Source: Thermodesulfobacteriota bacterium (GTDB lineage Bacteria; Desulfobacterota; Desulfarculia; JACQYL01). From it: a stretch of DNA of 64,000 nt. The position numbers were made by a program, and so were the translations under genes. Within the stretch, counting starts at the first letter, position 1; each line of letters starts with the position of its first letter. The stretch lies in assembly GCA_963675595.2 (NCBI GenBank), contig CAXXLZ010000002.1, positions 1,632,001 through 1,696,000 on the forward strand. Direction: 5' to 3'. Below the pieces are notes generated by a model, which did no database searches, was not told where the DNA came from, and worked only from the letters and a program-made list of their open reading frames with translations. Of this stretch, positions 1 to 64,000 are shown one piece after another.

Positions 1-566
1 ATGAGATCATCCACAGTGATTCGAACCGTTTCGGTTTCTTCGGGCAGCTGTTTGACCTCGGTGACCTTGAGGCCTGCGTATTCCACCAGGTCTTCCAGGG
101 TCTTCACTTCCCGGCTCGGGAGCTGCGGGCTCTGAACAGGCACCGGGACTTCCTTCTTGGGCGGTTCGGGCAGTGCCGGAATCCGAGTATCGGGGAGATC
201 AGGCTGTTTGACTTGCCAGTCATAGGAGATGTCCGGAAGAGGCGGAAGAGGATCCTGAAGACCGCCGAATTCCACCGGAGCCGGCAGTTCGGCCTGCGGC
301 GAAATACTTTCCGCCATATCCAAATAAGGAACCTCTTTGTTCTCCATCCGAGCTTCAACGTTCTGTAGCAGCCAGTCCGCTGATGCGCCGAAGCGCATCA
401 TGGCTCTGTCTTCAGGACTGAGTTTGGATAGAAATTCATTCTTTTTTCTGTTGATTTCTTTGGCGGCTGCGACTGTAGCGCTCGACACCGCGCTTGCCGC
501 CTTTTTGACCTGCACTGCGATGTCGTTGAACGACACCGGGCTTTTCATGACCACTGCTCTGCTCAT
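1..566 (-). CDS. Hypothetical Pro-rich protein (partial, runs off left edge)
   Basis: Not in ORF track. ATG at 566 overlaps the stop of the upstream gene (ATGA); frame is open to position 1: MSRAVVMKSPVSFNDIAVQVKK...LPPLPDISYDWQVKQPDLPDTRIPALPEPPKKEVPVP... Confidence 0.8.
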   Translation of the reverse strand, partial: MSRAVVMKSPVSFNDIAVQVKKAASAVSSATVAAAKEINRKKNEFLSKLSPEDRAMMRFGASADWLLQNVEARMENKEVPYLDMAESISPQAELPAPVEFGGLQDPLPPLPDISYDWQVKQPDLPDTRIPALPEPPKKEVPVPVQSPQLPSREVKTLEDLVEYAGLKVTEVKQLPEETETVRITVDDL

Positions 567-2200
567 GGTTCAATCCTCCTGTCGGCGGAAAACGAGATCA
601 GAGTTGCCTTGCTTTCCTTGAAGAACGCAGCCCAGAAGTCTCTCAGGCTTCTCCAGTAGGCTGCGTCCTTGTCGGCCGTGTGTACGCCGAGGCACCGAAC
701 ACTCACCCCCGGAAGTGACGGAACAAGCCCTAACTGGTGTAATCGTTCCAGCCAGTATTCGGTCTTGATGAGGGGCGGTTTCTCGAAATTGTCGCCCTGG
801 GCGCATTGGCGCATATCGCTGAAGATGATCAGGCGCTTGGGTTCTTTGCTCTGAGAGAAGTAGAGTTCCGCCAGGTTCACTGCGCCGAGGATGTCCGTGG
901 AATCCTCTGTGGGTTCCAAATGAAGCTCTTCTATGCGATGGATCACCTCCAATCTTTTCTTGTTGATGACTTCTCCGAAGTACCCGGTGCGGCTCGGCAT
1001 CAGAGCTTCGAGGAGCACGTAGGGCCTGCTGAAGGAATCGCCGGTTATCGCGATGATTCGGAGGAAGTCACCAGGTTGGGTTTGGGTTTTCACGTAATCC
1101 CTCATTCCCTCCAGGTTCTTCTGAAACTCGGTGTCTACACCGCGGTAGCCGGTAGCGATCTGGCTTTTGGAAAGGTCCAAAAGGACGATGTGTTCGTCGG
1201 CAAAAGCGTTGCTTTTCAGGAACAGGAAGACGAGGATTGCTGCGAGGATGATGATCAGAGGCAAGAGAGGGATCAGCTTATCTCCGAAGGATTTGAAGCC
1301 GGAACCTTCGGTAATTCCCGAGAATCCTCCCATGTCCGTCTGCCGGGATTTTCTTGATTCCTCTGCGAGGAGCCCTTCCTCGAAATCCGCGTCAAAGGAG
1401 AACTCTTCACCATTTTGATCGATGACTTGATTTTGATAGCTTTCCTGTCGTCGTCTCTCCTTTTCGATTTTCGAGTGAATTCGCCAAACAGACAGGGCCT
1501 GGGGAATCCTGTGTTTGATGTCGTGATAGGTGCAGCCTGCGATGAGCATAAAGGCCATGGTGAGGGATCCCATGAGGAGCATGAAGGACTGGTTGTTGCC
1601 TGAGAAGAATTGCTGCGCGGCTTCAATGGAGGCGCTTAGGGAATCCGCATCCTGAATCTGGGAAAGGGCGGGCATCAGGTCAGCTCGGATGTTTCCGCCG
1701 ACCACGATCATGAAACACACGCAGAAGAGCGTGAAACAGAAAATGCCCAGGAGGGTTTTGTTGGTGTGTTGAGGGTAGCTCGCCCGATGCCATTTAAGGA
1801 ATCGATCCACGGTCTCCGTTGAAACGATCATCATGGCCAGAGCCACCCCCCACTCCGCCCAATCGCTTCCGATCCCAAACTGTTCGATCATCCATTTCAT
1901 GAAGACCAGTTCGCCGACCCCGCACAGAGCGAGGGCGCAAGCCTCAAGAAGGGCAATCACCAGAAGAACGATCGCCCCGCGAACTGAAAGATTTCCCATG
2001 GATGTTAGTTCCGCCATCAGCCTGCCCTCCTTTTCGTTTGAAACGTCGTAACCGGCTTGAAGCCGTTGGAGGTTTGCGTGTCTACGGGCTTCATGCTTTG
2101 CTTTGTGAAGGTTCTTGTAGTTTTCCCGTTCCTCGGGCGGTAATTGCGCCGCCATCCTTCCCTGCTCGAATGCGTTTACTTCGCGTTTCGTCCCTCGCAT
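563..2200 (-). CDS. Multi-pass membrane protein with coiled coil and C-terminal VWA-like domain
   Basis: 545 aa; several hydrophobic segments; MIDAS-like VLLDLSKS, then TDILGAV and LIIFSDM; SD AGGAGG upstream. Confidence 0.75.
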   Translation of the reverse strand: MRGTKREVNAFEQGRMAAQLPPEERENYKNLHKAKHEARRHANLQRLQAGYDVSNEKEGRLMAELTSMGNLSVRGAIVLLVIALLEACALALCGVGELVFMKWMIEQFGIGSDWAEWGVALAMMIVSTETVDRFLKWHRASYPQHTNKTLLGIFCFTLFCVCFMIVVGGNIRADLMPALSQIQDADSLSASIEAAQQFFSGNNQSFMLLMGSLTMAFMLIAGCTYHDIKHRIPQALSVWRIHSKIEKERRRQESYQNQVIDQNGEEFSFDADFEEGLLAEESRKSRQTDMGGFSGITEGSGFKSFGDKLIPLLPLIIILAAILVFLFLKSNAFADEHIVLLDLSKSQIATGYRGVDTEFQKNLEGMRDYVKTQTQPGDFLRIIAITGDSFSRPYVLLEALMPSRTGYFGEVINKKRLEVIHRIEELHLEPTEDSTDILGAVNLAELYFSQSKEPKRLIIFSDMRQCAQGDNFEKPPLIKTEYWLERLHQLGLVPSLPGVSVRCLGVHTADKDAAYWRSLRDFWAAFFKESKATLISFSADRRIEP

Positions 2201-2350
2201 AAGTCCTCCTCCTTTACCCCTACCGTCCCAAACTTCCGAGGTGTCGGTCAGGGTTCTTCGCCTCTTTTCTTCGTCTCTGAAAGGAACTATCCGGATTCGA
2301 GTGACTGCGTGTCGGCGGCTCCGCTTTTTTTCACTCCCAAGTGGCGAAAG

Positions 2351-2368
2351 ACCGAAAGCTTTAAATAG
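2351..2368 (+). promoter_or_regulatory. Archaeal-type BRE-TATA-like motif
   Basis: ACCGAAAGCTTTAAATAG; TATA starts at 2360, 30 nt before the SD-less ATG at 2390. Confidence 0.55.
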
Positions 2369-2389
2369 CCGGGCGCATTCCCACTACTC

Positions 2390-2875
2390 ATGAATGGCGA
2401 CATTTCAAACCGGATGTATTCGTACGGTCCGATTGCCGGATCGAACTACTTACTCAATGAATCCTATCTGGGAACAGTCGGGGTCATGCGCACCGAACGG
2501 GATGTTTCTTCTACAGAGAATTCCACCGTCGCGCTGATGCTCGATTCCAAGGTCGACCGGTCGGATCGAAGGATCGAGGCGGTCATCGAGGCCATGGAAA
2601 AGCGAAGGCTGATCAAAGAGGAAAACCTCTCCGGCATCGAGCAGGATATTTGCACCTGCCGGAACCTCATTTTCGAGATGGGCTACAAGGTCTATCGAAG
2701 GGACAGGGACTGGATCGCGTTGGAGACCCGACAGATCGATCTTGAACGGGACCGGAGAATGGAACTTGCCGCCTATTTCAGGGACATTCTGCTTTTAGGA
2801 AAGGAACTCAGGGATACCGTGGAGTACCGGAGGTCGATAGAGGACAAGACCAAGCTGCTGGGGGGGATAAGCTGA
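2390..2875 (+). CDS. Hypothetical coiled-coil protein
   Basis: 161 aa ORF; first gene of a tightly coupled operon. Confidence 0.75.
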   Translation: MNGDISNRMYSYGPIAGSNYLLNESYLGTVGVMRTERDVSSTENSTVALMLDSKVDRSDRRIEAVIEAMEKRRLIKEENLSGIEQDICTCRNLIFEMGYKVYRRDRDWIALETRQIDLERDRRMELAAYFRDILLLGKELRDTVEYRRSIEDKTKLLGGIS

Positions 2876-2877
2876 AA

Positions 2878-3039
2878 ATGAAATACCACTACAAAGACAT
2901 CACCATGACGGACGTGGAGAAGCTCTACGAGGTGCCGGGGGCTTTTGCTCTCGCCATGGAAAAACATCAACTGGAAAAAGTGATCGTGTATTTTGTTCGG
3001 GAAATGCAGGTGCGGAGCCGTTTTGACCGATCAAAATGA
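2878..3039 (+). CDS. Small hypothetical protein (53 aa)
   Basis: MKYHYKDITMTDVEKLYEVPG...RFDRSK; fills the gap exactly and its stop overlaps the next ATG (ATGA). Confidence 0.6.
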   Translation: MKYHYKDITMTDVEKLYEVPGAFALAMEKHQLEKVIVYFVREMQVRSRFDRSK

Positions 3040-3806
3040 CCTTCAAACGAATGCTGAGCCCGTCGGCCATTCTGGCCTACAAACGGGATGAGAAATTCCG
3101 GTGGGGATGCCCGAGAAAATTCTATCTGAGATACATCAGGAAACTGAAGACCAAACCCAAGATGTGCTTCATCGTGGGGCAGGTGGTTCACCAGGCAGCG
3201 GAAGCCTTTGTACGGGATTACAAAGCCGAACATTTGGAGCAGCCTTATGCGGATGCGCGAAAGCGCATATTGGACAGGGTGGATTTCCTATGGAACTCGA
3301 GAATTCTCGAGATTCGGAAGCTCTCCGGCGGTCGGGACGAAGCAGAGACCCAACTTGTTGAGGCTCGAAAGATGGCTTTGAACTGGCTTCACCAGTTTAT
3401 CCGAGAAGTAAGCAGAGGAAGAAGCCCGCCTGAGCCGGAAAAACGGCTATTGAGTCAACTTCATGGTGCCCAAGGTATCGTGGATGCCCGCTATTCTCGA
3501 GAATTCATCGAGATCAGGGATTATAAGACTTCGAAATATCAAGACATTACCCCCGACATCAAACTCCAGCTTGCGATCTATGCCCTCCTCGAGCAGGAAG
3601 TGCACGGAAAACTTCCCGATCGAGTCTCAGTCCATTTCCTGAAATTCCCATCCTCCAAAGACAATCCCAAAATTTTCAAGCCTACCCAAGAACTCGTGGA
3701 TTGGGCTGCGGAAGAAATCCGCCGAATGCACGAGCTGACCGAGTCGGAGCATGAAGAGGACTACCCCTGTCTATGCGGTGGATGGTGTGAGAGGGAATTT
3801 CAATGA
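3036..3806 (+). CDS. PD-(D/E)XK nuclease, RecB/Cas4-like family
   Basis: LSPS..GCPRKFYLRY, GQVVH, GIVD..IRDYKT, QLAIYA, C-terminal CLCGGWC (Fe-S staple-like Cys pattern). Confidence 0.85.
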   Translation: MTFKRMLSPSAILAYKRDEKFRWGCPRKFYLRYIRKLKTKPKMCFIVGQVVHQAAEAFVRDYKAEHLEQPYADARKRILDRVDFLWNSRILEIRKLSGGRDEAETQLVEARKMALNWLHQFIREVSRGRSPPEPEKRLLSQLHGAQGIVDARYSREFIEIRDYKTSKYQDITPDIKLQLAIYALLEQEVHGKLPDRVSVHFLKFPSSKDNPKIFKPTQELVDWAAEEIRRMHELTESEHEEDYPCLCGGWCEREFQ

Positions 3807-5749
3807 TCGTAACTGTTGCCGAAAAACTGAGACGGCTCGAGCCCTTCGTCTCTTCAGGAGAACTTCGGGCTCTGTGGTCGCTTTATCAGATAGAGGAGAA
3901 TCCGAGAGCCAAGAGGGAGATCGAATCCATGGTCGATTACATGCTCCTGCAGCATACGGGAGTGGCGTTCGAGAACGCCGTTATGCTGCCGCCGCCTGGG
4001 GAAGATGAAGCGGCCGGGGAATTGCAGCTCGGACACGTCTCCTATTGCGGCAAGAAGCTCTATCCTTTCGGTCTCAGAAAGGACGAGTTGATTCGCCATG
4101 TGGGACTTTTCGGGCAGACCGGTTCCGGAAAAACTACCGCTTGCATGAATCTTCTGGGAGAGTTCGTCAAGGCGAAGATTCCGTTTCTGATCTTCGACTG
4201 GAAACGAAACTACCGGGACCTTTTGACACATCCCGACTTCCGAAACGAGGACATCCTGATCTTTACCGTGGGAAGGGAGGTCAGCCCTTTCCGTTTCAAT
4301 CCAAAGATTCCTCCGCCCGGAGTGGAGTCTCCCATCTGGTCGAAGAAGCTGATGGAGATCATCGAGAAGGCTTATCTCTTAGGGCCCGGTGCGTCGGACG
4401 TTTTGATGGACGCCATGAGCCTGCCCGACTTCGCGGAAATGAAGCGCTATATCGACAAGCAAAACCGCCGAGGCAGAGAAATGCTTTGGCTGAGTTCGGC
4501 CAAGCGAACCCTGAACAGTCTCACCTTCCCGGGCTTGAATGAAGTCCTAAATTCTCATTCCCAAATTCCCATCGAAGAGTTGCTCCGAAAAAACGTGATC
4601 CTGGAATTGGACGGTCTTTCGGATTCGGACAAGACCTTCATCATCGGAAGCCTGCTCCTATGGATCTACTTCTACCGAATGCAGGAGCCGGAAAGGGAGA
4701 TTCTGAAGCACATGATCGTCATCGAGGAAGCGCATCATCTGCTTCTTCGAACGAGCAAGGAAGAGGATATCACGGACGTCATGATGAGGGAGATCAGGGA
4801 ACTCGGGGAAGGCATCGTGATCCTCGATCAGCATCCCCACAAAGTCTCAGTCTCAGCCCTTGGGAATGTCTACACCCGGATCGGCTTTCAAACCTCTCTG
4901 TCTCAAGATTTCTCGAGTTTGAGCCGTTCCCAGCTCATTCCCATTGGGAATGAGGCCTACTACGGCATGCTCAAGGTGGGAGAGGCCATTGTGAAGACCG
5001 GAAGGGTCCCGTTTCCGTTCCTGATAACGGTGCCGGAATTCAAAATCGACAAGGGAATGGTACGGGATAAACTCATCCAAGACAGGATAAACTCTCTTAC
5101 AGTTAATGAATATCATGATCATGGTTTTCCGCAAGAAAACACGTCGTTTAGGATGATTTCAAACTCGGAAACACTCTCCCCCGTGGAGCGGATTTTGTTG
5201 GAAGACATCGCGCTTCATCCTTTTGACGGAGTTCAGAAACGTTACAAGAAGCTCGGAATGAACCCTCGGGAGGGAACTCTCTGCCTGGAAGATCTCATCA
5301 CGAAAGGCCTGCTCAAAGAAGTCCTTGTGGATCGAAACCGGCTCTTTGAATTGACGCCGCAGGCTGTGGAGCACCTCCACAGAGAAGGCCTGAAACTCGA
5401 GAATTCTCGAGTTCGGGGCGGTTTGGAGCACAACTTCTGGGTCGAAAGAATAAGAGTGGCGCTCGCCGGTCAATGCCGAGTGTTGCTGGAAAAGGACAAC
5501 CTGGACCTCGTGGCGGACTGGAACGGTGGTTTGGCGGTTCAGGTCGAGACCGGCAAATCGGACATCAGGAAGAACATCGAGACCCTCTCGAACCACGCCT
5601 CCATTCAGAAGTTCATGATCGCGACAAACCCCGAAGCCCTCACCAAGATCCAATCACTCCTAGCGGTCGAAGGCATTCAAGCCTACCTCGCCAAAGATTT
5701 CATCGAAAAGATCATCCCCATCCTACTCACCGAAAAAGCGGAGCGTTAA
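3803..5749 (+). CDS. HerA/FtsK-superfamily ATPase (DUF87-like) with C-terminal wHTH and nuclease-like region
   Basis: RHVGLFGQTGSGKT Walker A, IFDWK, IVIEEAHHL Walker B, REIRELGEG..LDQHP; C-terminal DLV..AVQVETGKS. Confidence 0.85.
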   Translation: MIVTVAEKLRRLEPFVSSGELRALWSLYQIEENPRAKREIESMVDYMLLQHTGVAFENAVMLPPPGEDEAAGELQLGHVSYCGKKLYPFGLRKDELIRHVGLFGQTGSGKTTACMNLLGEFVKAKIPFLIFDWKRNYRDLLTHPDFRNEDILIFTVGREVSPFRFNPKIPPPGVESPIWSKKLMEIIEKAYLLGPGASDVLMDAMSLPDFAEMKRYIDKQNRRGREMLWLSSAKRTLNSLTFPGLNEVLNSHSQIPIEELLRKNVILELDGLSDSDKTFIIGSLLLWIYFYRMQEPEREILKHMIVIEEAHHLLLRTSKEEDITDVMMREIRELGEGIVILDQHPHKVSVSALGNVYTRIGFQTSLSQDFSSLSRSQLIPIGNEAYYGMLKVGEAIVKTGRVPFPFLITVPEFKIDKGMVRDKLIQDRINSLTVNEYHDHGFPQENTSFRMISNSETLSPVERILLEDIALHPFDGVQKRYKKLGMNPREGTLCLEDLITKGLLKEVLVDRNRLFELTPQAVEHLHREGLKLENSRVRGGLEHNFWVERIRVALAGQCRVLLEKDNLDLVADWNGGLAVQVETGKSDIRKNIETLSNHASIQKFMIATNPEALTKIQSLLAVEGIQAYLAKDFIEKIIPILLTEKAER

Positions 5750-5958
5750 GCGGATATCCCACGCAGCATCAGGCGCTTAACAAACCGTATCACCAATGCG
5801 GGTTTCCCCGGACCACCAATAGCGACTTTGTCGGGTGAAGCCTGTACCCACCGTTTTGCAGCGTGTCGTCCTTGAGGACGGCCCGCGTTCTTTCTTTAGC
5901 GAAAGCTCCGACACGCGAAATCAACAACCCGGATATTGATAAACAAAGGAGGTGACCA

Positions 5959-6258
5959 ATGGAAGCGTCCCCCCGCCTTCGGTCCGTTCTTACGGGGCTG
6001 AGGGAGGATTGGCGGGAAGCGGTGCAGACGGTCCAGCCGTGCCATCAATTCGGAGCGGAGCTGTTACTCGGCCTGATCGGCCTGCATCTCGAAGCAAAGG
6101 AAATCTTCAAAACCAATGAGTTACTCAAGAGAAAGGAGCTGTTGGATGAATTCTATGATCACCAAAAAACCGTCAGGAACGCAATCGGTTACCTCGGAAG
6201 TGAAGGAGCCGAGGAAACCGCCCCCGATCAGGATCGAGCGATGTCCGGACTGTGGTGA
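5959..6258 (+). CDS. Hypothetical protein
   Basis: 99 aa; strong SD AAGGAGGTGA. Confidence 0.7.
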   Translation: MEASPRLRSVLTGLREDWREAVQTVQPCHQFGAELLLGLIGLHLEAKEIFKTNELLKRKELLDEFYDHQKTVRNAIGYLGSEGAEETAPDQDRAMSGLW

Positions 6259-6319
6259 AATTCTTTACCGCGACGGAGGATGTCCGCTGTGCATCCGCTG
6301 CGGATGGAGCGGCTGTTAG
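6200..6319 (+). CDS. Possible small Zn-ribbon protein
   Basis: CPDCGEILYRDGGCPLCIRCGWSGC; overlaps the previous ORF; start uncertain (GTG 6200 or ATG 6116). Confidence 0.4.
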   Translation: MKEPRKPPPIRIERCPDCGEILYRDGGCPLCIRCGWSGC

Positions 6320-6351
6320 AGCATCATATCAACGAAAGAGGAGGAACGATC

Positions 6352-6609
6352 ATGAGTGAGAGCAACAAACCGGTGAGGAAGTATCGGGCAAACGGAGTCG
6401 TCGTCAGTGTTTGGGAAAACGACGGCGCAAAAGGAAACTACCATACCTTCAGTCTGCAACGCGTGTTCAAGGACGCCGACGGCAACTGGAAGACCTCGCC
6501 CAATCTTCGGGCGGGTGATCTCCCTACCGCCGCGGAATTGTTTCGGCAGGCATTCCTGGACTTCGGCATCAAGTCGATGGGCCAGGCAGGAGAAGACATT
6601 CCGTTTTAG
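6352..6609 (+). CDS. Putative PC4/Whirly-like ssDNA-binding protein with SSB-type acidic tail
   Basis: SD GAGGAGG; VSVWEN..YHTFSLQRVFKDADGNWKTS..LRAGDLP; ends GEDIPF. Confidence 0.7.
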   Translation: MSESNKPVRKYRANGVVVSVWENDGAKGNYHTFSLQRVFKDADGNWKTSPNLRAGDLPTAAELFRQAFLDFGIKSMGQAGEDIPF

Positions 6610-6681
6610 GGAAACATCAAGTTCACGGGCTGTCCGAGCATTGTGGACAGCCCCAATCAAGGGTTTTCCAGGGAGGTTTCT

Positions 6682-7137
6682 ATGATGAAGGAAAGAATCG
6701 ATATCGTGAGTGTCAAAATGGTCAGGGACGGCTCGATCCCCTATGGGAAGAAGCCCATAAGAGGGCCGCAGGACTTGGCTGAACTCGGCATGAAGTTCAT
6801 GGGAAACGCGGACCGGGAGATGTTTCTTCTGGTCTGCCTGAACGTCAAGAACTACGTGAACTGTATCCATCTGGTAAGCGTGGGAACCTTGAGCCAGACC
6901 ATTCTGTCCGTACGGGAAATCTTCAAGACCGTTTTCCTGAGCAATTCCGCTAAAGTGGCGTTCATCCATAATCATCCCAGCGGATGTCCGGAACCCAGCG
7001 CCGAAGATATCGCGATCACTGAGAAACTCACCCGGTGTGCCGAGCTCTTCGATGTCGGGGTGGTGGATCATGTGGTCGTGGGCGATGAAGGCCGCTTTGA
7101 AAGTCTGTCCGAGCGGGGCGTCATCAAGACTCATTGA
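6682..7137 (+). CDS. radC: RadC-like JAB domain protein
   Basis: DREMFLLVCLN, SVGTL, VREIFK, HNHPSGCPEPSAED, DHVVVG; SD GGGAGG. Confidence 0.9.
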   Translation: MMKERIDIVSVKMVRDGSIPYGKKPIRGPQDLAELGMKFMGNADREMFLLVCLNVKNYVNCIHLVSVGTLSQTILSVREIFKTVFLSNSAKVAFIHNHPSGCPEPSAEDIAITEKLTRCAELFDVGVVDHVVVGDEGRFESLSERGVIKTH

Positions 7138-7218
7138 TCATACATACTGGAATTAGTGTCGACCTAACGAGGCGGGAACCATGGAGTTCCAGGCCTTTTT
7201 TTGTTTCAGGAGGAAGAA

Positions 7219-7500
7219 ATGGATCATGCGCTTTACGTGAATGTTGAAGAGAAGCAGTGCCCGGAGTGCAACGGAATCCTCCAGGTGTTCGATGAATGGG
7301 AAATCTGTGAGAGCTGCGGCCGCAGTTGTTTCAACCGGAAGAAGATGATCCTGAAGCCCTGCAGGGATCGGCCCGAGCCGGCAACGTGCGGACGCTGCGG
7401 AAACATCTACCGAATCGAGTGGCTCTTTTTGGGGCTCGATTACAACGACTTCGGCGACAGATTTTGCCCCTACTGCGGACATCACACGAGCTTGTTTTAG
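7219..7500 (+). CDS. Cys-rich Zn-finger hypothetical protein
   Basis: CPEC, CESC, CGRC, CPYC; SD AGGAGG. Confidence 0.7.
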   Translation: MDHALYVNVEEKQCPECNGILQVFDEWEICESCGRSCFNRKKMILKPCRDRPEPATCGRCGNIYRIEWLFLGLDYNDFGDRFCPYCGHHTSLF

Positions 7501-7510
7501 GAGGAGGGTC

Positions 7511-7699
7511 ATGCGGATTCAGTGCCGGTTTTGCGGCAGTGAGTACTTCCTTCAAGTTTTCATCGAAGGAAGGGAGTTTCCCTATCTCGATCAGTGCCGC
7601 TGCGTATTCTGTGGCGGAGAATTGGAAAAGCGGGAGGTGATTTACCATGTGGAACATACCGACGAAAGAGGAATTGGACAGGCTTCCGAGGCTCTATGA
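7511..7699 (+). CDS. Small Zn-ribbon protein
   Basis: CRFC...CVFC; SD AGGAGG; 3' end overlaps the next gene. Confidence 0.55.
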   Translation: MRIQCRFCGSEYFLQVFIEGREFPYLDQCRCVFCGGELEKREVIYHVEHTDERGIGQASEAL

Positions 7700-7958
7700 G
7701 ACCGAGGGAACGCCCATTGAAGAGAAGTTGGTCAGGCTGCATTTTTTCCTTGGAGCCTTTGACTGGTACATCGTGGAATACGACGGAGAAGACCTGTTCT
7801 GGGGCTATGCGATCCTGGGTGACCCGGAAATGGCTGAGTGGGGCTATATCTCCTTCAGCGAACTTCGAAAGTTGAAGGTGAGGCCGGGATTCGAAGTGGA
7901 TCGCGACCTCTATTGGGAGCCCAGGAAGGTCAAGCTGATCTTTGACAGTTCAAAATAA
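7647..7958 (+). CDS. DUF2958-like protein; last ~10 codons displaced by IS1634
   Basis: LPRLYETE, LHFF..DWYIVEYD, EWGYISFSEL, EVDRDLYW; original C-terminus DVNKIRLRK* lies at 9771-9800. Confidence 0.8.
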   Translation: MWNIPTKEELDRLPRLYETEGTPIEEKLVRLHFFLGAFDWYIVEYDGEDLFWGYAILGDPEMAEWGYISFSELRKLKVRPGFEVDRDLYWEPRKVKLIFDSSK

Positions 7959-9765
7959 CTAATGCAGTAATTTCAGCTGCTTATACGAAAAAGAAAGGTT
8001 TATGGCACTACGTTTTGGTGCTCCTGGAGAGTCTGTAAAGTGGGCGGCGGTTTGAGGCCAACGGCTTGGAAGATGCGGTAGGCGTCGCCTTGGAATTCCG
8101 TTCTGAGGAGGTAGGATTTTTCTGCGACCTGTAGATGGATGGCTTTGAAGGCGTCGAGGTCGAGCAGAACCTGGTCCCAAGGGATGTCGATTTCTTTGGT
8201 TTTGAGCTGTTTCTGCAGCGCGATCTTCAGGTATAGGGCCAGGAAGTTGCAGAAAATGTGACCTTGAACGCGTTGACACCGTTGATGGAACACGGGCCTG
8301 ACTTCCAGGGCGGATTTGAGGTCCCGGAAGGCTCTTTCCACCTGCCACAGTCGCTTGTAGGTGACCGCGACTTCATCGGCGGGAATGTCGGTACTGGTGA
8401 GGAGAACATACTTGCCGTCGAAGCGGGCGTCGTCCTTGACCTTGGCGGGATCGATGCGCACGGTTTCCCGGTCGAGTTTGATGAATTTCCTGAAGCCCTT
8501 GTTTCCCACCAGAGACTGGGGCCCCTGTTTTTTCAGGGTGGTTTTCAACTTTTCCACAAGGGCCGATCGGGTGGCCTCGTCTTTGGCTGCTTGGTCTTGG
8601 TTGTAGCAGAGGACGTAACGGCATCCGTTCAGATGAATCTCCTTGAACCACAAGGTGGGAGTGAGCGCTTGGTAGTAGCCCGGAGTGTCCACCACTTGGC
8701 CTCGGACATCCTGGTAACGGCGCATGGGGATGCCCACGATGTAGTCGATACCGGCACGCTCCAGTTCCACCAGATTGTCGACGCCGACCATACCGCGGTC
8801 GGAGACCAGGACCACGTTGTTCAGGGAGAACCGACGCTTGACCAGGGCGATGATGCGCTTGATGGTGGTAACGTCCGCCGTGTTGCCCTCCCAAAATTGA
8901 CAGGAAAGGGGATATCCCTTTCGGGACATGACGACGCCCACCAACACCTGTTTCCGATCGGGACGATGGTCCTTGGAGAACCCGTATCGAGCCAACTCGG
9001 CCGGCCCCCGGCCCTCGAAGTAGACCGAGGTGGTGTCGAAGAAAACGAGATCCACCCCGTAATCGAAGAGGTCGCGGCCCCGACGGAAAAGTTCCTTTTC
9101 GATTTCGGGCTGATACTCGGCCAGGAAGTCCATGGATCGATAAAGGTGCTGAAGCTCCAGGTCGTCGAAGCCTTCACCGTGGACGTTCTGAATCCAACGG
9201 CTCGCGGCGAGATCGGATCCCGGACGGACCAAGCGTTGGCAGACGCAGGCAAAGACCGCGCGCTCTAGATCGAAGCGATAATCGGAGCGAGAAGCGAGAG
9301 ATCGGAGTACCACATCGAGCCCCAAGGTCTTCCAGAGTTTCTCGATCACCAAAACGGTTCCCCAGGACTTGGCCCAGTCCGCCTTGACACTACCTTCCTT
9401 ATAGAGACTGATGACCTGATTCTGGGTGGAGAACTTGGCGAGACTGGTAAGAACTCCGTCCAAGGCACCCGATTCACGGAGCCTGTCGAGACGGCCCAGC
9501 GTGCATATAACTTTCTGTTTTACCTTCTTATCCTGGCGATAGTTCTCCACGATCTGAAGATATTCATGCTCGGATCCGCCGCTTTTGACCTTTTTGACGC
9601 GTGCAAACATGAAACAAATTGTACGGAATACAGGTCGGCGGAGTCAAGGAAAAAATCGGACATATTGGCACTACGTTTGGAGCCTCGGAAAAAGGCCAGC
9701 CTAATCATTTCGGTAAGTTAGGCGGGAGAGGCCCACTTTTTCACCCTCCAACTGTCAAAGATGAG
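7935..9765 (-). mobile_element. IS1634-family insertion sequence (1831 bp)
   Basis: Terminal IRs CTGATCTTTGACAGTT / AACTGTCAAAGATGAG; 5-bp target duplication TCAAG (7930-7934, 9766-9770); subterminal direct repeat TGGCACTACGTTT. Confidence 0.9.
8000..9610 (-). CDS. IS1634-family DDE transposase
   Basis: YLQIVENYR..KVKQKVICTLGRLD, VFFDTTSVYFEG, VSDRGM, YKRLWQVERAFRDLK. Confidence 0.95.
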   Translation of the reverse strand: MFARVKKVKSGGSEHEYLQIVENYRQDKKVKQKVICTLGRLDRLRESGALDGVLTSLAKFSTQNQVISLYKEGSVKADWAKSWGTVLVIEKLWKTLGLDVVLRSLASRSDYRFDLERAVFACVCQRLVRPGSDLAASRWIQNVHGEGFDDLELQHLYRSMDFLAEYQPEIEKELFRRGRDLFDYGVDLVFFDTTSVYFEGRGPAELARYGFSKDHRPDRKQVLVGVVMSRKGYPLSCQFWEGNTADVTTIKRIIALVKRRFSLNNVVLVSDRGMVGVDNLVELERAGIDYIVGIPMRRYQDVRGQVVDTPGYYQALTPTLWFKEIHLNGCRYVLCYNQDQAAKDEATRSALVEKLKTTLKKQGPQSLVGNKGFRKFIKLDRETVRIDPAKVKDDARFDGKYVLLTSTDIPADEVAVTYKRLWQVERAFRDLKSALEVRPVFHQRCQRVQGHIFCNFLALYLKIALQKQLKTKEIDIPWDQVLLDLDAFKAIHLQVAEKSYLLRTEFQGDAYRIFQAVGLKPPPTLQTLQEHQNVVP

Positions 9766-9803
9766 TCAAGGACGTGAACAAGATTCGACTCCGGAAATGA
9801 GGC

Positions 9804-9826
9804 AACCGTCGTCAGACGGTTTTTTT
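9804..9826 (+). terminator. Intrinsic terminator-like hairpin
   Basis: AACCGTC-GTCA-GACGGTT followed by a T run, right after the displaced DUF2958 stop. Confidence 0.6.
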
Positions 9827-9850
9827 GTCTCTTACGAAAGGAGAACGGTT

Positions 9851-10144
9851 ATGTGGTCAGTCGGGATCAACGAGAACGAGGCTCCGGTCTACGTCATCAT
9901 CAATCCCCGTCATCCGCTGGGGCCCATGGTGGTGGGTCAGGATGACCCGGTTGGATTCCGAGATCCGATTGAGGCGGTTTCAGAAGTCGGGGTCTTGCGA
10001 CAAAGGTTCGGCGGACATTTGATCCTTTGCATGGCTGTTCCGGTGGAGGAGCCGGTGGCCGGCAGAGGCAGGCTTGAGCAGTTCAACGAAGAAGCGGAAG
10101 CGGAGGGATTTCCCTACGAACTCGTGGAGGAGTATCTCTTCTAA
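9851..10144 (+). CDS. Hypothetical protein
   Basis: SD AAAGGAG before ATG 9851; 97 aa. Confidence 0.7.
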   Translation: MWSVGINENEAPVYVIINPRHPLGPMVVGQDDPVGFRDPIEAVSEVGVLRQRFGGHLILCMAVPVEEPVAGRGRLEQFNEEAEAEGFPYELVEEYLF

Positions 10145-10179
10145 ACAAAGAAGAAAGGAATCAAAGAGCATGGATGGCG

Positions 10180-10200
10180 GCGGCTTCGGCCGCTTTTTTT
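10180..10200 (+). terminator. Intrinsic terminator-like hairpin
   Basis: GCGGC-TTCG-GCCGC followed by T7. Confidence 0.6.
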
Positions 10201-10264
10201 GTGGGCTGTTTCCGGCCGTGAGCTGGAAGCGGCCTTTTCTATTTCTGAATGGTAGGAGAACGAC

Positions 10265-11188
10265 ATGGACATTTCGAGTTATCTCAAAGCCGGATATCCG
10301 GCGCTTTACATCATCACCCTGGAACCCGATCGAGCGGTCCGCTCCATTCGACCCGAAGGCTGGAGGACATTTTCCTGGGACTGCCAACGCGGCATCGTGG
10401 ATTTGCAGTCGGGCATGCGAACCGACGATTCCAGTGATCCATTGAGCAGTCTCAAGTGGCTCTCGGTAAAGGAGGACACGGTGCTCTTCGTCCACAACTT
10501 CCACCACTTCCTGGGTTCCGTGGAAATCATCCAGGAAATCCAGAACAGCCTGCCCTCATGGAAAGGCCAAGGGTGTTGTCTGGTCTTGGTGGGGCCTCAG
10601 GTGAGCCTGCCGGCGGAGCTGGAAAAGTACTTCACCATGTTGGACTTCGAACTTCCCGGGGCTTTGGAACTTCGACGGATTCAGGAAGAGCTCGGAGAAA
10701 GCGTCGGGATCGAAGCCGACGTGGAGGCTGTGGAGGCCGCCCTGGGGCTTACGGAGTTCGAGGCTGAGACTGCATTTGCCCGGTCTTTGGTGGAACGAAA
10801 ACGGTTCTGCAAGGAGATCGTTACCGAGCAGAAAAAGCAGATGATCAAACGTACGGGACTCATGGAGTTCTGGCCGCCGGTGTCCATCGAGGAAGTCGGA
10901 GGCCTCGATCTCTTGAAGGAGTACATCAACAACCGAAAGAAAGCCTTCGAGCCCGGCAATGATCATCTGCCAAGACCTAAAGCCTTGCTTTTGGTCGGGG
11001 TGCCGGGCTGCGGGAAATCGCTCTCCTGCAAGGCAGCGGCCTCGATCCTCGGATGGCCGCTCATCCGGTTGGATTTGTCCGCTTTGAAAGGTTCTCTCGT
11101 CGGCGAAAGCGAACGAAAAATGAGGCAAGCTACTGCAACGATTGATGCTTTCGGTAAAGCGGTGATCTGGTGCGATGAACTCGAAAAG
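10265..11188 (+). CDS. Ycf46-like AAA ATPase, exon 1
   Basis: VGGLDLLKEY, LLVGVPGCGKSLSCKA Walker A, GSLVGESE, IWCDELEK Walker B, ending at the intron 5' splice site. Confidence 0.9.
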
Positions 11189-13749
11189 GTGCGCCGTATT
11201 GGCGCCAGATAGGAGTGTGACGGAAGTCACCAAGATTACGGAAATATCCTGTACGCACCCAACTTATCTCTGACCAGCAATGGTCCTTGTCCCGAAAGGG
11301 AGGGGGGAGTGCAGCATGTTGGGAAAAGGCATCAAAGAAGGTAGCTACGACCAACGATGATGTCAGCGTAAGCCGTGTATGGTCAAGGCTAAACTGCTTG
11401 AACCCCAGTCCTCATGGCCGTAGCTCGGGCACTGGTGAAAGTAGCTGAAACGCCAGTCCGGACTGTATGTAGGCCCACTTTTCGACCTGCATATTCCGTC
11501 TGTCCGGCATGCCTTCGACGAGAAGGATAAAAGGGACGAACGGGAGACCTAACCACGGCGAATCTTTGATCTGGCGTAAATGCGGGATCGCCTAAGCTGG
11601 TCACGAGCACACGGCTCGGACCTGTATGGCGACGGAGTCTTCATAGTACCCAAGGTGGGCCTGTAATGGGTTCTGCAGATCTCGCAATTGCGGGATACGG
11701 ATATGGCTATAAGTCGGTGGCGACATCGACGAAGGGTCCTCTATCCGGGGGAAGGAAGACAGCTTATGCAACGTGTTCAACACTCTGAAAGGAGGATGTG
11801 CTGATGCTGTCCGCTACGACCATCAAGAGGTTGAACGCTCTTGGAAAACTCTCCAAGCAGGGGAAACGTGTTAACGGCCTATTTCGGCTCATGGAAAACC
11901 CGACTTTATGGGAAGACGCCTACGCCAATATCTATTCAAACAAAGGTGCTATGACGAAGGGCGTGGACGGCGTGACCCTGGACGGCTTTTCCGATGAGCG
12001 GGCAAAGAACATTATTAAGCTGCTCAAAGACGGTCGTTACAAGTTCAAACCATCAAAACGCGTTTACATCCCCAAGGCCAACGGTAAGTTGCGACCCTTG
12101 GGCATACCTTCCGGAGATGACAAGCTGATCCAGGAAGTGACACGAGCGATTCTGGAACGAATCTACGAGCCGATCTTTTCTGATCGCTCGCATGGATTTC
12201 GTCCGGAAAGATCGTGTCATACCGCTTTGCGGTATCTTCAGAAATACTGGACCGGCGTTAAGTGGATCATCGACATGGATATCCGGGGTTTCTTCGACAA
12301 TATCGACCATAAGGTGTTGATAAGACTGTTGGAGAAACGGATTGACGACAGGCGTTTCATCAATCTCATCAAGGCCATGCTTAAGGCCGGCTATATTGAT
12401 GATTGGAAATACCATGCCACGTATAGTGGAACTCCTCAAGGTGGAATTATTTCCCCGATCCTAGCCAATATTTACCTTCATGAGCTCGACGAGTTCATGG
12501 AAAGTCTGGTTCAGGAATTCAACAAGGGAAAGCGAAGACGCCGGAACGAAGAGTATCTCCGCTATCAGTATCTGGTCCGTCGTCAAAGGATAAGGTTCGC
12601 CCGGGCTCAGCAGGCTGGGGAGACCGAAAAGCTCAAAGAAATAGAAGCCGAACTTCGGGAACATTGCAGGATGCGACGTTTAGTCCCTTCCTTGGATTTC
12701 CATGACGAAGGTTACAAGAGACTGATGTATATCCGGTACGCCGATGATTTTCTCATCGGCATGATCGGCTCCAAGGAGGATTGCAGGCAGGTCATGCAGA
12801 CTGTTCGTGGTTTTGTCCAAGAACATTTGCGCCTGCAGATCTCCGAAGAGAAATCAGGCCTCCGTCATTGTACTGAGGAAACGCGCTTCCTCGGGTATGA
12901 CATCACAACCTACCCGGTGGGAAAATCGGTCAAGGTAAAACTTGGCGGGACCTACACGACCAGGAGGCTTGGGGCTGGTCGAATCCAGCTTAAAGTCCCA
13001 AGCGATAAGATGGCGGCGTTCTGCAAGAAGAACGGATATGGCAACTATGAGAACTTTGAAGTCATGCCCCGACTTAACTTGGTCAACCTAATGGATACAC
13101 AAATCCTCACGATTTACAACGCGGAGTTGAGGGGCTTTGCCAATTACTATGTTCTCGCTCAAGGGGCAGTTCGGGCATTGCAGAAACTGCAGTCCGTCTG
13201 GTTCCGAAGTTTGACGAGAACATTCGCCCGAAAACACCGCTGCAGCAAGAGAACAGTGAGGAGGCGTCTGAAGGTTGAACCGGGGGAATACGCTATTACC
13301 GAATGGTACCATGGGAAATTACGCACCACTCGGCTCTTCAGGTTGAAGGACCTCAAATTTTACCGCTCTTCCCTGTTGCAGAATCTCGACAGTGTACCCA
13401 ATACAAAGAAGTATCGGGCCACGTACTCTGATATCCTTTCTCGTTTGAGGGCTCAGAAATGCGAGTTCTGCGGGCGTGCAGGCGGCTACTTTGAGGTGCA
13501 CCACGCCGGGAGTATGAGTGCCGTTGCTGATGGCAACGAACCATGGAAAGAGCTGATGCGTGAACGCAATCGGAAAACCCTGGTCTTGTGCGTTCACTGC
13601 CATCGGCAACTCCATGACGGGACTCTGCCTGACCTGAGATTTCCAGGTAAGTGTAAGTAGAGAGCCGTATGCGGTGAAAGCCGCACGTACGGTTCGGAGG
13701 GGGGTGGCGGCTTAGCCTGCTTCTGCAGGAGGGCCGCTGCCTACCCTAC
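11189..13749 (+). mobile_element. Group II intron (IIA/ML, Ll.LtrB-like class), 2561 nt
   Basis: 5' end GTGCG; domain V GAGCCGTATGCGGTGAAAGCCGCACGTACGGTTC at ~13662; domain VI ending CCCTAC; EBS1 CTTTTCGA (11478-11485) in a hairpin loop pairs with exon end TCGAAAAG; removal restores the reading frame. Confidence 0.95.
11798..13660 (+). CDS. ltrA: Group II intron reverse transcriptase/maturase with HNH endonuclease
   Basis: RPLGIPS..DK, SHGFRPERSCH, GTPQGGIISPILANIYL, YIRYADD, X domain, CEFCG..EVHH..LCVHCHRQLH. Confidence 0.95.
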   Translation: MLMLSATTIKRLNALGKLSKQGKRVNGLFRLMENPTLWEDAYANIYSNKGAMTKGVDGVTLDGFSDERAKNIIKLLKDGRYKFKPSKRVYIPKANGKLRPLGIPSGDDKLIQEVTRAILERIYEPIFSDRSHGFRPERSCHTALRYLQKYWTGVKWIIDMDIRGFFDNIDHKVLIRLLEKRIDDRRFINLIKAMLKAGYIDDWKYHATYSGTPQGGIISPILANIYLHELDEFMESLVQEFNKGKRRRRNEEYLRYQYLVRRQRIRFARAQQAGETEKLKEIEAELREHCRMRRLVPSLDFHDEGYKRLMYIRYADDFLIGMIGSKEDCRQVMQTVRGFVQEHLRLQISEEKSGLRHCTEETRFLGYDITTYPVGKSVKVKLGGTYTTRRLGAGRIQLKVPSDKMAAFCKKNGYGNYENFEVMPRLNLVNLMDTQILTIYNAELRGFANYYVLAQGAVRALQKLQSVWFRSLTRTFARKHRCSKRTVRRRLKVEPGEYAITEWYHGKLRTTRLFRLKDLKFYRSSLLQNLDSVPNTKKYRATYSDILSRLRAQKCEFCGRAGGYFEVHHAGSMSAVADGNEPWKELMRERNRKTLVLCVHCHRQLHDGTLPDLRFPGKCK

Positions 13750-14232
13750 GTGCTGTCCGGAGTCAAAAGTTCGGGAATCTCGGACGGTGGGACCACCTCG
13801 TCCATGTTCGGGCATCTGCTCTTGTGGCTTCAAGAGACTACCAGTCCGATTCTGGTCATGGCAACCGCTAATGCTATCTCGGGGCTGCCGCCTGAGTTTA
13901 TGCGATCGGGAAGGTTTGATGCCCTCTTTTTCGTGGATATCCCGAACAAAAGCGAGCGCGAAGCCATCATCGAAATCATGAATAAACGATACGGTTCGGA
14001 AATACCTTCCGAGTATGCAGCTGAACTCACTGAATGGACAGGCGCTGAGATCGAGCAATTGGCGAAAGATTCGCTCTTTGACGGCCTGGAAAACGCCCGT
14101 GATGCCATTGTTCCGCTTTCGAAAACCATGAAGGAGCAGCTCTCAGCGCTCCGGGATTGGGCTGAGACTCGGGCGAGGAGAGCGAGCCGAAGCGACGAAG
14201 AACCCGTGAAAACGATTCGGAGGATACGATGA
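13750..14232 (+). CDS. Ycf46-like AAA ATPase, exon 2
   Basis: Spliced junction reads DELEK|VLSGVKSSG.SDGGT; ATAN..LPPEFMRSGRFD, TGAEIEQ; spliced product 468 aa. Confidence 0.9.
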   Translation: MLSGVKSSGISDGGTTSSMFGHLLLWLQETTSPILVMATANAISGLPPEFMRSGRFDALFFVDIPNKSEREAIIEIMNKRYGSEIPSEYAAELTEWTGAEIEQLAKDSLFDGLENARDAIVPLSKTMKEQLSALRDWAETRARRASRSDEEPVKTIRRIR

Positions 14233-14600
14233 GTCATATCGTTAAAATCGAACTCGAAGTAAAGGACCTCGCTGTCCTGAAGTCTGCGTGTAATCGGCTG
14301 GGTCTGATGTTCCTCGAAGGCAGGAAAGAGTTCCGGTGGTACGGAAACAACGCAGCGTGCGAGCATGCCATTCGATTGCCCGGTGCGGATTATGAAATCG
14401 GCGTTCAGAGGATGGATGACAGGTATGAACTTCAGTGCGACTTCTACGACCCTAACGTGGAAAAAGCAATCGGCGTAAACGGAGGACTGTTGAAGCAGGC
14501 CTACGCAGTGGAGAAGACCCGGACCGAAGCTCGGCGTAAAGGCTACACGGTGATCGAAAAGAAAACCGAAAATGCAATCCGGCTCCACGTCCGGATGTAG
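14229..14600 (+). CDS. DUF1257 (Ycf35-like) protein
   Basis: MSHIVKIELEVKDLAVLKSACNRLG...YEIGV...LKQAYAVE..EARRKGY. Confidence 0.85.
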   Translation: MSHIVKIELEVKDLAVLKSACNRLGLMFLEGRKEFRWYGNNAACEHAIRLPGADYEIGVQRMDDRYELQCDFYDPNVEKAIGVNGGLLKQAYAVEKTRTEARRKGYTVIEKKTENAIRLHVRM

Positions 14601-14609
14601 GAGGCTGTG

Positions 14610-14807
14610 ATGAAGGAAATCATTGTTGAAGTGTCCATGGATGGCGAGATCAAGCTCGAAACCCGAGGGTTCAAGGGCAAGGCTTGTATCGAGGAATCGA
14701 AATTCCTGAAGGATTTGCTTGGAAGAGAAACCGCCCAAAGCCTGACTCCAGCGTACTACGAGGAGGAGAAAGAAGCGGTGAAGAAGTATCTGCCGCTTTG
14801 CGGCTGA
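14610..14807 (+). CDS. DUF2997 protein
   Basis: IIVEVSMDGEIKLETRGFKGKACIEESKFL..LG......TPAYY; SD AGGAGG. Confidence 0.85.
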   Translation: MKEIIVEVSMDGEIKLETRGFKGKACIEESKFLKDLLGRETAQSLTPAYYEEEKEAVKKYLPLCG

Positions 14808-14843
14808 CGTTTGGCAGACACTGTAATCACAAATCAACACATG

Positions 14844-14883
14844 CCCCGGTTTCCGTTACTCGGAGATCGGGGTTTTCTTTTTT
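14844..14883 (+). terminator. Intrinsic terminator-like hairpin directly upstream of an SD
   Basis: CCCCGGTTTCCG-TTACT-CGGAGATCGGGG followed by a T-rich tract. Confidence 0.55.
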
Positions 14884-14899
14884 CTGAAAGGAGACGGCG

Positions 14900-15772
14900 A
14901 TGGAAAACATCTTCGAAAAAGGATGCCTGGTGCAACTCTCCATCAGCATGTGGGGAGCGAGAAGAAAGATCGATCAGGGAAAACTCGCTCAAATGACCAC
15001 GAACCACGAGTGGCTTCATGCAACGAAAAAGCTCGTGGACCCGGAAAGCCTGAAACCCATTGCAAAGTTGGCCGGTAATTCCCGGCTCTACCTCACATCG
15101 GTCAGTCTGCCCTTCCCCATCCACGGCATGATGTTCGTGCCGAAAGACTTGATCTCCGAAGTGGACGAGAAGTTGCGGGAGCTTCAATCTGAGTTCGGTT
15201 ACCTCGTGAACGATTTTGCCTCACGGTATCCGGTGCTCAGGGACTCGGCCATTGCGTACCTCGGTGACCTGTTCAATGAGCAGGATTATCCGATGGACAT
15301 CCGAAGGCGGTTTTCCTTCGAGTGGCGGTTTGTGGCCCTTGATGTCCCGAACGGCAGGTTCGGTCTCCTGGCGCCGGAAGTGTATGAGCGCGAAAAGCGA
15401 AAGTTCATCCAAACCATGGAAGAGGCCAGGGAGCTTGCCGTGCAGAGCCTTCGAGAGGAGTTCGCCGACCTTGTGGGGCACATCTGCGAGCGGTTCAGTA
15501 TCGGGCCGGACGGCGAAGCCAAGAAGTTCAAGGGATCGACGGTGACGAACTTCTACGAGTTCTTCGAACACTTCAAGCAACGAAACGTCTTCGACGACAA
15601 TGGCTTGGCGGAACTCGTGCAGCAGGCGGAGTCGGTGCTCGACGGAAGGTCGCCTGAGTCCATTCGCGAAAGCGGTTACCTCAAGAACCGGATTCGGGAA
15701 GCGATGGCTTCCGTGCATGACCAAGTGCGGGAACTGGTGAACCAGCCGCGGCGAAAGATCGTCCTGGATTAG
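14900..15772 (+). CDS. DUF3150-like protein
   Basis: CLVQLSISMWGARRK, KKLVDPESL, SLPFPIHG..FVP, FNEQDYP; SD AAAGGAG. Confidence 0.65.
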   Translation: MENIFEKGCLVQLSISMWGARRKIDQGKLAQMTTNHEWLHATKKLVDPESLKPIAKLAGNSRLYLTSVSLPFPIHGMMFVPKDLISEVDEKLRELQSEFGYLVNDFASRYPVLRDSAIAYLGDLFNEQDYPMDIRRRFSFEWRFVALDVPNGRFGLLAPEVYEREKRKFIQTMEEARELAVQSLREEFADLVGHICERFSIGPDGEAKKFKGSTVTNFYEFFEHFKQRNVFDDNGLAELVQQAESVLDGRSPESIRESGYLKNRIREAMASVHDQVRELVNQPRRKIVLD

Positions 15773-16020
15773 GACCTGAAACCGAGGCTTCGGGGACCTC
15801 GTTCCCCGGAGCCGCAAGGCAAGTCCTTGTTTTCCAGACGGTCGATGGTTCTCGCTTGTGCTTCGCATCAAGACATCAAGGGAGATTTTTGATTCCGGGC
15901 AACACGCTCGTCTGTTTGGACGGATTATACCAGTAGGGACGGTGATGGCGCGCTCTTGTCCGCAGGAAATATCGATGACCAACGCATGGCCCGGATCGTT
16001 GCCTCAACTGGGCAAGTCCG

Positions 16021-16038
16021 CTCGACAGGTTTAAATAC
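16021..16038 (+). promoter_or_regulatory. Archaeal-type BRE-TATA-like motif
   Basis: CTCGACAGGTTTAAATAC; TATA starts at 16030, 30 nt before ATG 16060. Confidence 0.4.
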
Positions 16039-16215
16039 AGGAAGCGCGTAATATGCAGCATGGAAAGGTATTCATTGGATCCCGAGCCTTCGCCCACGAT
16101 ATCGGACTGGTGGCGGGCCAGGGAGAGAAGCAAGGACGGGTTTGTAATGTTTTTCTAAAACACGGAAGCCGGCATTGGGAACTGCAAAATCAGTCATCGT
16201 CATAGAAACACAACT

Positions 16216-16491
16216 ATGGAGAATTCAAAACAACAGGAGGAAGTCATGGGAAGGAATCGTGGGACAGAGTGCGAAGAGCAACTCGAAACAATGGACGATG
16301 AATTGTTGGAGGATAGCGAAGCCCAATACGAACGAAAGTCCGATCCTTTCTTCTGGTTGGCCGCAAATATCGAGAAAGTCTTCAGTCGACCCTCGGAGAC
16401 GGAATCGGTCACCGAAGACCAGTCCGATTCTGCGGTCGAGACTACCGGAAAGCCGGGGTCCAAGAAGAAGAAAAAGAAGAAGAGGATTTGA
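16216..16491 (+). CDS. Hypothetical acidic protein with poly-Lys C-terminus
   Basis: 91 aa ORF, plausible composition, no recognised domain. Confidence 0.45.
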   Translation: MENSKQQEEVMGRNRGTECEEQLETMDDELLEDSEAQYERKSDPFFWLAANIEKVFSRPSETESVTEDQSDSAVETTGKPGSKKKKKKKRI

Positions 16492-16699
16492 CTCGAAGAG
16501 ATGGGGATTGCCTTTTGGGGCTATGCGAGCCCCTCCTCATTGTGAGATCGCCGGAGTGAAATCAGCGTGGGACCTTGGCTTCAAGAGTCCTCGTCTGGGG
16601 ATAGTTGTATTGACAAGACCCACTTTAACGGACAGCGGCTCCTGATTCTCGAACTTCTGTCTTCGTTCGCTCCGGAAAATTAAATAAGTTGCTGAAACC

Positions 16700-17914
16700 T
16701 CAGGCATTGAGATTATCCGGGGTTAATGTGAATCTCTTTATCAGCTCCTGAATGCGGGATTGGTATTTGGCAACGTGCTGGCGTATCGTGGGCGTCCGCA
16801 GGAGTTGTTCTATGGTATCACGGGTGCAAGCATCGTATTTGGACATGATGCGTACGAACTCGACTGTGTAATCGACGCTCATTTTGAGTAGAGACCGACG
16901 GGCATCGTTGATTTGTTGGGGCTCAGTGGGCATCCACTTGGCACCGTGTTTGGCCAGAATGTCAATCATTCTAAGCGCTTCACGCGAACTATCTGAATCG
17001 ATATCTCTGTTATTGCGCTCGCGATCGAACCTATCATAGTCAAAGGACCATTGCATGGACTCTATGCAGTTCTGGATCAAGGACGATCCATGATCCTTTT
17101 GATCAATCGGGGTGAATCCCTGATCAAGTAATTCAACCAGGAAATCTGCTTTGTCCGCCCTGCAGGCAGTTCGCAGCAAGTCAATGGCAATTGGATGATC
17201 AGGGGATATCCTGATTTTTCTCAGTTTGAAAACCTCAAAATGCTGGTACAGTGCAGCGTACTCCAAGGCGCATAAATCTTCGTCCGGGTCTGGATCCAAG
17301 TCAGGTGAGTCCGGCCCCTTGGCAAACGGATCCGCACCGGCCCATAACAGCAATGACACCCATTTTAGGTTCCTTTCCTTGCAGTGATGACGTAATGCCA
17401 TGTTCACCTGATCCTGAAAGCTGGGGAAGCGGTCTTTGTGTCGTTTGAACACTCCCAAGGCAGTCCGGATTCTCCAGCACAGCGCCCTTGCCAGCGGATA
17501 ACCGGTTTCGACATCGGCGCCCTGATCAATGAAATATTCCATGATTGCTGGTTCCCATGAGTCAAACACCCGAGTCATTTTCACCGACCGGACGTCAGCG
17601 CCGTTTTCCACCAAAAGCTCGATCAAATCCAAGCGGCGCTTGCCCACTCCCTGCTCAAGGGCATTGTAGGACCCATCCTGAACGATCGCTCCCCCTTCGA
17701 GCAGCACCTGCACAAGGCTGTGAAAACCTTTTTCGATGGAGACCTGCAGTGGGCAATTCTTTCGAGCGTTTATTGGAGACGGAGGCGGCAGATTGATTGG
17801 TTTTCCGTCCATGATCCAGGCTTGCACATCAAACAGCCGGCCAGCCTTGCACAGATCGATTAGCGGTTTGACTTCATCGTAATCTTTGGCTCTTTTCCCC
17901 AAGCAAATTACCAT
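16700..17914 (-). CDS. Ankyrin-repeat-like protein
   Basis: 404 aa; CPLQVSIEKGFHSLVQVLLEGGA, LIELLVENGADV, WVSLLLWAGADP. Confidence 0.7.
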   Translation of the reverse strand: MVICLGKRAKDYDEVKPLIDLCKAGRLFDVQAWIMDGKPINLPPPSPINARKNCPLQVSIEKGFHSLVQVLLEGGAIVQDGSYNALEQGVGKRRLDLIELLVENGADVRSVKMTRVFDSWEPAIMEYFIDQGADVETGYPLARALCWRIRTALGVFKRHKDRFPSFQDQVNMALRHHCKERNLKWVSLLLWAGADPFAKGPDSPDLDPDPDEDLCALEYAALYQHFEVFKLRKIRISPDHPIAIDLLRTACRADKADFLVELLDQGFTPIDQKDHGSSLIQNCIESMQWSFDYDRFDRERNNRDIDSDSSREALRMIDILAKHGAKWMPTEPQQINDARRSLLKMSVDYTVEFVRIMSKYDACTRDTIEQLLRTPTIRQHVAKYQSRIQELIKRFTLTPDNLNA

Positions 17915-17937
17915 CTGTTCAGACTATGGAATGATCT

Positions 17938-19797
17938 TTATTGCCTTGGCCGGGTTGTACATCGTCCGTCTCGGTCCCTCTTCGTCAGCAGCTTTTCAGC
18001 AAGAATTAGGGCGTCCACCGGCCAGAAACATTCCGGGCGGGGCTGATGCACGTCGGGAAGCCCCTCAATCGGACGGCATGCGAGGATCCGGTCTGTCCAT
18101 CTGGCAGGAACCGCTTCCCGGCCGTACACCGCACCGAGAAGAGCGCCGCATATGGCTGCGTTGGTATCCGTGTCCCCTCCTCGCATCACTGTGTCTACAA
18201 CGCCTTCCTCAAAGTTCGGAGCATGGAGGAGCTGCCAAAGGGCGTTCCAGAAAGCTATTAATACCCATCCTTGTTTGTGCACATAGCCTGGAGGCGGATC
18301 CGATGCCGCTCTTGTGATGGCGTCCATGAGCGAGTCGTCCACATCCGTATCCCTGGCTCGGTCGAGCACAAAGTTATAGACCTCTTTGGGTTTGGAGCCG
18401 GTACGGATTGTATGGGCAATGGCCACGGTGAATAAGCCATTGGCTTGCAGGCAAACCAGATGAGGATGGGTCAGTGCCGCATCCCGCCACGCCCACTCCC
18501 ACACCTGACTCAGATCAAAATTTGTCCCGAAAATACCCAACGGGCTCACGCGCATCAAGGCGCCATTGGCCTGACTATCCGGATTTGGTAGGCCGCGAAG
18601 ACCTCCGGCAACGGTCATGCCGCAGTCGAAAGGCCCCGAGTGAAGCCAGAACACATAGGCTTTACGGGCTTCCTCGGCATCGTATGTAACCTGTGTAATG
18701 AGGGTCCGAGCCAGCAGCGGCGCCATCTCGGAATCGTCCGTGGGCTGTCCGGCAATGGTGTTAAAGGTTCCTCCGTCTGCCAATTCCCTTAGCCCTTTGG
18801 GATATCTAACCTTTATCCATTCAGGGCGTTTGAACTCCACCAGACTGCCCAGCGCGTCCCCTGCCAGTTGGCCCAACAGGCACCCTTGTGCCCGGGAAAG
18901 CAGGCCGGCATCCGGGGATTCGCCGCTCGATTTCGGCCAAGTAAGCGAATAGGGACTGCGCGTTTCAGGACGATTGAAAACCTCGCTCCAATCTTGTTTC
19001 TCCAGATGATCCACGAGGGCCTTGCAGCCTCCAAACACACGGAAGCTGAAACTGAAGCTCAAATCCGCCGAATATCGAACCGGCCGTCCCCTCTCATCGT
19101 ACAAATCCCCTCCTGCCCCCATCAGAATCGCGTGTCCGCCGGCCAAGTCCCAAAACTCCGGACTATTGAGCGACACCGCCGCGTCGCCTTCACCCGCCGC
19201 CACGAGCGCCAGACGGTAGGCAATACTTGGCATTGCCCTATAACGCATGGGATAAACCAGTCGCGCATTCGCCTCCGCATTGTGGTCCGCATGGTGCGAC
19301 AAGAGAACCGTGCAGTTCGAGCTCGGTTCATCCGGCCAGGTTCTTACCACCATCCGGCCGTTTCGCAAGACCGGCCCGCCTTTTGTCCAGGCAATAAGAT
19401 CGCCGTTATCATCTGGAAAATTGTACGCATACACCACGCCCAACACAGGCTTGCTCTTTTCCAACAGAGCTATGGAGACCGCGGCACCCCTAAAACCCGA
19501 CATAAAAGCGCTTGTGCCATCGTTGGGGTCCACCACCCAATATCGTTCCTCTCCACTGCTACATATCCGCGCACGCCCCAATTCTTCTCCGAAAAAACCG
19601 TCTTCCGGAAACGTCCTATCTATCCGCCTTAGGATGAGCTCTTCCGCGATTTGATCCAGTTCCGCATGATGACTCGTCCCACGTGGACCGCCTTGGCGAT
19701 TGAATTCATCACGGAGGACAGAACCTGCAGAAAGTGCGGCTTCAGTGGCAGTGGTGAGTTCGGGGTCGTAAGACGCGTGGGAAGTCATAGTGTTCAC
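17938..19797 (-). CDS. Inositol-monophosphatase-family domain fused to ADP-ribosylglycohydrolase
   Basis: N-terminal GEE..WVVDPNDGT, WDLAGG; C-terminal GQLAGDALG, GQPTDDSEM, ANGALMR, GGDTDTNAAICGALLGA; start may be ATG 19788. Confidence 0.9.
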   Translation of the reverse strand: MNTMTSHASYDPELTTATEAALSAGSVLRDEFNRQGGPRGTSHHAELDQIAEELILRRIDRTFPEDGFFGEELGRARICSSGEERYWVVDPNDGTSAFMSGFRGAAVSIALLEKSKPVLGVVYAYNFPDDNGDLIAWTKGGPVLRNGRMVVRTWPDEPSSNCTVLLSHHADHNAEANARLVYPMRYRAMPSIAYRLALVAAGEGDAAVSLNSPEFWDLAGGHAILMGAGGDLYDERGRPVRYSADLSFSFSFRVFGGCKALVDHLEKQDWSEVFNRPETRSPYSLTWPKSSGESPDAGLLSRAQGCLLGQLAGDALGSLVEFKRPEWIKVRYPKGLRELADGGTFNTIAGQPTDDSEMAPLLARTLITQVTYDAEEARKAYVFWLHSGPFDCGMTVAGGLRGLPNPDSQANGALMRVSPLGIFGTNFDLSQVWEWAWRDAALTHPHLVCLQANGLFTVAIAHTIRTGSKPKEVYNFVLDRARDTDVDDSLMDAITRAASDPPPGYVHKQGWVLIAFWNALWQLLHAPNFEEGVVDTVMRGGDTDTNAAICGALLGAVYGREAVPARWTDRILACRPIEGLPDVHQPRPECFWPVDALILAEKLLTKRDRDGRCTTRPRQ

Positions 19798-20529
19798 TTT
19801 GACAGTGTGGAAATGCTACTCGATTCTAACCTATCACAGAGGTCCGACCTACTTGGAAGTAGCAAGATGGATGGTTGGCGACGAGACATGGTAGGCCCTC
19901 GGTCACATAATCTTCCCGGCCATCTGCCGGAGTCGGCCGTCCCGGTCCATCAGAAAGATTCCGTTCGACATACATTGCCCCAATGGAAAGTCAGTTCGTT
20001 TTCCATTCGCTTGGAAGTCATGTTATATGTTGCGCCCTTTCCGATCAGGCGGGCGGCGCCCCAGTAAGACTGTCAAGAATGACGCCATCGATCCAACCAA
20101 CTGAAAACAAGACAGTTTCTTTCACACTCTGTCTCGGATTGCTTAGAAAAAAGCTGGCAATTCGTATGCTACACCGCTTGCTGCATTGCTAAAAAACTGA
20201 GCATCCTTTTTCTGACTGTTCCAAAGATGCATATTAGAATGGGATGTTTTCTTCAAGTTCCGCAATCCTGATTATTTAGTTGAATTGCTGTATTCATCAA
20301 AATAATTTCCAGTTAACAGCCAAATTGTACAGATTATGGATCCATGTCAAGATTCTTGAGTTTTTTATTGTATTCTCGAAAGCAGACTTGGGGGGTCCAG
20401 TTTCGTATCACGCCTCCAACGGCTAAATCCGCAAGTCTCCTTCACAACCTGAAAAAAAGGGCACCAATGCCTCACTCTGGGATGAAAAAAGGTTTGTTCT
20501 CCTGGATAAGAATAGGAAAAAGAGATCGT

Positions 20530-20973
20530 TCAAGCCGTTAACTCTTCTACTTCTACCGAGTCATTTGTCGGGAGACGAGCCTCTGAGACTTCGTAGCGCT
20601 CACTTCCCTTGTACTTCGGACGCATGCGCCGGAATTCCGCTGTCACAGGGACAAGTCGTATCAGGACGGTCTTGTTCTTGAGCGGTGAATGTTTCTTTAG
20701 CTCAGAGAGAAGGCTCACCTGACTGATCGTCCAGGTCATTTCTTTTCCCTCGTATGAAACGTCAAACCAGAGATCGTGGGCGTTACTGTCGAAATTGTTC
20801 TCGGTCTCTTTCCGAGGACCGTCGCTCAAGAAAGTCACTTCGAAACCTTCACGTTTCATTTGTTCTGTCGGTTTGAAAAACGGTGGCAGATCGCCACTGT
20901 TTCCCATATTATCCCAGCTTGGGCAGCCGGTATGGTGTGTGCCTGATGTGGCATATTTTTGTCCATTTGCCAT
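20530..20973 (-). CDS. Hypothetical protein, possible OB-fold ssDNA-binding protein, divergent from cdc6
   Basis: SD GGAGGTG; beta-rich FEVTFLSDGP..LWFDVSYEGKEMTWTISQVSLL; acidic C-terminus; fold is a guess. Confidence 0.6.
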   Translation of the reverse strand: MANGQKYATSGTHHTGCPSWDNMGNSGDLPPFFKPTEQMKREGFEVTFLSDGPRKETENNFDSNAHDLWFDVSYEGKEMTWTISQVSLLSELKKHSPLKNKTVLIRLVPVTAEFRRMRPKYKGSERYEVSEARLPTNDSVEVEELTA

Positions 20974-21159
20974 GGTTTGCACCTCCGAATCGGGTTTTTT
21001 CGATTCAAAGATTGAGAATAGTAGCTTTTATTTATAATTCTTTCTATTATTGTTCAAATTTACCAAAAGGCCATAGAGTGTGGGAAGATTTCTTGTGGAA
21101 ATCAAAAAATATTTTCGCAGGCATGCTCTACTTACACTTTGTCGCTACTGCAAAGTGGT

Positions 21160-21244
21160 TTAGTTTATAAAGTTTTCTTGAAATATTAATCTTTTATATT
21201 ATATTATATAATTTCTATATAGAAATAAATAATAATAAGGAAAA
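21160..21244. other. Very AT-rich tract, candidate DNA-unwinding element
   Basis: TTTTATATTATATTATATAATTTCTATATAGAAATAAATAATAATAAGG in a ~55% GC background; adjacent to the ORB-like boxes once the IS is removed. Confidence 0.55.
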
Positions 21245-22794
21245 CTAGAGTTTAGAGCCATGCGGGGCAGCCAAGTTTGTATAGAAGAGCATAGTTCTCC
21301 AAGACGGGTTGAATACCGTTGACGTAAGGCTTTGAGATGATTGACTGAACACGGATATCAGGCAGCGCGCCCCAAGTCTTCCGGAGAATCGGTGAATTCC
21401 GGTTGGAATTTTTTGGATTTCCGGTTCCACATGGCTCGCACGTTTAAGTTGCCGAAAAGACGACCGATGGCTGCGGCCATCCAGCCGGCGGTGGCGGGCC
21501 TGTTCTTTCTCCAAGGGATTGGAAACATCGTATAGGCCGCGTTGGGACCCAGGCAGAGCGCCAAGAGCCGTGGCAAGCCGTAGGCCAGGCACAAGATCAT
21601 GCTCCATCGAGCCAATGTCTGCCGTGTCTGCTGCCAAGCATTTTTCAGTCCGAACAGGTGCTTGATCTCGTTGAACATGGGCTCGGTCCACCATCGTCGT
21701 GCATAGCGTGTAATCACTTCCGCGCCGTCCATGTCGGGATCGGTACTGATCAGAAGATGCCAATCGGACCAAGAGGGGTTGTCGGACATAAACCGGCACC
21801 ACACGATCTTGCACAACCGGCCGTCCAGGAAGCGGACTTTGGCTTTGGTTTGGTAGAACTGGAAAACTCGTTCCGAGCCGTAGGCAAAGAGGGTTTTCTC
21901 CACCGGACGACAGAATCGTCCGATGTTTTCCAACGTGAGTTTTTCCCCATACTTTCTGGGTCTGCCCCGTTTCTTCCGAGGCGGATTGTCCGGAGGCAAA
22001 AACAGGGCGGTATCTTTGCGGACTTGGCCGATGACCGTCACACCATCGCGAATCAGGGGAACCACCAGGGAGCTTTTCATATACCAGGCATCGAGCAGCA
22101 GAATAATGAGAAAGCGATCCGGCAGCCAAGTCATGAGAACGGACATCAAGAGCCGCGCCGCGTCCAGTTTGGTGGTGTTCCCTTTTTTGCGGATGAGCCG
22201 AAACAAGAGGGGAAACGCGGCTACCCGGCCCTTGTGGCGGCAGATGACAGCCAGAGAAACCCGAAGCTGTCCCCACAGGAATTTGGGGCGGTTGGGCCGG
22301 TGCGCGTGATCGTAATGCCAACCGGCGCAGGGAGCTTTCTTGGACGATCTGGGCAAAGGGAAGTCGTCTATGGCGAACTCGATGGATCGGTTTGGAATCC
22401 GTTTCAGGATCAGGCGCATCCATTGCCGGGCTAGCGCAAGCCATTGGAATCGGCCCTTTTCGATGGCCTTGTAATAGGCGGTCCAGGACAACTGGGGCCG
22501 AACGGCCAGAAGCGCGGAAGAAATATGGCCGCCGCGGCAGACCATACATCCCATCAGGAGTTCCAGAAGAGTCGGAGCTATTCTGCACGGAACGGCCTGA
22601 AATAGAAAGGAAATCCACTGCGATAGGAGCATAAGTGCTTGAGCCGTCGAATCCATTGGTTGACCCCCAAGGAAAGGTTTCTTTCCTTAAAGGGCAGCCA
22701 AAGGCGGCCGCGCATCCGCGCGGCAATGTCAAGTACTTTGTTGTCTTTATTCGCATTTTTCCTATACCAAGGGTCGCCAGACTCTAAACTCTAG
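21245..22794 (-). mobile_element. IS701/IS4-like insertion sequence (1550 bp)
   Basis: IRs CTAGAGTTTAGAG / CTCTAAACTCTAG; 9-bp target duplication TAAGGAAAA (21236-21244, 22795-22803). Confidence 0.9.
21358..22656 (-). CDS. DDE transposase (DDE_5/IS701-like)
   Basis: FAIDD..PRSSKKAP, LLDAWY, LLISTD..VITRYARRWWTEPMFNEIK. Confidence 0.9.
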   Translation of the reverse strand: MDSTAQALMLLSQWISFLFQAVPCRIAPTLLELLMGCMVCRGGHISSALLAVRPQLSWTAYYKAIEKGRFQWLALARQWMRLILKRIPNRSIEFAIDDFPLPRSSKKAPCAGWHYDHAHRPNRPKFLWGQLRVSLAVICRHKGRVAAFPLLFRLIRKKGNTTKLDAARLLMSVLMTWLPDRFLIILLLDAWYMKSSLVVPLIRDGVTVIGQVRKDTALFLPPDNPPRKKRGRPRKYGEKLTLENIGRFCRPVEKTLFAYGSERVFQFYQTKAKVRFLDGRLCKIVWCRFMSDNPSWSDWHLLISTDPDMDGAEVITRYARRWWTEPMFNEIKHLFGLKNAWQQTRQTLARWSMILCLAYGLPRLLALCLGPNAAYTMFPIPWRKNRPATAGWMAAAIGRLFGNLNVRAMWNRKSKKFQPEFTDSPEDLGRAA

Positions 22795-22828
22795 TAAGGA
22801 AAAGAAAACATCACCAAAAACTGAAACT

Positions 22829-22850
22829 GAAAGTTCCACCGGAAACTTTC
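22829..22850. promoter_or_regulatory. ORB-like (origin recognition box) palindrome
   Basis: GAAAGTTCCACCGGAAACTTTC; core GTTCCACCGGAAAC resembles the archaeal ORB core GTTCCAGTGGAAAC; ~90 bp upstream of cdc6. Confidence 0.6.
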
Positions 22851-22896
22851 CCTCTCTCAAAATCCGGTTCACTTTCAAGTGACAACAGGAATTTGC

Positions 22897-22914
22897 ACCG
22901 AAAACTATTTATAG
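22897..22914 (+). promoter_or_regulatory. Archaeal-type BRE-TATA-like motif for cdc6
   Basis: ACCGAAAACTATTTATAG; TATA at 22906; TTG start at 22935, ATG at 22941; no SD. Confidence 0.55.
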
Positions 22915-22934
22915 ATGTCCTGTAGAAGAATCGC

Positions 22935-24209
22935 TTGAAAATGTCCGGTGGAGATCATTCAGAAGCTTCCCTGCAATTCATTCGCACATTGCATGACTCA
23001 CAGAAGAATCATCGCCTTATTTTGAACCCCAACTATTTGGACGACGAGAAGTTGCCTGAGGAAGAGCGGACTTCGGTTCTGAAGGAGATTTTTGATCGGA
23101 ATATCCGGGAAGAGCAGCTGAAACGCATCGTCTGTCATCTGACTCCGATCCTGGACGGCGATCATCCGAGTTCATTACTGGTCTTCGGTCCTACGGGTTC
23201 AGGGAAAACGGTTTCCCTCATTCACGTCCTTTCGACGTTTCAGGAATATTGCCGAACTCAGTCCGTCGGGTTCCAGTATAGATACGTGGACTTGACCTCC
23301 CCCAGGTCTTCTTTCGGAGCGTTGAACGAGCTTGCGAGAGCCCTCAATGAATCGATTCGCACCTACAGGAAAGGCATTCCCATCGATCAGATGCAGGAAC
23401 GGATCATCGAAGAGCTGAACCGATTCCAGGGGTTCTTGTGCCTCTTGATTGATGAGGCGGATAATATCAAGCCCAATGCGGATGAATTTATCACCTTCCT
23501 TGGAAAGACCCTTCCAAGAAAGATTCCCTGCCGGTTGGTTCTCATCATGGTCACGAACAAACTGAACTGGGACAAGATGCTGGACCCGCGGATTCTGAGT
23601 GTTCTCAAGAAGACGGACATGCTCTTTGAACCCTATAACGCCTTGGATTTGATCGAAATCCTGAATCTTCGAGTGGAAAAGGCTTTGGATAAGTCAAAGG
23701 TGGACGAGGCCGCTGTCCGAAAGATCGCGGCGTTGGCGTCGCGAGAAACCGGTGATGCGAGAAAGGCGGTTGAACTTCTCTCAAAGTCGGCCAAAGTCGC
23801 ACAGGAAACCGGCGGCAGGCTGTCCGAAGAAATCGTGGATCTGGCTGAGCACAGATTGGAAATGGACAAAACAGAGGAAATGGTTCGGGCTCTCGCTCCG
23901 CAGCAGAAACTTGCGCTTCTTTCCTGCTACGATCTTCTGGCCAAGACTTCGAAACGGGTCACTACGGGCGAGGCCTATGATCGATACGCCAATTTCTGCG
24001 AGTTGGAACGGGTCAGGCCGCTCACACAACGAAGGTTCTCGGACATTATCGGTTCCCTTGACCTCTACGGACTGATCAACGCCCGGCTGATATCACGCGG
24101 CAGGTATGGCCAGACAAGAGAAATCTCAAGGTCGCTTCCCAAGGAAACCCTCAGCCGGTTCTTATCAAGAGAAGGATTCGGTTCCGGGTCGTTCGGCGGT
24201 CTTCATTGA
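22935..24209 (+). CDS. cdc6: Archaeal-type Orc1/Cdc6 replication initiator (AAA+ plus winged helix)
   Basis: REEQL, LVFGPTGSGKT, LLIDEAD, LDPRILS, FEPYNALDLIEILNLRV, GDARKAVELL, TTGEAYDRY..FC..LTQRRFSDII.SLDLYGLI...SRGRYGQTREI: the full archaeal Cdc6/Orc1 signature set. Confidence 0.92.
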   Translation: MKMSGGDHSEASLQFIRTLHDSQKNHRLILNPNYLDDEKLPEEERTSVLKEIFDRNIREEQLKRIVCHLTPILDGDHPSSLLVFGPTGSGKTVSLIHVLSTFQEYCRTQSVGFQYRYVDLTSPRSSFGALNELARALNESIRTYRKGIPIDQMQERIIEELNRFQGFLCLLIDEADNIKPNADEFITFLGKTLPRKIPCRLVLIMVTNKLNWDKMLDPRILSVLKKTDMLFEPYNALDLIEILNLRVEKALDKSKVDEAAVRKIAALASRETGDARKAVELLSKSAKVAQETGGRLSEEIVDLAEHRLEMDKTEEMVRALAPQQKLALLSCYDLLAKTSKRVTTGEAYDRYANFCELERVRPLTQRRFSDIIGSLDLYGLINARLISRGRYGQTREISRSLPKETLSRFLSREGFGSGSFGGLH

Positions 24210-24224
24210 CGGACCGTTGGGCTG

Positions 24225-24371
24225 CTATCCGCCTATCTTCACCCGTGTTGTGAACTTCCGGTGGCACTTGGTGCACATCCGGAGTCTGACTTTTCCCTGG
24301 GCAAGGGGCCTGTATCCTTTCCAGTGGCTTTGGGTTGCGCCGCAGTACGGGCATTTGTAGGGTCTTGGCAT
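24225..24371 (-). CDS. Small Zn-ribbon protein (48 aa)
   Basis: MPRPYKCPYCGATQSHWKGYR...RMCTKCHRKFT; SD GAGGTGA; convergent with cdc6. Confidence 0.7.
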   Translation of the reverse strand: MPRPYKCPYCGATQSHWKGYRPLAQGKVRLRMCTKCHRKFTTRVKIGG

Positions 24372-24404
24372 CGGTATCACCTCGGGACTTGGTAAGGCCC
24401 TGGT

Positions 24405-24422
24405 GTATATAAACTTTTCTTT
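24405..24422 (-). promoter_or_regulatory. Archaeal-type BRE-TATA-like motif (minus strand)
   Basis: AAAGAAAAGTTTATATAC; the +30 position falls at the start of the GAGGTGA SD of the Zn-ribbon gene. Confidence 0.55.
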
Positions 24423-24437
24423 CCTCTGCGGTCTTTG

Positions 24438-24455
24438 AGCGAAAGGTTTATATGA
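24438..24455 (+). promoter_or_regulatory. Archaeal-type BRE-TATA-like motif
   Basis: AGCGAAAGGTTTATATGA; TATA starts at 24447, 30 nt before the SD-less ATG at 24477. Confidence 0.6.
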
Positions 24456-24476
24456 AGGCTTTGCTTCCCAACAAAG

Positions 24477-25292
24477 ATGGAATGCGGAATACCGGAACCG
24501 GCTCACTCTGGCCAACACTCAGCAATAGTCTTGGACTTGGAAGAGCCGGAGGCGGCCGTCGGCCGGATTATCTGGGAGTTTGTCTTCGGCGTTGCTCAAT
24601 ACAAGGCGTCGGCCCGAGACTACTACTATGACGTTATGCTGGCGGATCATCCGTGTCCTGTTTGCGGCGAAAATCTGCGGATGCTTGAACCCGGTTCGGC
24701 GGCCTGTGCAAGCGGTCATGAACTCGACCCCACAGTGGTGTTTCAAAAGAGCGGCTGCTGCGGAGCAAAGCTGGTCAGGCGGTGTCTTCATTATGCGTGC
24801 GCTTCTTGTGGGAAGACCGTGCCGTCCCGGTTCTTGTTCGATGAACGGGTCTTCGACAAGGTCTATTTCCGGCAACGGATGGCGGAGTCCAGGGCCAAGA
24901 CGATAAAACGAAAAGAAATGATAAGGCTCGCCCGTCGAGAAGAGCGGTCGCGCGGGTTGACGTTACTGGAGGAACCGCAGCTTGATCGTTTGCCTGGTTT
25001 TACTGAAGCGTTGGCAGGCTTCATCGGCTTTGATGTGGGAGTTTGGGACGAGGAGTTCTCCCTGACTGGGAATCTTCCTGGGCTGTCCCGGTACAGACGC
25101 CATATCCTGGATTCAGTGAACAGGTATCGACAAATCATGTTTTCCAGGATCGATCTCCTGATCGATGATGCCCGAAGAGATCGGGCGATGCGCTTTGTCG
25201 CTCTGATCTTTCTGCTTCAGGATGGGGAAGTGCGGGTCACACAATACAGTTCGGATATTGAAATCGAGCCGCCCTACAATGAAATTGACTGA
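24477..25292 (+). CDS. Zn-finger protein with ScpA/kleisin-like C-terminal winged helix
   Basis: CPVCG..C..GH, CCG..CASCG; C-terminal RFVALIFLLQDGEVRVTQYSSDIEI resembles the ScpA C-terminal motif. Confidence 0.65.
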   Translation: MECGIPEPAHSGQHSAIVLDLEEPEAAVGRIIWEFVFGVAQYKASARDYYYDVMLADHPCPVCGENLRMLEPGSAACASGHELDPTVVFQKSGCCGAKLVRRCLHYACASCGKTVPSRFLFDERVFDKVYFRQRMAESRAKTIKRKEMIRLARREERSRGLTLLEEPQLDRLPGFTEALAGFIGFDVGVWDEEFSLTGNLPGLSRYRRHILDSVNRYRQIMFSRIDLLIDDARRDRAMRFVALIFLLQDGEVRVTQYSSDIEIEPPYNEID

Positions 25293-25647
25293 AAAGGACA
25301 AGGAGTTCATTGAAAAACTGAAAATGCTGATCGACGATAGTGATCTCAAGATTGAGCTGACGGAAAACGGCCTGAAGCGGTTCGTGTTGCGCAGAAATTA
25401 CGGCGACAAAATCGAACGGATTTTTGGATTAACGCGCCAGGGAATCAGGTGGCGGTTCCAGCGGCTGCTGGGAGATATCTACGTTTCTGCGTACACCACG
25501 ATCTATTGGGTTGAGAGCCTGTTAGGGACAGAACTCAGAACGATGGCGCTCGAGATCGCAAAGCAAAGGGTCGAACTTCGAAAGAAAGCCCTGAAAAGGA
25601 CTGGATGCAATAAGTTGGCCTTCGTCCAGCGCCGGCACAAGAGGTGA
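25279..25647 (+). CDS. Hypothetical protein, possible HTH
   Basis: MKLTEKDKEFIEKLK...IFGLTRQGIRWRFQRL; overlaps the upstream stop. Confidence 0.7.
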   Translation: MKLTEKDKEFIEKLKMLIDDSDLKIELTENGLKRFVLRRNYGDKIERIFGLTRQGIRWRFQRLLGDIYVSAYTTIYWVESLLGTELRTMALEIAKQRVELRKKALKRTGCNKLAFVQRRHKR

Positions 25648-25653
25648 TGCCTG

Positions 25654-26067
25654 ATCGTCAGCACAAAAATCGAACTCAGTCATAACAAGATCGCGAGAAT
25701 CCGGGACCTGGATGAACTCGCTGCTATCCTATTCCCCGGCAACAAGAATCATCAGAGAGTTTTTCTCGCAATCTTCATCGAACTCAAGTACGCTGAGCAT
25801 GAATTTCTAGACACTCTTCAGCCGTTGTGCGACAAATACGGTTTTTCACCGAGAATCCTCGAAACCGTCCGAAGCAAGATGCGGCGTATGGGGCTCATCG
25901 ATCACGTTTCCCGATTCAACAAGCGGCACGGCTATCGGGAAGGATGGGTTTTTTCCAGCAGGTTTGGGAAGTCATTGGAACAGCTTGCCGGCATCGCGGC
26001 GTCGGCCAGAGAGCGTAAAGGCGTGATGCAGGAGAAGAAGGACCGGGGGTTGTTTCGCCTCATGTAA
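25654..26067 (+). CDS. Putative winged-helix protein with non-canonical (ATC) or mutated start
   Basis: Frame is open from 25648; SD GAGGTG lies 7 nt before ATC; (I)VSTKIELSHNKIARIRDLDELAAILFPGNKNHQRVFLAIFIELKY...KMRRMGLIDHVSRFN; the ORF track caught only 25825-26067. Confidence 0.65.
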   Translation: MVSTKIELSHNKIARIRDLDELAAILFPGNKNHQRVFLAIFIELKYAEHEFLDTLQPLCDKYGFSPRILETVRSKMRRMGLIDHVSRFNKRHGYREGWVFSSRFGKSLEQLAGIAASARERKGVMQEKKDRGLFRLM

Positions 26068-26204
26068 TTGATACTTTTGGGAAAAACTTCCGCATAGGGG
26101 GTCTTATCAGATGTCTTATGAGGCATGAGCCGCTGAATGGATTTCATAGGTTGGAGTATCCTGCCTTCGAATAGACCATTACCCTCTAATTCCAGAAAAG
26201 CGAT

Positions 26205-28778
26205 ATGAGAATCACCTTCGACCCTGCTTTTGATCAAGGTTCCTGGCCCGGCCCAATCGCACAAGGCCACGCCGCATCCGGTGAAATCTGGTTAGGGCCC
26301 TCCGGCCTTTTGAGCATCCTTGAGACCATGACCGGTCTGGCCGGCCCCACCCTGCCTCCCGCAGTCAGGGCTGCCGAATTGGTTTCGGAAGTCCGAAGCA
26401 TCAAGGGCTTCTGGAAAGACTCCGCTCAGGTGGACCCTTTCGGGACCGCAAGGAGGCTCTTGGAGTGGCGCGATTTTCTTTGGACACAAGGTTGGCGCGG
26501 CCAACCGGTCAGCCTGCGGCTGGAGCAATTGGCGGAGGTTACCTACAAGGCCTCGCCCGGTTTTCCCGATCGGTTTCTTGAGGTAGCAGGAACCATGCAG
26601 GGTGCCGCCAATGTGATTGAGGCACTCACACTTCTCGTTCCGGTTGGTCGTCTGAATCCCGCATTGCGGACAGCAGTGCAGGCTCTTGAGCGGACGGGAA
26701 CCAAAGTCATCGAGAAGACCTTGGAACCGGCCTCACCAAAGGGCGACTTGGGCGCATGCAGAACAGTGCCCTTCAGACCCATAGGGGATGGATCCCTTCA
26801 ATTGCTGCGGCCCGCCACTCACAGCATGGCCGCCCACGAACTGGCCGCTTGGCTCTCCAATCTTGAGTCACTGGAACGTACAGTCATTATCGGTCCCGAC
26901 AGCGTGCTTGACGAGGCACTCCATCGATTTGATCTGCCCACGACGGGCGCAGGCATACCAGCCTCCGATCATGCCTTGCTTCAGATTCTGCCCCTGACTC
27001 TGGCCATGGCCTGGGATCCGCCTGATCCTCAGAGGGCTCTCGAACTCCTGATGTTGCCCAACAGCCCCGTTCCCAAAGGGATCGGTCGCAGGTTGGCTCA
27101 TGCGCTGCAGGATTATCCCGCGGTGGGATCGGATGCCTGGAATGAAGCACTGGAAGAAGGTCTGAACCAGTTCTCAGACAAGAAAGATCGGAAGCGCTTG
27201 AAAGACCGAATGGATGCCATCTTTGCGAGGCGCATCCAAAGCCGGAATTATCCGGTGACCGAGATCAAGGCTCGGATCGATCTTCTCCGATCCTGGGCCA
27301 AAGGCAGGATGGGGGAGGATGCGTCGGAACGTGCATGGCAGGCTCTGATCGCTCAGTTGGAGAACTGCATGCGCATTGCCGAGCTATCGGGCCTTTCTCA
27401 CTTCACTGCTCCACAGATACGCCGAATGCTTTATGAGATCAACGAGGCGGCGGGCTCTTTTCCTCTTTACGAGGCCCAAGCAGGTTTGGAAACCGTTGGG
27501 GCGCCGGAGTGCATCGCTGAACAAGCGCAGAATGTGATTTGGTGGTCGTTCAATCGGGGCGCCGCGCCGGTCATAGCTTCCGACATGCTTACCGCCAAGG
27601 AACGTTCAGGGCTTGAGCAAGTAGGCGTTGTACTCCCTCGCCCGGGTGATGAAGCCGTGTGGGCCGCGGAGAGATGGCAACGGCCTCTCATGCTGGCGGG
27701 TTCAAATCTGATTCTCGTCTGTGCTCGGCGAGGCCCCGACGGTGAAGAGCAATATCCGCACCCATTGTGGGACGAGCTTGCCGGTCGGGTCGAGGAATCC
27801 ACGGGTTTGAAGGAATTGGAGCGTGAATTCCTGATTTCCCATAACGGGCTTACCAGGACCATTCGGCCGATCAGGAGCCTTCCCGAGCCCGTATGGGAAT
27901 GGGGCGTTATTGCGGGTGCCGTGGCCAAAAGACCGAAGGAGTCACCCAACAGTCTGTCGAGTTTGATTTCCTGCCCGTTCAGTTGGGTCGTTCGCTATTT
28001 GGGCAACCTATATGGCGGGGCTACGGCCACTTTGGATTCGCCCGAAAAACTGCAAGGCCGGCTCATACACGAGATACTCACCCGCGTCCTTTCCAATCCC
28101 GGCCAAACCCCCGAAGAAGCTGCCGATGATGCAACCCTGCGTTTTGGTTCGGAAGGACCGCTCATGGCCGCTCAACTCTTCTTGCCCGGCTACGAAGATA
28201 TTCGAGCGGAGGTGAAAATGGCTCTCCGCACAGCGGCTCATCGAGTATTTCGTTTGATCAAGGAAGGAAGATTCACGGTACGAGCCGTCGAACAGACCTA
28301 TGCTACGAAATCCCGTTCCCTGGGAATAGAGATTGAAGGCCGACCCGACTTGGTACTGAAGAACCCGGACGCAATCGTCGATTTCAAGCGCGGCGGAGTC
28401 AATTATCGTAAGGAAGAGCTGGCCGGCGGCACAAGCCTCCAATTAGCCGTATACGGTCATTTGATTCGGAAGAATGAAAAGACGACCTTTCCTCCTGTTG
28501 CCTATTTGATGCTCAAATCCGGTCAGGTGATCACGGTGGACCCCAAGGCCTTTCCGGACGCACGGATCATTGGAGGTCCTTCACCCGAAGAGACTTGGAA
28601 GGGGACTCAGGAGTCCTTTAAGCGGATTTGGGATGAAATGAAGGCTGGCAAAGTACGGGCATCGGGAAACGATCCCGACGGCCCTCCAAAGAGTCAACTC
28701 GACGATGGACGACTTTTTCTGAAGCCCTGCGAATTCTGCGACTTCGCCGTTCTTTGTGGTCGGGCCTTCAGCGAATAG
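26205..28778 (+). CDS. AddB-like protein (inactive helicase scaffold + PD-(D/E)XK nuclease)
   Basis: SPNSL...CPFSW, GRLIHEIL, EGRPDLV..IVDFKRG, LQLAVY, CEFCDFAVLCG. Confidence 0.85.
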   Translation: MRITFDPAFDQGSWPGPIAQGHAASGEIWLGPSGLLSILETMTGLAGPTLPPAVRAAELVSEVRSIKGFWKDSAQVDPFGTARRLLEWRDFLWTQGWRGQPVSLRLEQLAEVTYKASPGFPDRFLEVAGTMQGAANVIEALTLLVPVGRLNPALRTAVQALERTGTKVIEKTLEPASPKGDLGACRTVPFRPIGDGSLQLLRPATHSMAAHELAAWLSNLESLERTVIIGPDSVLDEALHRFDLPTTGAGIPASDHALLQILPLTLAMAWDPPDPQRALELLMLPNSPVPKGIGRRLAHALQDYPAVGSDAWNEALEEGLNQFSDKKDRKRLKDRMDAIFARRIQSRNYPVTEIKARIDLLRSWAKGRMGEDASERAWQALIAQLENCMRIAELSGLSHFTAPQIRRMLYEINEAAGSFPLYEAQAGLETVGAPECIAEQAQNVIWWSFNRGAAPVIASDMLTAKERSGLEQVGVVLPRPGDEAVWAAERWQRPLMLAGSNLILVCARRGPDGEEQYPHPLWDELAGRVEESTGLKELEREFLISHNGLTRTIRPIRSLPEPVWEWGVIAGAVAKRPKESPNSLSSLISCPFSWVVRYLGNLYGGATATLDSPEKLQGRLIHEILTRVLSNPGQTPEEAADDATLRFGSEGPLMAAQLFLPGYEDIRAEVKMALRTAAHRVFRLIKEGRFTVRAVEQTYATKSRSLGIEIEGRPDLVLKNPDAIVDFKRGGVNYRKEELAGGTSLQLAVYGHLIRKNEKTTFPPVAYLMLKSGQVITVDPKAFPDARIIGGPSPEETWKGTQESFKRIWDEMKAGKVRASGNDPDGPPKSQLDDGRLFLKPCEFCDFAVLCGRAFSE

Positions 28779-28842
28779 GGGCGGTGAAAATTTCTTCCTT
28801 TCCCGGCTAAGCTTCAAAGAGCGAGCCCTTTATAAGGTACTG

Positions 28843-31800
28843 ATGATCATGACCAACATCCATATCATCACCGCCAGTGCGGGCAGCGGCAAGACCTATC
28901 GCCTGGCAACGCTTCTTCATCAAAGCATTGCTTCCGGGAGTGTGCGGCCGGAAGCGGTGATTGCCACGACCTTTACGAAGAAGGCGGCAGCCGAACTACA
29001 GGAACGCGTGCGCCGTAGGCTTATCCGAGAAGGGCTCACAGTGGAGGCCAACCGATTGGGGGCCGCGCGCATGGGAACGGTCAACGCCGTCTGCAGCAGG
29101 CTCGTGATGGATTTCGTCTTTGAGAAAGGGCTCTTTGCCGAGACCGTTGTCTTGGACGAAAACGCGGCAGGCAGGGAGCTCAGGCGTGCTCTTTCCTCTG
29201 TTGTATCGGGCAGTGTTTCGGCCCGCATGGCGGAACTCTCCAGCAGACTTGAAGCCTTTGAGTGGACCGGCGTTGTGGAGTCCCTGATTCAATCCGCTAG
29301 GTTTAACGGACTGAAGGAAGCCGACTTAAAAGCATCCAAGCAAAAAAGCATCAAAAGCATAAGCCAATTGATCGGAAAGCCCTTGGGTCCCGACCGAGAT
29401 TTCGACGGCGAACTCCAGACCGCTCTTTCTGATTTCATCCGCAGTGTTGACTTGGAGGAAGACCAGACCGGTGGTACCGCAGGAGCGGTTCAGAAGGCTG
29501 AGGCCTGCTTGAGCAGGCTTCGCGAGGGACGGCCTCTCCCCTGGAGCGATTGGTTGCGATTGGATCGCATTAAGGTAGGCAAGAAATCAGCGGTTCATGC
29601 GGAGCAACTTCGACAGGTGGCGGCACTTCACGACAATCACCCAAATCTCAGGAAGGATCTGACCGAAGCCGTCGAGCTCGTTTTCGACACGGCCATCAAC
29701 GCACTCAAATCCTATCAGGAGCATAAACGACTTTGGGGTGTCATGGATTTCTCCGATCAGGAAGTTCTGGCACTTGAGCTTCTCCAAGAAAAGGAAGTCG
29801 TGGACCGGTTGAGTGACGCCATAGATATCCTTCTCGTGGATGAGTTTCAGGATACAAGTCCAATCCAGTTGGCTATCCTTCTACGTTTGGCGTCACTGGC
29901 CAAGAAGACGATCTGGGTCGGAGACCAGAAGCAGTCGGTCTATGGTTTTCGCGGGACGGATCCGGCCCTGATGGATTCGTGTATTCAGCACATCTTTCAG
30001 GATCATGCTCCGGAAACCTTGAACAAGTCATGGCGAAGCCGACCGCCCCTTGTACACGTCAGTTCGGCGGTTTTTGCCCGTGCCTTTGCATCACACGGCA
30101 TCCCTGAAGAACGGGTAATGTTGGAGCCCGCCTTGGAATCGGATGATCCTGAATTGGGGCCTTGTATCGAATGGTGGGAAACCGCCTCAAAGAACCAGTC
30201 AGAGGACGCATCGGCCGTTGCAGGCGGAGTTCGTGATCTTCTCCGCGACGATGAAGTGAAGGTCAGAGACAAAAAAGAAGGGAAAACAAGGCGGATAAGG
30301 CCCGGAGATATCGGCATCCTCTGCCGAACAAACGACGCTTGCGCAAAAATGGCCGAAGCGCTGGAATCCATTAATATCCGGGCGGTGCTTCCCAAAGCGG
30401 GACTCATGAAAACGCTGGAAGCGATGACCGTGCAAGCGGGTCTACGGTTGTGGGTCGATCCGAAGGATACCCTTGCAGCCGCCGAACTGGCGCGGATCAT
30501 TCACTACCCGGACAAATCCGATGAGTGGTTGAAGCAGTTGCTCGAAAAGCCGGGAGCAGAGGCATTTGGGCAGCTGCCCGAAGCCGCCGATATTGTGAAT
30601 TCCGCTCGGGAGAAACCCGGTAGCGGCGTTCTTCAGGTACTCGATGCCGTCTACAGGATCATCGATATTCGTGAACTATGTCTCGCTTGGGGTGATGCGC
30701 CCAAAAGGCTGGCAAATCTGGATGCGCTATCGGCCCATGCCCGGAGTTACATCGCCTATTCGGCCGCCGAAGGGATCGGTTGCACGCCTGCGGGACTGCT
30801 CGGGTATTTCAATGAACTGGCTGCCAACGAGGAAGATTCGCAGGCACAGCTGGCCGTTGAGGACGCGGTTAACGTGGTGACCCTGCACAGCGCCAAGGGC
30901 CTGGAATGGCCGGTTACAATTCTGACCCAGATCGGAAAGAAATTCGAGCCGAACCCTCTCGGAGTAAAGGTCATAAGCGACTGGACGAATTTCGACATCA
31001 ACAATCCATTGGCCGATCGTTGGCTTCGTTACTGGTTGTTTCCTTACCATCCAAAAAACAAGGAGACGCCCTTTAACTGCCGAATGGAAGAAGATGCTTC
31101 AATGCCGGGAATCAAAGACAGTCACCAGAGGCAGGAACTTCGGCTCCTTTATGTGGCGTGGACCCGTGCAAGGGATCGTTTGATCTTGGCGGGACGAAAA
31201 GACGATTTTAGGGAAGGTATCCTTGGGCTGTTGAACGACGAAAAGGGCGCATGGCTGCTTTCAGAGCCCCAACACGGCAAGGCCGTATGGGCCGGACAGG
31301 AGCTGGAAATACATACCCGCGCGCTCGATCCTGTTGAACCTGAAACCCGATCGTTTGCTCAAGGACAAGATTACCCGATCGTCACCGGAAGTCGGACTCA
31401 TTTTCCCTCAAGGCTCAGCCCATCATCCATGGACGCGCAAGGCAAGGCGGGTCAACTGATTCAGATCGGTCCTAGAATTCCCATTTCAGGAAATCCGGAC
31501 ATGGAATCGGTCGGGAACGCCTTTCACTACTTCTTTGCCGCCGATCGTCCACAATATGAATTAAAGCAGCGAATGGCCCTGGCTGAGGGAATCATAAAGC
31601 GTCTGCAAATCACCGGTGCTGTAATCGGCTCGGATATTGTCGAATCCGCAGACAACCTGGCTATCTGGGCCAATCAGGAATACCCCGAGGCTGTATGGCG
31701 CAGGGAGTGGCCCCTTATCCAACGTCTGCCTGAAGGCACTGTTGTATCGGGATTCTGCGATCTCCTGCTCAACGCCGGAAACAGGATAGCCGTGATCGAT

Positions 31801-31968
31801 CACAAAGCGTTTGCCGGCAACAAGAATGACGCTGCAATCAAAGCTGCCGAATTCTTCGGCCAGCTTAAGGCTTATCGGGACATTCTACAAAGCCTGAACG
31901 GTAACGCCGACATTGCCTGTTACATTCATTATCCGATTTCAGGTCTTCTGGTCGAAGTAGGTCCCTAG
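28843..31968 (+). CDS. AddA/UvrD-like helicase-nuclease
   Basis: ASAGSGKT, TTFTKKAAAEL, LVDEFQDT, VGDQKQSVYGFRG, TLHSAKGLEW, LLYVAWTRAR, GFCDLL..IDHK; start 28843 or 28849. Confidence 0.9.
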   Translation: MIMTNIHIITASAGSGKTYRLATLLHQSIASGSVRPEAVIATTFTKKAAAELQERVRRRLIREGLTVEANRLGAARMGTVNAVCSRLVMDFVFEKGLFAETVVLDENAAGRELRRALSSVVSGSVSARMAELSSRLEAFEWTGVVESLIQSARFNGLKEADLKASKQKSIKSISQLIGKPLGPDRDFDGELQTALSDFIRSVDLEEDQTGGTAGAVQKAEACLSRLREGRPLPWSDWLRLDRIKVGKKSAVHAEQLRQVAALHDNHPNLRKDLTEAVELVFDTAINALKSYQEHKRLWGVMDFSDQEVLALELLQEKEVVDRLSDAIDILLVDEFQDTSPIQLAILLRLASLAKKTIWVGDQKQSVYGFRGTDPALMDSCIQHIFQDHAPETLNKSWRSRPPLVHVSSAVFARAFASHGIPEERVMLEPALESDDPELGPCIEWWETASKNQSEDASAVAGGVRDLLRDDEVKVRDKKEGKTRRIRPGDIGILCRTNDACAKMAEALESINIRAVLPKAGLMKTLEAMTVQAGLRLWVDPKDTLAAAELARIIHYPDKSDEWLKQLLEKPGAEAFGQLPEAADIVNSAREKPGSGVLQVLDAVYRIIDIRELCLAWGDAPKRLANLDALSAHARSYIAYSAAEGIGCTPAGLLGYFNELAANEEDSQAQLAVEDAVNVVTLHSAKGLEWPVTILTQIGKKFEPNPLGVKVISDWTNFDINNPLADRWLRYWLFPYHPKNKETPFNCRMEEDASMPGIKDSHQRQELRLLYVAWTRARDRLILAGRKDDFREGILGLLNDEKGAWLLSEPQHGKAVWAGQELEIHTRALDPVEPETRSFAQGQDYPIVTGSRTHFPSRLSPSSMDAQGKAGQLIQIGPRIPISGNPDMESVGNAFHYFFAADRPQYELKQRMALAEGIIKRLQITGAVIGSDIVESADNLAIWANQEYPEAVWRREWPLIQRLPEGTVVSGFCDLLLNAGNRIAVIDHKAFAGNKNDAAIKAAEFFGQLKAYRDILQSLNGNADIACYIHYPISGLLVEVGP

Positions 31969-32066
31969 CTCAAGGGCATCCTGAATTCAACCATGACCCT
32001 GAAGGATGCCGAGTCTGTGAGCATTGCGATTTGATGGTTCCGAGATGAGATCGCTTGCGATGTCTC

Positions 32067-32492
32067 CTACTGGACACCAAGCACCCTGCCAACGTCCTCC
32101 TGCTTTATAGGACCTTGTACATCCGTTAGATATGGGTTGTCCGGTTTGCCAAGGACAAAGCAAGGTACGTAATCGGGCAAACCGTTAAGAGCCGCAAAAA
32201 GGGGAATATAGTCGTCAGACACAACGAACCATACTCCGCGGGGATAGACTAAAAGTTTTTGAAATATTTTTTGCTTGCCTTTCTCGAAGCTGTCCTTGAT
32301 TGCAGCTTTTCCGGTCGGATGTAAGTCAGGACGATAGTCCATGTCGAAGGGCACAATCAGGGCGGTTGGAACAGCGGCAAAATAGATAGGCAGATTGCCC
32401 TGCATGGCTTGTTCCATTAAACTTAGCAAAATTTCGTCCCTCTTCGGTGTTAATTCGGGCAACGTCTTGATTTCATGCTTTCTCACATACAT
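32067..32492 (-). CDS. Hypothetical protein
   Basis: 141 aa; SD GGGAG. Confidence 0.65.
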   Translation of the reverse strand: MYVRKHEIKTLPELTPKRDEILLSLMEQAMQGNLPIYFAAVPTALIVPFDMDYRPDLHPTGKAAIKDSFEKGKQKIFQKLLVYPRGVWFVVSDDYIPLFAALNGLPDYVPCFVLGKPDNPYLTDVQGPIKQEDVGRVLGVQ

Positions 32493-32546
32493 TAATCTTC
32501 TCCCTAAGCCGCCAAATTGAAAGGTTACCGATAAGCCATATAGAGC

Positions 32547-32880
32547 CTATCTCAAATCTTGCTCTTGAAGCCAATTGATTATGCTGATAATAGTATGTTC
32601 CCCGACCGAGCAATGAACCCAAATTGCATAACGGGCTTCCCCAGTCGTTCTTAAGTCTTGTTCGGATAGGCCAAAATCCTTACAAAACGTTTCGATATGT
32701 AAAAGGCCTTTTTTTTCCAATTTTCTAAGTTTATTGAATTGAAACCATTCTGGATTTGCAATGGGGTGAATATTGACTACTTCGTTATCCAGTTTCCATC
32801 CTTTCTTGGTCTTTTGGACTCCCTTACTAGCAGCTCCCAGTTTAATGAGATGTTCCGTTACTTTTCTAACGACTATGTCG
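32547..32880 (-). pseudogene. 3' part of the IS3-interrupted UDG-like gene
   Basis: After IS removal the frame continues DSYD|IVVRKVTEHLIKLG...WLQEQDLR* with TAG at 32547-32549. Confidence 0.8.
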
Positions 32881-32920
32881 CGGAATGTGTCAATGAAAAT
32901 GAGACACCTGTTTTCAGAAA

Positions 32921-33916
32921 TTAGACTCCCACGTCATCGCTCGACGGTTTGTTGATCCACGCGGCCTTGGGCAATTTTGGCGGCTGTGGCACCTTTCCTT
33001 TGAAACGGTTGGGGTTGCTCCGGAAGGCAGCCCGAAGAACTTGGCTGCGACACGCTACAATGTCCTGTGCGAGTCCGTAATGGAGCTGTTCGGGTGTGAC
33101 CAACCCGATGCCTGAATGCCGATGCTCGGGGTTGTACCAGGAGAAGAACTCCCGGCAGAAAGACCGGGCATCCTGGATTGATCCAAACCGTTTCGGAAAT
33201 TTCGGGCAATACTTGAGGGTTTTAAACTGCGCCTCCGAGTAGGGGTTATCATTGCTGACATAGGGTCGGCTGTGGGTCTTGGTCACTCCAATGTCTCCCA
33301 TGAACTCGGCTACGGACTTCGCTTTCATCGCCGGGCCTCGATCCGCATGGATGATGAGTTGGCCGGGCTTGATATCCTGCTTGAAGCACGTCTCTTCGAT
33401 GAGTTGCCTGGCCAAAGCGGCGTTTTCCCGATGGGCCACCATCCAGCCGACCACGTAGCGGCTGAAGATGTCCATGATCACGTAAAGATGGAAATAGGTC
33501 CACTTCACAGGCCCTTTTAGCTTCGTAATATCCCAGGACCACACTTTGTTGGGTCCGGTCGCAAGCAACTCGGGCTTTTTATAGACAGGCCGCCGCGCCT
33601 GCTTTCTTCGCTCTTTGACATCACCGGATTCCGCTTTGAGAATCCGGTACATGGTCCGGATAGAGCAGTAGTACTGTCCTTCATCGAGCAAGACGGCAAA
33701 GACCTGACGGGGAGCATCATCCTGAAAACGGGAGCTGTTAAGCAGATCGACCACGGTTTCCCGCTCCCGGGGGTTCAGAGCCAAGGGAGGCGCCGGCCGC
33801 GGTGTGCGGGCCGCCGCCGGCTTCAGGCGGCGATAGAAACTCGCACGGGGCAGGCCCATGGCTCCACATGCCTGCACGGTTCCTACCTCGGTGCGCAACT
33901 CCATCGCCGCGCTCAT
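32921..33916 (-). CDS. IS3-family transposase OrfB (DDE/rve)
   Basis: WSWDITKL, DIFSRYVVGW, IHADRG, NDNPYSEAQFKTLK. Confidence 0.95.
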   Translation of the reverse strand: MSAAMELRTEVGTVQACGAMGLPRASFYRRLKPAAARTPRPAPPLALNPRERETVVDLLNSSRFQDDAPRQVFAVLLDEGQYYCSIRTMYRILKAESGDVKERRKQARRPVYKKPELLATGPNKVWSWDITKLKGPVKWTYFHLYVIMDIFSRYVVGWMVAHRENAALARQLIEETCFKQDIKPGQLIIHADRGPAMKAKSVAEFMGDIGVTKTHSRPYVSNDNPYSEAQFKTLKYCPKFPKRFGSIQDARSFCREFFSWYNPEHRHSGIGLVTPEQLHYGLAQDIVACRSQVLRAAFRSNPNRFKGKVPQPPKLPKAAWINKPSSDDVGV

Positions 33917-34404
33917 GAACTGCTCCCGACGTCGTCCAGGTCCGGCTGAGCGATCCCCAGTATCTCCGAGATTTTTTTTTGAACTTCGATGATGGTTCGC
34001 GCCTGTTTCAGTTGATTCTCGAGACGGCGATTCTCCCTTTCAAGCCGGGCCACCCGCTCTGCCATAGGGTTCTTCTGCTTGGGCTTCCGGCCTCGCTTCT
34101 TTGGCCCAAGCGCACTCAACTGCCCCTGGTCACGTTGTCTACGCCATGTCGCCAGACTCGAAGAATACAGGCCTTCTCGCCGAAGTAGAGCCCCGAGCCG
34201 GCCCGGTTCAGTACACGCATCGGCTTCCTCCAGGATTCTCAGCTTGTACCGGGCTGTAAATCTGCGACGAGGCCTCTTCTCTGGAACCTCCGGGTCGGGG
34301 ACCGTGACGTGCTTCCCGATCGTGGTAACTCCGGTCGTCCTACGGACTCCCTCCGTTACCACGATTCCCTCATCCGGATTCTCTTTCTCTCTGTGCCTCA
34401 TCAT
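33913..34404 (-). CDS. IS3-family transposase OrfA
   Basis: RRRFTARYKLRILEEAD..LLRREGLYSS; A9 tract (33972-33980) with an open -1 frame into OrfB. Confidence 0.9.
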   Translation of the reverse strand: MMRHREKENPDEGIVVTEGVRRTTGVTTIGKHVTVPDPEVPEKRPRRRFTARYKLRILEEADACTEPGRLGALLRREGLYSSSLATWRRQRDQGQLSALGPKKRGRKPKQKNPMAERVARLERENRRLENQLKQARTIIEVQKKISEILGIAQPDLDDVGSSS

Positions 34405-34474
34405 GCTCCATCTCCTACCCGCCCTACACTAATTTATCAACGGGTAGGTGTCTCACTCTCATTGGCACAGAGGG

Positions 34475-35187
34475 TCGTATGAATCCATTTTGCTGTCCAT
34501 AGCCGGAACAGGCATATTTTTATTTTTTATAGAAGGCTCTCCGGTAGGTTTTGAAATGTCATAGCCGGTTACAGTGGATACTTTGTTTTTTGTACCAGGA
34601 TTGCCACCGATAATAGATTGAAGTGACGACTGGATAGATTCGATGATTTCGCCTTGATTCACCTTAAAATAAGCTCCAGTTGGATTTGGGCTTACAACCA
34701 TAGGAATACCATTCCAATTAATGATACGGCCTGCGTCTTTGCCTACGCGAATGCTTTTACCAGTCAACTCATTGATTGTTGGTTCCCCACAGGCAATGAT
34801 TACCTTTGGTGATTTGAACTTAATTTGCTGATAAAGAAAGCCTTTACAATTGTTTGTCTCTTCACTCGTGCTTTTACGGTTTTCTTTTGCAGCACACTTT
34901 ACAAGATTTGAAAAATAGACTCTATTAAAATCAAGGTCAAGCTTCTCAAGAAAGTATCCATAATAATTTTTTTTTACTCGTTCTTCATACTCAGCATCAG
35001 TTAGTTCAAGGCTTTCCCCCGCTGCTTGCCCAGGCCGCTCACCTATCACAAATATGTATTGATCAGGTCTGCTGACAGTTCCAAACCTACGCGTAAGGAT
35101 GATGTCATCAACATAATTCTTACATTTGGAGCATCCTGCAACTTCATGTCTAATTTGATCCATGGTAAGCACATTGGGTTTGTTCAT
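34475..35187 (-). pseudogene. 5' part of a uracil-DNA-glycosylase-superfamily gene interrupted by IS3
   Basis: CSKC, FVIGERPG, VYFSNLVKC..ENRKS..EETNNC, PKVIIACG; family-4-like; lower GC. Confidence 0.8.
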
Positions 35188-35258
35188 GTGAACAGACTCC
35201 TTACTGTTGAGATTCTAAAATAGGTGTCTCCAAAGGGATCGAGTTGAAATAGTAACTA

Positions 35259-36269
35259 TCAGCGCTCCCTCATTCGTTGCGGGATTGCAGTCTCACTATC
35301 GTATAGCATTCGAGCTCCGGATAGATCGGCCAAAACCAGCTCGATCAATTCCGTGGGTTCCATTACCACTGCCTGAGGCCCCAAGCTTAGGACCCACTGC
35401 TTGATCTCCTCAAGACCGGCCACCTGGAAGGTCAAGTCGAGACGCCCGTCGGGCAGTTTCTCCGCTTTCTGGCTTTCATGCCAAATCTTCTCGCCGATGT
35501 ACCGGGCCCATTCGGCGGATATCCTGATCCGGACCGTGTAAAGGTCTCCCTGCATCACTTTGAAGCTGTGCTTCATGTAATCCTCCAGACTGAAGTCCGG
35601 AGGAATTTCAAAGTGTTCCTCGGTCAAGCGCAACATTCGGATTCGGTCGAGCACGAAGGTTCGGACCTCCTCTCGTAGATGACAATGCCCGATCAGGTAC
35701 AGGGTTCCATCGAAAAACCAGACTTTGTAGGGATCGACTTTTCTTAGGGCTTCCGTTTCACTGGTCAGCGACTTGTAGGCGATCTCCAAACGCAGCGACT
35801 CCAGGGCGGCCCGATTTACCTGGCTGAGAATCTCGCGAAACCTGCCGTATTCCTTGAAGGGTTTGATTCCCACTTGGAAGGTGGATTGGATGGTGTTCAA
35901 ATAGTTGAGTGCTTGGGGCGGCAGGGTGACTCGCACCTTCTTGAAGAGCGACTCCAAGGCTTCATAGAAAGGCGTCCCTCGGAATACTCGCACCAGGTCC
36001 GAGTACAGATGAAGGGACATCAGTTCGGTCACGGTAAAGGGTTGGGGTACCTTGAATTTGTAGGTATCGACGAAAAACCATCGATTGGAACCCTCAAATT
36101 TTTCATAATATAAAGGAAATCCCGCAGCCTGCAGCGCTTCGATATCCCGGTAGGCGGTGCGCAGGGATATCTCCTCCTGCTCGGCGATCTCGGCGATGGT
36201 CAAACCGTTCTTATCCGCTTCGATCGCCCGTAGAATTCTCCATTGTCTGGCCAGCTGGTCACCGCGCAT
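35259..36269 (-). CDS. WYL-domain transcriptional regulator (HTH-WYL-WCX)
   Basis: RTAYRDIEALQAAGFP, RKVDPY..GTLYLIGHCHLREEVRTFVLDRI, WVLSLG..VMEP. Confidence 0.92.
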   Translation of the reverse strand: MRGDQLARQWRILRAIEADKNGLTIAEIAEQEEISLRTAYRDIEALQAAGFPLYYEKFEGSNRWFFVDTYKFKVPQPFTVTELMSLHLYSDLVRVFRGTPFYEALESLFKKVRVTLPPQALNYLNTIQSTFQVGIKPFKEYGRFREILSQVNRAALESLRLEIAYKSLTSETEALRKVDPYKVWFFDGTLYLIGHCHLREEVRTFVLDRIRMLRLTEEHFEIPPDFSLEDYMKHSFKVMQGDLYTVRIRISAEWARYIGEKIWHESQKAEKLPDGRLDLTFQVAGLEEIKQWVLSLGPQAVVMEPTELIELVLADLSGARMLYDSETAIPQRMRER

Positions 36270-36360
36270 CCGGACTTACCTATGCTGAAGTGAGAGGGGA
36301 ATCCTGTTCATGAGTCCTTTTATAGGTAGCAGAACCGCGTTTTGGGATCAACTTCGCAGA

Positions 36361-37350
36361 TTACTGCGCCCGTCGAGAACGTCTGTCGGAAAACCGATCG
36401 TAATGTCCCTTCCCGGAGTTGCCTGAACTCTCCTTTTTGAAAACCGAAAGGTGCAGAACTTTTTCATTGAAGGCCAAGGCGGCGCCGGTTAGGAAATCAG
36501 ATTCAAGCCTGAAATCGTGTCCCAAGGCTAGGGAGTTTCGGACTTCGGTGTCGGCGGTGCCAACGGATTCCATGAACGCTCTCGCCTTTTCGGCAGTGGC
36601 CTTGGAAGGGGACTCCTGCTCGAACCAGTCAATGGCGTCCAGAGCGTAACTGCGGATCAGCTTTTTGAAAAAGCCGGCAAACGTGTGCTTGAATCCGAAA
36701 CACTCGGCTCCCAGGATTTTGCCGTTGACGCCGAAGACGGCTCCCACCTGCGCGTCCGTCAAGCGGAATGCTCGTTCATATTCGGAAAGACGAGGTTCCT
36801 CCTTTTGATAGATGTCCGCCATGGCTCCGGTGGCGGACTCTGTGTGCAAACGTTCTCCTTTGGCGGATATCTGCTCCCATAAGGTGTTTTGATCGGACCG
36901 AAATCCTTGATCACGTCTCAGGCTTGTACGAACAGCTTGCTGATGTGCCCGCTTAAGGCTCGGGGGCATCATTTGTCCGCCGGAACGAAATCGCTCGGAT
37001 CGATAGCCCCATCGTCCCTGCTCTACGCAACTGACCGGGATCACGAGCTCGCAAGAGCCGTCTACCAGGAACGTCGAGTTGACGATTCGGTTCTGTTTGG
37101 CTCCATGAAGTTCTTCGCCCTCTACGATCAGCACTTGTTGCTTTCCCCGATTGATCAGTTTCAATTCCGGAACACTGCCCGAGGAGCTCACCTCGGTTAC
37201 CTCGATCTGCTCTCGTTCCAGAGCCTCGTCGAGGGTCAGGTACTCCGGTTCTCCGTTGTCGGGAGCCAGCAAGGGAAAGAGGGTCATGTTGAGATATGCC
37301 TGTTTTCTTCCCACCTTGACGTACGCCAGGTATTCACGAATCGGTTCCAT
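36361..37350 (-). CDS. ARPP-1 (DUF6569-like) domain protein
   Basis: YLTLDEAL, EVS..GSVPEL, GEELHGAKQNR, IPVSCVEQGRW, SYALDA. Confidence 0.8.
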   Translation of the reverse strand: MEPIREYLAYVKVGRKQAYLNMTLFPLLAPDNGEPEYLTLDEALEREQIEVTEVSSSGSVPELKLINRGKQQVLIVEGEELHGAKQNRIVNSTFLVDGSCELVIPVSCVEQGRWGYRSERFRSGGQMMPPSLKRAHQQAVRTSLRRDQGFRSDQNTLWEQISAKGERLHTESATGAMADIYQKEEPRLSEYERAFRLTDAQVGAVFGVNGKILGAECFGFKHTFAGFFKKLIRSYALDAIDWFEQESPSKATAEKARAFMESVGTADTEVRNSLALGHDFRLESDFLTGAALAFNEKVLHLSVFKKESSGNSGKGHYDRFSDRRSRRAQ

Positions 37351-37528
37351 GGGTCACCTCCATTTTTTTCATAATGGGTAACCCACGGGGTTGTCAGATC
37401 AGGACAAAAAGGAGAGCGAATTTTCTTGGGGTGATGATTTCGCGACGCGCCTTTCAGGTGATCGGCTGACACGGCGACCACGTGAAGTATCCCTCAAATT
37501 ATTTTCAGCTCCGGTAGAGAAGAATTCT

Positions 37529-37551
37529 ATCATTCCGAAATCTGGAATGAT
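37529..37551. promoter_or_regulatory. Palindromic operator, copy 1
   Basis: ATCATTCC-GAAATCT-GGAATGAT, between divergent genes. Confidence 0.6.
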
Positions 37552-37628
37552 GTCGTGCTAATCTTTCCGAATGATGAGAAGCTGGTGTTGAGGCATGAAT
37601 TGGCAGTTAGCTGTTGGAGGGAGGCCGG

Positions 37629-38506
37629 ATGGACAATCTATATTTTGGATATGGTTCCAATCTGAACTTCGATGATCTGAAAAGGTGGTGTGCTCGGAAA
37701 AAAACGGCCCCATCGAGGGTGTGGTAGGGAAGGCCTTCTTGCCGGATTTTGGTCCTGTATACAATTATCTCTCCCGGACCCGTGGCGGTGGTGTTCTAAA
37801 TATCCGCGAGGAGATCGGGCAAGTTGTGCCGGGTGTGCTTTTCGAGATTCGGCCCGATGGGCGGGCAACGCTCGACCGAAAAGAAGGATACCCGAGTGTT
37901 TATACCCGGATCGAAATCACTTGTCTCCTGCAAGACGGCGATACGGCGGACGCCTTCACCTATATGGTCCGAGACATTCACTCCCGGGGGGGATTTGTAA
38001 AACCGTCGCCCGATTATGTCCAAATTGTAAGAAGGGGATTGAATGCTCACGGCGTCATCGAACACCTCCACAAGACGGCGGAAAAGGGAGCGAATACGCC
38101 TTACCTGATCGACCGGATATTCTGCTATGGGACTCTGATGTCCGGTGAATCCAGAGGAGCACTCCTGGAGACCTTCGGAAAGCCTGAAAAACGCCTCAAC
38201 GGAGTGACGCCCGGGCGTCTCTACGATCTGGGCGGATTCCCGGCAATGTCCATGAGTTCATCTTCTGAAGAAATCGTTCACGGAAAGCTCGTTCAAGTGA
38301 AGCGCATCGGGGACTTGCTCGCTTTCCTCGATGGAATCGAGGGCTTCCGCGGATATGGGTGTGAATCATCTCTGTTTGAGCGTCGGATCGTGCGGGTCCG
38401 AACCGAAGCTGGTGACGAATTCGCATGGGTGTATGTCATGGTCGACCCCGGAGACGCTCCAATGATCGTCGATGGGAAGTGGCGTGGAAGGTCCATCATC
38501 CTTTGA
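37629..38506 (+). pseudogene. Tandem gamma-glutamylcyclotransferase (AIG2-like) gene, frameshifted near an A7 run
   Basis: SD GGAGG then MDNLYFGYGSNL in one frame (early stop); LDRKEGYP, FCYGTLM, LDGIEG and AWVYV in the -1 frame; A7 at 37698-37704. Confidence 0.8.
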
Positions 38507-38558
38507 ACCCAATCGTCGGCATAAGTTCCAGCGGTGCGGGTCCAGCCAAGGATAACGC

Positions 38559-39566
38559 CTACTCAGGATCACCATATAGGACGGACATATCCCTTATCGA
38601 CGAACGGATTTCAGACCTGAGATCTTCCGGTTCCAGGAGTTCGGCCTGGGAACCGAAACCTAATACCCAGGAAAGCACTTCGAGTCGGCTCGTGGCGGTG
38701 AATTCCAGAATGACGCCGCCGTCGGGTTGGGGAACCATTTGTTGTCCCTCGCTCCAGTTACGCTCCTTGATGTAAACGGCCGCACTGGGACGAAAGGCCA
38801 CCCGGACCTGAAAAGGCTCCCCATCGATGAGTCCGAAACGAATCGACTGCTCGTCCAGGAAGTCCTTCTTCTCGTATTTGTGTTCCGTCGTTTCCGCGGA
38901 AACCAACCGGTGGAGGGCCAGAGTCATTTTGTGCGGGTCGTCGGGAACGGCGTCTTCCCATAAATACCAGGCCAGGACGTAGACGCATTCACCGGAGAGC
39001 ATCAAACGAAAAGGGGCCACGTAGTGGGTGGCCGGTTGTTCCTGGCCCGGCTTGGCATAACGGATTTTGCAGACCTGATGATCCTTCATGGCGGCGAGGA
39101 GTCGCTGGAAGATGTCCTGCTTCCCGGAGTAATCGATGGCTCCTTTGGGCCGGGCCCATGCGCATTTTTCCGGAAGCTCGTCCAATACGGCATCATCGGG
39201 AAGCAGCGCAGTCGCCTTTCTGATCGTGTCGCTGATCCCGTTTCGCAGGGAATCGGGAAGAAGATTCCAAACCAAGTCCCGGCAAAGCAGCAGATGATGA
39301 ATTTGTTCAGGGTCCAACGTCACGTTGAACGCTCCACGGGGTGGCCGAGCTCGGTAATACTTTTCCCGCCCTTGCGTCGAAGTTTCGATCTTAACGTTGC
39401 GGATCAGTTGGAGCTGTTCCACATATCGAATCACGGTCTGTTTCGAACATCTAAGGTCGCCGGCCAGCTTGCTCAATGAATACTTCCGCCTGCTGAACAG
39501 GAGGAGACAAAAAAGACCTAAGGCCTTCATGGCTGGTGTTGAATAGGGGTCCTTTTTCTCTGGCAT
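38559..39566 (-). CDS. Second WYL-domain regulator
   Basis: N-terminal HTH CSKQTVIRY, VAPFRL..CVYVLAW, LALHRL, YIKERNWS, WVLGFGSQAELLEPEDLR. Confidence 0.85.
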   Translation of the reverse strand: MPEKKDPYSTPAMKALGLFCLLLFSRRKYSLSKLAGDLRCSKQTVIRYVEQLQLIRNVKIETSTQGREKYYRARPPRGAFNVTLDPEQIHHLLLCRDLVWNLLPDSLRNGISDTIRKATALLPDDAVLDELPEKCAWARPKGAIDYSGKQDIFQRLLAAMKDHQVCKIRYAKPGQEQPATHYVAPFRLMLSGECVYVLAWYLWEDAVPDDPHKMTLALHRLVSAETTEHKYEKKDFLDEQSIRFGLIDGEPFQVRVAFRPSAAVYIKERNWSEGQQMVPQPDGGVILEFTATSRLEVLSWVLGFGSQAELLEPEDLRSEIRSSIRDMSVLYGDPE

Positions 39567-39718
39567 GGGGCTTTATCCTCCGAAAGTCTGAGATTCTCGT
39601 ATCTGTAGGGTGCCGGGACTATTATTCTGTGGTATCCTGCCTTATTTCAACACGCGTCATACCAAAAGAATAGAACGTTCGGTTCGTCCGCCGGGACCCC
39701 AAACGTTCCAGCTCACAC

Positions 39719-42001
39719 CTACCCACGTGCGGGATTCGACGGAAGCTCTTGGCGCCGCAGATCGGGCGCCTGCGAAGCGGGCCGGAAGCCGACCTCCGTT
39801 GATCCCTTTTGGTATCGTTTGATTCGGGATTCGCTTTCCAGCGCTTCGACCAAGATCGAATGGCTCTCCGGTTTATGGAAACGGAACCGGTCCCTGACCA
39901 CGGCGAAGTCTCCCGGAGCCAGGTCTCGAATCGTTCGTATCCGGGCGATGTCTTCATCGCTGATGAGACCAACCACCAGCGGCTCCAGCATTCGTCGATA
40001 AAACAGCAGATTACCGGACGGCTCCAAGAAATCGAAGCCGACCTTGTGGGTGAATCGGCGAACGGCGGCCTCGTCCACATCCAACAAACGGTTGGTGGTG
40101 CAGATCAGAATTCCTCGGTATGCTTCCATGCTGGAAAGCAGTTCATTGGTGAAGCTCACTTCCCAGGATCGTTGGGCCCGTGACCGGGGAAACAACAGGC
40201 TGTCCGCTTCGTCGATGAGCAGAACCGCCTCGTCGTCTTCCGCACGCCTGAAAGCCTCCCTGATTCGTCTTTCAGTCATGCCCACATAAGGGTCCAGAAT
40301 ATCGCCGGCCCTGCGGACAACCAGGTCGCGTTCCAGCACTCGGGCCAGATGGTGCGCCAGGGCTGTTTTCCCGGTTCCGGGAGGACCATGGAACAGCATT
40401 CGCAGCCCACCCATCACCTCATCGCTCTGATTCAAGCTGCAGCAGGTGAAGGCTCGGGCGTCTTCCATGAGCCGCTCGAAGTCCTGATCCGTATGGAGTC
40501 CTTCCAAAGAGTATTCGGTCTCCGACTTGCGATGGGTCTTGGAGGAAGCATCGGTCGGACCCATGGCCATATAGGCATCAAGGGCCAGGCGAACCGCTTT
40601 TCCGAAATCCTGAGGATTTTCGTCACAGGCGAGCTTGGCCTTCTTGACCGACATGTCGATGACCCCCGCACTCACTTCGAACCTTGAGGCCAATTCCATC
40701 ACATCCGCTTCCTCGATCAAGTCCGAACAATCGTTTCGGGTGAGGATCGAACGCCAAAGACCTTCCCTCTGGGTTCGGTTGAATGGACGGAATCGGATGC
40801 TGAAGGCCATGCGACGTTTGATCGTATCGGGAAGGGATTCGACGTTGTTCACGATCCAGATCATGCGAATGCCCGGACGTTCCAGGAGCTGGTTCAACCT
40901 GCCTTTTTTGTTTTCACGACCCGAGAGGAACCAGGGAACCTCCGTTCCCAGGATTTCGTCCGCTTCGTCCACTACGATGATTGACCCTTCCTTGCTTTGG
41001 TTCGTGAAATTAAGACAGGTGAGAACAGCGTTGAGCTTTGCTGAGGATTCCTTGCCTTTTTCGGCGTAAATCTCATATGCGGGGGTCGGAAGTTCGCTTG
41101 CCAGCCCCCTGGCATAGGAGGTCTTCCCCGTCCCCGAGGGGCCGTAAAGGAGAACATGCGTTGGGGAGTCGGTCCGCCGGGAAAGCAAGCCCATGACATG
41201 AGCCGTTATCTCCTGTGGAACCATATGGTTGGAGAGAGGAATGTCACTCGGAGGAAGCGGTCGGTACCCTTTGCGCCCGATCTCGTGTTGACCGCACTTC
41301 TGCAACAGAATCAAGTAGTCCTGTTCCATCTTGATCCAGTATCCGTTCGACCATATCTCAACGATTTCAAGTTGAGAAAGCCTTGAAAAGACCATGGTGT
41401 CAAGGTGCGATGTCGATACGTTTAAAGCATGGGCAAGGTACTTACGCCCACTGAACCGGAGGCATTCCAGGTGTCTCTCGAAATAGTCCTCAGCCGCCTC
41501 CCAGGCTTGGCACATGAACAGAATCCTGCAAAGTTCGGTTTCCTCGGGTGTCAGGTCGAAGAGCTTTCCGAATTCATGGAACCCGCCTTCAAGGCTGGAC
41601 CCGCTAGACGAGCACAGAAGACCGTCCTTCTCCAGGAGTTTCTCCTGAAGGAGCTTCAAAAGCTTCAATTTGGAGCGCCTGGAACCATGTGTTGAGACCT
41701 TCACCAACAGATCGAAGTCAAGCTCGTCAAAATAGGACATATCGTAGGATTCTCTCGTCAGAACTTCCAGTTCTTTCTGATTCAGGACGCGATACTTGAC
41801 CATCCATTCCTTTATCTCTTCCGGGCTCGGTTCGAGAAGCTTGAAAGCAAATTCCAGCGTCTCCCGGTCCAATCGTCCCGATCCGTTCAAGATTCGCAGC
41901 AGATAGAGAATCGCCTTCTTTCGAAGGAAGCATTCATCCGAGCCGAGGGTTTCCACTCCTTCGTGGAGAACGGTTCTTCTTTTCCTGCGGGTAGGCGCCA
42001 T
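39719..42001 (-). CDS. Double-AAA ATPase
   Basis: LLYGPSGTGKT/VVDEAD and LFHGPPGTGKT/LLIDEAD, YVGMTE, CTTN..DEAAVRRF. Confidence 0.9.
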   Translation of the reverse strand: MAPTRRKRRTVLHEGVETLGSDECFLRKKAILYLLRILNGSGRLDRETLEFAFKLLEPSPEEIKEWMVKYRVLNQKELEVLTRESYDMSYFDELDFDLLVKVSTHGSRRSKLKLLKLLQEKLLEKDGLLCSSSGSSLEGGFHEFGKLFDLTPEETELCRILFMCQAWEAAEDYFERHLECLRFSGRKYLAHALNVSTSHLDTMVFSRLSQLEIVEIWSNGYWIKMEQDYLILLQKCGQHEIGRKGYRPLPPSDIPLSNHMVPQEITAHVMGLLSRRTDSPTHVLLYGPSGTGKTSYARGLASELPTPAYEIYAEKGKESSAKLNAVLTCLNFTNQSKEGSIIVVDEADEILGTEVPWFLSGRENKKGRLNQLLERPGIRMIWIVNNVESLPDTIKRRMAFSIRFRPFNRTQREGLWRSILTRNDCSDLIEEADVMELASRFEVSAGVIDMSVKKAKLACDENPQDFGKAVRLALDAYMAMGPTDASSKTHRKSETEYSLEGLHTDQDFERLMEDARAFTCCSLNQSDEVMGGLRMLFHGPPGTGKTALAHHLARVLERDLVVRRAGDILDPYVGMTERRIREAFRRAEDDEAVLLIDEADSLLFPRSRAQRSWEVSFTNELLSSMEAYRGILICTTNRLLDVDEAAVRRFTHKVGFDFLEPSGNLLFYRRMLEPLVVGLISDEDIARIRTIRDLAPGDFAVVRDRFRFHKPESHSILVEALESESRIKRYQKGSTEVGFRPASQAPDLRRQELPSNPARG

Positions 42002-42144
42002 GGGTGGTTCTCCTTATTGGTGTCTCTTTGTGCGTGATTAGCCGGCCTTGGCGCGCTCCGGGCGCTGTGGCTTCATCAGGGCGGAGGCTGGAAATGGAGC
42101 GCAAGGCCTGAAATCCTCATCGCCATGAACAGGATAAAACAGGA

Positions 42145-42165
42145 TCGTTCCAGATTACGGAACGA
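42145..42165. promoter_or_regulatory. Palindromic operator, copy 2
   Basis: TCGTTCC-AGATTAC-GGAACGA (spacer reads GTAATCT on the minus strand), upstream of the AAA-WYL genes. Confidence 0.6.
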
Positions 42166-42394
42166 AAAATATTTTATCTCTGTGGAAGTTGGGGACGCGT
42201 TTGAGGGAGGCTACGCGTTTACTGCATGGCGGAACTCTCGGGTGGGTTGAAGGTCGGTTCTCCTCGATAGCCTGGGAGAAGTCTCGTCATGCGTTGAACA
42301 GGCTGAAAAGGGGTTTCGATCTCGGAAAAACTTTCATTGCCGTTTCCTTTCGGCTCAAGAAAGTGATTTTCGAGGACGGCGAAAAAATCTGGAA

Positions 42395-42413
42395 CGTTCC
42401 GGAATCTGGAATG
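42395..42413. promoter_or_regulatory. Palindromic operator, copy 3
   Basis: CGTTCC-GGAATCT-GGAATG, preceded by an extra half-site AATCTGGAACG. Confidence 0.55.
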
Positions 42414-42516
42414 TTGGGGGTGTATGTTCGTGCCGTATCGAAAAGGCGTTGAAGCTGAGTATCCGTAATCTCGGTCGGTCGGCAATGATTGGACAAAAGG
42501 AAAAGGAGGGTTGGAA

Positions 42517-42858
42517 ATGAATGATTTCAGCATCAAGAAGTTGGATACGGACCTGGACGCTACGGGCGCCCTGGGGCATGTGATTCTGTGGTTCATCATC
42601 ATGGTGGTCACGTTGGGGTTCGGAGCGTTCCTGTTTCCCTACGCCTTCACCAAGACGGTCATCAACAAGACCTACCTGGTGGACGCCCAGGGTCGTCGGG
42701 TCGGCCGGTTGAAATGCGACCTGGATTTGGGGAGTCAGATCGGCCACGCCATCATCTGGTTCATCCTTTCGATCATCACTTTTGGATTCGCGTACTTGAT
42801 CTACTTCTACAAGGTTTTCCAGTACGCCATCAAAAAAACTACGGTGGAACCCGTGTAA
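42517..42858 (+). CDS. Small membrane protein with internal duplication (DUF6693/DUF898-like)
   Basis: Two copies of GHxIxWFIxxxxTxGF; SD AAGGAGG. Confidence 0.8.
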   Translation: MNDFSIKKLDTDLDATGALGHVILWFIIMVVTLGFGAFLFPYAFTKTVINKTYLVDAQGRRVGRLKCDLDLGSQIGHAIIWFILSIITFGFAYLIYFYKVFQYAIKKTTVEPV

Positions 42859-43134
42859 CGGAAACGGTTTGGCTCGACCGAGAGCCTGCTGCTTCAACGC
42901 CTTCGGTTTGGAATGCAGTATCGGGCTCGGGGCTCCGAGCCTTGCAAGCTACTGAGAGAAATTTTCTTCCCAACACGATTGTCGTCGCCTCATTCGGGTT
43001 GATATCACATATTCCAAAACAGAATATTTAGGGGGGATATCGGTAGGTATGAGGGTGCTGGAGGCGATGGATAGGATTATCAGTGAAGAACAGAAAGATT
43101 CATCCACAGCATTTGACGTCAACGGAAAATTCCT

Positions 43135-43854
43135 ATGCAAAGAGACATTGAAATAAGAAAAGATTTCATCCAGACTTTCCGAATCAAACGTGTCGGCCTC
43201 GCACGAATCTGGAAAGACTGGGAGAACAGCGCAATACTGCTGATTTCCGGCTATCGGATTTCGGATACCGACGATCACGAGAACAGAATCAGGACCGAGA
43301 AAGAAAAGAACCTGGAGAAGACTCTCGAGCTCATCAAGGCGGCGGACCGTCCCGTTTACCGCACCGTACTGACTGAGGGGATCTGGACCGGCCATCACAC
43401 CGGAAGACGTTATGTTGAGGACATGCTTCTCATTAGAGCCGGGGTCAAGGAAGTCGATATGCTTTTTGAAGACTGCATGAACTGGATGGCCGTATATGAG
43501 CAAAAAGCCGCAGCCTTTAAATATCCCGGCGACGAACGCGCCCATATCGTGTTCAATAATGGGTCTCTCAAACCGGCAGGCATCCGGAATCCCGGTAAGG
43601 TTACGGAAGATTTCGCCGAGCTCAGAAACACCGACAAGTTTGTTCACGCTCATTTGTACGGAGGTCGCGGCTTGATGGGCGCGCGTCTTTGGTCGGCAAT
43701 CATCAAGAACCTGGGGCCGGAATCCGACAGGGTCATTGAAGCCCATATCCACAAACCAATGAACGTAATCTGCTATAAGCTTTGGAAGGCGGCAGGACAC
43801 CAAATCAATCGTGAGAGTGCCAAGTATCTATTGAAAGGTGAATTGCGGGAATAG
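43135..43854 (+). CDS. Hypothetical protein
   Basis: 239 aa ORF with plausible composition; no recognised domain. Confidence 0.6.
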   Translation: MQRDIEIRKDFIQTFRIKRVGLARIWKDWENSAILLISGYRISDTDDHENRIRTEKEKNLEKTLELIKAADRPVYRTVLTEGIWTGHHTGRRYVEDMLLIRAGVKEVDMLFEDCMNWMAVYEQKAAAFKYPGDERAHIVFNNGSLKPAGIRNPGKVTEDFAELRNTDKFVHAHLYGGRGLMGARLWSAIIKNLGPESDRVIEAHIHKPMNVICYKLWKAAGHQINRESAKYLLKGELRE

Positions 43855-44127
43855 TAAGGTTTCATCCGGGTACCATAATACTGAGCGGGAGTGGTTGCAA
43901 ATAAACAACATCCCGAAATAATACTCATAGATATAATGGGCGTATATCATAGTTATATGGATGTATGTCAAATATTGACTTATGGTTGTGTTCCATCGCA
44001 CTCAATAAACAAATTTGTACACCCCCTTGAAACGGGGTATGGAAACCCTTTACCATCTGTGATCTCGTTTGGTATGAAGATGTTCGTACTATGTTCTAAA
44101 TGCTTTTGAAACCCGGAGCAATAATAG

Positions 44128-45420
44128 ATGACAATTACATGGGGTATTCTGGGTCCCGAATTCTTGCCGAATGCGCGCCGTACGAGAACCCTTGGACTGG
44201 GTGCGTCAGTGCGTTCATTTAATGATCTTGCCGTTCCGGGTCTGGGTGGTGTGTGGTATGGCAAGCAATTGCTGCTGGCGTCACTCGGTGTCGCCGTAGC
44301 GGAGGAGGCACGCAGCCGGGGGGCAAAAGTACAGAATATTGAAGTGGCCAACGCGATTGAAGCGTTGGCCTGTTGGCTGGCCTTCAAGAGCAACGGCTGG
44401 AGTCGCGATGATCGTTTGCGGGGGAATACCAAGTTGCACGGCAAAGACGATTTCAGCTTCCGGCGTGTGCGGCAGCGAAACTTCTACATCACGCAACCTA
44501 TGCGAATGGCGACTGTCCAGGCATTACCGGCCCTTGGCTTTGTCGAATCCGACAGTGCGCGCTTCAACGCATTTCGTTGTTCGGTTCCAGGAAAGGCCTT
44601 TATCGAACAAGCTACTGAGGACTATCGTCCGTATAACAGGTCAGTTATTGATCATCTAACGTCTTGGGTGCAGATGAAAGTTGATCGTGTCGATACGGAT
44701 GCACTTCAAAATGTCTTGTCTCCACTGAATCGACTTCCCGGAAAAGCAATACCGTTGCTTCGCGAAAGAATAAAGCAAGGTGGGAATGAAAGGCATGAAG
44801 ACAAGGAACGCCGATGCGATTCACTAAACTGGGTCGAGGCACTCCGAGTAAAAAGCCTGGATAGGCAGACGTGGGAGCACCGACCAAGAGAAGTTTCGGA
44901 GAAGCATTGGCATGACCTCCAGGCGGGGGCTTTGTTCTTTGAAACACGCGAATCCGCTATTGCGGTACTCGATGCAGCAGAAGCCCACATCGGAAACCAG
45001 ACAATCAGTCAGTCTTGTTGCTTGGCGCATATTCCGGAAGTACTGAACTCTTCGATTGAAAAACTGAAATCAACGGCAAATGAGTATTTGATGTCTAAAC
45101 ACACGGATGAAGAAGCCAACAAATTCTGTCGCGAGTGCGTAGATGACGACCCATCCACTATCTTGCGGACTTTGGTGAAACGAGACGGTCATGTGTTGCG
45201 TTTGGTGGGTGAAGACGTAAAGCCGGGGCCGGCATTTCGCGGTCCGATAATTCAGACCCGATCCGAGGAAGGCGAGGATCAAGACACGCCGCAAGCAATG
45301 GAAATTCCAGTGCCAGAGAGCATTTCCTACCGTGTGCGCAATCTATATCTCTTGAATCTCGATATGCACGGTAAACTGGATGGATGGCTGAAACCATATC
45401 CGAACGGGGGTGAAGCGTGA
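44128..45420 (+). CDS. Hypothetical protein, DUF6361/ZacA-like, first gene of a 3-gene operon
   Basis: N-terminal W..LGP...RTLGLG..R.F.D..VPG pattern; GTGA overlap with the next gene; family similarity is distant and judged by eye. Confidence 0.65.
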   Translation: MTITWGILGPEFLPNARRTRTLGLGASVRSFNDLAVPGLGGVWYGKQLLLASLGVAVAEEARSRGAKVQNIEVANAIEALACWLAFKSNGWSRDDRLRGNTKLHGKDDFSFRRVRQRNFYITQPMRMATVQALPALGFVESDSARFNAFRCSVPGKAFIEQATEDYRPYNRSVIDHLTSWVQMKVDRVDTDALQNVLSPLNRLPGKAIPLLRERIKQGGNERHEDKERRCDSLNWVEALRVKSLDRQTWEHRPREVSEKHWHDLQAGALFFETRESAIAVLDAAEAHIGNQTISQSCCLAHIPEVLNSSIEKLKSTANEYLMSKHTDEEANKFCRECVDDDPSTILRTLVKRDGHVLRLVGEDVKPGPAFRGPIIQTRSEEGEDQDTPQAMEIPVPESISYRVRNLYLLNLDMHGKLDGWLKPYPNGGEA

Positions 45421-47435
45421 GTCGCAGTAGCGAAACTTTGAGACCGCCATCTTTGGCTCAGCATTTCGATGCACCGGATGATTTCACCGGACATTTCGGC
45501 TGGCTGTGCGGCTACTCAGCGGATGCACCATTCCTTGATGAAGCCACTGAACGTTTTTCCCGGCTTACCCGTTCCCAACGCGGCCACGAGGGCCGCATTT
45601 TTCTCGCCGTGGTGCTTGATCCGCATAACCCTCCCGTTTCTCTAACGGATGTGCCAGGGGTGGCGCATTTACGGATGATCAAGGATGCTAATAAGCCATT
45701 CCGGCTGCTGCATGCAAAGGTCGCGTTGCTGGGGTTCCGCCATCAGGAAAACCCCGCAAACTGGCAATTACGCTTGCTGGTGTCTACCGGCAATTGGACA
45801 CGGCAGACGCTCGAAGAGAGTATAGATATGGGGTGGCGTATTGATATCACCAGTGAATCGCTCAGCAACCCGGACGCAGATATCGATCAAGCCTGCACGG
45901 ACATCAAGGCTGCCTGGGATCTATTGAAATGGATTCAGCGGTTCTTCGACTTCCAGCTGCTCAATGCGGCTGGCAATGGTTATATCAATGAAACGAAAAA
46001 ATCATTGCAACAGGTCAACCAATGGATTGATGCATGTTCGAAAAAGGCACAAAGTCGACCGAGGTTCTTAGACAATCGGAGCAAGTCCCTGCTGTCTCAA
46101 CTGCCCGAGAAAGTAAAGGCCTGTTGCGAGGTGAAGCGCAATTACCTAGCCATGGGGTCAGGGTTTTACGAAGAGTCGGCCGATCAGGGAACAGCTCCTA
46201 AATTACCCGTCGCGATCGTTAGATCGCTGCAAAGTGAGGGCTTGCTGACCAAGAATCCGGAAGTGGACCTTTATGTCAATCCTATAGCCTGCCAAGCGAT
46301 AGCAACATCTGTAAACTCATTGCAGTCATTTGGTATCACGATCCGACCTGCGTTTATACCGCTAGTTGTGTTTGGAGAAGGAGCACAGCGTAGCTTGCAC
46401 GCCAAGTTCCTGTTCAGTGCCAACCATCGTGACAGCTCCAATATCTGTGCAAGTGCCTGGATTTATATGGGTTCCGCCAACTTGACCAAGCCGGGTTTTG
46501 ACAATCCAATGAGCGCTGATGCGGGCAACCTCGAGGCGGGGGTCGTGTTTGCTCCGAGCACATTGTATTGGAGTAAAGACAAAACAACTCAAAGTGTTCT
46601 GGTGGTGACGAACCTGCTTCCTATTCAGTGGGACGAGGAGATTGGAGACACGAGCCATTTGTCTGCAGGCTCGGGTATTGAACAACGGGATGAAATCTAT
46701 CTTGCGCCCCCTATTGCCTTTCTCACATGGCACGACAGTGTACCGGAATTACGAACAGATGAACCCGCTGACTATGTCGATGTGCTCGATTCAGCAGGAG
46801 TCGTCTGTTCAAGAAGAGAAAGCGGATTTCAGTGGTGCGAAGCTCAACCCCGGCAAGTTCGCATTCGCTGGCAAGCAAACGATCAGACACTCGAATCCAT
46901 GATACCCATAGTCGATCAATATGGGCGCATAGCCGCCACTGAGCTACCCTTTATTGATATCGATCAGGCATGGTGGCAACTCGCGGATTTTCCAATGCCC
47001 CCGAATGAAGATGACGGAGACGGCGGAAGCGATGAAATTGAAGGCAAGCACAAAGTGCAAGGGCGTTCAGCAGAGATAACCAACTATCCGATACGGCAGA
47101 TGATGGAATTGATTGAAAACATCGCCGCCAAACAAACCAAGATCGACAAATTGGATTTGGATTTCTGGTGCAACCGCCTCGAGCAAACCTTAGGACAAAC
47201 AGCCGAAAGCATTCCCGTGTGATATTTTCGCGACGAGCTTAAGGTGAACCCGTTGAGTCCGCTGCGACACGAGCCATTTCGTCCGTCGTTTGCGGAAAAC
47301 AGTGATTCAGAGCCGGGGAGATTGTACGATAAGACCTTGGATCGGATCGAAGAGATGTGGAAGGTTGATGAATTAGAACGCTTGGGGACTTGCAATGAAT
47401 CGAAAATTCAAGGGCTGGAAAATAGTTGCAGATGA
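45417..47435 (+). pseudogene. Phospholipase D-superfamily (two HxK motifs) gene with in-frame TGA at 47220-47222
   Basis: LLHAKV..STGNWT and LHAKF..GSANLT; the frame continues YFRDELKVNPLSPLR... to 47435. Confidence 0.75.
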
Positions 47436-50052
47436 ACTTCGCGCGCTTGCAGATGATCGAGTCATGGAACTCAACGACGGGCAAGTAGCGAGCCTGCATG
47501 CACTTGCCGATCGACTAACCAAGAACGGCGTGATCATTGCGGACGAAGTCGGCATGGGAAAGACTCGGATTGCTACAGCGGTCGCACGTTGTGTGATTGC
47601 GGCTGGAGGGCGAGTTGCGATACTGGCGCCACCGGGGTTGGGCTATCAATGGGGCGACGAATTACGGAACGCCGAAGTCGACGCACCACCAATCTTGCGC
47701 AGCCTCTGGCAATATTTCCAGGCATGGGAGACCGAGGAGAAGTGTGTCCCTTGGTTTCAAGAGTCAGCTCTGGTAGTCTCGCATTCTTTTGCGAACTGGC
47801 GGCTTGGAGAGAAAACTGATCCTTGGCGTTGGGCTTTGCTACCGGAAATATACTATAGATGGCGCAAGCAAACGAACGGACGTTGGCCGCGGGACTACTG
47901 CGGAAACAAAATACTTGGCGACGAGAGGGTTCGACGAGCTGCCGAAAGCATTGTTGGCGCAATAAGCGCCAGCCCAGAAGTGCACCCTGTGCGAAGGTTT
48001 ATTCGCGAATTGGCCGAAAACACGCCGTGGCCAAGTGCGCTCACTGCTGTCGAATATGCGAGTAACGCACAACTGCGGCCCTGGCTGGAACGTGCGGTGG
48101 GACTTGGGATGGGATTGTTTGATTTGGTTATTGTTGATGAAGCACACAAAAGCCGCGGCCAAGGCAGTGGCTTGAATCGATTGCTAAAAAAGGTGGTTTT
48201 GGAATCTACCTTTGCACGCTGCTTAGCAATGACGGCCACTCCCGTGGAGCTTGATGTGGAACAGTGGACGCAGATGTTAGAGCGTATCCAAGTCGAGGAA
48301 TTATCGAAAGAAGCGGCGACCCAGGCAATTAGAGATTACGCTCAAAAAGTAGATAGGGTGAGGCAATGCCCGAGCGACAAAGAGGTGCGTGAGAAATACA
48401 AGCGATCAGCTAAGACTTTCGAACAAGCACTAATTCCTTATATCCTGCGACGTGATAAACGAGAAGAGCCAGCGGTCAAGAAGTTTCAACAAATATCTGG
48501 CGAGGGCTATCACGCCTACCGAGATGAAAAGGAAATACTGATTGATACTGCGCGACTGATTCCCGAATGGAAACATGCGGTGTGCGCTGCGGAAGCCTTG
48601 TCTTTTGTCACACGTCAATCCGACAATACGGCGGCCAAGCGGCTTCGTCTGACCATAGGCAATGGTCACGGAATCGCAGCCCTGATTGATCAATTGCAAA
48701 GAGATGATTTAGATGACCATAGACAAATGAAATCCGATTGCCTCCCTGAGATTACTACACAGAATAACATCGAATCAGAACTTTCCGATGACAAGCGACT
48801 GCTACGTGCAGACTGGTGGCAGAATGTCATGATCAAACCATTCATGAACGATGGATCGACGTTATTCAATCACCCTGCTATTCTGAAAGCAGTCGAAGAG
48901 ATTGAGAAAGCCTGCCGGCGAGGGGAGAAGGTACTGGTGTTCGGGCGCTTTACTCGACCGCTACGCGCGTTGGTGCAATTGCTCAATGCTCGGGAAATGC
49001 TGCGCTGCTTGGAAAACAACCGACTTTGGCCACAATCCAAAGTGCATGAAAACGAAGAATGGGATGCTGTTTTGGCTGCTCGTCGGCAGCTGCAAATACA
49101 AGGAGAATTGGATAGGAATCTTCTGGATCAAGCTCTTGCTAAGCAGTACCAAGTGCTTGAGAATCAGCGCCGTAATATTCGGGGAAAGCTAATTAGACAC
49201 ATCGAAGAAGGGCTCAACAACAACAAGTCGGAGAAGCGTGTGCGAGCACTATTTGATGCTTTCAGGAGGTCGGCTACGGAGGTTCCAAAACAGCTTCAAG
49301 ACAACGACGATCATGCATTGGCTGTAGTGTCTCGGGCGATGCACGAATTGATAGGATCAAGCATTGAGAATGCAGCGTCCTCCGACTTCGCGCAGGCTTT
49401 TACTGAGCTGGTGGTGGCAGCAAGCGATCGCGATGAGGGGGATGCAGACGGCGATGGTCAGCTAGATGAAGATGAAGCCTCTGATCTTTGGGCCGATCTC
49501 AGAAAAAGGTTAGATGAGGAATATAACCGCCCAGAAGGAAGATATGCGCGACTCATGTATGGAGCGACAAAACCCGCAACTCGGCGCTTCCTGCAACTTT
49601 CCTTTAATCGAAAGCAAGGGCACCCGAAGGTACTAGTGGCACAATCACTAGTGGGTCGTGAAGGGCTTAATCTTCACAAGGCATGCCGAACTGTTGTGCT
49701 GTTGCATCCCGAGTGGAATCCAGGTGTTGTTGAACAGCAGATTGGTAGAGTCGACAGGATCGGCAGTCTTTGGGAGGAGAAATTGAACCAGGTGATCGCC
49801 GATAAGCAAACGACTAGCGATCTCCCAAGAATTGAAATCCGCCCGGTCGTTTTTGGCGGTACGTATGATGAGAAAAACTGGCAGGTGCTTCATCACCGAT
49901 GGGATGATTTGCGTGCGCAACTTCACGGAATCGTCCTTACTTCACGCATCGCTGAAAAATATTCGAATGCAGATGAATTGGTCATTGAAATAAATGAAGC
50001 TGCTCCAAACTTTTCACCATTGACCCAGGTATCCTTTTCAGAAGGGGTTTGA
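47395..50052 (+). CDS. SNF2-like superfamily 2 helicase
   Basis: IIADEVGMGKT, VIVDEAHK, MTATPV, EKVLVF, VGREGLNLH, WNPGVVEQQIGRVDRIG. Confidence 0.9.
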   Translation: MNRKFKGWKIVADELRALADDRVMELNDGQVASLHALADRLTKNGVIIADEVGMGKTRIATAVARCVIAAGGRVAILAPPGLGYQWGDELRNAEVDAPPILRSLWQYFQAWETEEKCVPWFQESALVVSHSFANWRLGEKTDPWRWALLPEIYYRWRKQTNGRWPRDYCGNKILGDERVRRAAESIVGAISASPEVHPVRRFIRELAENTPWPSALTAVEYASNAQLRPWLERAVGLGMGLFDLVIVDEAHKSRGQGSGLNRLLKKVVLESTFARCLAMTATPVELDVEQWTQMLERIQVEELSKEAATQAIRDYAQKVDRVRQCPSDKEVREKYKRSAKTFEQALIPYILRRDKREEPAVKKFQQISGEGYHAYRDEKEILIDTARLIPEWKHAVCAAEALSFVTRQSDNTAAKRLRLTIGNGHGIAALIDQLQRDDLDDHRQMKSDCLPEITTQNNIESELSDDKRLLRADWWQNVMIKPFMNDGSTLFNHPAILKAVEEIEKACRRGEKVLVFGRFTRPLRALVQLLNAREMLRCLENNRLWPQSKVHENEEWDAVLAARRQLQIQGELDRNLLDQALAKQYQVLENQRRNIRGKLIRHIEEGLNNNKSEKRVRALFDAFRRSATEVPKQLQDNDDHALAVVSRAMHELIGSSIENAASSDFAQAFTELVVAASDRDEGDADGDGQLDEDEASDLWADLRKRLDEEYNRPEGRYARLMYGATKPATRRFLQLSFNRKQGHPKVLVAQSLVGREGLNLHKACRTVVLLHPEWNPGVVEQQIGRVDRIGSLWEEKLNQVIADKQTTSDLPRIEIRPVVFGGTYDEKNWQVLHHRWDDLRAQLHGIVLTSRIAEKYSNADELVIEINEAAPNFSPLTQVSFSEGV

Positions 50053-50274
50053 TCCGGCCTTGTTGCGGATTTATTCAACTCACCCCGTTAGACTTGATGA
50101 AGGGTCCGAAAAATTGTCTCCAAGATTCCAGCATGGACGGTTCATGAGTAACCACATAATTACTCTTCCCAAGGCGGATGAATGCATTGCTCGCCATAGT
50201 ATGACAATTTGAGATTACCGAAACCGAAATGAAAGCTCGGCAATGAAGCACACAATTTCCTTAGGAAATCCGAG

Positions 50275-50487
50275 GTGTTGGGACATAAGAAGCTCCGGCT
50301 GTACCAGAGTCCGGGTTCGTTTGCCGCTTACTTCCTGGGTATGGCAGATATCGATCCTTTAGTAAATGATCTGTCATTCGAGTTCTTGCTGAATCCGAAC
50401 GGGAAGAGCATTGAGACAATCTTCGCGGTCCCTTTCGGGAGGAGCTTTTTCATGCCCTGCAGAAGCATATTTCCAAGTTCGAAGTGA
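50275..50487 (+). pseudogene. Fragment resembling DNA polymerase III alpha (DnaE)
   Basis: PGSFAAYFLGMADIDPLVNDLSFEFLLNP versus the DnaE motif GSLVAYxLGITDIDPLxxxLLFERFLNP. Confidence 0.5.
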
Positions 50488-50777
50488 ACTTCACATCGAA
50501 ATCTGACTGGCTTCAAATGGCATAAAGATGTCATCATAGAAAATAGAATATCTGTAATTTCTCCCAAAAGACGAGCTCTCAATGGAAACTAATGAACACC
50601 TCCGTACCTTATTCCGACAAAAGCGTGAAGCCGCTGGTCTTCGTCCCTCCGAACTGGCGGAAAAGATCGTGTCGGGGTAGTGTCCAGAATTTTTCGCACT
50701 TTGTAGGAGTCGTCCCTCGCGCGTTGGTTTGAGTAGGCAGCCCCGGGTCCCATGCGCCGGGGCTGCCGGTCGATATC

Positions 50778-50923
50778 AGCAGGCGACGTTGAGCTTCGAT
50801 TATCTGTTCTGAATTCAATCGATCTGCGGTTTTCTATCGTTCTTGAAGAGCTTCCTCTATACCCCCGGCTGAAGCAAGGTTAAACCACATGTGTGCTTGT
50901 ACATAGTCTTGCGGGACGCCATA
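50778..50923 (-). pseudogene. Sel1-repeat protein C-terminal remnant
   Basis: YGVPQDYVQAHMWFNLASAGGIEEALQER*KTADRLNSEQIIEAQRR, with an internal stop and no start. Confidence 0.7.
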
Positions 50924-51066
50924 TGAATTCACAGAGTAGTTTATCCAAACCTAAACAAATATTCTACAAAATGTCAGCTGTTCAATACTATGTAGTGTTA
51001 TAAGCCATCATATCTCATGCATATCCATACTGTTTAAGACAAATAACTATATTGTGTAGTATTTCA

Positions 51067-52467
51067 TTAACAGGCTGATAGTAAGTCTAGTTTCAGTCCA
51101 ATTCTATGGCATATATCTGCAACCACGCAGTCGGATCTGATATTCTTGTCCGGGAAGAAACCCGAGCAGGCTGCACAAGAATTGGATATTGATGGCTTTG
51201 TAGATATGTAGAACGGACAACGAGTTCTGGCACGTTCGAACAATCCGGTGATTATATAGGAACGTGTAGTGTAATGAAGGTGATTCTGAAGAGCTACCGC
51301 GAGCCAACGGCGAGCTTCTTTGTCGCTCGACTCTCCTATGTCTTCAGGCCGGAAGTTCGGTATATTTAGATAGCCTTCTTCGCGTAGTTTAGGGTGAGTT
51401 GACTTTCGAAACCATAGCTTAATTAGAGGGACAGAGGATATGATTGACATAGGCCCAACAGGCCAGTACAAGGCGTGGAACTTGTTCTCCAACTGCCAAG
51501 TGATCGCTCTACGAGCAATCCAATTTATCGAGCTGACTTCACCCCGTGCCCTATCGTCATCCTCCAACAAACCTCTAAGATCATCGAGTGTAGTAAATGG
51601 ATTTTCTAAACTCGCTTTATCGCATATCGTTTCGATAGCTGCCGATAGCTCATGCTCATCCTTTGGCTTTTTCAACTTGCCAATATGGTCGAAGGCTCGA
51701 AAAACTCTTCGTAAGTTTCGGATGAGCGTATACTCCCCGAGTCGCCCGAAGAAGCCATCTATGGGCTGGTTCAGCAGGATGAAGAATATGAGCTCTTTTA
51801 TATGTGATAACTGGACAAAATCCAAGTAAACTGAAATCGCATTGTATCGAGCGCAGTCCGGTCCTTTCAGCGCGACGAAATATTTGTTGATCAGTCTATC
51901 CGCTATTTCAGTTGATGGAGAGCGCCAATGCAAGAACATCGCTTGGTTGCACGCGGCATGCCCCTCGAGCAAGCTTTCGCCGAGAAGGGGATATGCTGAT
52001 CGCCCATTTGCGACGTGGAATGTCGATGTTATTAGGGGCCTTTCCGGGCCCTCCCAAATGGGCATGTAAGAGAATTCGGGGAACGTCCACCCGTAAATCT
52101 CTTCCTGGAAATAGCGCCATGCAAACATGTATGAGCTGAAGGTCTCCAGTTCTTTGTCTGTATCAACGCAAAAGCGCAGATCAACGCCAGCCTGTGAGAC
52201 CGGACACGAACGTACGCCCCTTTCGACCATGCGCGAAACTATTCTCTCAAGAAATTCAACTCGGCCATAGATCGCATGGACGTATCCAATCCCCAAAGCT
52301 GATCCATAAAACTGCATGTAATGGGTCAATTCGTGAACAAACACAGACCAGTCAGCGGTGCTATCCTCGTTTTCCAACTTCATCTGGTCGAAGTACGCGG
52401 GTGCGTGCAATCCTAAACTAACCGGATCAAAGTGCCCGCGGAATCCTCCTGCGGGAAGTACTGTCAT
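51067..52467 (-). CDS. Hypothetical protein with HExxH metallopeptidase-like motif and Cys-rich C-terminus
   Basis: FVHELTHYMQ, downstream LLEGHA; CPFY..CAAC..C; likely start ATG 52467. Confidence 0.7.
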   Translation of the reverse strand: MTVLPAGGFRGHFDPVSLGLHAPAYFDQMKLENEDSTADWSVFVHELTHYMQFYGSALGIGYVHAIYGRVEFLERIVSRMVERGVRSCPVSQAGVDLRFCVDTDKELETFSSYMFAWRYFQEEIYGWTFPEFSYMPIWEGPERPLITSTFHVANGRSAYPLLGESLLEGHAACNQAMFLHWRSPSTEIADRLINKYFVALKGPDCARYNAISVYLDFVQLSHIKELIFFILLNQPIDGFFGRLGEYTLIRNLRRVFRAFDHIGKLKKPKDEHELSAAIETICDKASLENPFTTLDDLRGLLEDDDRARGEVSSINWIARRAITWQLENKFHALYWPVGPMSIISSVPLIKLWFRKSTHPKLREEGYLNIPNFRPEDIGESSDKEARRWLAVALQNHLHYTTRSYIITGLFERARTRCPFYISTKPSISNSCAACSGFFPDKNIRSDCVVADICHRIGLKLDLLSAC

Positions 52468-53088
52468 ATAGTTGTCCCCATCTGTTTGATATTTTCTCGA
52501 TCGAACGAACGATATATTTATGGTTATGATATCGACCGAAAAGCTCGGATTGCGTTGAACCGCCGAGCCGTTAAACACAGGGAGCGAAGAAGGGATATGG
52601 GAATTAGTTGTGAGTGGACTCACGTTTTATGTGGATAACTTTAGACCGTAGTGCCATCTGATGCAAGGCATGCGTAGATAACCTTTGCAACGAGCCAAAT
52701 AACCCGTTTTGGTCTTTCTCGCCTACAAAAGGGCCAGGAAACGCCGCTCTCAAGCCACTCTCATTTGAAAAGGCAATTGCCCTCCTAAAATTCGGGACCC
52801 ATCAGAAATCCGTTCTCGTCGAGAAGCCTATTTCTTGGATCCGGTTTGGCAATGAATCTACCTTGATGAGCACGATTTCCACGGAATCGCACGGTTTTTG
52901 GGAAATACGCAGTTATCAGTAAAGGGTCTTGATGCGTGAAGTTTTTTTAACAGGTCGTCCAAGTGACAGCACACCATCTTTGGCTGGATTTGCCGCCAAG
53001 AGGGTGGCTTATGGATCACCTTCCTCTTCTATTCACTCGGGTGTGGCGGATTTACAATTGCCGGCCAGATGTCGGAATTCTCATACTG

Positions 53089-54773
53089 CTACCCAGCCGC
53101 CGCAGAGGCGGGTCGCTTCGCGTATTCTTCACGCCAGTTTTTTAGCGAATTCATGTCTTCCAGAATATCCTCTGGCTTCGGCAATTCCACTGGTGATTCT
53201 GTAGGCTGCGAGTGTTCAAACCCAGAGTATTTGGTCATGAGCGAATCAAGAAGATTACAATCCGTCTCTTTCAACTTGGCCAGATCCTTGAGCTTCAACG
53301 TATGGACCGGTCGTTGGAATCTTTGAACCACCCCGCACAGCAGATCATTTTCAATAGAGCGCTCCACCAACGTCCTGAAGTCGCTGCATATCGACTTCAG
53401 CAGGATTTCGGCATGTTCAAATTTGTCGCTCTCACTTGCCTTCTTAGCATCCTGATACCGCTGATTCATGAGTGTGTTCAGCGCGGATTTGATGTCACTC
53501 TGTGAAAGTGGAATGGGGGCTGGCTCTCCGGTACCCCAGTCCGCAGAGCGAATGCTCACCACATCGGGCTTGATGGTCTTTTTCTCGGCAAAATGCCTGA
53601 CCGTTCCCAGCAAGGACAGACGGTGAGTAAAGACAATGACCTGTTTATCCTGAGACAACTCGATCAGCCTTTGAACCACGGCCTCCTCGTAGCTTTGGTC
53701 GAGCGAGGATATTGGATCGTCGAAGATAAACGGGGCCTGGTTACTCTTGCCGGTGACGTCGGCCAAAAATGCCGCAATGGAAACGATCCGATTTTCTCCC
53801 TCGCTCAGAACATCGGCGAGCCCATTCTGAGAGGCCCCCCGGAGCTGGAGCTTATGAAGGACGCGGCCCTTGGAGACTTTTGATTTCACGAGCTCAACCT
53901 TCACCTGAGACGCGCCGAGGGTCTTGAGTTCCGCCTTGAATCTTTGCACGAACGCATCCGTGATCAAGGCTTCTGCCAGCTCCCCTTTTTTCTGGGACAG
54001 GGCTTTGGTATTGGTCAAATTCTTGGCTTCCTGAATCTGGCTCAGTAACTTCAATCGGGTGACTTCTTCATCAATGGCGGCGCGGTGCTCAGACAACCAC
54101 TTTCTTGCCTGCAGGCTGTTTAGCTTTTTTTTGATCTCCTCTCGATTGTCGCTTTTGGCGTCTTCGTCATATTTTGCCGCGAGTTCACCGAGGCTTTTCG
54201 TCTGGGCGTTGGCTTCTTCGATCCATTTAGGTGTGAGCAGAGGGTCGGGAATGGCTTCTTCGGAATCGATCCCAGGGAGCAGGTCTTTTCTGGCCTGCAA
54301 TTGAGCAAAGAAATCCGTCACTTGGCTGGCGACTTCATCCTGTGGAATGCCAGCCGCATCGATACGTGTCTTCAGCGTCTCCGATGTCGGTAGCACCTCG
54401 ATAGTTTGACCGGCGGCCTCGTATTCCTTGGCCGCATCCGTTGCGGCTTTCTGCATTTCGCCCTTCATGAAGCTTTCGAAGGAGATCAATCGGTCCTTGG
54501 CCTCCTGAGTCAAGGTCTGATGGCACAGGACACAACGGGAACCATCAGAGACATTCGGGTACTCGGCTTCTTTGTAGGCAGCCGATGCGGAGTAGTTCCG
54601 GGCCGCTTCCCAAAGCTCTTTCCAAACATCAGACCCGATGCCTTCCAACTCGCTGCCGGAGAACACCTTTTCCGCCGCCGTATCTGCCGCTGCCTTCTTG
54701 AGGATCAACTTCTTTTTGGCAGCAATGATCCGGCGATAATTCTCATCCGATAATTGCTTAAGATACTTCTGGG
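53089..54773 (-). pseudogene. 3' part of an RloC-like ABC/SMC ATPase interrupted by IS3
   Basis: Zn-hook CVLCHQ, LSEGE signature, FIFDDPISSLD, VIVFTH. Confidence 0.85.
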
Positions 54774-54813
54774 CGGAATGTGTCAATGAAAATGAGACAC
54801 CTGTTTTCAGAAA

Positions 54814-55809
54814 TTAGACTCTCACGTCATCGCTCGACGGTTTGTTGATCCACGCGGCCTTGGGCAATTTTGGCGGCTGTGGCACCTTTCCTTTGAAACG
54901 GTTGGGGTTGCTCCGGAAGGCAGCCCGAAGAACTTGGCTGCGACACGCTACAATGTCCTGGGCGAGTCCGTAATGGAGCTGTTCGGGTGTGACCAACCCG
55001 ATGCCTGAATGCCGATGCTCGGGGTTGTACCAGGAGAAGAACTCCCGGCAGAAAGACCGGGCATCCTGGATTGATCCAAACCGTTTCGGGAATTTCGGGC
55101 AATACTTGAGGGTTTTAAACTGCGCCTCCGAGTAGGGGTTATCATTGCTGACATAGGGTCGGCTGTGGGTCTTGGTCACTCCAAGGTCTCCCATGAACTC
55201 GGCTACGGACTTCGCTTTCATCGCCGGGCCTCGATCCGCATGGATGATGAGTTGGCCGGACTTGATATCCTGCTTGAAGCACGTCTCTTCGATGAGTTGC
55301 CTGGCCAAAGCGGCGCTTTCCCGATGGGCCACCATCCAGCCGACCACGTAGCGGCTGAAGATGTCCATGATCACGTAAAGATGGAAATAGGTCCACTTCA
55401 CAGGCCCTTTTAGCTTCGTAATATCCCAGGACCACACTTTGTTGGGTCCGGTCGCAAGCAACTCGGGCTTTTTATAGACAGGCCGCCGCGCCTGCTTTCT
55501 TCGCTCTTTGACATCACCGGATTCCGCTTTGAGAATCCGGTACATGGTCCGGATAGAGCAGTAGTACTGTCCTTCATCGAGCAAGACGGCAAAGACCTGA
55601 CGGGGAGCATCATCCTGAAAACGGGAGCTGTTAAGCAGATCGACCACGGTTTCCCGCTCCTGGGGGTTCAGAGCCAAGGGAGGCGCCGGCCGAGGTGTGC
55701 GGGCCGCCGCCGGCTTCAGGCGGCGATAGAAACTCGCACGGGGCAGGCCCATGGCTCCACATGCCTGCACGGTTCCCACCTCGGTGCGCAGCTCCATCGC
55801 CGCGCTCAT
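54814..55809 (-). CDS. IS3-family transposase OrfB
   Basis: Near-identical to 32921-33916. Confidence 0.95.
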   Translation of the reverse strand: MSAAMELRTEVGTVQACGAMGLPRASFYRRLKPAAARTPRPAPPLALNPQERETVVDLLNSSRFQDDAPRQVFAVLLDEGQYYCSIRTMYRILKAESGDVKERRKQARRPVYKKPELLATGPNKVWSWDITKLKGPVKWTYFHLYVIMDIFSRYVVGWMVAHRESAALARQLIEETCFKQDIKSGQLIIHADRGPAMKAKSVAEFMGDLGVTKTHSRPYVSNDNPYSEAQFKTLKYCPKFPKRFGSIQDARSFCREFFSWYNPEHRHSGIGLVTPEQLHYGLAQDIVACRSQVLRAAFRSNPNRFKGKVPQPPKLPKAAWINKPSSDDVRV

Positions 55810-56297
55810 GAACTGCTCCCGTCGTCGTCCAGGTCCGGCTGAGCGATCCCCAGTATCTCCGAGATTTTTTTTTGAACTTCGATGATGGTTCGCGCCTGTT
55901 TCAGTTGATTCTCGAGACGGCGGTTCTCCCTTTCAAGCCGGGCCACCCGCTCTGCCATAGGGTTCTTCTGCTTGGGCTTCCGGCCTCGCTTCTTTGGCCC
56001 AAGCGCCCTCAACTGCCCCTGGTCACGTTGTCTACGCCATGTCGCCAGACTCGAAGAATACAGGCCTTCTCGCCGAAGTAGAGCCCCGAGCCGGCCCGGT
56101 TCAGTACACGCATCGGCTTCCTCCAGGATTCTCAGCTTGTACCGGGCTGTAAATCTGCGACGAGGCTTCTTCTCTGGAACCTCCGGGTCGGGGACCGTGA
56201 CGTGCTTCCCGATCGTGGTAACTCCGGTCGTCCTACGGACTCCCTCCGTTACCACGATTCCCTCATCCGGATTCTCTTTCTCTCTGTGCCTCATCAT
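55806..56297 (-). CDS. IS3-family transposase OrfA
   Basis: Near-identical to 33913-34404; A9 frameshift tract. Confidence 0.9.
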   Translation of the reverse strand: MMRHREKENPDEGIVVTEGVRRTTGVTTIGKHVTVPDPEVPEKKPRRRFTARYKLRILEEADACTEPGRLGALLRREGLYSSSLATWRRQRDQGQLRALGPKKRGRKPKQKNPMAERVARLERENRRLENQLKQARTIIEVQKKISEILGIAQPDLDDDGSSS

Positions 56298-56367
56298 GCT
56301 CCATCTCCTACCCGCCCTACACTAATTTATCAACGGGTAGGTGTCTCACTCTCATTGGCACAGAGGG

Positions 56368-57262
56368 GGGCATCCTGAACCAGAGTGTCGATATGCTGTT
56401 TCTGTTTCCTCAGCTGCTTCGCTTTTTCCGCTGGTGCCTGTTCGGTAAGGCGCTGCTGCAGCGTTTGCATCTCGGTCTCGTCAGCGCTGCTAAATGTGCA
56501 ATGCTTGTCGATGTCCTGGATGCTGGTCTTGGCGCTGATGGTTTCGTACCAGAGGCCTTCTGGAGTGACCTTTTTGTCAGCTGGGATATTCGGTTTTTTG
56601 GATTGGTGTCGATTAGCCTCGGCGTCCAGAGCTGATGCCACCTTCTCACAAGCGAGGGTGAGCGAGCTGAAAAACGATAATACCGGCGGCTCGTAGCTCA
56701 CCTCATCTTCGCTACCGACAAAGACCTTGCCAAACGAGGTGTCGAAAATATCAACGCTGTTTAGGTCATCGCAGATACCTTGCCCTGACCAGGTATGACT
56801 CTTCGGAATGCCGTCCTGCTCAAACGAAATGCAAGCTTTCTGTACGGCAGAGCCGGGTTTATAGACATTGCGGTGAAGGGTACCCGTCTCGCGGGCACCG
56901 CATACATGTTTAAGGAGTCTGACGTATCCGGATTTGCCTGACCCATTCTTGCCATAAACAATCGTGATGTTGCCTTTGCCAAACTTAAGTGGCTTTTTCG
57001 GAGCAAGAGCGTTAATTCCTTCGACATCACTGATTGAACATAAACGCAAGGTGCCTGCAGCGCCCTGGGAGAACGCGGTAGCTGGAAAAGAACAGGTCAC
57101 TTTTGGCAACTTTCCGTCTGCTTCCTGCCAGCACAGGGTTGCGAGCTCAGAGACTTCTTTGTCAGTCAGCTCAGACTGCTGAAGCAGCCGAGCAGCCCCA
57201 ATCTGGAGCCACTGGGGACGCTCTGAAAACCATTTGGTCAGCAATGCCGAGATATCGCTCAT
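56368..57262 (-). pseudogene. 5' part of the RloC-like ABC/SMC ATPase
   Basis: IVYGKNGSGKSGY Walker A; removing the IS rejoins VQDA|QKYLKQ in frame (858 aa). Confidence 0.85.
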
Positions 57263-60200
57263 GCTCTTGCCCCTCCCATACCAACAATCTCCATCAGCTT
57301 CCCGTAGCTGGTCACCACGTCATACTTTACGTGTTCGGGATCAAGCTTGCGATTTAGTTCTTCGAAGAACTTGCGGGCGCATTCGATTTTGGTTTGCTCG
57401 ATTGCCCGCAACTCCATGCTGGACATGGAGCCTTTGGTCTCGGCGACGAAATAGATGTACTTGACCGTGCCTTCCTTGAAGGAAATGGCCCAGTCCGGGT
57501 TGTAGTCGCCGACGGGGGTCGGAATCAGGAATCCTCGGGGGAGCTTCGCATAAACGACCACCTCGGTGCTGGTATCCAGTTCCTTCACAAAATCCCGTTC
57601 AACTTTGGAGTCGGTGATCGCGTAGTCGTAGATATGGTTCTTCAGCTTCTCGCTGGCCTTGGTGAAGTCCTGCTTGCTCTGGCCTGCGGTGAAAATGTCG
57701 ATATCATGGTGCTCTGCAATCCCGTCATAGCTCAGGCGCTCGATGATGATCGTTGCCTTTTGCTCGTTGATCAGACGTGTCGCCTCAGCCAAAAAATGTT
57801 CCGGGTTCTGTTTGAACTGTTTGAATACGCCCGGCTGAATGCCGCCCAGCATTTCGGCGATGGTCTTTCGGGTCAGCTGTGTGTTCTCTGCCAGCTTGCC
57901 CAATAAGTCATACCTGACCATCGAGTGAATCGAGGCGTTATACTCCTCCGTAGCGGTTTCCCGGACTTCAAATCCCCGGCCGGCTTTTAATTGATCATAC
58001 GTTGCCTGATCGACCTGCTGGCCCCCCTGGATGGTGTATTGCAAAGGAGTCACCCTTAGCTCTTTGTCGATTGCGCGGATGCTGTTTCGAATGAGTTCAC
58101 TGGAATCGAATTCAACACGGTAGACCGCCCTCTGATTGATCCGGTTCCAGAGCGCCTTGAACTCTTTTTTCTCGAAGTTGGCATTCAGCGGGTTGGTCTT
58201 CGGCTTGCGGTCATCACCCACGTCGGGCAGCTGGGACTCGCTGAACACGCTGTCGATCAGGCTGAAAATGTGTTCCGCGTGAGGGGCGAGCTCGGGCGGA
58301 AGCGCAGCCAACGTTCCGCCGGCTTTTGCCTCGTGGTAGGCTTCGGCAACCTGATCCGCGTCATCGGTATAGTCGTTCTTGAGAAGGTATTTGTATATCT
58401 GCTTGGCCATGACCGGGGTAATTTCCACTGTCCCAGCTTCGGTGGTGATGACCTTCCCGGTGAAGTAAGCCTCGTCCGCCTTGCGGGGGCGAGCCGAGAG
58501 GGAGTCGCTGATCTCACGCTGAAGATTTCCGACAAAGTCCCTGTAGCTCTCGCTCGCGACAACGGTCAGGATGTTCACGTCGTGGACCGTTGCCGGGTTG
58601 TCCATGCGATCCCCGAGCTGGTTGACACTAATCCGCAATCCCCGGCCGACCTCCTGGCGGCGAGAGATGGTGTTGTCGCTGTGCTTGAGCATACACATGA
58701 CGAAGACATTGGGATTGTCCCAGCCTTCCCGCAGGGCGGAGTGGGAGAAAATGAACCGGACCGGTTCAGCAAAAGAGAGCAGCCTCTCTTTATCCTTCAG
58801 GATCAGATCATAGGCATCCACGTCATCGGAAAGCCCGGCGTCTTCTCCACGCGTCTTGAAGCTCGGATCGGTGAGCCTCTTGGTCTTCTTGTCGATGGAG
58901 AAGTAACCGTTGTGGGTACGGCCGACGGGAATTCCTTTCAGATACTCCTGAAACGCGCCTCCATCCAAAGGTAGCAGGCTCGAATATTCGTCTTTGAGCT
59001 GTTCGTACTCCTCTTCGAAGATTCGGGCATATTCGCCCTGCTCATCGGCCTGCCCGTAGTCACGGTATTTGGCGACTTCATCAATAAAGAACAGGGACAG
59101 CACCTTGATGCCCTGGGCAAAGAGAACCTGCTCCTTCTCAAGGTGAGCCCTGATCGCCTCCCGGATCTGAATCCGCCGGATAGCCATTTCAGTGATGTCG
59201 CCGGTTGCATCACCCGCACTCAGAACATGGCCATTGGTGAACTCCACCGTGTCATTGTTCGCGTCAATCTGGGCGAGGACAAAGCCGCGATATTGGTCCA
59301 GCTCGTTTGATTCAACGAAAATATCTCTGCCGCGTTCCAGGCGTTTGACGATCCGCTTGATCCCGCCGCCCTGGCGCACTTCCATTTCGATTCGGGCAAC
59401 CGGCGCCTTCTTGGAAACTTCGATGGATTCCAGGTAGAGATAGGCGTTGGTGCCTGCCAGGCCCTTGACGGCGATGCCGCGCACCGCGATTTTTTTCACC
59501 AACTTCTGGTTGTAGGCGTCCAGGGCGTCGAGGCGGTGGATCTTGTTGTGCGTGGTCCGGTGGGTGGCCGAGTAGCGCAGGATCATCAGCGGCTTGAACT
59601 TGGATAACGCATCCAGCGTCTTTTTGCCCTCCATCTTCTGAGGTTCATCCAGAATCAGGATGGGGCGGTTGCTGCTGATCACATCGATAGGCTTGCGCGA
59701 TTGGAAGTCGTCCAACTCGTCATAGATGCGGCGGTTATCCTTCCCTGTTGCGTTGAACGCCTGGATATTGATGACCATGACGTTGACGCCCGCATCGGAG
59801 GAAAAGCTTTCTAGGTGGTGCAGCTGCTTGGAGTTGTAGGCAAAAAAGCGGGCCTTCTTCCCGTAGCTCTCGGTGAAGTGTTCGGCGGTAATCTCCAGTG
59901 ATTTGAGCACGCCCTCACGGATGGCAATGCTGGGCACCACCACGATGAACTTGGTCCAGCCGTAACGCTTGTTCATCTCGAAGATGCTCTTGATATAGCA
60001 GTAAGTCTTGCCGGTGCCGGTTTCCATCTCCACATCGAGGTTGATCTTGCACCCGGCGCTTGTCGCCAGTTTGTCGGACAACGGCAGGTTCTGGCGTCGC
60101 TGCACGGCATGGATGTTTCCAATCAACTGAGTATCGGTCAGTTGTACGTCGGCGTTCTTGAAACCCTCATATTCCAGAAAACTGGTTTGCTGTTGACCGG

Positions 60201-60330
60201 ATTCATTCTTTATCACGCCAGGGTCAATCCGATAGGCAATGCCGGAGGTACTGATCTGCCCCGCAAAGCAGTCCACAACGGTTTCCACCGCGCTGGTCTG
60301 GTAGGGCTGGACTTTAAACTTCAGTTTCAT
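57259..60330 (-). CDS. res: Type III restriction endonuclease Res subunit
   Basis: [54 protein letters not shown]. Confidence 0.95.
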
Positions 60331-60342
60331 GCCAAGCCCTCC

Positions 60343-62232
60343 TTATATCGACTTCACTTCGGTGCCCGGAGACATCTGCTTGAAGATCTGCTCCACGTTG
60401 ATCTTGACGGCGTCTGAGATAAAGCCGGTGTCGCGGAACACAACCCGCAGCGGTTCAAACCGGGCCAGCTCCTTGACCAGGTCCTCATTCACGCCGGTGT
60501 CGAAGCAGGCGACAAGATCGTAGGGCGGCTCATTGACGAAAAAGACGGTCTTGCCCTGGATGTTCTCTTTTCGGATCGGCAGTGAAATATCCACGCCCCA
60601 GTCCAGCAATACCTGGAATAGCAGGTCTTCGGGCTTGCGGTCCGGCTTGATGTTGTCCGTGAAGATTTTGAGCTGGCCTTGCTCGATGGTGTCCGGCGTA
60701 TAGTAGACGTCGGCCATGTTGGATGTGTCGATTCGCAGCACACGAAAACCCAAATCCTCCTTGCTGTCACTGGACATATCCAGTCTGGAAAGGATCTCAT
60801 CGGCGTAGTTGCGAACGCGGGTCAGGCCCATTTCGAAGATTGAGCCGAGCTTGGGTTCCGGTTTGGGCAGAGCTTCCGATATCTGGATGCCGATGAAGCG
60901 GCGGTTACCTCCGTCCTCGTGGTTCTGTTTCAGCACCGCATGGGCGGTGACGGCACTGCCGCTGAAGAAGTCCAGCACGGTGGCATTTTCATCCGGCTCA
61001 CCAGCCAGTTGCAGGATGCGCTGAATCAGCTCCACCGGCTTTACCGAGTTGAGTACATTCTCCGTGTGCTGGAAGGAGACGTACTTGAGCAGGGTCTTCT
61101 TGGCGTCCTGGGTGTGGCCAACTTCCTTCCAAGACCAAAATGTCTGAGGTGTTCTGCCCTGTTTGACCTCCGACAGAAAACGCTTCAGTCGAGGCATGTT
61201 ATTCCCATCTTCGCCCCACCAAATGCGATTATCTTTATCAAGTTCCAGGAACCGTTCTTTACTGTTTCGCCAATAGGTTCCAGTAGGCGGGCCTTCAATG
61301 ACTCTGCCCGAGGGGCAAGTTATTGGGTACAGTCCCGCATCATAGCGATTCCTAGCCGCTAAGTCTGAAGACGTCCAAGGCCCTCGTGGATCGTTATCTG
61401 GATTCTTGTAGCGCGCAACCATCTCTTCAGTTTGGGGGAGCATTTTAGGCTGCCATGTGATCTTGTTCTTCGCGTAAACAAGGATGTAGTCATGATCCTC
61501 CGAAAACCATTTTGCGGTATTCTTGGGAGCAAAAACCTTCTGCCAAATCACAGCCGCAACGAAGTTGTCCTCGCCATATATCTCGTCGCAGACCTTGCGT
61601 AGGTTCTCTACCTCGTTGTCGTCGATAGAGATAAAGATCACCCCGTCGTCACGTAGCAGGTTGCGGGCGAGTCGCAACCGGGGATACATCATGGTCAACC
61701 AGTCGGAATGGAAACGGCCGTTGGCGTCGGTGTTGGCCACCAACCGGTTACCGGCCTCGTCTGCCTGATTGGAACGGGCGAAGTAGGACTCAATGTCGTC
61801 CTTGAAGTCGTCGTCGTAGATGAACTCGCGACCGGTGTTATACGGCGGGTCAATGTAGATCATCTTGACCTTGCCGAGGTAGGTCTCCTGGAGCAGCTTC
61901 AGCGCTTCCAGATTGTCGCCCTCGATGAACAGATTTTTCGTGGTGTCGAAATCCACACTCTCTTCCCAGCAGGGACGCAGGGTCCTGGCAATAGGCGCGT
62001 TGGCGGTGAGCAGGGCTTCCCGCTTGCCTGGCCAGTTGAGGTGGTAGCGCTCCTGCGGACCTTCCACGATGGACTCGGATAACTCCTGCCTCAGCTGGTC
62101 GAAATCCACCGCAAGCCTCAGCTTACCGTCTTCGCCCTGGGCCTCGGTCACGCAGCCGGGAAACAGCTCGCGGATACGGGCGATGTTTTGCCGGGTAAGG
62201 TTCGGGGAATGCATTTTCATCTTTTCCATCAT
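60343..62232 (-). CDS. mod: Type III R-M adenine methyltransferase Mod subunit
   Basis: IEGDNLEALKLL, IYIDPPYNTG, HSDWLTMMYPRL, VLDFFSGS. Confidence 0.95.
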   Translation of the reverse strand: MMEKMKMHSPNLTRQNIARIRELFPGCVTEAQGEDGKLRLAVDFDQLRQELSESIVEGPQERYHLNWPGKREALLTANAPIARTLRPCWEESVDFDTTKNLFIEGDNLEALKLLQETYLGKVKMIYIDPPYNTGREFIYDDDFKDDIESYFARSNQADEAGNRLVANTDANGRFHSDWLTMMYPRLRLARNLLRDDGVIFISIDDNEVENLRKVCDEIYGEDNFVAAVIWQKVFAPKNTAKWFSEDHDYILVYAKNKITWQPKMLPQTEEMVARYKNPDNDPRGPWTSSDLAARNRYDAGLYPITCPSGRVIEGPPTGTYWRNSKERFLELDKDNRIWWGEDGNNMPRLKRFLSEVKQGRTPQTFWSWKEVGHTQDAKKTLLKYVSFQHTENVLNSVKPVELIQRILQLAGEPDENATVLDFFSGSAVTAHAVLKQNHEDGGNRRFIGIQISEALPKPEPKLGSIFEMGLTRVRNYADEILSRLDMSSDSKEDLGFRVLRIDTSNMADVYYTPDTIEQGQLKIFTDNIKPDRKPEDLLFQVLLDWGVDISLPIRKENIQGKTVFFVNEPPYDLVACFDTGVNEDLVKELARFEPLRVVFRDTGFISDAVKINVEQIFKQMSPGTEVKSI

Positions 62233-62939
62233 GTCTGTCCTTTAGGGTGTGACTGCCGCCCGCTGGCAGACAGCGGACGGGTCAGATTCTCAAGTTCTTG
62301 TTTCAGGTCACGCACCTCAGCGTTGATTGCGACCTTGAGGTTGAATTGTTTCTCTTTCCGGAGCCGAGCCTCACAGCGCTCCAGCTCCCGTTGCTTGAGG
62401 CTAATGAGCTCCATCCGTTCCACCCACGCCTGCAATTCTTCAGCCGGTCGTGCCGGGTACGGCATCAGGGGCATCAGCAAATGGCCATAGAGCGTCTCGA
62501 GGTCGAAAACCATCGGCAGAGGCTTGCGTGGCGTATCGCCGGGAGCCCAGTCGCCATCGAAATATTCACTGATGATCCACTTGCCGGCATCCGCTTCACT
62601 CGGCCGTTTATAGGCGGCGACGGGTTTTACTTTGCCGTCATACCTGAGCTCAAAGAGGATCGGAAAGGGAATGGCCTGGTCGATGCAGCGCAGCACCTCC
62701 GTCTTGAGTTCGCCATCCTTGAGAGAAATGCTGAAAACCTGAATTTCTGGAACAGACGGCGTGCCTTTGATATTGATGGTTTCCGGGGAGAGTTTGTACT
62801 GCCAGACGATCTGCTCCACCTGCCGAACGAAAAGCTCCTTGGTCGCCGTGCCGGGACTCCCGTGCTCATAAATTTTGCTTTTGGGCAGCACGCGGCCGAA
62901 GGCCGCATTCCCGGGATATTCAAAAAGCATTGTCGTCAT
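62229..62939 (-). CDS. DUF4391-like protein
   Basis: FGRVLPKSKIYEH, IVWQYKLSPETIN, IDQAIPFP, EKQFNLKVAIN; ATGA overlaps on both sides. Confidence 0.85.
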   Translation of the reverse strand: MTTMLFEYPGNAAFGRVLPKSKIYEHGSPGTATKELFVRQVEQIVWQYKLSPETINIKGTPSVPEIQVFSISLKDGELKTEVLRCIDQAIPFPILFELRYDGKVKPVAAYKRPSEADAGKWIISEYFDGDWAPGDTPRKPLPMVFDLETLYGHLLMPLMPYPARPAEELQAWVERMELISLKQRELERCEARLRKEKQFNLKVAINAEVRDLKQELENLTRPLSASGRQSHPKGQT

Positions 62940-64000
62940 CCTTCCTCCTGTACCACCAGGAAGGCGACGAGTTCGAAGTCGTCGAGGCCTGAAATCGTGT
63001 TGAGCAGCGCCGTCGTTTTGCCTCCGGTAAAGAGGCTGTCGAGGTCCTTTTCCTCTTTCACGTCGATCATGGAGCGGATGGCCGTGCCGAGCAGGTCGGA
63101 ATAGGCCTTCATGTTCCGGCCTTCGTCGGTCTGCTGATTGAACAGGCGGCAGACCGCCTGAATGGGCTCCGATTGCCCCTTGCAACTGGATCGTACCAGG
63201 TCGAGCAGTGTTTTGACCTCAGTGTGGTTGGCGATGACTTGGCCCTCGCCGGAGATATAGATCAGGTAATAAGGGTGCAGCCGGTTCTGCTGATTGATGT
63301 TGATCGCATGGTTGCGGTTGCGCAGTGCGAAGATGACACCGGGGTGCAATCCCATTGCGGGCCGGGCTGGGACAACCGCATGCATGCCATTGGGCGCGTT
63401 GGCAAGGTCGCCATTGGTTTTGACATAGTTCAGCAGATCCATGCGAAAGTCGTTCAGGCCGAGATCGGTGATAGACACGCCCGTTTTCACGTCTTCCAGT
63501 TCGATCACCTCTTCCTGCAGCCGACGAAGTTGCTCTTTCCGATACGAAATCTCGCTGCTTTTTGCCGTGAGGACGTTATCGTCGCCGGTGGCCGTCACGT
63601 CGGCAATAATCATCCGGTTTTCGACCCGTTCCTTGAGATTGATGTATTCATCCAAAGAAATATCGGGCCAGTAGTTCACCAGCTGGATGGTCTTGTTGAT
63701 GGAGCCGATGCGGTCGATCCGGCCGAATCGCTGAATGATGCGGACCGGGTTCCAGTGGATGTCATAGTTGACCAGGTAATCGCAGTCCTGAAGGTTCTGT
63801 CCTTCGGAGAGACAGTCGGTGCCAATCAGCACGTCCAATTCAGCCGGTTCATTTGGAAGCACCTGAGCCTTCTCTTTGGCGCGAGGAGAAAAAAGCGTCA
63901 ACAGCGAGTGGAAATCATAATTCTTTTTGAGGGTTGATTTCGGTGTATCCTTGCCGGTTACTCTTCCGGTGTGCAGTCCCTCTCTTGCCAGTATGGTATC
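62936..64000 (-). CDS. SNF2-like helicase C-terminal part (partial, starts beyond the window)
   Basis: TDCLSEGQNLQDC, NYDIHWNPVRIIQRFGRIDRIGS. Confidence 0.9.
   Translation of the reverse strand, partial: DTILAREGLHTGRVTGKDTPKSTLKKNYDFHSLLTLFSPRAKEKAQVLPNEPAELDVLIGTDCLSEGQNLQDCDYLVNYDIHWNPVRIIQRFGRIDRIGSINKTIQLVNYWPDISLDEYINLKERVENRMIIADVTATGDDNVLTAKSSEISYRKEQLRRLQEEVIELEDVKTGVSITDLGLNDFRMDLLNYVKTNGDLANAPNGMHAVVPARPAMGLHPGVIFALRNRNHAININQQNRLHPYYLIYISGEGQVIANHTEVKTLLDLVRSSCKGQSEPIQAVCRLFNQQTDEGRNMKAYSDLLGTAIRSMIDVKEEKDLDSLFTGGKTTALLNTISGLDDFELVAFLVVQEEG

Follow-up and report, generated by a model that had tools for sequence, protein, structure and literature searches.

The DNA analysed here, hereafter the window, is a stretch of 64,000 nucleotides from the genome of a bacterium of the phylum Thermodesulfobacteriota (16S match to the bacterial model; genome assessed as 98% complete). 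The window is part of an island of ∼93 kb that has integrated at a tRNA-Arg(ACG) gene. A tyrosine integrase (Phage_integrase, 79.7 bits) is encoded next to this gene and a 49-nt direct repeat of tRNA-Arg is found 93 kb away, so that the integrase, the tRNA target and the repeats of an integrative island are all present. As in other tRNA-integrating islands, the defence cargo is variable, and a second island stands in tandem with this one. Unlike such islands, this one carries an Orc1/ORB replication module and its own type of promoter, and no conjugation genes were recognised on it. The backbone is present four times in the genome, with paralogous copies sharing 90–97% identity, and in a sample of the phylum the element was found in three of 401 genomes, at 2–4 copies per genome. 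The literature searched yielded no description of such an Orc1/ORB island family in Thermodesulfobacteriota.

A backbone operon (2390..15772, + strand), recognised by Pfam matches and by its paralogous copies, contains a 161-aa ORF and genes for a PD-(D/E)XK nuclease, a HerA-like ATPase, RadC, DUF2958, an AAA ATPase, DUF1257 and DUF3150. It is interrupted by an IS (7934–9769) and by a group II intron (RT ORF 11798–13660), the latter splitting the AAA gene into two parts (10265–11212 and 13750–14232). Further along the window lies cdc6 (22935..24209, +), which encodes a 424-aa initiator of the Orc1/Cdc6 family; the protein passes the family model TIGR02928 (256.5 bits, cut-off 181.3) and matches the Pfam domains Cdc6_C, Cdc6_lid and AAA_22 (86.1, 46.9 and 50.1 bits, respectively). 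All four copies of the gene are intact, with dN/dS values of 0.007–0.042. Since cdc6 is under such strong purifying selection, it must be expressed.

Beside cdc6 we identified a putative replication origin of archaeal type, a feature absent from the preliminary description of this DNA. An AT-rich stretch (21181..21242, 92% A+T) would represent its unwinding-element half, while a box with a TTCCA-N2-GGAAA core (22830..22853) is located upstream of cdc6 and a second box overlaps the start of the gene. The boxes are termed ORB-like on the basis of what we take to be the ORB consensus. In the window copy a multi-copy IS (21243..22795), with TAAGGAAAA repeated at both borders, is inserted in the origin and separates the AT-rich stretch from the upstream ORB-like box; in each of two DNA runs, a single contig lacking the IS connects 21235 with 22795. 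Bacterial loci have the same ORB-like box ahead of cdc6, as does a locus named Woesearchaeota, and in at least 20 loci the sequence shows inverted ORB-like boxes on both sides of an AT-rich stretch, next to the initiator gene. This arrangement, TTCCA-N2/3-GGAMA boxes inverted around an AT-rich stretch with another box overlapping the gene start, resembles that of archaeal origins. It differs from them in residing on an integrated bacterial island and in being split by an IS in the window; in addition, neither an MCM-type helicase nor another archaeal partner of Orc1 was noticed in the island ORFs that were scanned.

The preliminary description had listed six 18-mers, and all of them (P1–P6) are found where they had been placed, those on the minus strand having been denoted by their 5' ends (24422 and 21180). 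Each consists of GAAA (once GACA), two free bases and an 8-bp TTTAWATA-like box. The BRE-like tetranucleotide precedes the octamer by two bases at all sites and always lies on the side away from the gene. P1 (2351..2368, +) is followed by the ATG at 2390 of the first backbone gene, P2 (16021..16038, +; the site with GACA) by the ATG at 16060, which opens a 32-codon ORF, and P4 (24438..24455, +) by the ATG at 24477; in all three cases the ATG is 30 nt from the first T of the octamer, as had been proposed. The distances previously given for the next two sites also proved correct: the TTG start of cdc6 at 22935 is at +29 from the first T of P3 (22897..22914, +), and for P5 (24405..24422, −), which precedes a zinc-ribbon gene, position +30 falls on the first G of the SD sequence GAGGTGA, the ATG being at +43. 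P4 and P5 stand back to back between divergent start codons 105 nt apart, and are the only conserved AT-rich elements in that gap. No SD precedes the starts at 2390, 22935 and 24477; most internal genes of the same operon have one. P6 (21163..21180, −) points away from the origin and is followed by a hairpin. The nearest ORF (20530–20982, −) starts ∼170 nt downstream of it, and the lack of a close ORF counts against a promoter reading of this site.

The element and the host chromosome were compared by searching both strands of the 6.79-Mb genome with a pattern derived from the preliminary description (GAMA, 2 nt, TWTWWAWR). The search returned 64 matches, equivalent to 0.6 expected per 64 kb, and eight of these fall within the first half (32 kb) of the window. 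Among 32-kb bins, the four richest hold 8, 7, 7 and 5 matches (27 of the 64); they correspond to the four copies of one element, and the counts are not independent because these copies are paralogues. The motif is concentrated in the backbone copies far above chance, as the earlier reading of the motif predicted, and has no match in the window's 38 kb of defence cargo; it is specific to the element backbone. The eight matches in the window represent seven distinct sites, 22919(−) being the cdc6 box read on the opposite strand, and six of the seven are those already described. The seventh (18247..18264, +; pattern match at 18250) is antisense within an ADP-ribosylglycohydrolase/IMPase gene in a variable region, and no long ORF was found downstream of it in the ORF list of the window. 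It is probably a chance match or an antisense start and was not counted as a promoter.

In an ungapped alignment of seven promoters in four copies each, the mean pairwise difference per site was 0.00 in GAAA, 0.045 in the octamer, 0.13 in the two free bases, 0.28 in the spacer and 0.31 in the upstream flank, the flank value being inflated since the alignment of P1 and P2 compares replaced cassettes. Flanks and spacers diverge at about the synonymous rate of cdc6 (0.22–0.31 among copies). Judged from these comparisons, the box motif is under purifying selection. The P3 18-mer, for example, is identical in all four copies, and the 20 nt upstream of it vary. The footprints contain no other conserved element within 30 nt upstream or 33 nt downstream of the boxes, and in the spacer only T at +18 (15/23) and at +19 (13/23) is weakly conserved. 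According to an excerpt of PMC5316973, archaeal promoters carry an A/T-rich proximal element at that position.

Most backbone promoters have an ATG or an SD 30±1 nt from the first T, and the distance to the start codon is maintained even where the gene is exchanged. Different copies have different genes behind P1 and P2, with the ATG remaining at +30 or +31. In copies B, C and D the counterpart of P1, a box of the same type, is followed by a different first gene with its ATG at +31; at P2 the 12 core positions (GACA and the octamer) are unchanged and one flanking position of the 18-mer differs, with unrelated spacers leading to a different ORF whose ATG is still at +30. An ATG at +29 to +31 follows 15 of the 31 in-island profile matches scoring at least 16, or 12 of the 24 distinct box-plus-spacer variants (background 4.5%), and three of 32 profile matches outside the islands. 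The information content of the profile core is circular, because the profile was trained on the sites that it finds.

Conservation of motif and spacing upstream of orthologues, another expectation of the preliminary description, held for one gene, and for another the spacing varied. In seven zinc-ribbon loci from other genomes or metagenomes, which have unrelated spacers, the box-to-SD (GAGGTGA) distance is 29–31 nt in six. The distance to cdc6, on the other hand, is not fixed: at 17 anchored loci from other genomes (three more could not be anchored) the first in-frame start lies at 27–33 in seven and at 42–57 in ten. Unrelated ORFs begin at +30 to +32 after the box in loci L017, L033, L034 and L051/L054, and some homologues of the 271-aa protein encoded behind P4 reach upstream beyond the +30 ATG. 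In the cdc6 locus named Woesearchaeota the order is AT-rich stretch, ORB, GAAA-N3-TTTATTAAA, small ORB-like box and gene.

If transcription began at the ATG, the octamer would span −30 to −23 and GAAA −36 to −33, with the two elements centred near −26.5 and −34.5. Archaeal TATA boxes and BREs are located ∼27 and ∼33 nt upstream of the start, respectively (excerpt of PMC5316973), and the archaeal BRE/TATA and leaderless-mRNA geometry first proposed for these sites is borne out by the box positions relative to the ATG as far as this source goes. The island boxes further resemble archaeal promoters in the purine-rich GAAA directly upstream of an 8-bp A/T box, and, on the same assumption, in the mostly pyrimidine −1 and purine +1 positions and in a weak T-rich signal at −12/−11. 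Moreover, first genes without SD and internal genes with SD are the pattern of archaeal leaderless genes (same excerpt of PMC5316973). Unlike archaeal TBP/TFB promoters, however, the island boxes reside in a bacterial cell with sigma factors, their start site is a predicted one, and the spacing to cdc6 varies between species.

The machinery encoded by the host is bacterial. Six-frame searches of the 98% complete genome with TBP and TFIIB profiles (PF00352, PF00382) yielded nothing at E≤0.001, whereas the controls matched in four archaea; the archaeal-type RNA polymerase subunit RpoH (PF01191) was likewise not found in the genome with a profile that matched its controls. Nine sigma-70 region-2 matches are present. 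These results agree with the earlier statement that bacteria lack TBP and TFB. Sigma-70 promoters have TTGACA-like and TATAAT-like hexamers 16–18 nt apart; a sigma-70 consensus scan of 15500–26200 returned eight sites (7.3 expected), none of them at P2–P5. By eye, P1 has no −35, and the boxes have no −35-like hexamer 17 nt upstream, lack the TAnnnT pattern and end in ATA plus G or C. We know of no mechanism that would let a bacterial polymerase begin transcription 30 bp beyond a TATA-like box where a −10 element is lacking, and no factor that reads the boxes was found. In phage T4 a short AT-rich box or a −30 box replaces the −35, and a phage-encoded factor redirects the host polymerase: late promoters carry TATAAATA at −10 and middle promoters a MotA box at −30. 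The island boxes, predicted to lie at −30, are placed differently from the T4 late boxes, and by eye they lack the sigma-70 −10 that T4 middle promoters keep.

Four small proteins are conserved beside cdc6. A 48-aa zinc-ribbon protein (24225..24371, −) is encoded convergently with cdc6 and kept across species. Its orthologue in locus L011 scores below threshold with both the NrdR zinc ribbon (24.1 bits, cut-off 27.2) and Ogr/Delta (Ogr_Delta; 22.4 bits, cut-off 26.3). In being very small, element-encoded and predicted to bind zinc it is reminiscent of the Ogr/Delta activators of phage P2/P4 late genes, but the match is below threshold and NrdR scores as well; phage P2 late promoters, moreover, retain a −10 element and rely on a dyad located near −55. 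The 271-aa protein (24477..25292, +) has two zinc ribbons and a C-terminal winged helix, with weak likeness to kleisin or to a MarR-type winged helix (best E 4e-3) and no TFB or sigma chain among the matches listed. The ∼120-aa product of 25279..25647 (+) contains a helix-turn-helix predicted by eye and shows ∼60% identity across species; profile searches found no family for it. The last (25825..26067, +) corresponds to the C-terminal part of a 137-aa-type protein, winged-helix-like by eye, and in the window copy similarity extends upstream to ∼25660 without an ATG, GTG or TTG start.

What the sequences show is the motif itself, the way it is oriented, its confinement to the backbone, the mark that selection has left on it and the fixed distance that separates it from translation signals. 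There is, in our judgement, an even chance that the boxes are promoters of the conserved backbone, derived from archaea and positioning the transcription start 30±1 nt downstream of the octamer's first T. A family of ∼90-kb islands integrating at tRNA-Arg in Thermodesulfobacteriota would then carry an archaeal-type replication module (the Orc1/Cdc6 gene, ORB boxes and an AT-rich unwinding stretch) together with a backbone driven by the boxes. The first genes would be leaderless, with the A of the ATG as +1, and the zinc-ribbon mRNA would begin at its own SD sequence. The bacterial RNA polymerase would be guided by something other than the canonical sigma-70 −35/−10 pair, probably a DNA-binding protein of the island, for which the four small proteins beside cdc6 are candidates.

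As for its origin, the archaeal-type origin next to cdc6 lends plausibility to an archaeal ancestry of the module, and most likely the signal is an ancient acquisition from an archaeal ancestor, brought in together with the Orc1/ORB module, and would since have been retained by selection in bacterial hosts. The recent inter-domain import or shuttle suggested in the preliminary description is not supported. Cdc6 shares 60–69% identity with hundreds of relatives, and the close ones with an organism given are all bacterial, mostly Thermodesulfobacteriota or 'delta proteobacterium' but including one Hydrogenedentes MAG and one labelled 'uncultured bacterium'. No close relative in an archaeal genome was found among the matches listed, where the nearest archaeal-named locus is 36% identical; a recent import is unlikely. 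Its setting argues in the same direction: the island sits at a bacterial tRNA-Arg, holds copies of host IS elements and a group II intron, and the remaining genes of its backbone are of kinds ordinary in bacterial mobile elements.

An unlikely but serious alternative is that the octamer serves the host polymerase as a −10-type element, with transcription starting ∼14 nt after its first T, 16-nt leaders without SD and the 30-nt spacing left as an archaeal relic. The reader could be the housekeeping sigma, one of the eight remaining members of the sigma-70 family, or a small factor resembling sigma, for which T4 late promoters offer a precedent. AT-rich 8-mers do look like −10 boxes, some promoter classes work without an upstream −35, the host has its nine region-2 matches, the zinc-ribbon gene would acquire an ordinary 30-nt leader, and the cdc6 distances of 42–57 in 10/17 loci indicate that the spacing is not absolute. 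However, the boxes show no TAnnnT and have ATA followed by G or C at their ends, the consensus scan finds nothing at P2–P5, and the invariant GAAA two bases upstream would have no role in a −10-only promoter. Neither would a relic be expected to hold the ATG at +29 to +31 in 12 of 24 variants, still less before unrelated cassette genes and across species with diverged spacers.

That the boxes are instead bound by a regulatory or architectural protein (Orc1/Cdc6, for example, or one of the small zinc-ribbon and winged-helix proteins), with the true promoters weak and unrecognised, we consider improbable. The GAAA half is similar to one half of the ORB core, several small predicted DNA-binding proteins are encoded beside cdc6, and in Sulfolobus an Orc1 paralogue is a transcription regulator (excerpt of PMC6061795). 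Yet every site faces a gene at a fixed distance from its translation signals, no other conserved element accompanies the footprints, and the 105-nt P4/P5 gap leaves little space for more. Least credible is a true shuttle, expressed and replicated mainly in archaea (for instance syntrophic partners) and a mostly silent passenger in the bacterium. An archaeon could read the origin layout, the BRE/TATA geometry, the leaderless first genes and the weak −11 T-rich element, and the failure to notice an MCM-type helicase or other Orc1 partner in the island ORFs scanned would fit as well. Against it stand the 36% identity of the nearest named archaeon among the matches listed, the tyrosine integrase at a bacterial tRNA-Arg, SD-led internal genes that match the bacterial anti-SD, the host IS elements and group II intron that the island has collected, and the 2–4 copies per bacterial genome in three of 401 genomes of the phylum.

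Transcription initiation is among the sharpest divides between bacteria and archaea, with sigma acting on −35/−10 in the former and TBP with TFB on TATA/BRE in the latter. The boxes described here are promoter-like signals of archaeal sequence and spacing, and purifying selection maintains them on an element that is clearly resident in bacteria. A reading somewhat less likely than that of the promoters alone is that the islands keep a full archaeal set of cis-signals (ORB origin with Orc1/Cdc6, promoters of BRE/TATA geometry and leaderless first genes) and use it inside bacteria. In that case an island factor unlike TBP/TFB in sequence would set the polymerase by the ruler of the TATA box, and Orc1 would be able to start replication without the archaeal replisome. 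Cultured relatives such as Desulfosarcina variabilis and strain NaphS2 make the start-site question directly approachable. Starts mapping to +30 would mean a new way of positioning the bacterial polymerase, while starts at +14 would provide a clear case of an archaeal promoter reused as a −10 box after inter-domain transfer.

The six 18-mers listed in the preliminary description, each combining GAAA (once GACA), two free bases and a TATA-like octamer, were all found, in the orientations described, at window positions 2351(+), 16021(+), 22897(+), 24438(+), 24422(−) and 21180(−) (P1–P6, respectively). Counted from the octamer's first T, an ATG lies at +30 of P1, P2 and P4 (2390, 16060 and 24477), the TTG of cdc6 is at +29 of P3, and the G of a GAGGTGA falls at +30 of P5, as had been claimed. 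When the motif was rendered as the pattern GAMA, 2 nt, TWTWWAWR, 64 matches were counted in the entire genome on both strands, i.e. 0.6 expected per 64 kb, against 8 in the window's first 32 kb (one being the cdc6 box read on the opposite strand, another lying antisense within a gene), an enrichment over the host background. Neither pattern nor profile scans found the motif in the defence-type cargo of the window. A further promoter of the same kind is located 4 kb past the window end, in a distal conserved piece (C2:1700213, minus strand), with an ATG at +31 that starts a 392-aa ORF. Outside the islands, high-scoring matches at C2:2954589(+) and C2:3713190(−) are followed by ATG at +29 and +31, and small clusters of the motif are found near C2:962887–963218 and C2:3712226–3713387; these may represent other elements that have promoters of this type.

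The backbone of the window has three further copies in the genome (88–97% identity), two of them sharing its contig and the third on a different one, and all four cdc6 genes are intact. Seven promoters were compared across the four copies by ungapped alignment. The mean pairwise difference per site was 0.00 for GAAA and 0.045 for the octamer, 0.13 for the two bases separating them, and 0.31 and 0.28 for the upstream flank and the spacer, respectively, the flank value being inflated by P1 and P2, where the difference partly reflects replaced cassettes. Between the copies of cdc6, synonymous divergence is 0.22–0.31 and dN/dS 0.007–0.042. Both boxes have stayed fixed, with the sequence around them drifting at a roughly neutral rate. 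Among in-island profile hits (score of at least 16), 15 of 31, or 12 of 24 distinct variants, have an ATG at +29 to +31, compared with 3 of 32 outside the islands and 4.5% of random positions. Behind P1 and P2 the genes differ from copy to copy and similarity stops directly after the box, yet the ATG is still at +30 or +31. Enrichment, ATG spacing and the frozen boxes together rule out chance as the origin of the motif. Within the spacer, only the T residues at +18 and +19 are weakly conserved (15/23 and 13/23). The motif-led genes lack a Shine–Dalgarno (SD) sequence, which is present in most internal operon genes. Taking +30 as the start places a BRE at −36 to −33, a TATA box at −30 to −23, a T-rich spot at −12/−11 and mostly pyrimidine–purine at −1/+1. 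The same layout is described in passages of one paper on archaeal promoters, leaderless ones included (PMC5316973).

At the far right end, a tyrosine integrase (Phage_integrase, 79.7 bits) adjoins tRNA-Arg(ACG), 49 nt of which recur as an exact repeat 93 kb leftward and again 141 kb leftward. The integrase and these repeats indicate that the window lies wholly within an island of ∼93 kb (C2:1618672–1712168), with a second island apparently in tandem. In C2:1571114–1712168 there are three copies of a 46–49-nt tRNA-Arg(ACG) piece, suggesting two tandem islands at one tRNA gene; the copy on contig C1 is situated at another tRNA-Arg-like sequence, with the repeat about 92 kb off. Host IS elements have inserted in the island. 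An assembly chimera was ruled out, because the tRNA repeats bound the island and its IS copies occur elsewhere on both large contigs.

Backbone stretches matching the other copies are 2571–7934, 9790–15770 and 22792–26055. They encode a PD-(D/E)XK nuclease, a HerA-like ATPase, RadC, DUF2958, DUF1257 and DUF3150 proteins, a split AAA ATPase and Cdc6 (22935–24209) with four small putative DNA-binding proteins. A group II intron with a reverse transcriptase/maturase/HNH ORF (11798–13660) interrupts the AAA ATPase gene (10265–14232; halves at 10265–11212 and 13750–14232). The remainder of the window is given over to cargo of defence type, comprising an AddAB-like pair, WYL regulators, ARPP-1 and restriction-modification genes; the last, whose Pfam hits are a ResIII helicase bearing an endonuclease domain together with an N6_N4 methylase, are read as type III. 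Region 26200–43516 (AddAB-like nuclease/helicase, UDG-like protein, WYL/WCX regulators, ARPP-1, double AAA ATPase) recurs, at about 96% identity, at C2:4705694–4723314, outside the four backbone copies. The 137-aa-type gene at 25653–26067, judged by eye to be winged-helix-like, lacks an ATG, GTG or TTG at the point where the orthologue at locus L011 begins, and an ATC follows 6 nt past a GAGGTGA; the gene could have an odd start codon or be damaged.

The host genome (6.79 Mb, three contigs, 56% G+C) is bacterial, as had been presumed: its 16S gene fits the bacterial model, nine sigma-70 region-2 matches were found, and no TBP, TFIIB or RpoH domain was detected with profiles that matched in four archaeal control genomes. 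A search for the single-subunit polymerase (PF00940) was blank in the host, but also in the controls, which leaves the blank without weight. Comparisons of fold, family and structure identified no factor reading the box among the island proteins. The 271-aa protein encoded downstream of P4 is predicted (pLDDT 78.7) to fold into two zinc ribbons and a winged helix. Foldseek ranks kleisin C-terminal domains highest (E 4e-3), and the protein was rejected as a TFB or sigma factor, no such chain being among the matches listed. For the 118-aa and 137-aa proteins, family searches and comparison with solved structures gave no family and no meaningful relative. A 303-aa ORF to the right of the window (L022:8831–9742, minus strand; C2:1704831–1705742) scores 25.4 bits for sigma-70 region 4, marginally under the cut-off of 25.7. 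It sits in a 10-kb stretch that the other three copies lack, which excludes it as the general reader.

In order to assess conservation in other species, cdc6 relatives with 56–65% identity were compared at ten loci taken from bacterial genome records and on about fourteen metagenome contigs. The 48-aa zinc-ribbon gene, convergent with cdc6, is preceded in six of seven loci by GAAA-N2-TATA-like sequence 29–31 nt ahead of GAGGTGA, with spacers unrelated in sequence. The distance from the cdc6 box to the first in-frame start varies, being 27–33 in 7 and 42–57 in 10 of the 17 anchorable loci (three more could not be anchored). Among 49 profile hits (score of at least 14) in 31 loci, five have an ORF of at least 40 aa starting at +30 to +32 (L017, L033, L034 and two copies in one genome). 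At four loci (L027, L011, L023, L012) the 271-aa gene follows a 40-nt leader that carries its own SD, downstream of the box; the conserved box–SD stretch holds a short hairpin with compensating changes (GGTC/GACC versus GGAC/GTCC), or alternatively could be a 7-codon mini-ORF.

The observation holds, and is stronger than was apparent in the preliminary description. That the boxes are promoters of the backbone, with transcription starting at +30 and the bacterium reading them in a non-canonical way, we consider about evenly balanced between true and false. The simple form of this picture is strained by the 42–57-nt cdc6 distances, by P6, which has no ORF nearby, and by the missing reader among the island proteins examined. 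The box might instead be a −10-type element and the 30-nt spacing a constrained relic, which we regard as rather unlikely. A sigma-70 consensus scan returned sites no more numerous than in shuffled sequence, with none at P2–P5, and visual inspection shows neither a −35 hexamer 17 nt ahead of the boxes nor TAnnnT within the octamers. ECF-type (−35 GAAAC plus −10), sigma-54 and FliA promoters were set aside likewise, inspection by eye revealing no conserved second element at the right distance.

A regulator site is a distinctly improbable reading. Expression mainly in archaeal hosts seems more improbable still, and the little that remains falls to other explanations. The suggested recent transfer did not stand up: Cdc6 has hundreds of relatives at 60–69% identity and, among the matches listed, all close relatives of given organism are bacterial. 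Few genomes in a sample of the phylum Thermodesulfobacteriota carry cdc6 (3 of 401, the host among them), though each has 2–4 copies, and no Cdc6 relative was found on viral contigs. A literature search covering few subscription journals retrieved no description of archaeal-type promoters, or of islands with Orc1/Cdc6, in bacteria.

The window (21181–22960) and loci L011, L012, L015, L023, L027 and L021 display an archaeal-type origin layout with inverted TTCCA-N2/3-GGAMA boxes. A multi-copy IS at 21243–22795 sits exactly between the AT-rich stretch and the first origin recognition box (ORB1), with TAAGGAAAA repeated at both borders. Contigs from three sequencing runs compared with 15000–26200 behave as DNA assemblies and are uninformative about transcription starts; in two of the runs, one contig each joins 21235 to 22795 without the IS, so those samples, or a paralogue, contain an IS-free form of the origin. 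Upstream of cdc6, nearly all loci have, in order, an AT-rich stretch, a TTCCA-N2/3-GGAMA core box and, about 35 nt on, an A-rich run with a TTTAAATA-like box, followed by a smaller related box and then a further one over the gene start. The same core box precedes distant cdc6 genes at L037, L039, L040 and L021 (named Woesearchaeota, 36% identical), the last with the identical order of elements, GAAAGCC-TTTATTAAA included. Judging from these shared elements, the promoter and origin of cdc6 look to have descended together, as one unit, from an ancestor of archaeal type.

What the first reader, a model, noticed from the sequence alone, without database searches (positions are those of the whole stretch)
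20530..26067. Archaeal-type Orc1/Cdc6 replication module inside an otherwise bacterial-looking mobile island
Seen: 22935-24209 carries the full archaeal Cdc6/Orc1 motif set (AAA+ plus C-terminal wHTH ending SRGRYG.TR). It has an origin-like intergenic region upstream, a divergent possible SSB, and coupled Zn-finger/ScpA-like/wHTH genes downstream. The surrounding cargo has bacterial features: AAGGAG SDs, hairpin-U terminators, IS3, type III R-M, WYL. Established: bacteria initiate replication with DnaA; Orc1/Cdc6 with an adjacent ORB origin is the archaeal arrangement. Inference: a mobile replicon that uses an ORC-type initiator in a bacterium, or that came from or moves between domains. No MCM or DnaB is encoded in the window, so its helicase partner is unknown. 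Scattered bacterial Orc1 homologs may already be reported, so novelty needs a literature check.
Basis: partly seen in the sequence, partly recalled or inferred. Interest (0 to 1): 0.92.

Follow-up and report, generated by a model that had tools for sequence, protein, structure and literature searches.

The report
Archaeal-type replication initiator in bacterial island
A sulfate-reducer-type bacterium carries four copies of a mobile island whose likely replication module is an archaeal-style Orc1/Cdc6 protein with matching archaeal-style origin boxes, which raises the open question of how such an initiator could start replication in a cell that has no MCM helicase.

Summary
Confirmed: window 22935-24209 encodes a full-length Orc1/Cdc6-family protein (TIGR02928 256 bits, cut-off 181; end-to-end match to Sulfolobus Orc1-1). 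The host is a bacterium: a bacterial 16S gene and two dnaA genes lie on the same 4.7-Mb contig, and the named DnaA relatives are Thermodesulfobacteriota. The gene sits in a ~27-kb backbone present four times in the genome. Each copy lies in a larger island whose related tyrosine integrase abuts a tRNA gene. The whole window lies inside one such island (~93 kb). Upstream of orc1, two inverted boxes (TTCCAYNRGAAAYYTWCYC) flank a 76-90% A+T spacer. This motif occurs 7 times in the genome, always upstream of an orc1 copy. Its core recurred upstream of orc1 in 14 of 16 metagenome loci fetched afterwards (20 hits against 0 elsewhere) and resembles the archaeal mini-ORB. In this copy an IS701 element splits the spacer. 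Orc1 is under strong purifying selection (dN/dS 0.007-0.04). Most likely this is the replication module of an integrative, plasmid-like element; replication itself and the helicase partner are not shown. The SSB call is not confirmed and the ScpA-like call is weakly supported. The family is large in Thermodesulfobacteriota but rare per genome (3 of 401). No paper describing it was found.

The parts
1..64000 (.). The whole window lies inside one tRNA-Arg-integrated island of about 93 kb. The island runs from about C2:1,618,673 (window about -13,300) to the tRNA at C2:1,712,093-1,712,168 (window about 80,100). Its integrase is at C2:1,710,817-1,712,070, outside the window.
   Evidence: The integrase abuts tRNA-Arg(ACG). 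A 49-bp perfect direct repeat of the tRNA 3' part lies 9,974 bp left of the shared backbone. The integrase has Pfam Phage_integrase at 79.7 bits.
2571..15770 (+). Left part of the ~27-kb backbone shared by the four genomic copies. It holds a 161-aa ORF, a PD-(D/E)XK nuclease (3036-3806), a HerA/DUF87 ATPase (3803-5749), a RadC-like region, an AAA ATPase (10265-11212 plus 13750-14232, split by a group II intron), DUF1257 (14229-14600) and DUF3150 (14900-15772). An IS4-like insertion at 7935-9769 is in this copy only.
   Evidence: blastn against the three other copies gives 89-97% identity. Pfam results are; Rfam finds the group II intron.
15771..20592 (.). Copy-specific cargo inside the backbone: a 156-aa ORF, an ankyrin-repeat protein (16700-17914, - strand) and an inositol-monophosphatase/ADP-ribosylglycohydrolase fusion (17938-19797, - strand).
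   Evidence: This stretch has no blastn counterpart in copies A, B or C.
20530..20982 (-). 150-aa protein of unknown family, divergent from orc1.
   Evidence: It is 72-73% identical to the ORF at the same place in copies A, B and C, and a 49% identical homologue lies next to orc1 in L058. No family matched. The AF2 model has pLDDT 69 and no Foldseek hit at E 1e-3 or better.
21082..21100 (-). ORB-like box L. On the - strand it reads TTCCACAAGAAATCTTCCC.
   Evidence: the DNA search found 2 matches in the window and 0 in 100 shuffles. This is one of 7 matches in the 6.79-Mb genome, all upstream of orc1 copies.
21101..21244 (.). Left part of the A+T-rich spacer, the candidate unwinding element. 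Positions 21165-21244 are 90% A+T. It ends with the target duplication TAAGGAAAA.
   Evidence: Composition and duplication are and the sequence. It is homologous to the A+T-rich stretch of the uninterrupted copy A.
21245..22794 (-). IS701-family insertion sequence (transposase ORF 21358-22656) inserted into the spacer. It is present at this site only in this copy.
   Evidence: NCBIfam NF049999 scores 426 bits against a cut-off of 170. About 20 near-identical copies lie elsewhere in the genome.
22795..22833 (.). Right part of the A+T-rich spacer (69% A+T). It begins with the second copy of TAAGGAAAA.
22834..22852 (+). ORB-like box R, TTCCACCGGAAACTTTCCC, about 100 bp upstream of orc1.
   Evidence: A + strand box sits at the same place, about -100 to -131, in 9 of the 16 metagenome loci examined.
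22935..24209 (+). orc1/cdc6 gene (424 aa from the TTG; an ATG lies two codons further in).
   Evidence: Family and structure matches are. There are four copies at 98-100% aa identity, with dN/dS 0.007-0.042 at dS 0.22-0.31.
24225..24380 (-). Small (~50 aa) Zn-ribbon protein. The listed 97-aa ORF 24225-24518 is conserved only over its last ~50 residues.
   Evidence: Pfam Zn_ribbon_NrdR scores 26.8 bits, just under its 27.2 cut-off. ORFs of 47-52 aa at 67-96% identity lie in copies A and B and in L013, L014, L027 and L029; the L022 ORF is 76 aa. It is also found in L055, L056, L060, L062 and L069.
24477..25292 (+). 271-aa protein with 8 invariant cysteines (probably two Zn ribbons), a long helix and a C-terminal winged helix resembling the kleisin (ScpA/Scc1) C-terminal domain.
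   Evidence: Alignment A3. The AF2 model has mean pLDDT 61.7, with the C-terminal 65 residues at about 80-89. Foldseek top hits are 1w1w_E, 6qpq_B, 5h66_C (target TM 0.80) and 4i99_C, at E 7e-3 to 4e-2. No family or plasmid match was found.
25279..25647 (+). ~122-aa conserved protein of unknown family. The conserved start MKLTEK is residue 20 of the listed ORF 25222-25647.
   Evidence: Alignment A4 has 41 invariant columns. dN/dS is 0.11-0.17. No family or plasmid match was found.
In this copy a 1-base length difference puts the GTG start used in copy A out of frame. The frame stays open from the stop codon of the preceding gene. The shared backbone ends at 26055, inside the last codons.
   Evidence: alignment A2; boundary alignment
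26056..64000 (.). Variable cargo of the island. It holds an AddB-like PD-(D/E)XK protein with a UvrD/AddA-like helicase (26205-31968), an IS3-type element (32880-34474), UDG, two WYL-WCX regulators, ARPP-1, GGACT, a double-AAA ATPase, PLD-like and SNF2-like proteins, an AAA_13/SMC_N ATPase and a type III restriction subunit.
   Evidence: Pfam results are. This stretch is not shared with the islands around copies A, B and C.

Best explanation
The region is the replication module of an integrative, plasmid-like genomic island of a Thermodesulfobacteriota-type bacterium.

Proposed mechanism:
1. A tyrosine integrase at the far end of the island excises it from a tRNA gene through 48-49-bp direct repeats. 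This step is inferred from the anatomy.
2. On the circular form, the element's own Orc1/Cdc6 AAA+ protein binds two inverted ORB-like boxes that flank an A+T-rich spacer about 100-270 bp upstream of its gene. That the sites exist, and are conserved in place and orientation, is shown. Binding is inferred.
3. Orc1 opens the spacer and recruits a helicase. The genome has no MCM, so this must be a bacterial helicase. The host's single DnaB is the obvious candidate.
4. Recruitment could go through the clade-specific, highly conserved N-terminal ~57 residues of Orc1, or through the often-linked small proteins (Zn-ribbon, 271-aa Zn-ribbon/winged-helix, ~122-aa and ~137-aa proteins). Steps 3 and 4 are inferred and nothing supports a particular partner.

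In the window's own copy an IS701 element has landed in the spacer between the two boxes. This copy's origin is therefore probably disabled, although its orc1 reading frame is intact. The three other copies have an uninterrupted origin region.
For: Family membership:
- TIGR02928 scores 256.5 bits against a cut-off of 181.3; Cdc6_C, the lid domain and AAA_22 are found.
- The alignment to crystallised archaeal initiators covers the full length without an insertion.
- The Walker A, Walker B, GDAR and RGRYG.T columns are invariant across 20 homologues.

Bacterial host:
- A bacterial 16S gene (1630 bits) lies on the same contig.
- Two dnaA genes score 151 and 146 bits.
- The named DnaA relatives are Deltaproteobacteria and Thermodesulfobacteriota.

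Mobile island:
- Four copies of a ~27-kb backbone exist.
- Each has a related integrase (43-77% identity; the copy A gene is split by an IS copy, so its figures are for two fragments) directly beside a different tRNA gene.
- 48-49-bp perfect repeats of the tRNA end were found for 3 of the 4 islands.

Origin:
- The 19-nt motif occurs 7 times in 6.79 Mb. All 7 lie 101-431 bp upstream of the four orc1 genes once the IS is discounted.
- In the window there are 2 matches; 100 shuffles gave none.
- The spacer is 76% A+T overall and 90% over 80 bp, against a window mean of 47%.
- In loci from other genomes the 12-nt core gave 12 hits in 7,152 bp upstream against 4 in 137,535 bp elsewhere, in 10 of 15 loci; two of these loci are probably the same contig.
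- In 16 metagenome loci fetched after the motif was fixed, it gave 20 hits in 8,241 bp upstream against 0 in 100,886 bp, in 14 of 16 loci. The usual pattern is a + strand box at -100 to -131 and a - strand box at -200 to -298.
- The same core lies upstream of orc1 in 8 of 20 archaeal loci. It shares the conserved TTCC and GAA of the Pyrococcus ORB and mini-ORB (passages of PMC1904270).

Selection: Orc1 dN/dS is 0.007-0.042 at dS 0.22-0.31 among the four copies.

Linked genes: the 271-aa, ~122-aa and ~137-aa genes lie beside orc1 in 4 of 11 genome loci and in 6 of 19 metagenome loci.

Distribution fits a mobile element: 3 of 401 sampled genomes of the phylum carry it, with 2-4 copies where present.
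Against: - No replication was observed and no extrachromosomal record carries a close relative. All 429 PLSDB records with a match are below 60% identity, and the 40 listed are archaeal. Phage records gave only 5 haloarchaeal viruses. An IMG/VR scan found none.
- The three linked proteins have no match in PLSDB.
- There is no MCM in the genome, and no helicase or primase in the conserved backbone apart from a HerA-like ATPase.
- The linked genes are missing next to orc1 in about half of the loci that have enough flank. The ~122-aa protein was not found anywhere in 2 of 5 orc1-bearing genomes.
- Two inverted boxes in an A+T-rich region upstream of a gene also fit an autoregulated promoter.
- 2 of 16 metagenome loci and 5 of 15 genome loci lacked the core motif in the 500 bp searched.
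- The box extension (CTTCCCAC) differs from the G-rich extension seen in the archaeal loci.
Confidence: 0.58

Rival explanations
1. Orc1 here is a sequence-specific DNA-binding regulator or maintenance factor of the island, not an initiator. It could be an autorepressor or switch, like the Orc1-2 paralogue that controls the DNA-damage response in Sulfolobales. The boxes would then be its operators in its own promoter region.
For: - The boxes lie in the 100-300 bp directly upstream of orc1, where a promoter must also lie.
- Orc1/Cdc6 paralogues with regulatory roles are on record: passages of PMC11791011 cite Sun et al. 2018, and the abstract of PMC12490963 appeared in the listing.
- There is no MCM in the genome.
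- No extrachromosomal relatives were found.
- Orc1 occurs without the linked genes in some genomes.
Against: - The best PDB matches are the origin-binding initiators Orc1-1 and ORC1 (180 and 178 bits), ahead of Orc1-3 (116 bits).
- The nearest archaeal relatives examined are the near-universal, mostly single-copy Orc1 of a DPANN phylum: 59 of 61 genomes have a match.
- The layout of inverted boxes around a 90% A+T stretch matches archaeal origins.
- The island needs some replication function if it is to persist after excision, and no other initiator was seen in the backbone.
Confidence: 0.24
2. Orc1 is the sensor or targeting ATPase of an anti-invader defence system. This would be of the kind described for bacterial Orc/Cdc6-family ATPases coupled to HerA/FtsK ATPases and restriction-type nucleases.
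For: - Passages of PMC10853773 describe mobile neighbourhoods that combine an Orc/CDC6 ATPase, an active and an inactive REase, HerA/FtsK and a wHTH.
- The same backbone carries a PD-(D/E)XK nuclease and a HerA/DUF87 ATPase. These also lie within about 7 kb of orc1 in L017 and L055.
- The island cargo is rich in defence-type genes.
Against: - Those systems have an inactive REase inserted between the AAA+ core and the wHTH. This protein aligns to archaeal Orc1 over residues 58-410 with no insertion.
- The nuclease-HerA pair ends about 17 kb from orc1 in the window and is not in its operon.
- PADLOC gives only P-loop-level matches for Orc1 (best E 7.6e-5).
- Conserved cognate boxes next to the gene are not expected for a defence sensor.
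Confidence: 0.08
3. Artefact or relic. Either the contig is archaeal or chimeric, or the gene is a decaying remnant of an old transfer with no present function.
For: The window copy has an IS in the putative origin and an out-of-frame start for the last gene.
Against: - The module occurs four times on two large contigs of a 98%-complete genome in 3 contigs.
- Bacterial 16S and dnaA genes lie on the same contig.
- Public contigs of runs from one study cover the stretch.
- dN/dS of 0.007-0.042 rules out neutral decay of orc1 over the time the copies diverged.
- Homologues lie in complete chromosomes of Desulfosarcina variabilis and other Thermodesulfobacteriota.
Confidence: 0.02

Closest known systems
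Archaeal chromosomal origins: Orc1/Cdc6 (e.g. S. solfataricus Orc1-1, A. pernix ORC1, Pyrococcus Cdc6/Orc1) with ORB/mini-ORB boxes next to the orc1 gene
   Same: The domain set is the same (AAA+, lid, C-terminal winged helix) and the alignment is end to end. Inverted boxes with a TTCC...GAA core flank an A+T-rich stretch directly upstream of the gene.
   Different: The host is a bacterium without MCM. The locus is an integrated mobile island, not a chromosome origin. The protein has a conserved extra N-terminal ~57 residues; the PDB matches and many of the archaeal-range matches begin at residue 56-58. The box extension is CTTCCCAC instead of the G-rich string seen in archaeal loci. Identity to the archaeal proteins examined is at most 38%.
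Archaeal plasmids, integrative elements and haloarchaeal viruses that carry their own orc1/cdc6
   Same: A mobile element brings its own Orc1-type protein. tblastn finds such genes on 429 plasmid records (the 40 listed are archaeal) and in 5 haloarchaeal virus records.
   Different: Those hosts supply MCM. Here the host is bacterial, and identity to these records is 23-32% in the rows listed.
Bacterial Orc/Cdc6 - HerA/FtsK - REase conflict neighbourhoods (PMC10853773)
   Same: These are bacterial, mobile neighbourhoods with an Orc/Cdc6-clade ATPase that has a C-terminal wHTH. A HerA-like ATPase and a PD-(D/E)XK nuclease are present in the same island.
   Different: There is no inactive-REase insertion in the protein, no operon with HerA, and conserved ORB-like boxes are present.
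Bacterial tRNA-integrated genomic islands / integrative plasmid-like elements with a tyrosine integrase
   Same: The integrase abuts a tRNA gene, direct repeats of the tRNA 3' end mark the far border, and cargo is variable and defence-rich.
   Different: The candidate replication gene is of the archaeal Orc1 type, not a bacterial Rep, DnaA-like or primase-helicase type. No VirD4-type coupling protein was found in the genome.
Sulfolobales Orc1-2, an Orc1/Cdc6 paralogue acting as a DNA-damage-response regulator
   Same: It is an Orc1/Cdc6-family protein that binds specific DNA motifs for a purpose other than initiation (passages of PMC11791011).
   Different: No evidence here links the gene to damage-response genes. 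The best PDB matches are initiator paralogues.

Membership tests
Orc1/Cdc6 family (TIGR02928) | Score above the curated family cut-off | tested here: met
   256.5 bits against a cut-off of 181.3. The narrower archaeal equivalogs NF001625, NF001623 and NF001626 and the subfamily model NF001624 are all below their cut-offs (best 248.5 against 501), so the protein belongs to none of those subgroups.
Orc1/Cdc6 family (TIGR02928) | AAA+ core with Walker A, Walker B and sensor/arginine motifs, plus a lid domain | tested here: met
   GPTGSGKT at 85, IDEAD at 172 and GDARKA at 273. These columns are invariant in 20 homologues. Cdc6_lid scores 46.9 bits. The motif names are recalled general knowledge of AAA+ proteins.
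Orc1/Cdc6 family (TIGR02928) | C-terminal winged-helix DNA-binding domain | tested here: met
   Cdc6_C scores 86.1 bits over residues 316-405. RGRYGQT aligns with RGRYGKT of 2qby_A.
Orc1/Cdc6 family (TIGR02928) | Works with the MCM helicase | tested here: not met
   No MCM-grade match exists in the 98%-complete genome. The best PF00493 hit scores 35.6 bits over part of the model, and the control search also rings in bacteria. This bears on mechanism, not on sequence-family membership.
Orc1/Cdc6 family (TIGR02928) | ATP-dependent binding and remodelling of origin DNA; initiation of replication | not testable with these tools
   This needs biochemistry or a replicon assay.
Archaeal-type origin (ORB boxes plus unwinding element beside orc1) | Repeated boxes with a TTCC...GAA core | tested here: met
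   There are 2 boxes in the window and 0 in 100 shuffles, and 7 of 7 genomic matches lie at orc1 copies. The core is conserved upstream of orc1 in 14 of 16 independent metagenome loci. The core motifs are as in PMC1904270.
Archaeal-type origin (ORB boxes plus unwinding element beside orc1) | Inverted boxes flanking an A+T-rich stretch | tested here: met
   The boxes are on opposite strands, and the spacer without the IS is 174 bp at 76% A+T, with 90% over 80 bp. Other loci show the same pattern.
Archaeal-type origin (ORB boxes plus unwinding element beside orc1) | Long ORB form with a G-rich extension | tested here: not met
   The bacterial boxes continue as CTTCCCAC or CTACTCAC. The archaeal loci continue as GAAGGGGT-like strings.
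Archaeal-type origin (ORB boxes plus unwinding element beside orc1) | Mapped initiation site | not testable with these tools
   Only assembled contigs of public runs were available, not raw reads.
tRNA-integrated genomic island with tyrosine integrase | Tyrosine integrase next to a tRNA gene at one border | tested here: met
   All four islands have one. The integrase of island A is split by an IS701 copy.
tRNA-integrated genomic island with tyrosine integrase | Direct repeat of the tRNA 3' end at the other border | tested here: met
   Perfect repeats of 48-49 bp were found for islands W, A and C. None was found within 60 kb for island B.
tRNA-integrated genomic island with tyrosine integrase | Excision and circular form | not testable with these tools
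   Contigs break at repeats longer than the assembler's word, so they cannot show it.
Orc/Cdc6-HerA-REase defence neighbourhoods (PMC10853773) | Inactive REase domain inserted between the AAA+ core and the wHTH | tested here: not met
   The alignment to archaeal Orc1 is continuous over residues 58-410 and the protein is only 424 aa long.
Orc/Cdc6-HerA-REase defence neighbourhoods (PMC10853773) | Operon coupling with HerA/FtsK and an active REase | tested here: not met
   The PD-(D/E)XK and HerA genes lie at 3036-5749, about 17 kb from orc1, with unrelated genes between.
Integrative conjugative element | Type IV coupling protein (VirD4/TraG) | tested here: not met
   PF02534 has no match in the genome. 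Relaxases and VirB4 were not searched.
Kleisin (ScpA) for the 271-aa protein | C-terminal winged helix of the kleisin type | tested here: inconclusive
   The five best Foldseek hits are Scc1-C (ranks 1, 2 and 4) and ScpA-C (ranks 3 and 5), with target TM 0.61-0.80 (ScpA-C 0.72-0.80). E-values are 7e-3 to 4e-2, and the whole model has mean pLDDT 61.7.
Kleisin (ScpA) for the 271-aa protein | Sequence-family match and an SMC partner | tested here: not met
   There is no Pfam or NCBIfam match. No SMC partner was looked for specifically.
SSB for the 150-aa protein | SSB/OB-fold family match | tested here: not met
   No family matched. Foldseek gave no hit at E 1e-3 or better, only faint OB-fold-like hits.

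The most novel reading that the evidence does not exclude
A large, so far undescribed class of bacterial integrative plasmid-like elements replicates with an archaeal-type Orc1-ORB origin and loads a bacterial DnaB-type helicase. The adaptor would be new: the conserved N-terminal extension of Orc1 and/or the linked Zn-ribbon/winged-helix and small proteins. This would be a natural cross-domain pairing of an ORC-type initiator with a bacterial replisome.
Probability: 0.3. Interest if true: 0.9.

Novelty: new variant of a known kind. Interest (0 to 1): 0.76.

Why it matters
Orc1/Cdc6 with ORB boxes is the textbook archaeal way of marking an origin, and it works by loading MCM. Bacteria use DnaA or plasmid Rep proteins with DnaB.

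Here a complete Orc1 with cognate, conserved ORB-like boxes sits on mobile islands of bacteria that lack MCM. The protein family runs to hundreds to thousands of environmental sequences: 468 proteins at E 1e-3 or better for this clade, and 2,946 at E 1e-30 or better for a search seeded with a sister-clade protein (each among 8,000 scored candidates).

If these modules replicate, they show how an ORC-type initiator can be wired to a bacterial replisome. That bears on how initiators and helicases were matched in evolution. It would also give a new replicon type for genetics in Desulfobacterota, which have few vectors. If they do not replicate, they are a new family of sequence-specific AAA+ regulators of mobile islands. 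Both outcomes can be tested with a mini-replicon and a footprint.

Tried and rejected
Searches that found nothing:
- A single-protein scan of genome contigs found nothing. The alignment scan then gave 11 loci.
- A scan of viral contigs found no relative.
- PLSDB searches with the 271-aa, ~122-aa and ~137-aa proteins found no match.
- PHROGs and PADLOC gave nothing for the accessory proteins, and only P-loop-level or clamp-loader-level hits for Orc1.
- The protein atlas gave no usable hit for the ~122-aa protein. For the conserved 392-aa integrase-side protein it gave only unnamed clusters.

Jobs without a verdict:
- Complex prediction of Orc1 with the 271-aa protein returned no answer (score 0.00). 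This is no evidence either way.

Public sequencing runs:
- No RNA holder is listed.
- Read laying had contigs only. A joint skipping 21235-22795 appeared in 3 runs, but with only 24-45 letters on the shorter side, at 90% likeness. The A+T-rich flank is nearly identical in copies A, B and C. I therefore take this joint to come from the other copies, not from an IS-free form of this copy.
- Summed contig depth over the shared module is about four times that of the unique cargo. The tool states that this is no copy number, so I draw nothing from it.
- I did not test the att borders with contigs, because 48-bp repeats break such assemblies anyway.

Readings considered and dropped:
- SSB for the 150-aa ORF: rejected for lack of any family or fold match.
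- Conjugative element: no VirD4 family match. Relaxases and VirB4 were not searched.
- A weak DnaB_C-like hit (24.7 bits, below cut-off) lies in island C. Its ORF has a counterpart only in island A, so it is not a general partner.

Limits of the tree and of the literature check:
The tree is FastTree only, and its only archaeal labels come from one DPANN phylum. The sister group of the bacterial clade is therefore not established.
- The literature check was 8 searches of the held open-access library. I read passages of PMC3914693, PMC1904270, PMC3089459, PMC10853773, PMC5701242, PMC12680538, PMC11791011 and two preprints. None describes an Orc1-ORB module in bacteria.
[quoted passage not shown] PMC10853773 refers to Supplementary Data S1. 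Supplements are closed, so either may list these proteins.
- PMC5701242 lists a 'Cdc6-like protein' of Desulfovibrio desulfuricans in an expression table only.

Full report
WHAT IS THERE. The finding's interval holds the following, in order:
- a 150-aa ORF on the minus strand (20530-20982);
- an IS701-family element (21245-22794; NF049999 at 426 bits against a cut-off of 170);
- a 424-aa ORF (22935-24209);
- a small minus-strand Zn-ribbon ORF;
- three plus-strand ORFs that end at 26067.

The 424-aa protein is a complete Orc1/Cdc6 protein. TIGR02928 scores 256.5 bits against a cut-off of 181.3. Pfam finds Cdc6_C (86.1 bits), Cdc6_lid and AAA_22. It aligns over residues 58-410, without an insertion, to the crystallised initiators S. 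solfataricus Orc1-1 (2qby_A, E 4e-52) and A. pernix ORC1 (2v1u_A, E 3e-51). It matches Orc1-3 and Pyrobaculum Cdc6 less well. The P-loop, the DEAD-type Walker B, GDAR and the RGRYG.T wing motif are present and invariant across 20 homologues.

THE HOST IS A BACTERIUM AND THE CONTIG IS NOT CHIMERIC. The window is part of a 4.73-Mb contig of a 6.79-Mb, 98%-complete assembly in three contigs. The same contig carries a full-length bacterial 16S gene (1630 bits) and two dnaA genes (151 and 146 bits). The DnaA protein's named relatives are Deltaproteobacteria, Desulfatiglandales, Desulfobacteraceae and Thermodesulfobacteriota MAGs; the closest named one is 56% identical. No MCM-grade match exists, and the only real DnaB gene is on the 283-kb contig.

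FOUR DIVERGED COPIES IN tRNA-INTEGRATED ISLANDS. The genome holds four orc1 genes that are 98-100% identical in protein but only 93-95% identical in DNA. dS is 0.22-0.31 and dN/dS is 0.007-0.042. The copies are therefore old and the protein is strongly constrained. The downstream genes are less constrained: 0.25-0.50 for the 271-aa gene, 0.11-0.17 for the ~122-aa gene and 0.07-0.19 for the last gene (the script stopped after these three).

All four copies share a ~27-kb backbone. It runs from about 3.35 kb before the window start (window about -3,350) to window 26055, apart from a variable segment of a few kb (about window -2,200 to 2,400) and the copy-specific stretches noted below. Its genes are:
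- a PD-(D/E)XK nuclease;
- a HerA/DUF87 ATPase;
- RadC;
- an AAA ATPase split by a group II intron;
- DUF1257;
- DUF3150;
- a variable slot;
- the 150-aa ORF;
- a pRiA4-ORF3-like gene, in copies A, B and C only;
- the orc1 module.

The backbone ends inside the last codons of the last gene.

Each copy has a related tyrosine integrase 16-53 kb beyond the orc1 module, in the same orientation. The intact integrases are 49-77% identical; the copy A gene is split, and its two fragments are 43-70% identical to the others. Each integrase directly abuts a different tRNA gene: Arg-ACG, Phe, Val and Arg-TCG. Perfect 48-49-bp repeats of the tRNA 3' part mark the far border for three of the four islands; none was found for island B. 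The window's island runs from about C2:1,618,673 to the tRNA at C2:1,712,093, about 93 kb, so the whole window is island DNA. No VirD4-type gene is present in the genome.

THE ORIGIN-LIKE REGION. In the uninterrupted copy A, the 500 bp upstream of orc1 contain a strongly A+T-rich stretch flanked by TTCC-N4-GAAA boxes. I defined the motif TTCCAYNRGAAAYYTWCYC from the four copies and the first related loci. It occurs 7 times in the whole genome. All 7 lie 101-431 bp upstream of the four orc1 genes, counting the window's second box across the IS. In the window it occurs twice (21082-21100 on the - strand, 22834-22852 on the + strand); none appeared in 100 shuffles.

Because the motif was derived from these sequences, I tested its 12-nt core elsewhere:
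- In 15 loci from other genomes it gave 12 hits in 7,152 bp upstream of orc1 against 4 in 137,535 bp elsewhere, in 10 of 15 loci. L016 and L028 appear to be the same contig.
- In 16 metagenome loci fetched after the motif was fixed it gave 20 hits in 8,241 bp upstream against 0 in 100,886 bp, in 14 of 16 loci. The usual pattern is one + strand box at -100 to -131 and one - strand box at -200 to -298.
- As a positive control, the same core lies upstream of orc1 in 8 of 20 archaeal (DPANN-phylum) loci: 11 hits in 15,642 bp against 2 in 62,493 bp.

The core shares the conserved TTCC and GAA of the Pyrococcus ORB and mini-ORB; the oligonucleotides printed in PMC1904270 read TTCCACTGGAA. The flanking extension differs. 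Bacterial boxes continue CTTCCCAC or similar, while the archaeal boxes continue with a G-rich string.

THIS COPY'S ORIGIN IS INTERRUPTED. The IS701 element sits between the two boxes, inside the A+T-rich stretch, with a 9-bp duplication TAAGGAAAA. Without it the spacer is 174 bp at 76% A+T, with 90% over 80 bp, against 47% for the window. The pRiA4-ORF3-like gene found between the 150-aa ORF and the origin in copies A, B and C is absent here. In addition, a 1-base length difference puts the GTG start of the last gene out of frame in this copy, although the frame stays open. The window copy is thus probably a disabled member of an otherwise intact family.

THE LINKED GENES.
- The small Zn-ribbon gene is really about 50 aa, and ORFs of 47-52 aa are conserved in most of the other loci that have it.
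- The 271-aa protein has 8 invariant cysteines. Its C-terminal winged helix has kleisin C-terminal domains as best structural neighbours (Scc1-C, ScpA-C; target TM up to 0.80). The E-values are only 7e-3 to 4e-2 and the model is of moderate quality. 'ScpA-like' is therefore a weak, domain-level resemblance.
- The ~122-aa and ~137-aa proteins are well conserved but match no family, plasmid or phage profile.

The three plus-strand genes lie beside orc1 in L013, L014, L017 and L022, 4 of the 11 genome loci examined. They do so in 6 of the 19 metagenome loci examined: 5 of the 13 with at least 1.3 kb downstream, plus L070. They are absent next to orc1 in L018, L021, L059, L061, L064, L065, L066 and L080. 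The ~122-aa protein was not found anywhere in 2 of 5 orc1-bearing genomes. The link is therefore frequent but not obligatory.

The 150-aa 'SSB' has no support.

HOW WIDE AND HOW OLD.
- This clade gave 468 proteins at E 1e-3 or better among 8,000 candidates scored. After three near-identical ones, identities are 61-69%. The named ones are Thermodesulfobacteriota and strain NaphS2.
- A second clade, seeded with a 42%-identical representative, gave 2,946 proteins at E 1e-30 or better among 8,000 candidates scored. Its named members are again Thermodesulfobacteriota and Syntrophales.
- Named genome loci include Desulfosarcina variabilis, Desulfatiglandales, Desulfarculaceae, Desulfopila and one Hydrogenedentes MAG.
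- Per genome it is rare: 3 of 401 sampled genomes of the phylum, including this one, with 2-4 copies where present.
- In a FastTree tree of 164 rows, the two bacterial clades, four intermediates and three unlabelled representatives form one side of a split with SH-like support 99. The other side holds 99 unlabelled representatives and the 20 archaeal loci.
- The archaeal proteins examined are 29-38% identical, counting each genome's best match. They are the near-universal, mostly single-copy Orc1 of their genomes: 59 of 61 genomes have a match.

This speaks against recent cross-domain traffic. The tree is quick and poorly labelled, so it does not settle the origin of the family.

INTERPRETATION. 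Several observations point the same way:
- the protein is initiator-type;
- cognate boxes sit in the archaeal origin layout;
- purifying selection is strong;
- the module lies in a mobile island that would need to replicate after excision;
- no other initiator is present in the backbone.

Together these make a replication module the best reading (about 0.58). What is shown is the anatomy and its conservation. Binding, melting, excision and replication are inferred. The helicase step is open because there is no MCM. The conserved N-terminal ~57 residues are absent from the PDB matches and from many of the archaeal-range matches, which begin at residue 56-58; these residues and the linked proteins are candidates for a DnaB adaptor. 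Plasmid Rep proteins, whose winged helix has been compared with that of Orc1 (passage of the preprint 10.1101/2024.09.03.610885), show that a winged-helix initiator can work with bacterial helicases.

The main rival is an Orc1-2-like regulator with operators in its own promoter (about 0.24). A defence role of the kind described in PMC10853773 is less likely, because the defining inactive-nuclease insertion and the operon with HerA are missing. Contamination or a relic is practically excluded.

NOVELTY. Databases already name such bacterial proteins 'orc1/cdc6 family', and one expression table lists a 'Cdc6-like protein' in Desulfovibrio. In 8 searches of the held library I found no paper that describes an Orc1-ORB module on bacterial mobile elements. 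Supplements that might mention it were closed. I rate it a new variant of a known kind: the archaeal Orc1-ORB replicon in a bacterial integrative element.

Noticed in passing
window 11213-13749 (RT ORF 11798-13660; Rfam match 13660-13749): A group II intron with an RT/maturase/HNH ORF sits inside the backbone's AAA ATPase gene, at the same place in all four copies. The intron ORF is 100% identical between copies although the flanks are only ~96% identical. Copy A carries two tandem intron copies. This suggests homing or gene conversion between the copies.
   Followed up: partly
window 26200-36000: The AddB-like/UvrD-like pair and the genes beyond the IS3 element recur at 95-96% identity near the end of contig C2 (about 4,715,109-4,723,314) with no orc1 module beside them. 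The IS3-type element at 32880-34474 is absent from that second copy.
   Followed up: no
L034 and upstream (C2:1,571,115-1,618,700): A third copy of the 46-49-bp tRNA-Arg repeat lies about 47.6 kb further left, next to a different tyrosine integrase (C2:1,571,203-1,572,540; 26-30% identical to the island integrases). This suggests two islands in tandem at one tRNA-Arg site.
   Followed up: no
window 17938-19797 (- strand): A 619-aa fusion of an inositol-monophosphatase-family domain with an ADP-ribosylglycohydrolase domain lies next to a 404-aa ankyrin-repeat protein. Both are cargo specific to this copy.
   Followed up: no
L033 2995-4173 (C2:1,698,995-1,700,173), outside the window: A 392-aa protein with no family match is 90-99% identical in all four islands near the integrase. 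It has 25-26% identical homologues directly upstream of orc1 in metagenome loci L055 and L060. It is a further candidate core gene of the element.
   Followed up: partly
genome contigs C2 and C3: Two full dnaA genes lie on contig C2 (1,988,135 and 3,059,530). The only DnaB_C match above the family cut-off with full-length coverage is on the 283-kb contig C3. Whether C3 is part of the chromosome or a separate replicon was not examined.
   Followed up: no
copy A, C2:4,230,002-4,232,807: The integrase of island A is split by a copy of the same IS701 element that interrupts the origin in the window. The genome carries about 20 copies of this IS.
   Followed up: partly
window 36361-62232: The cargo is rich in defence-type genes: ARPP-1, a double GGACT protein, two WYL-WCX regulators, a 760-aa double-AAA ATPase, PLD-like and SNF2-like proteins, an AAA_13/SMC_N ATPase and a type III restriction subunit with an endonuclease domain.
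   Followed up: no
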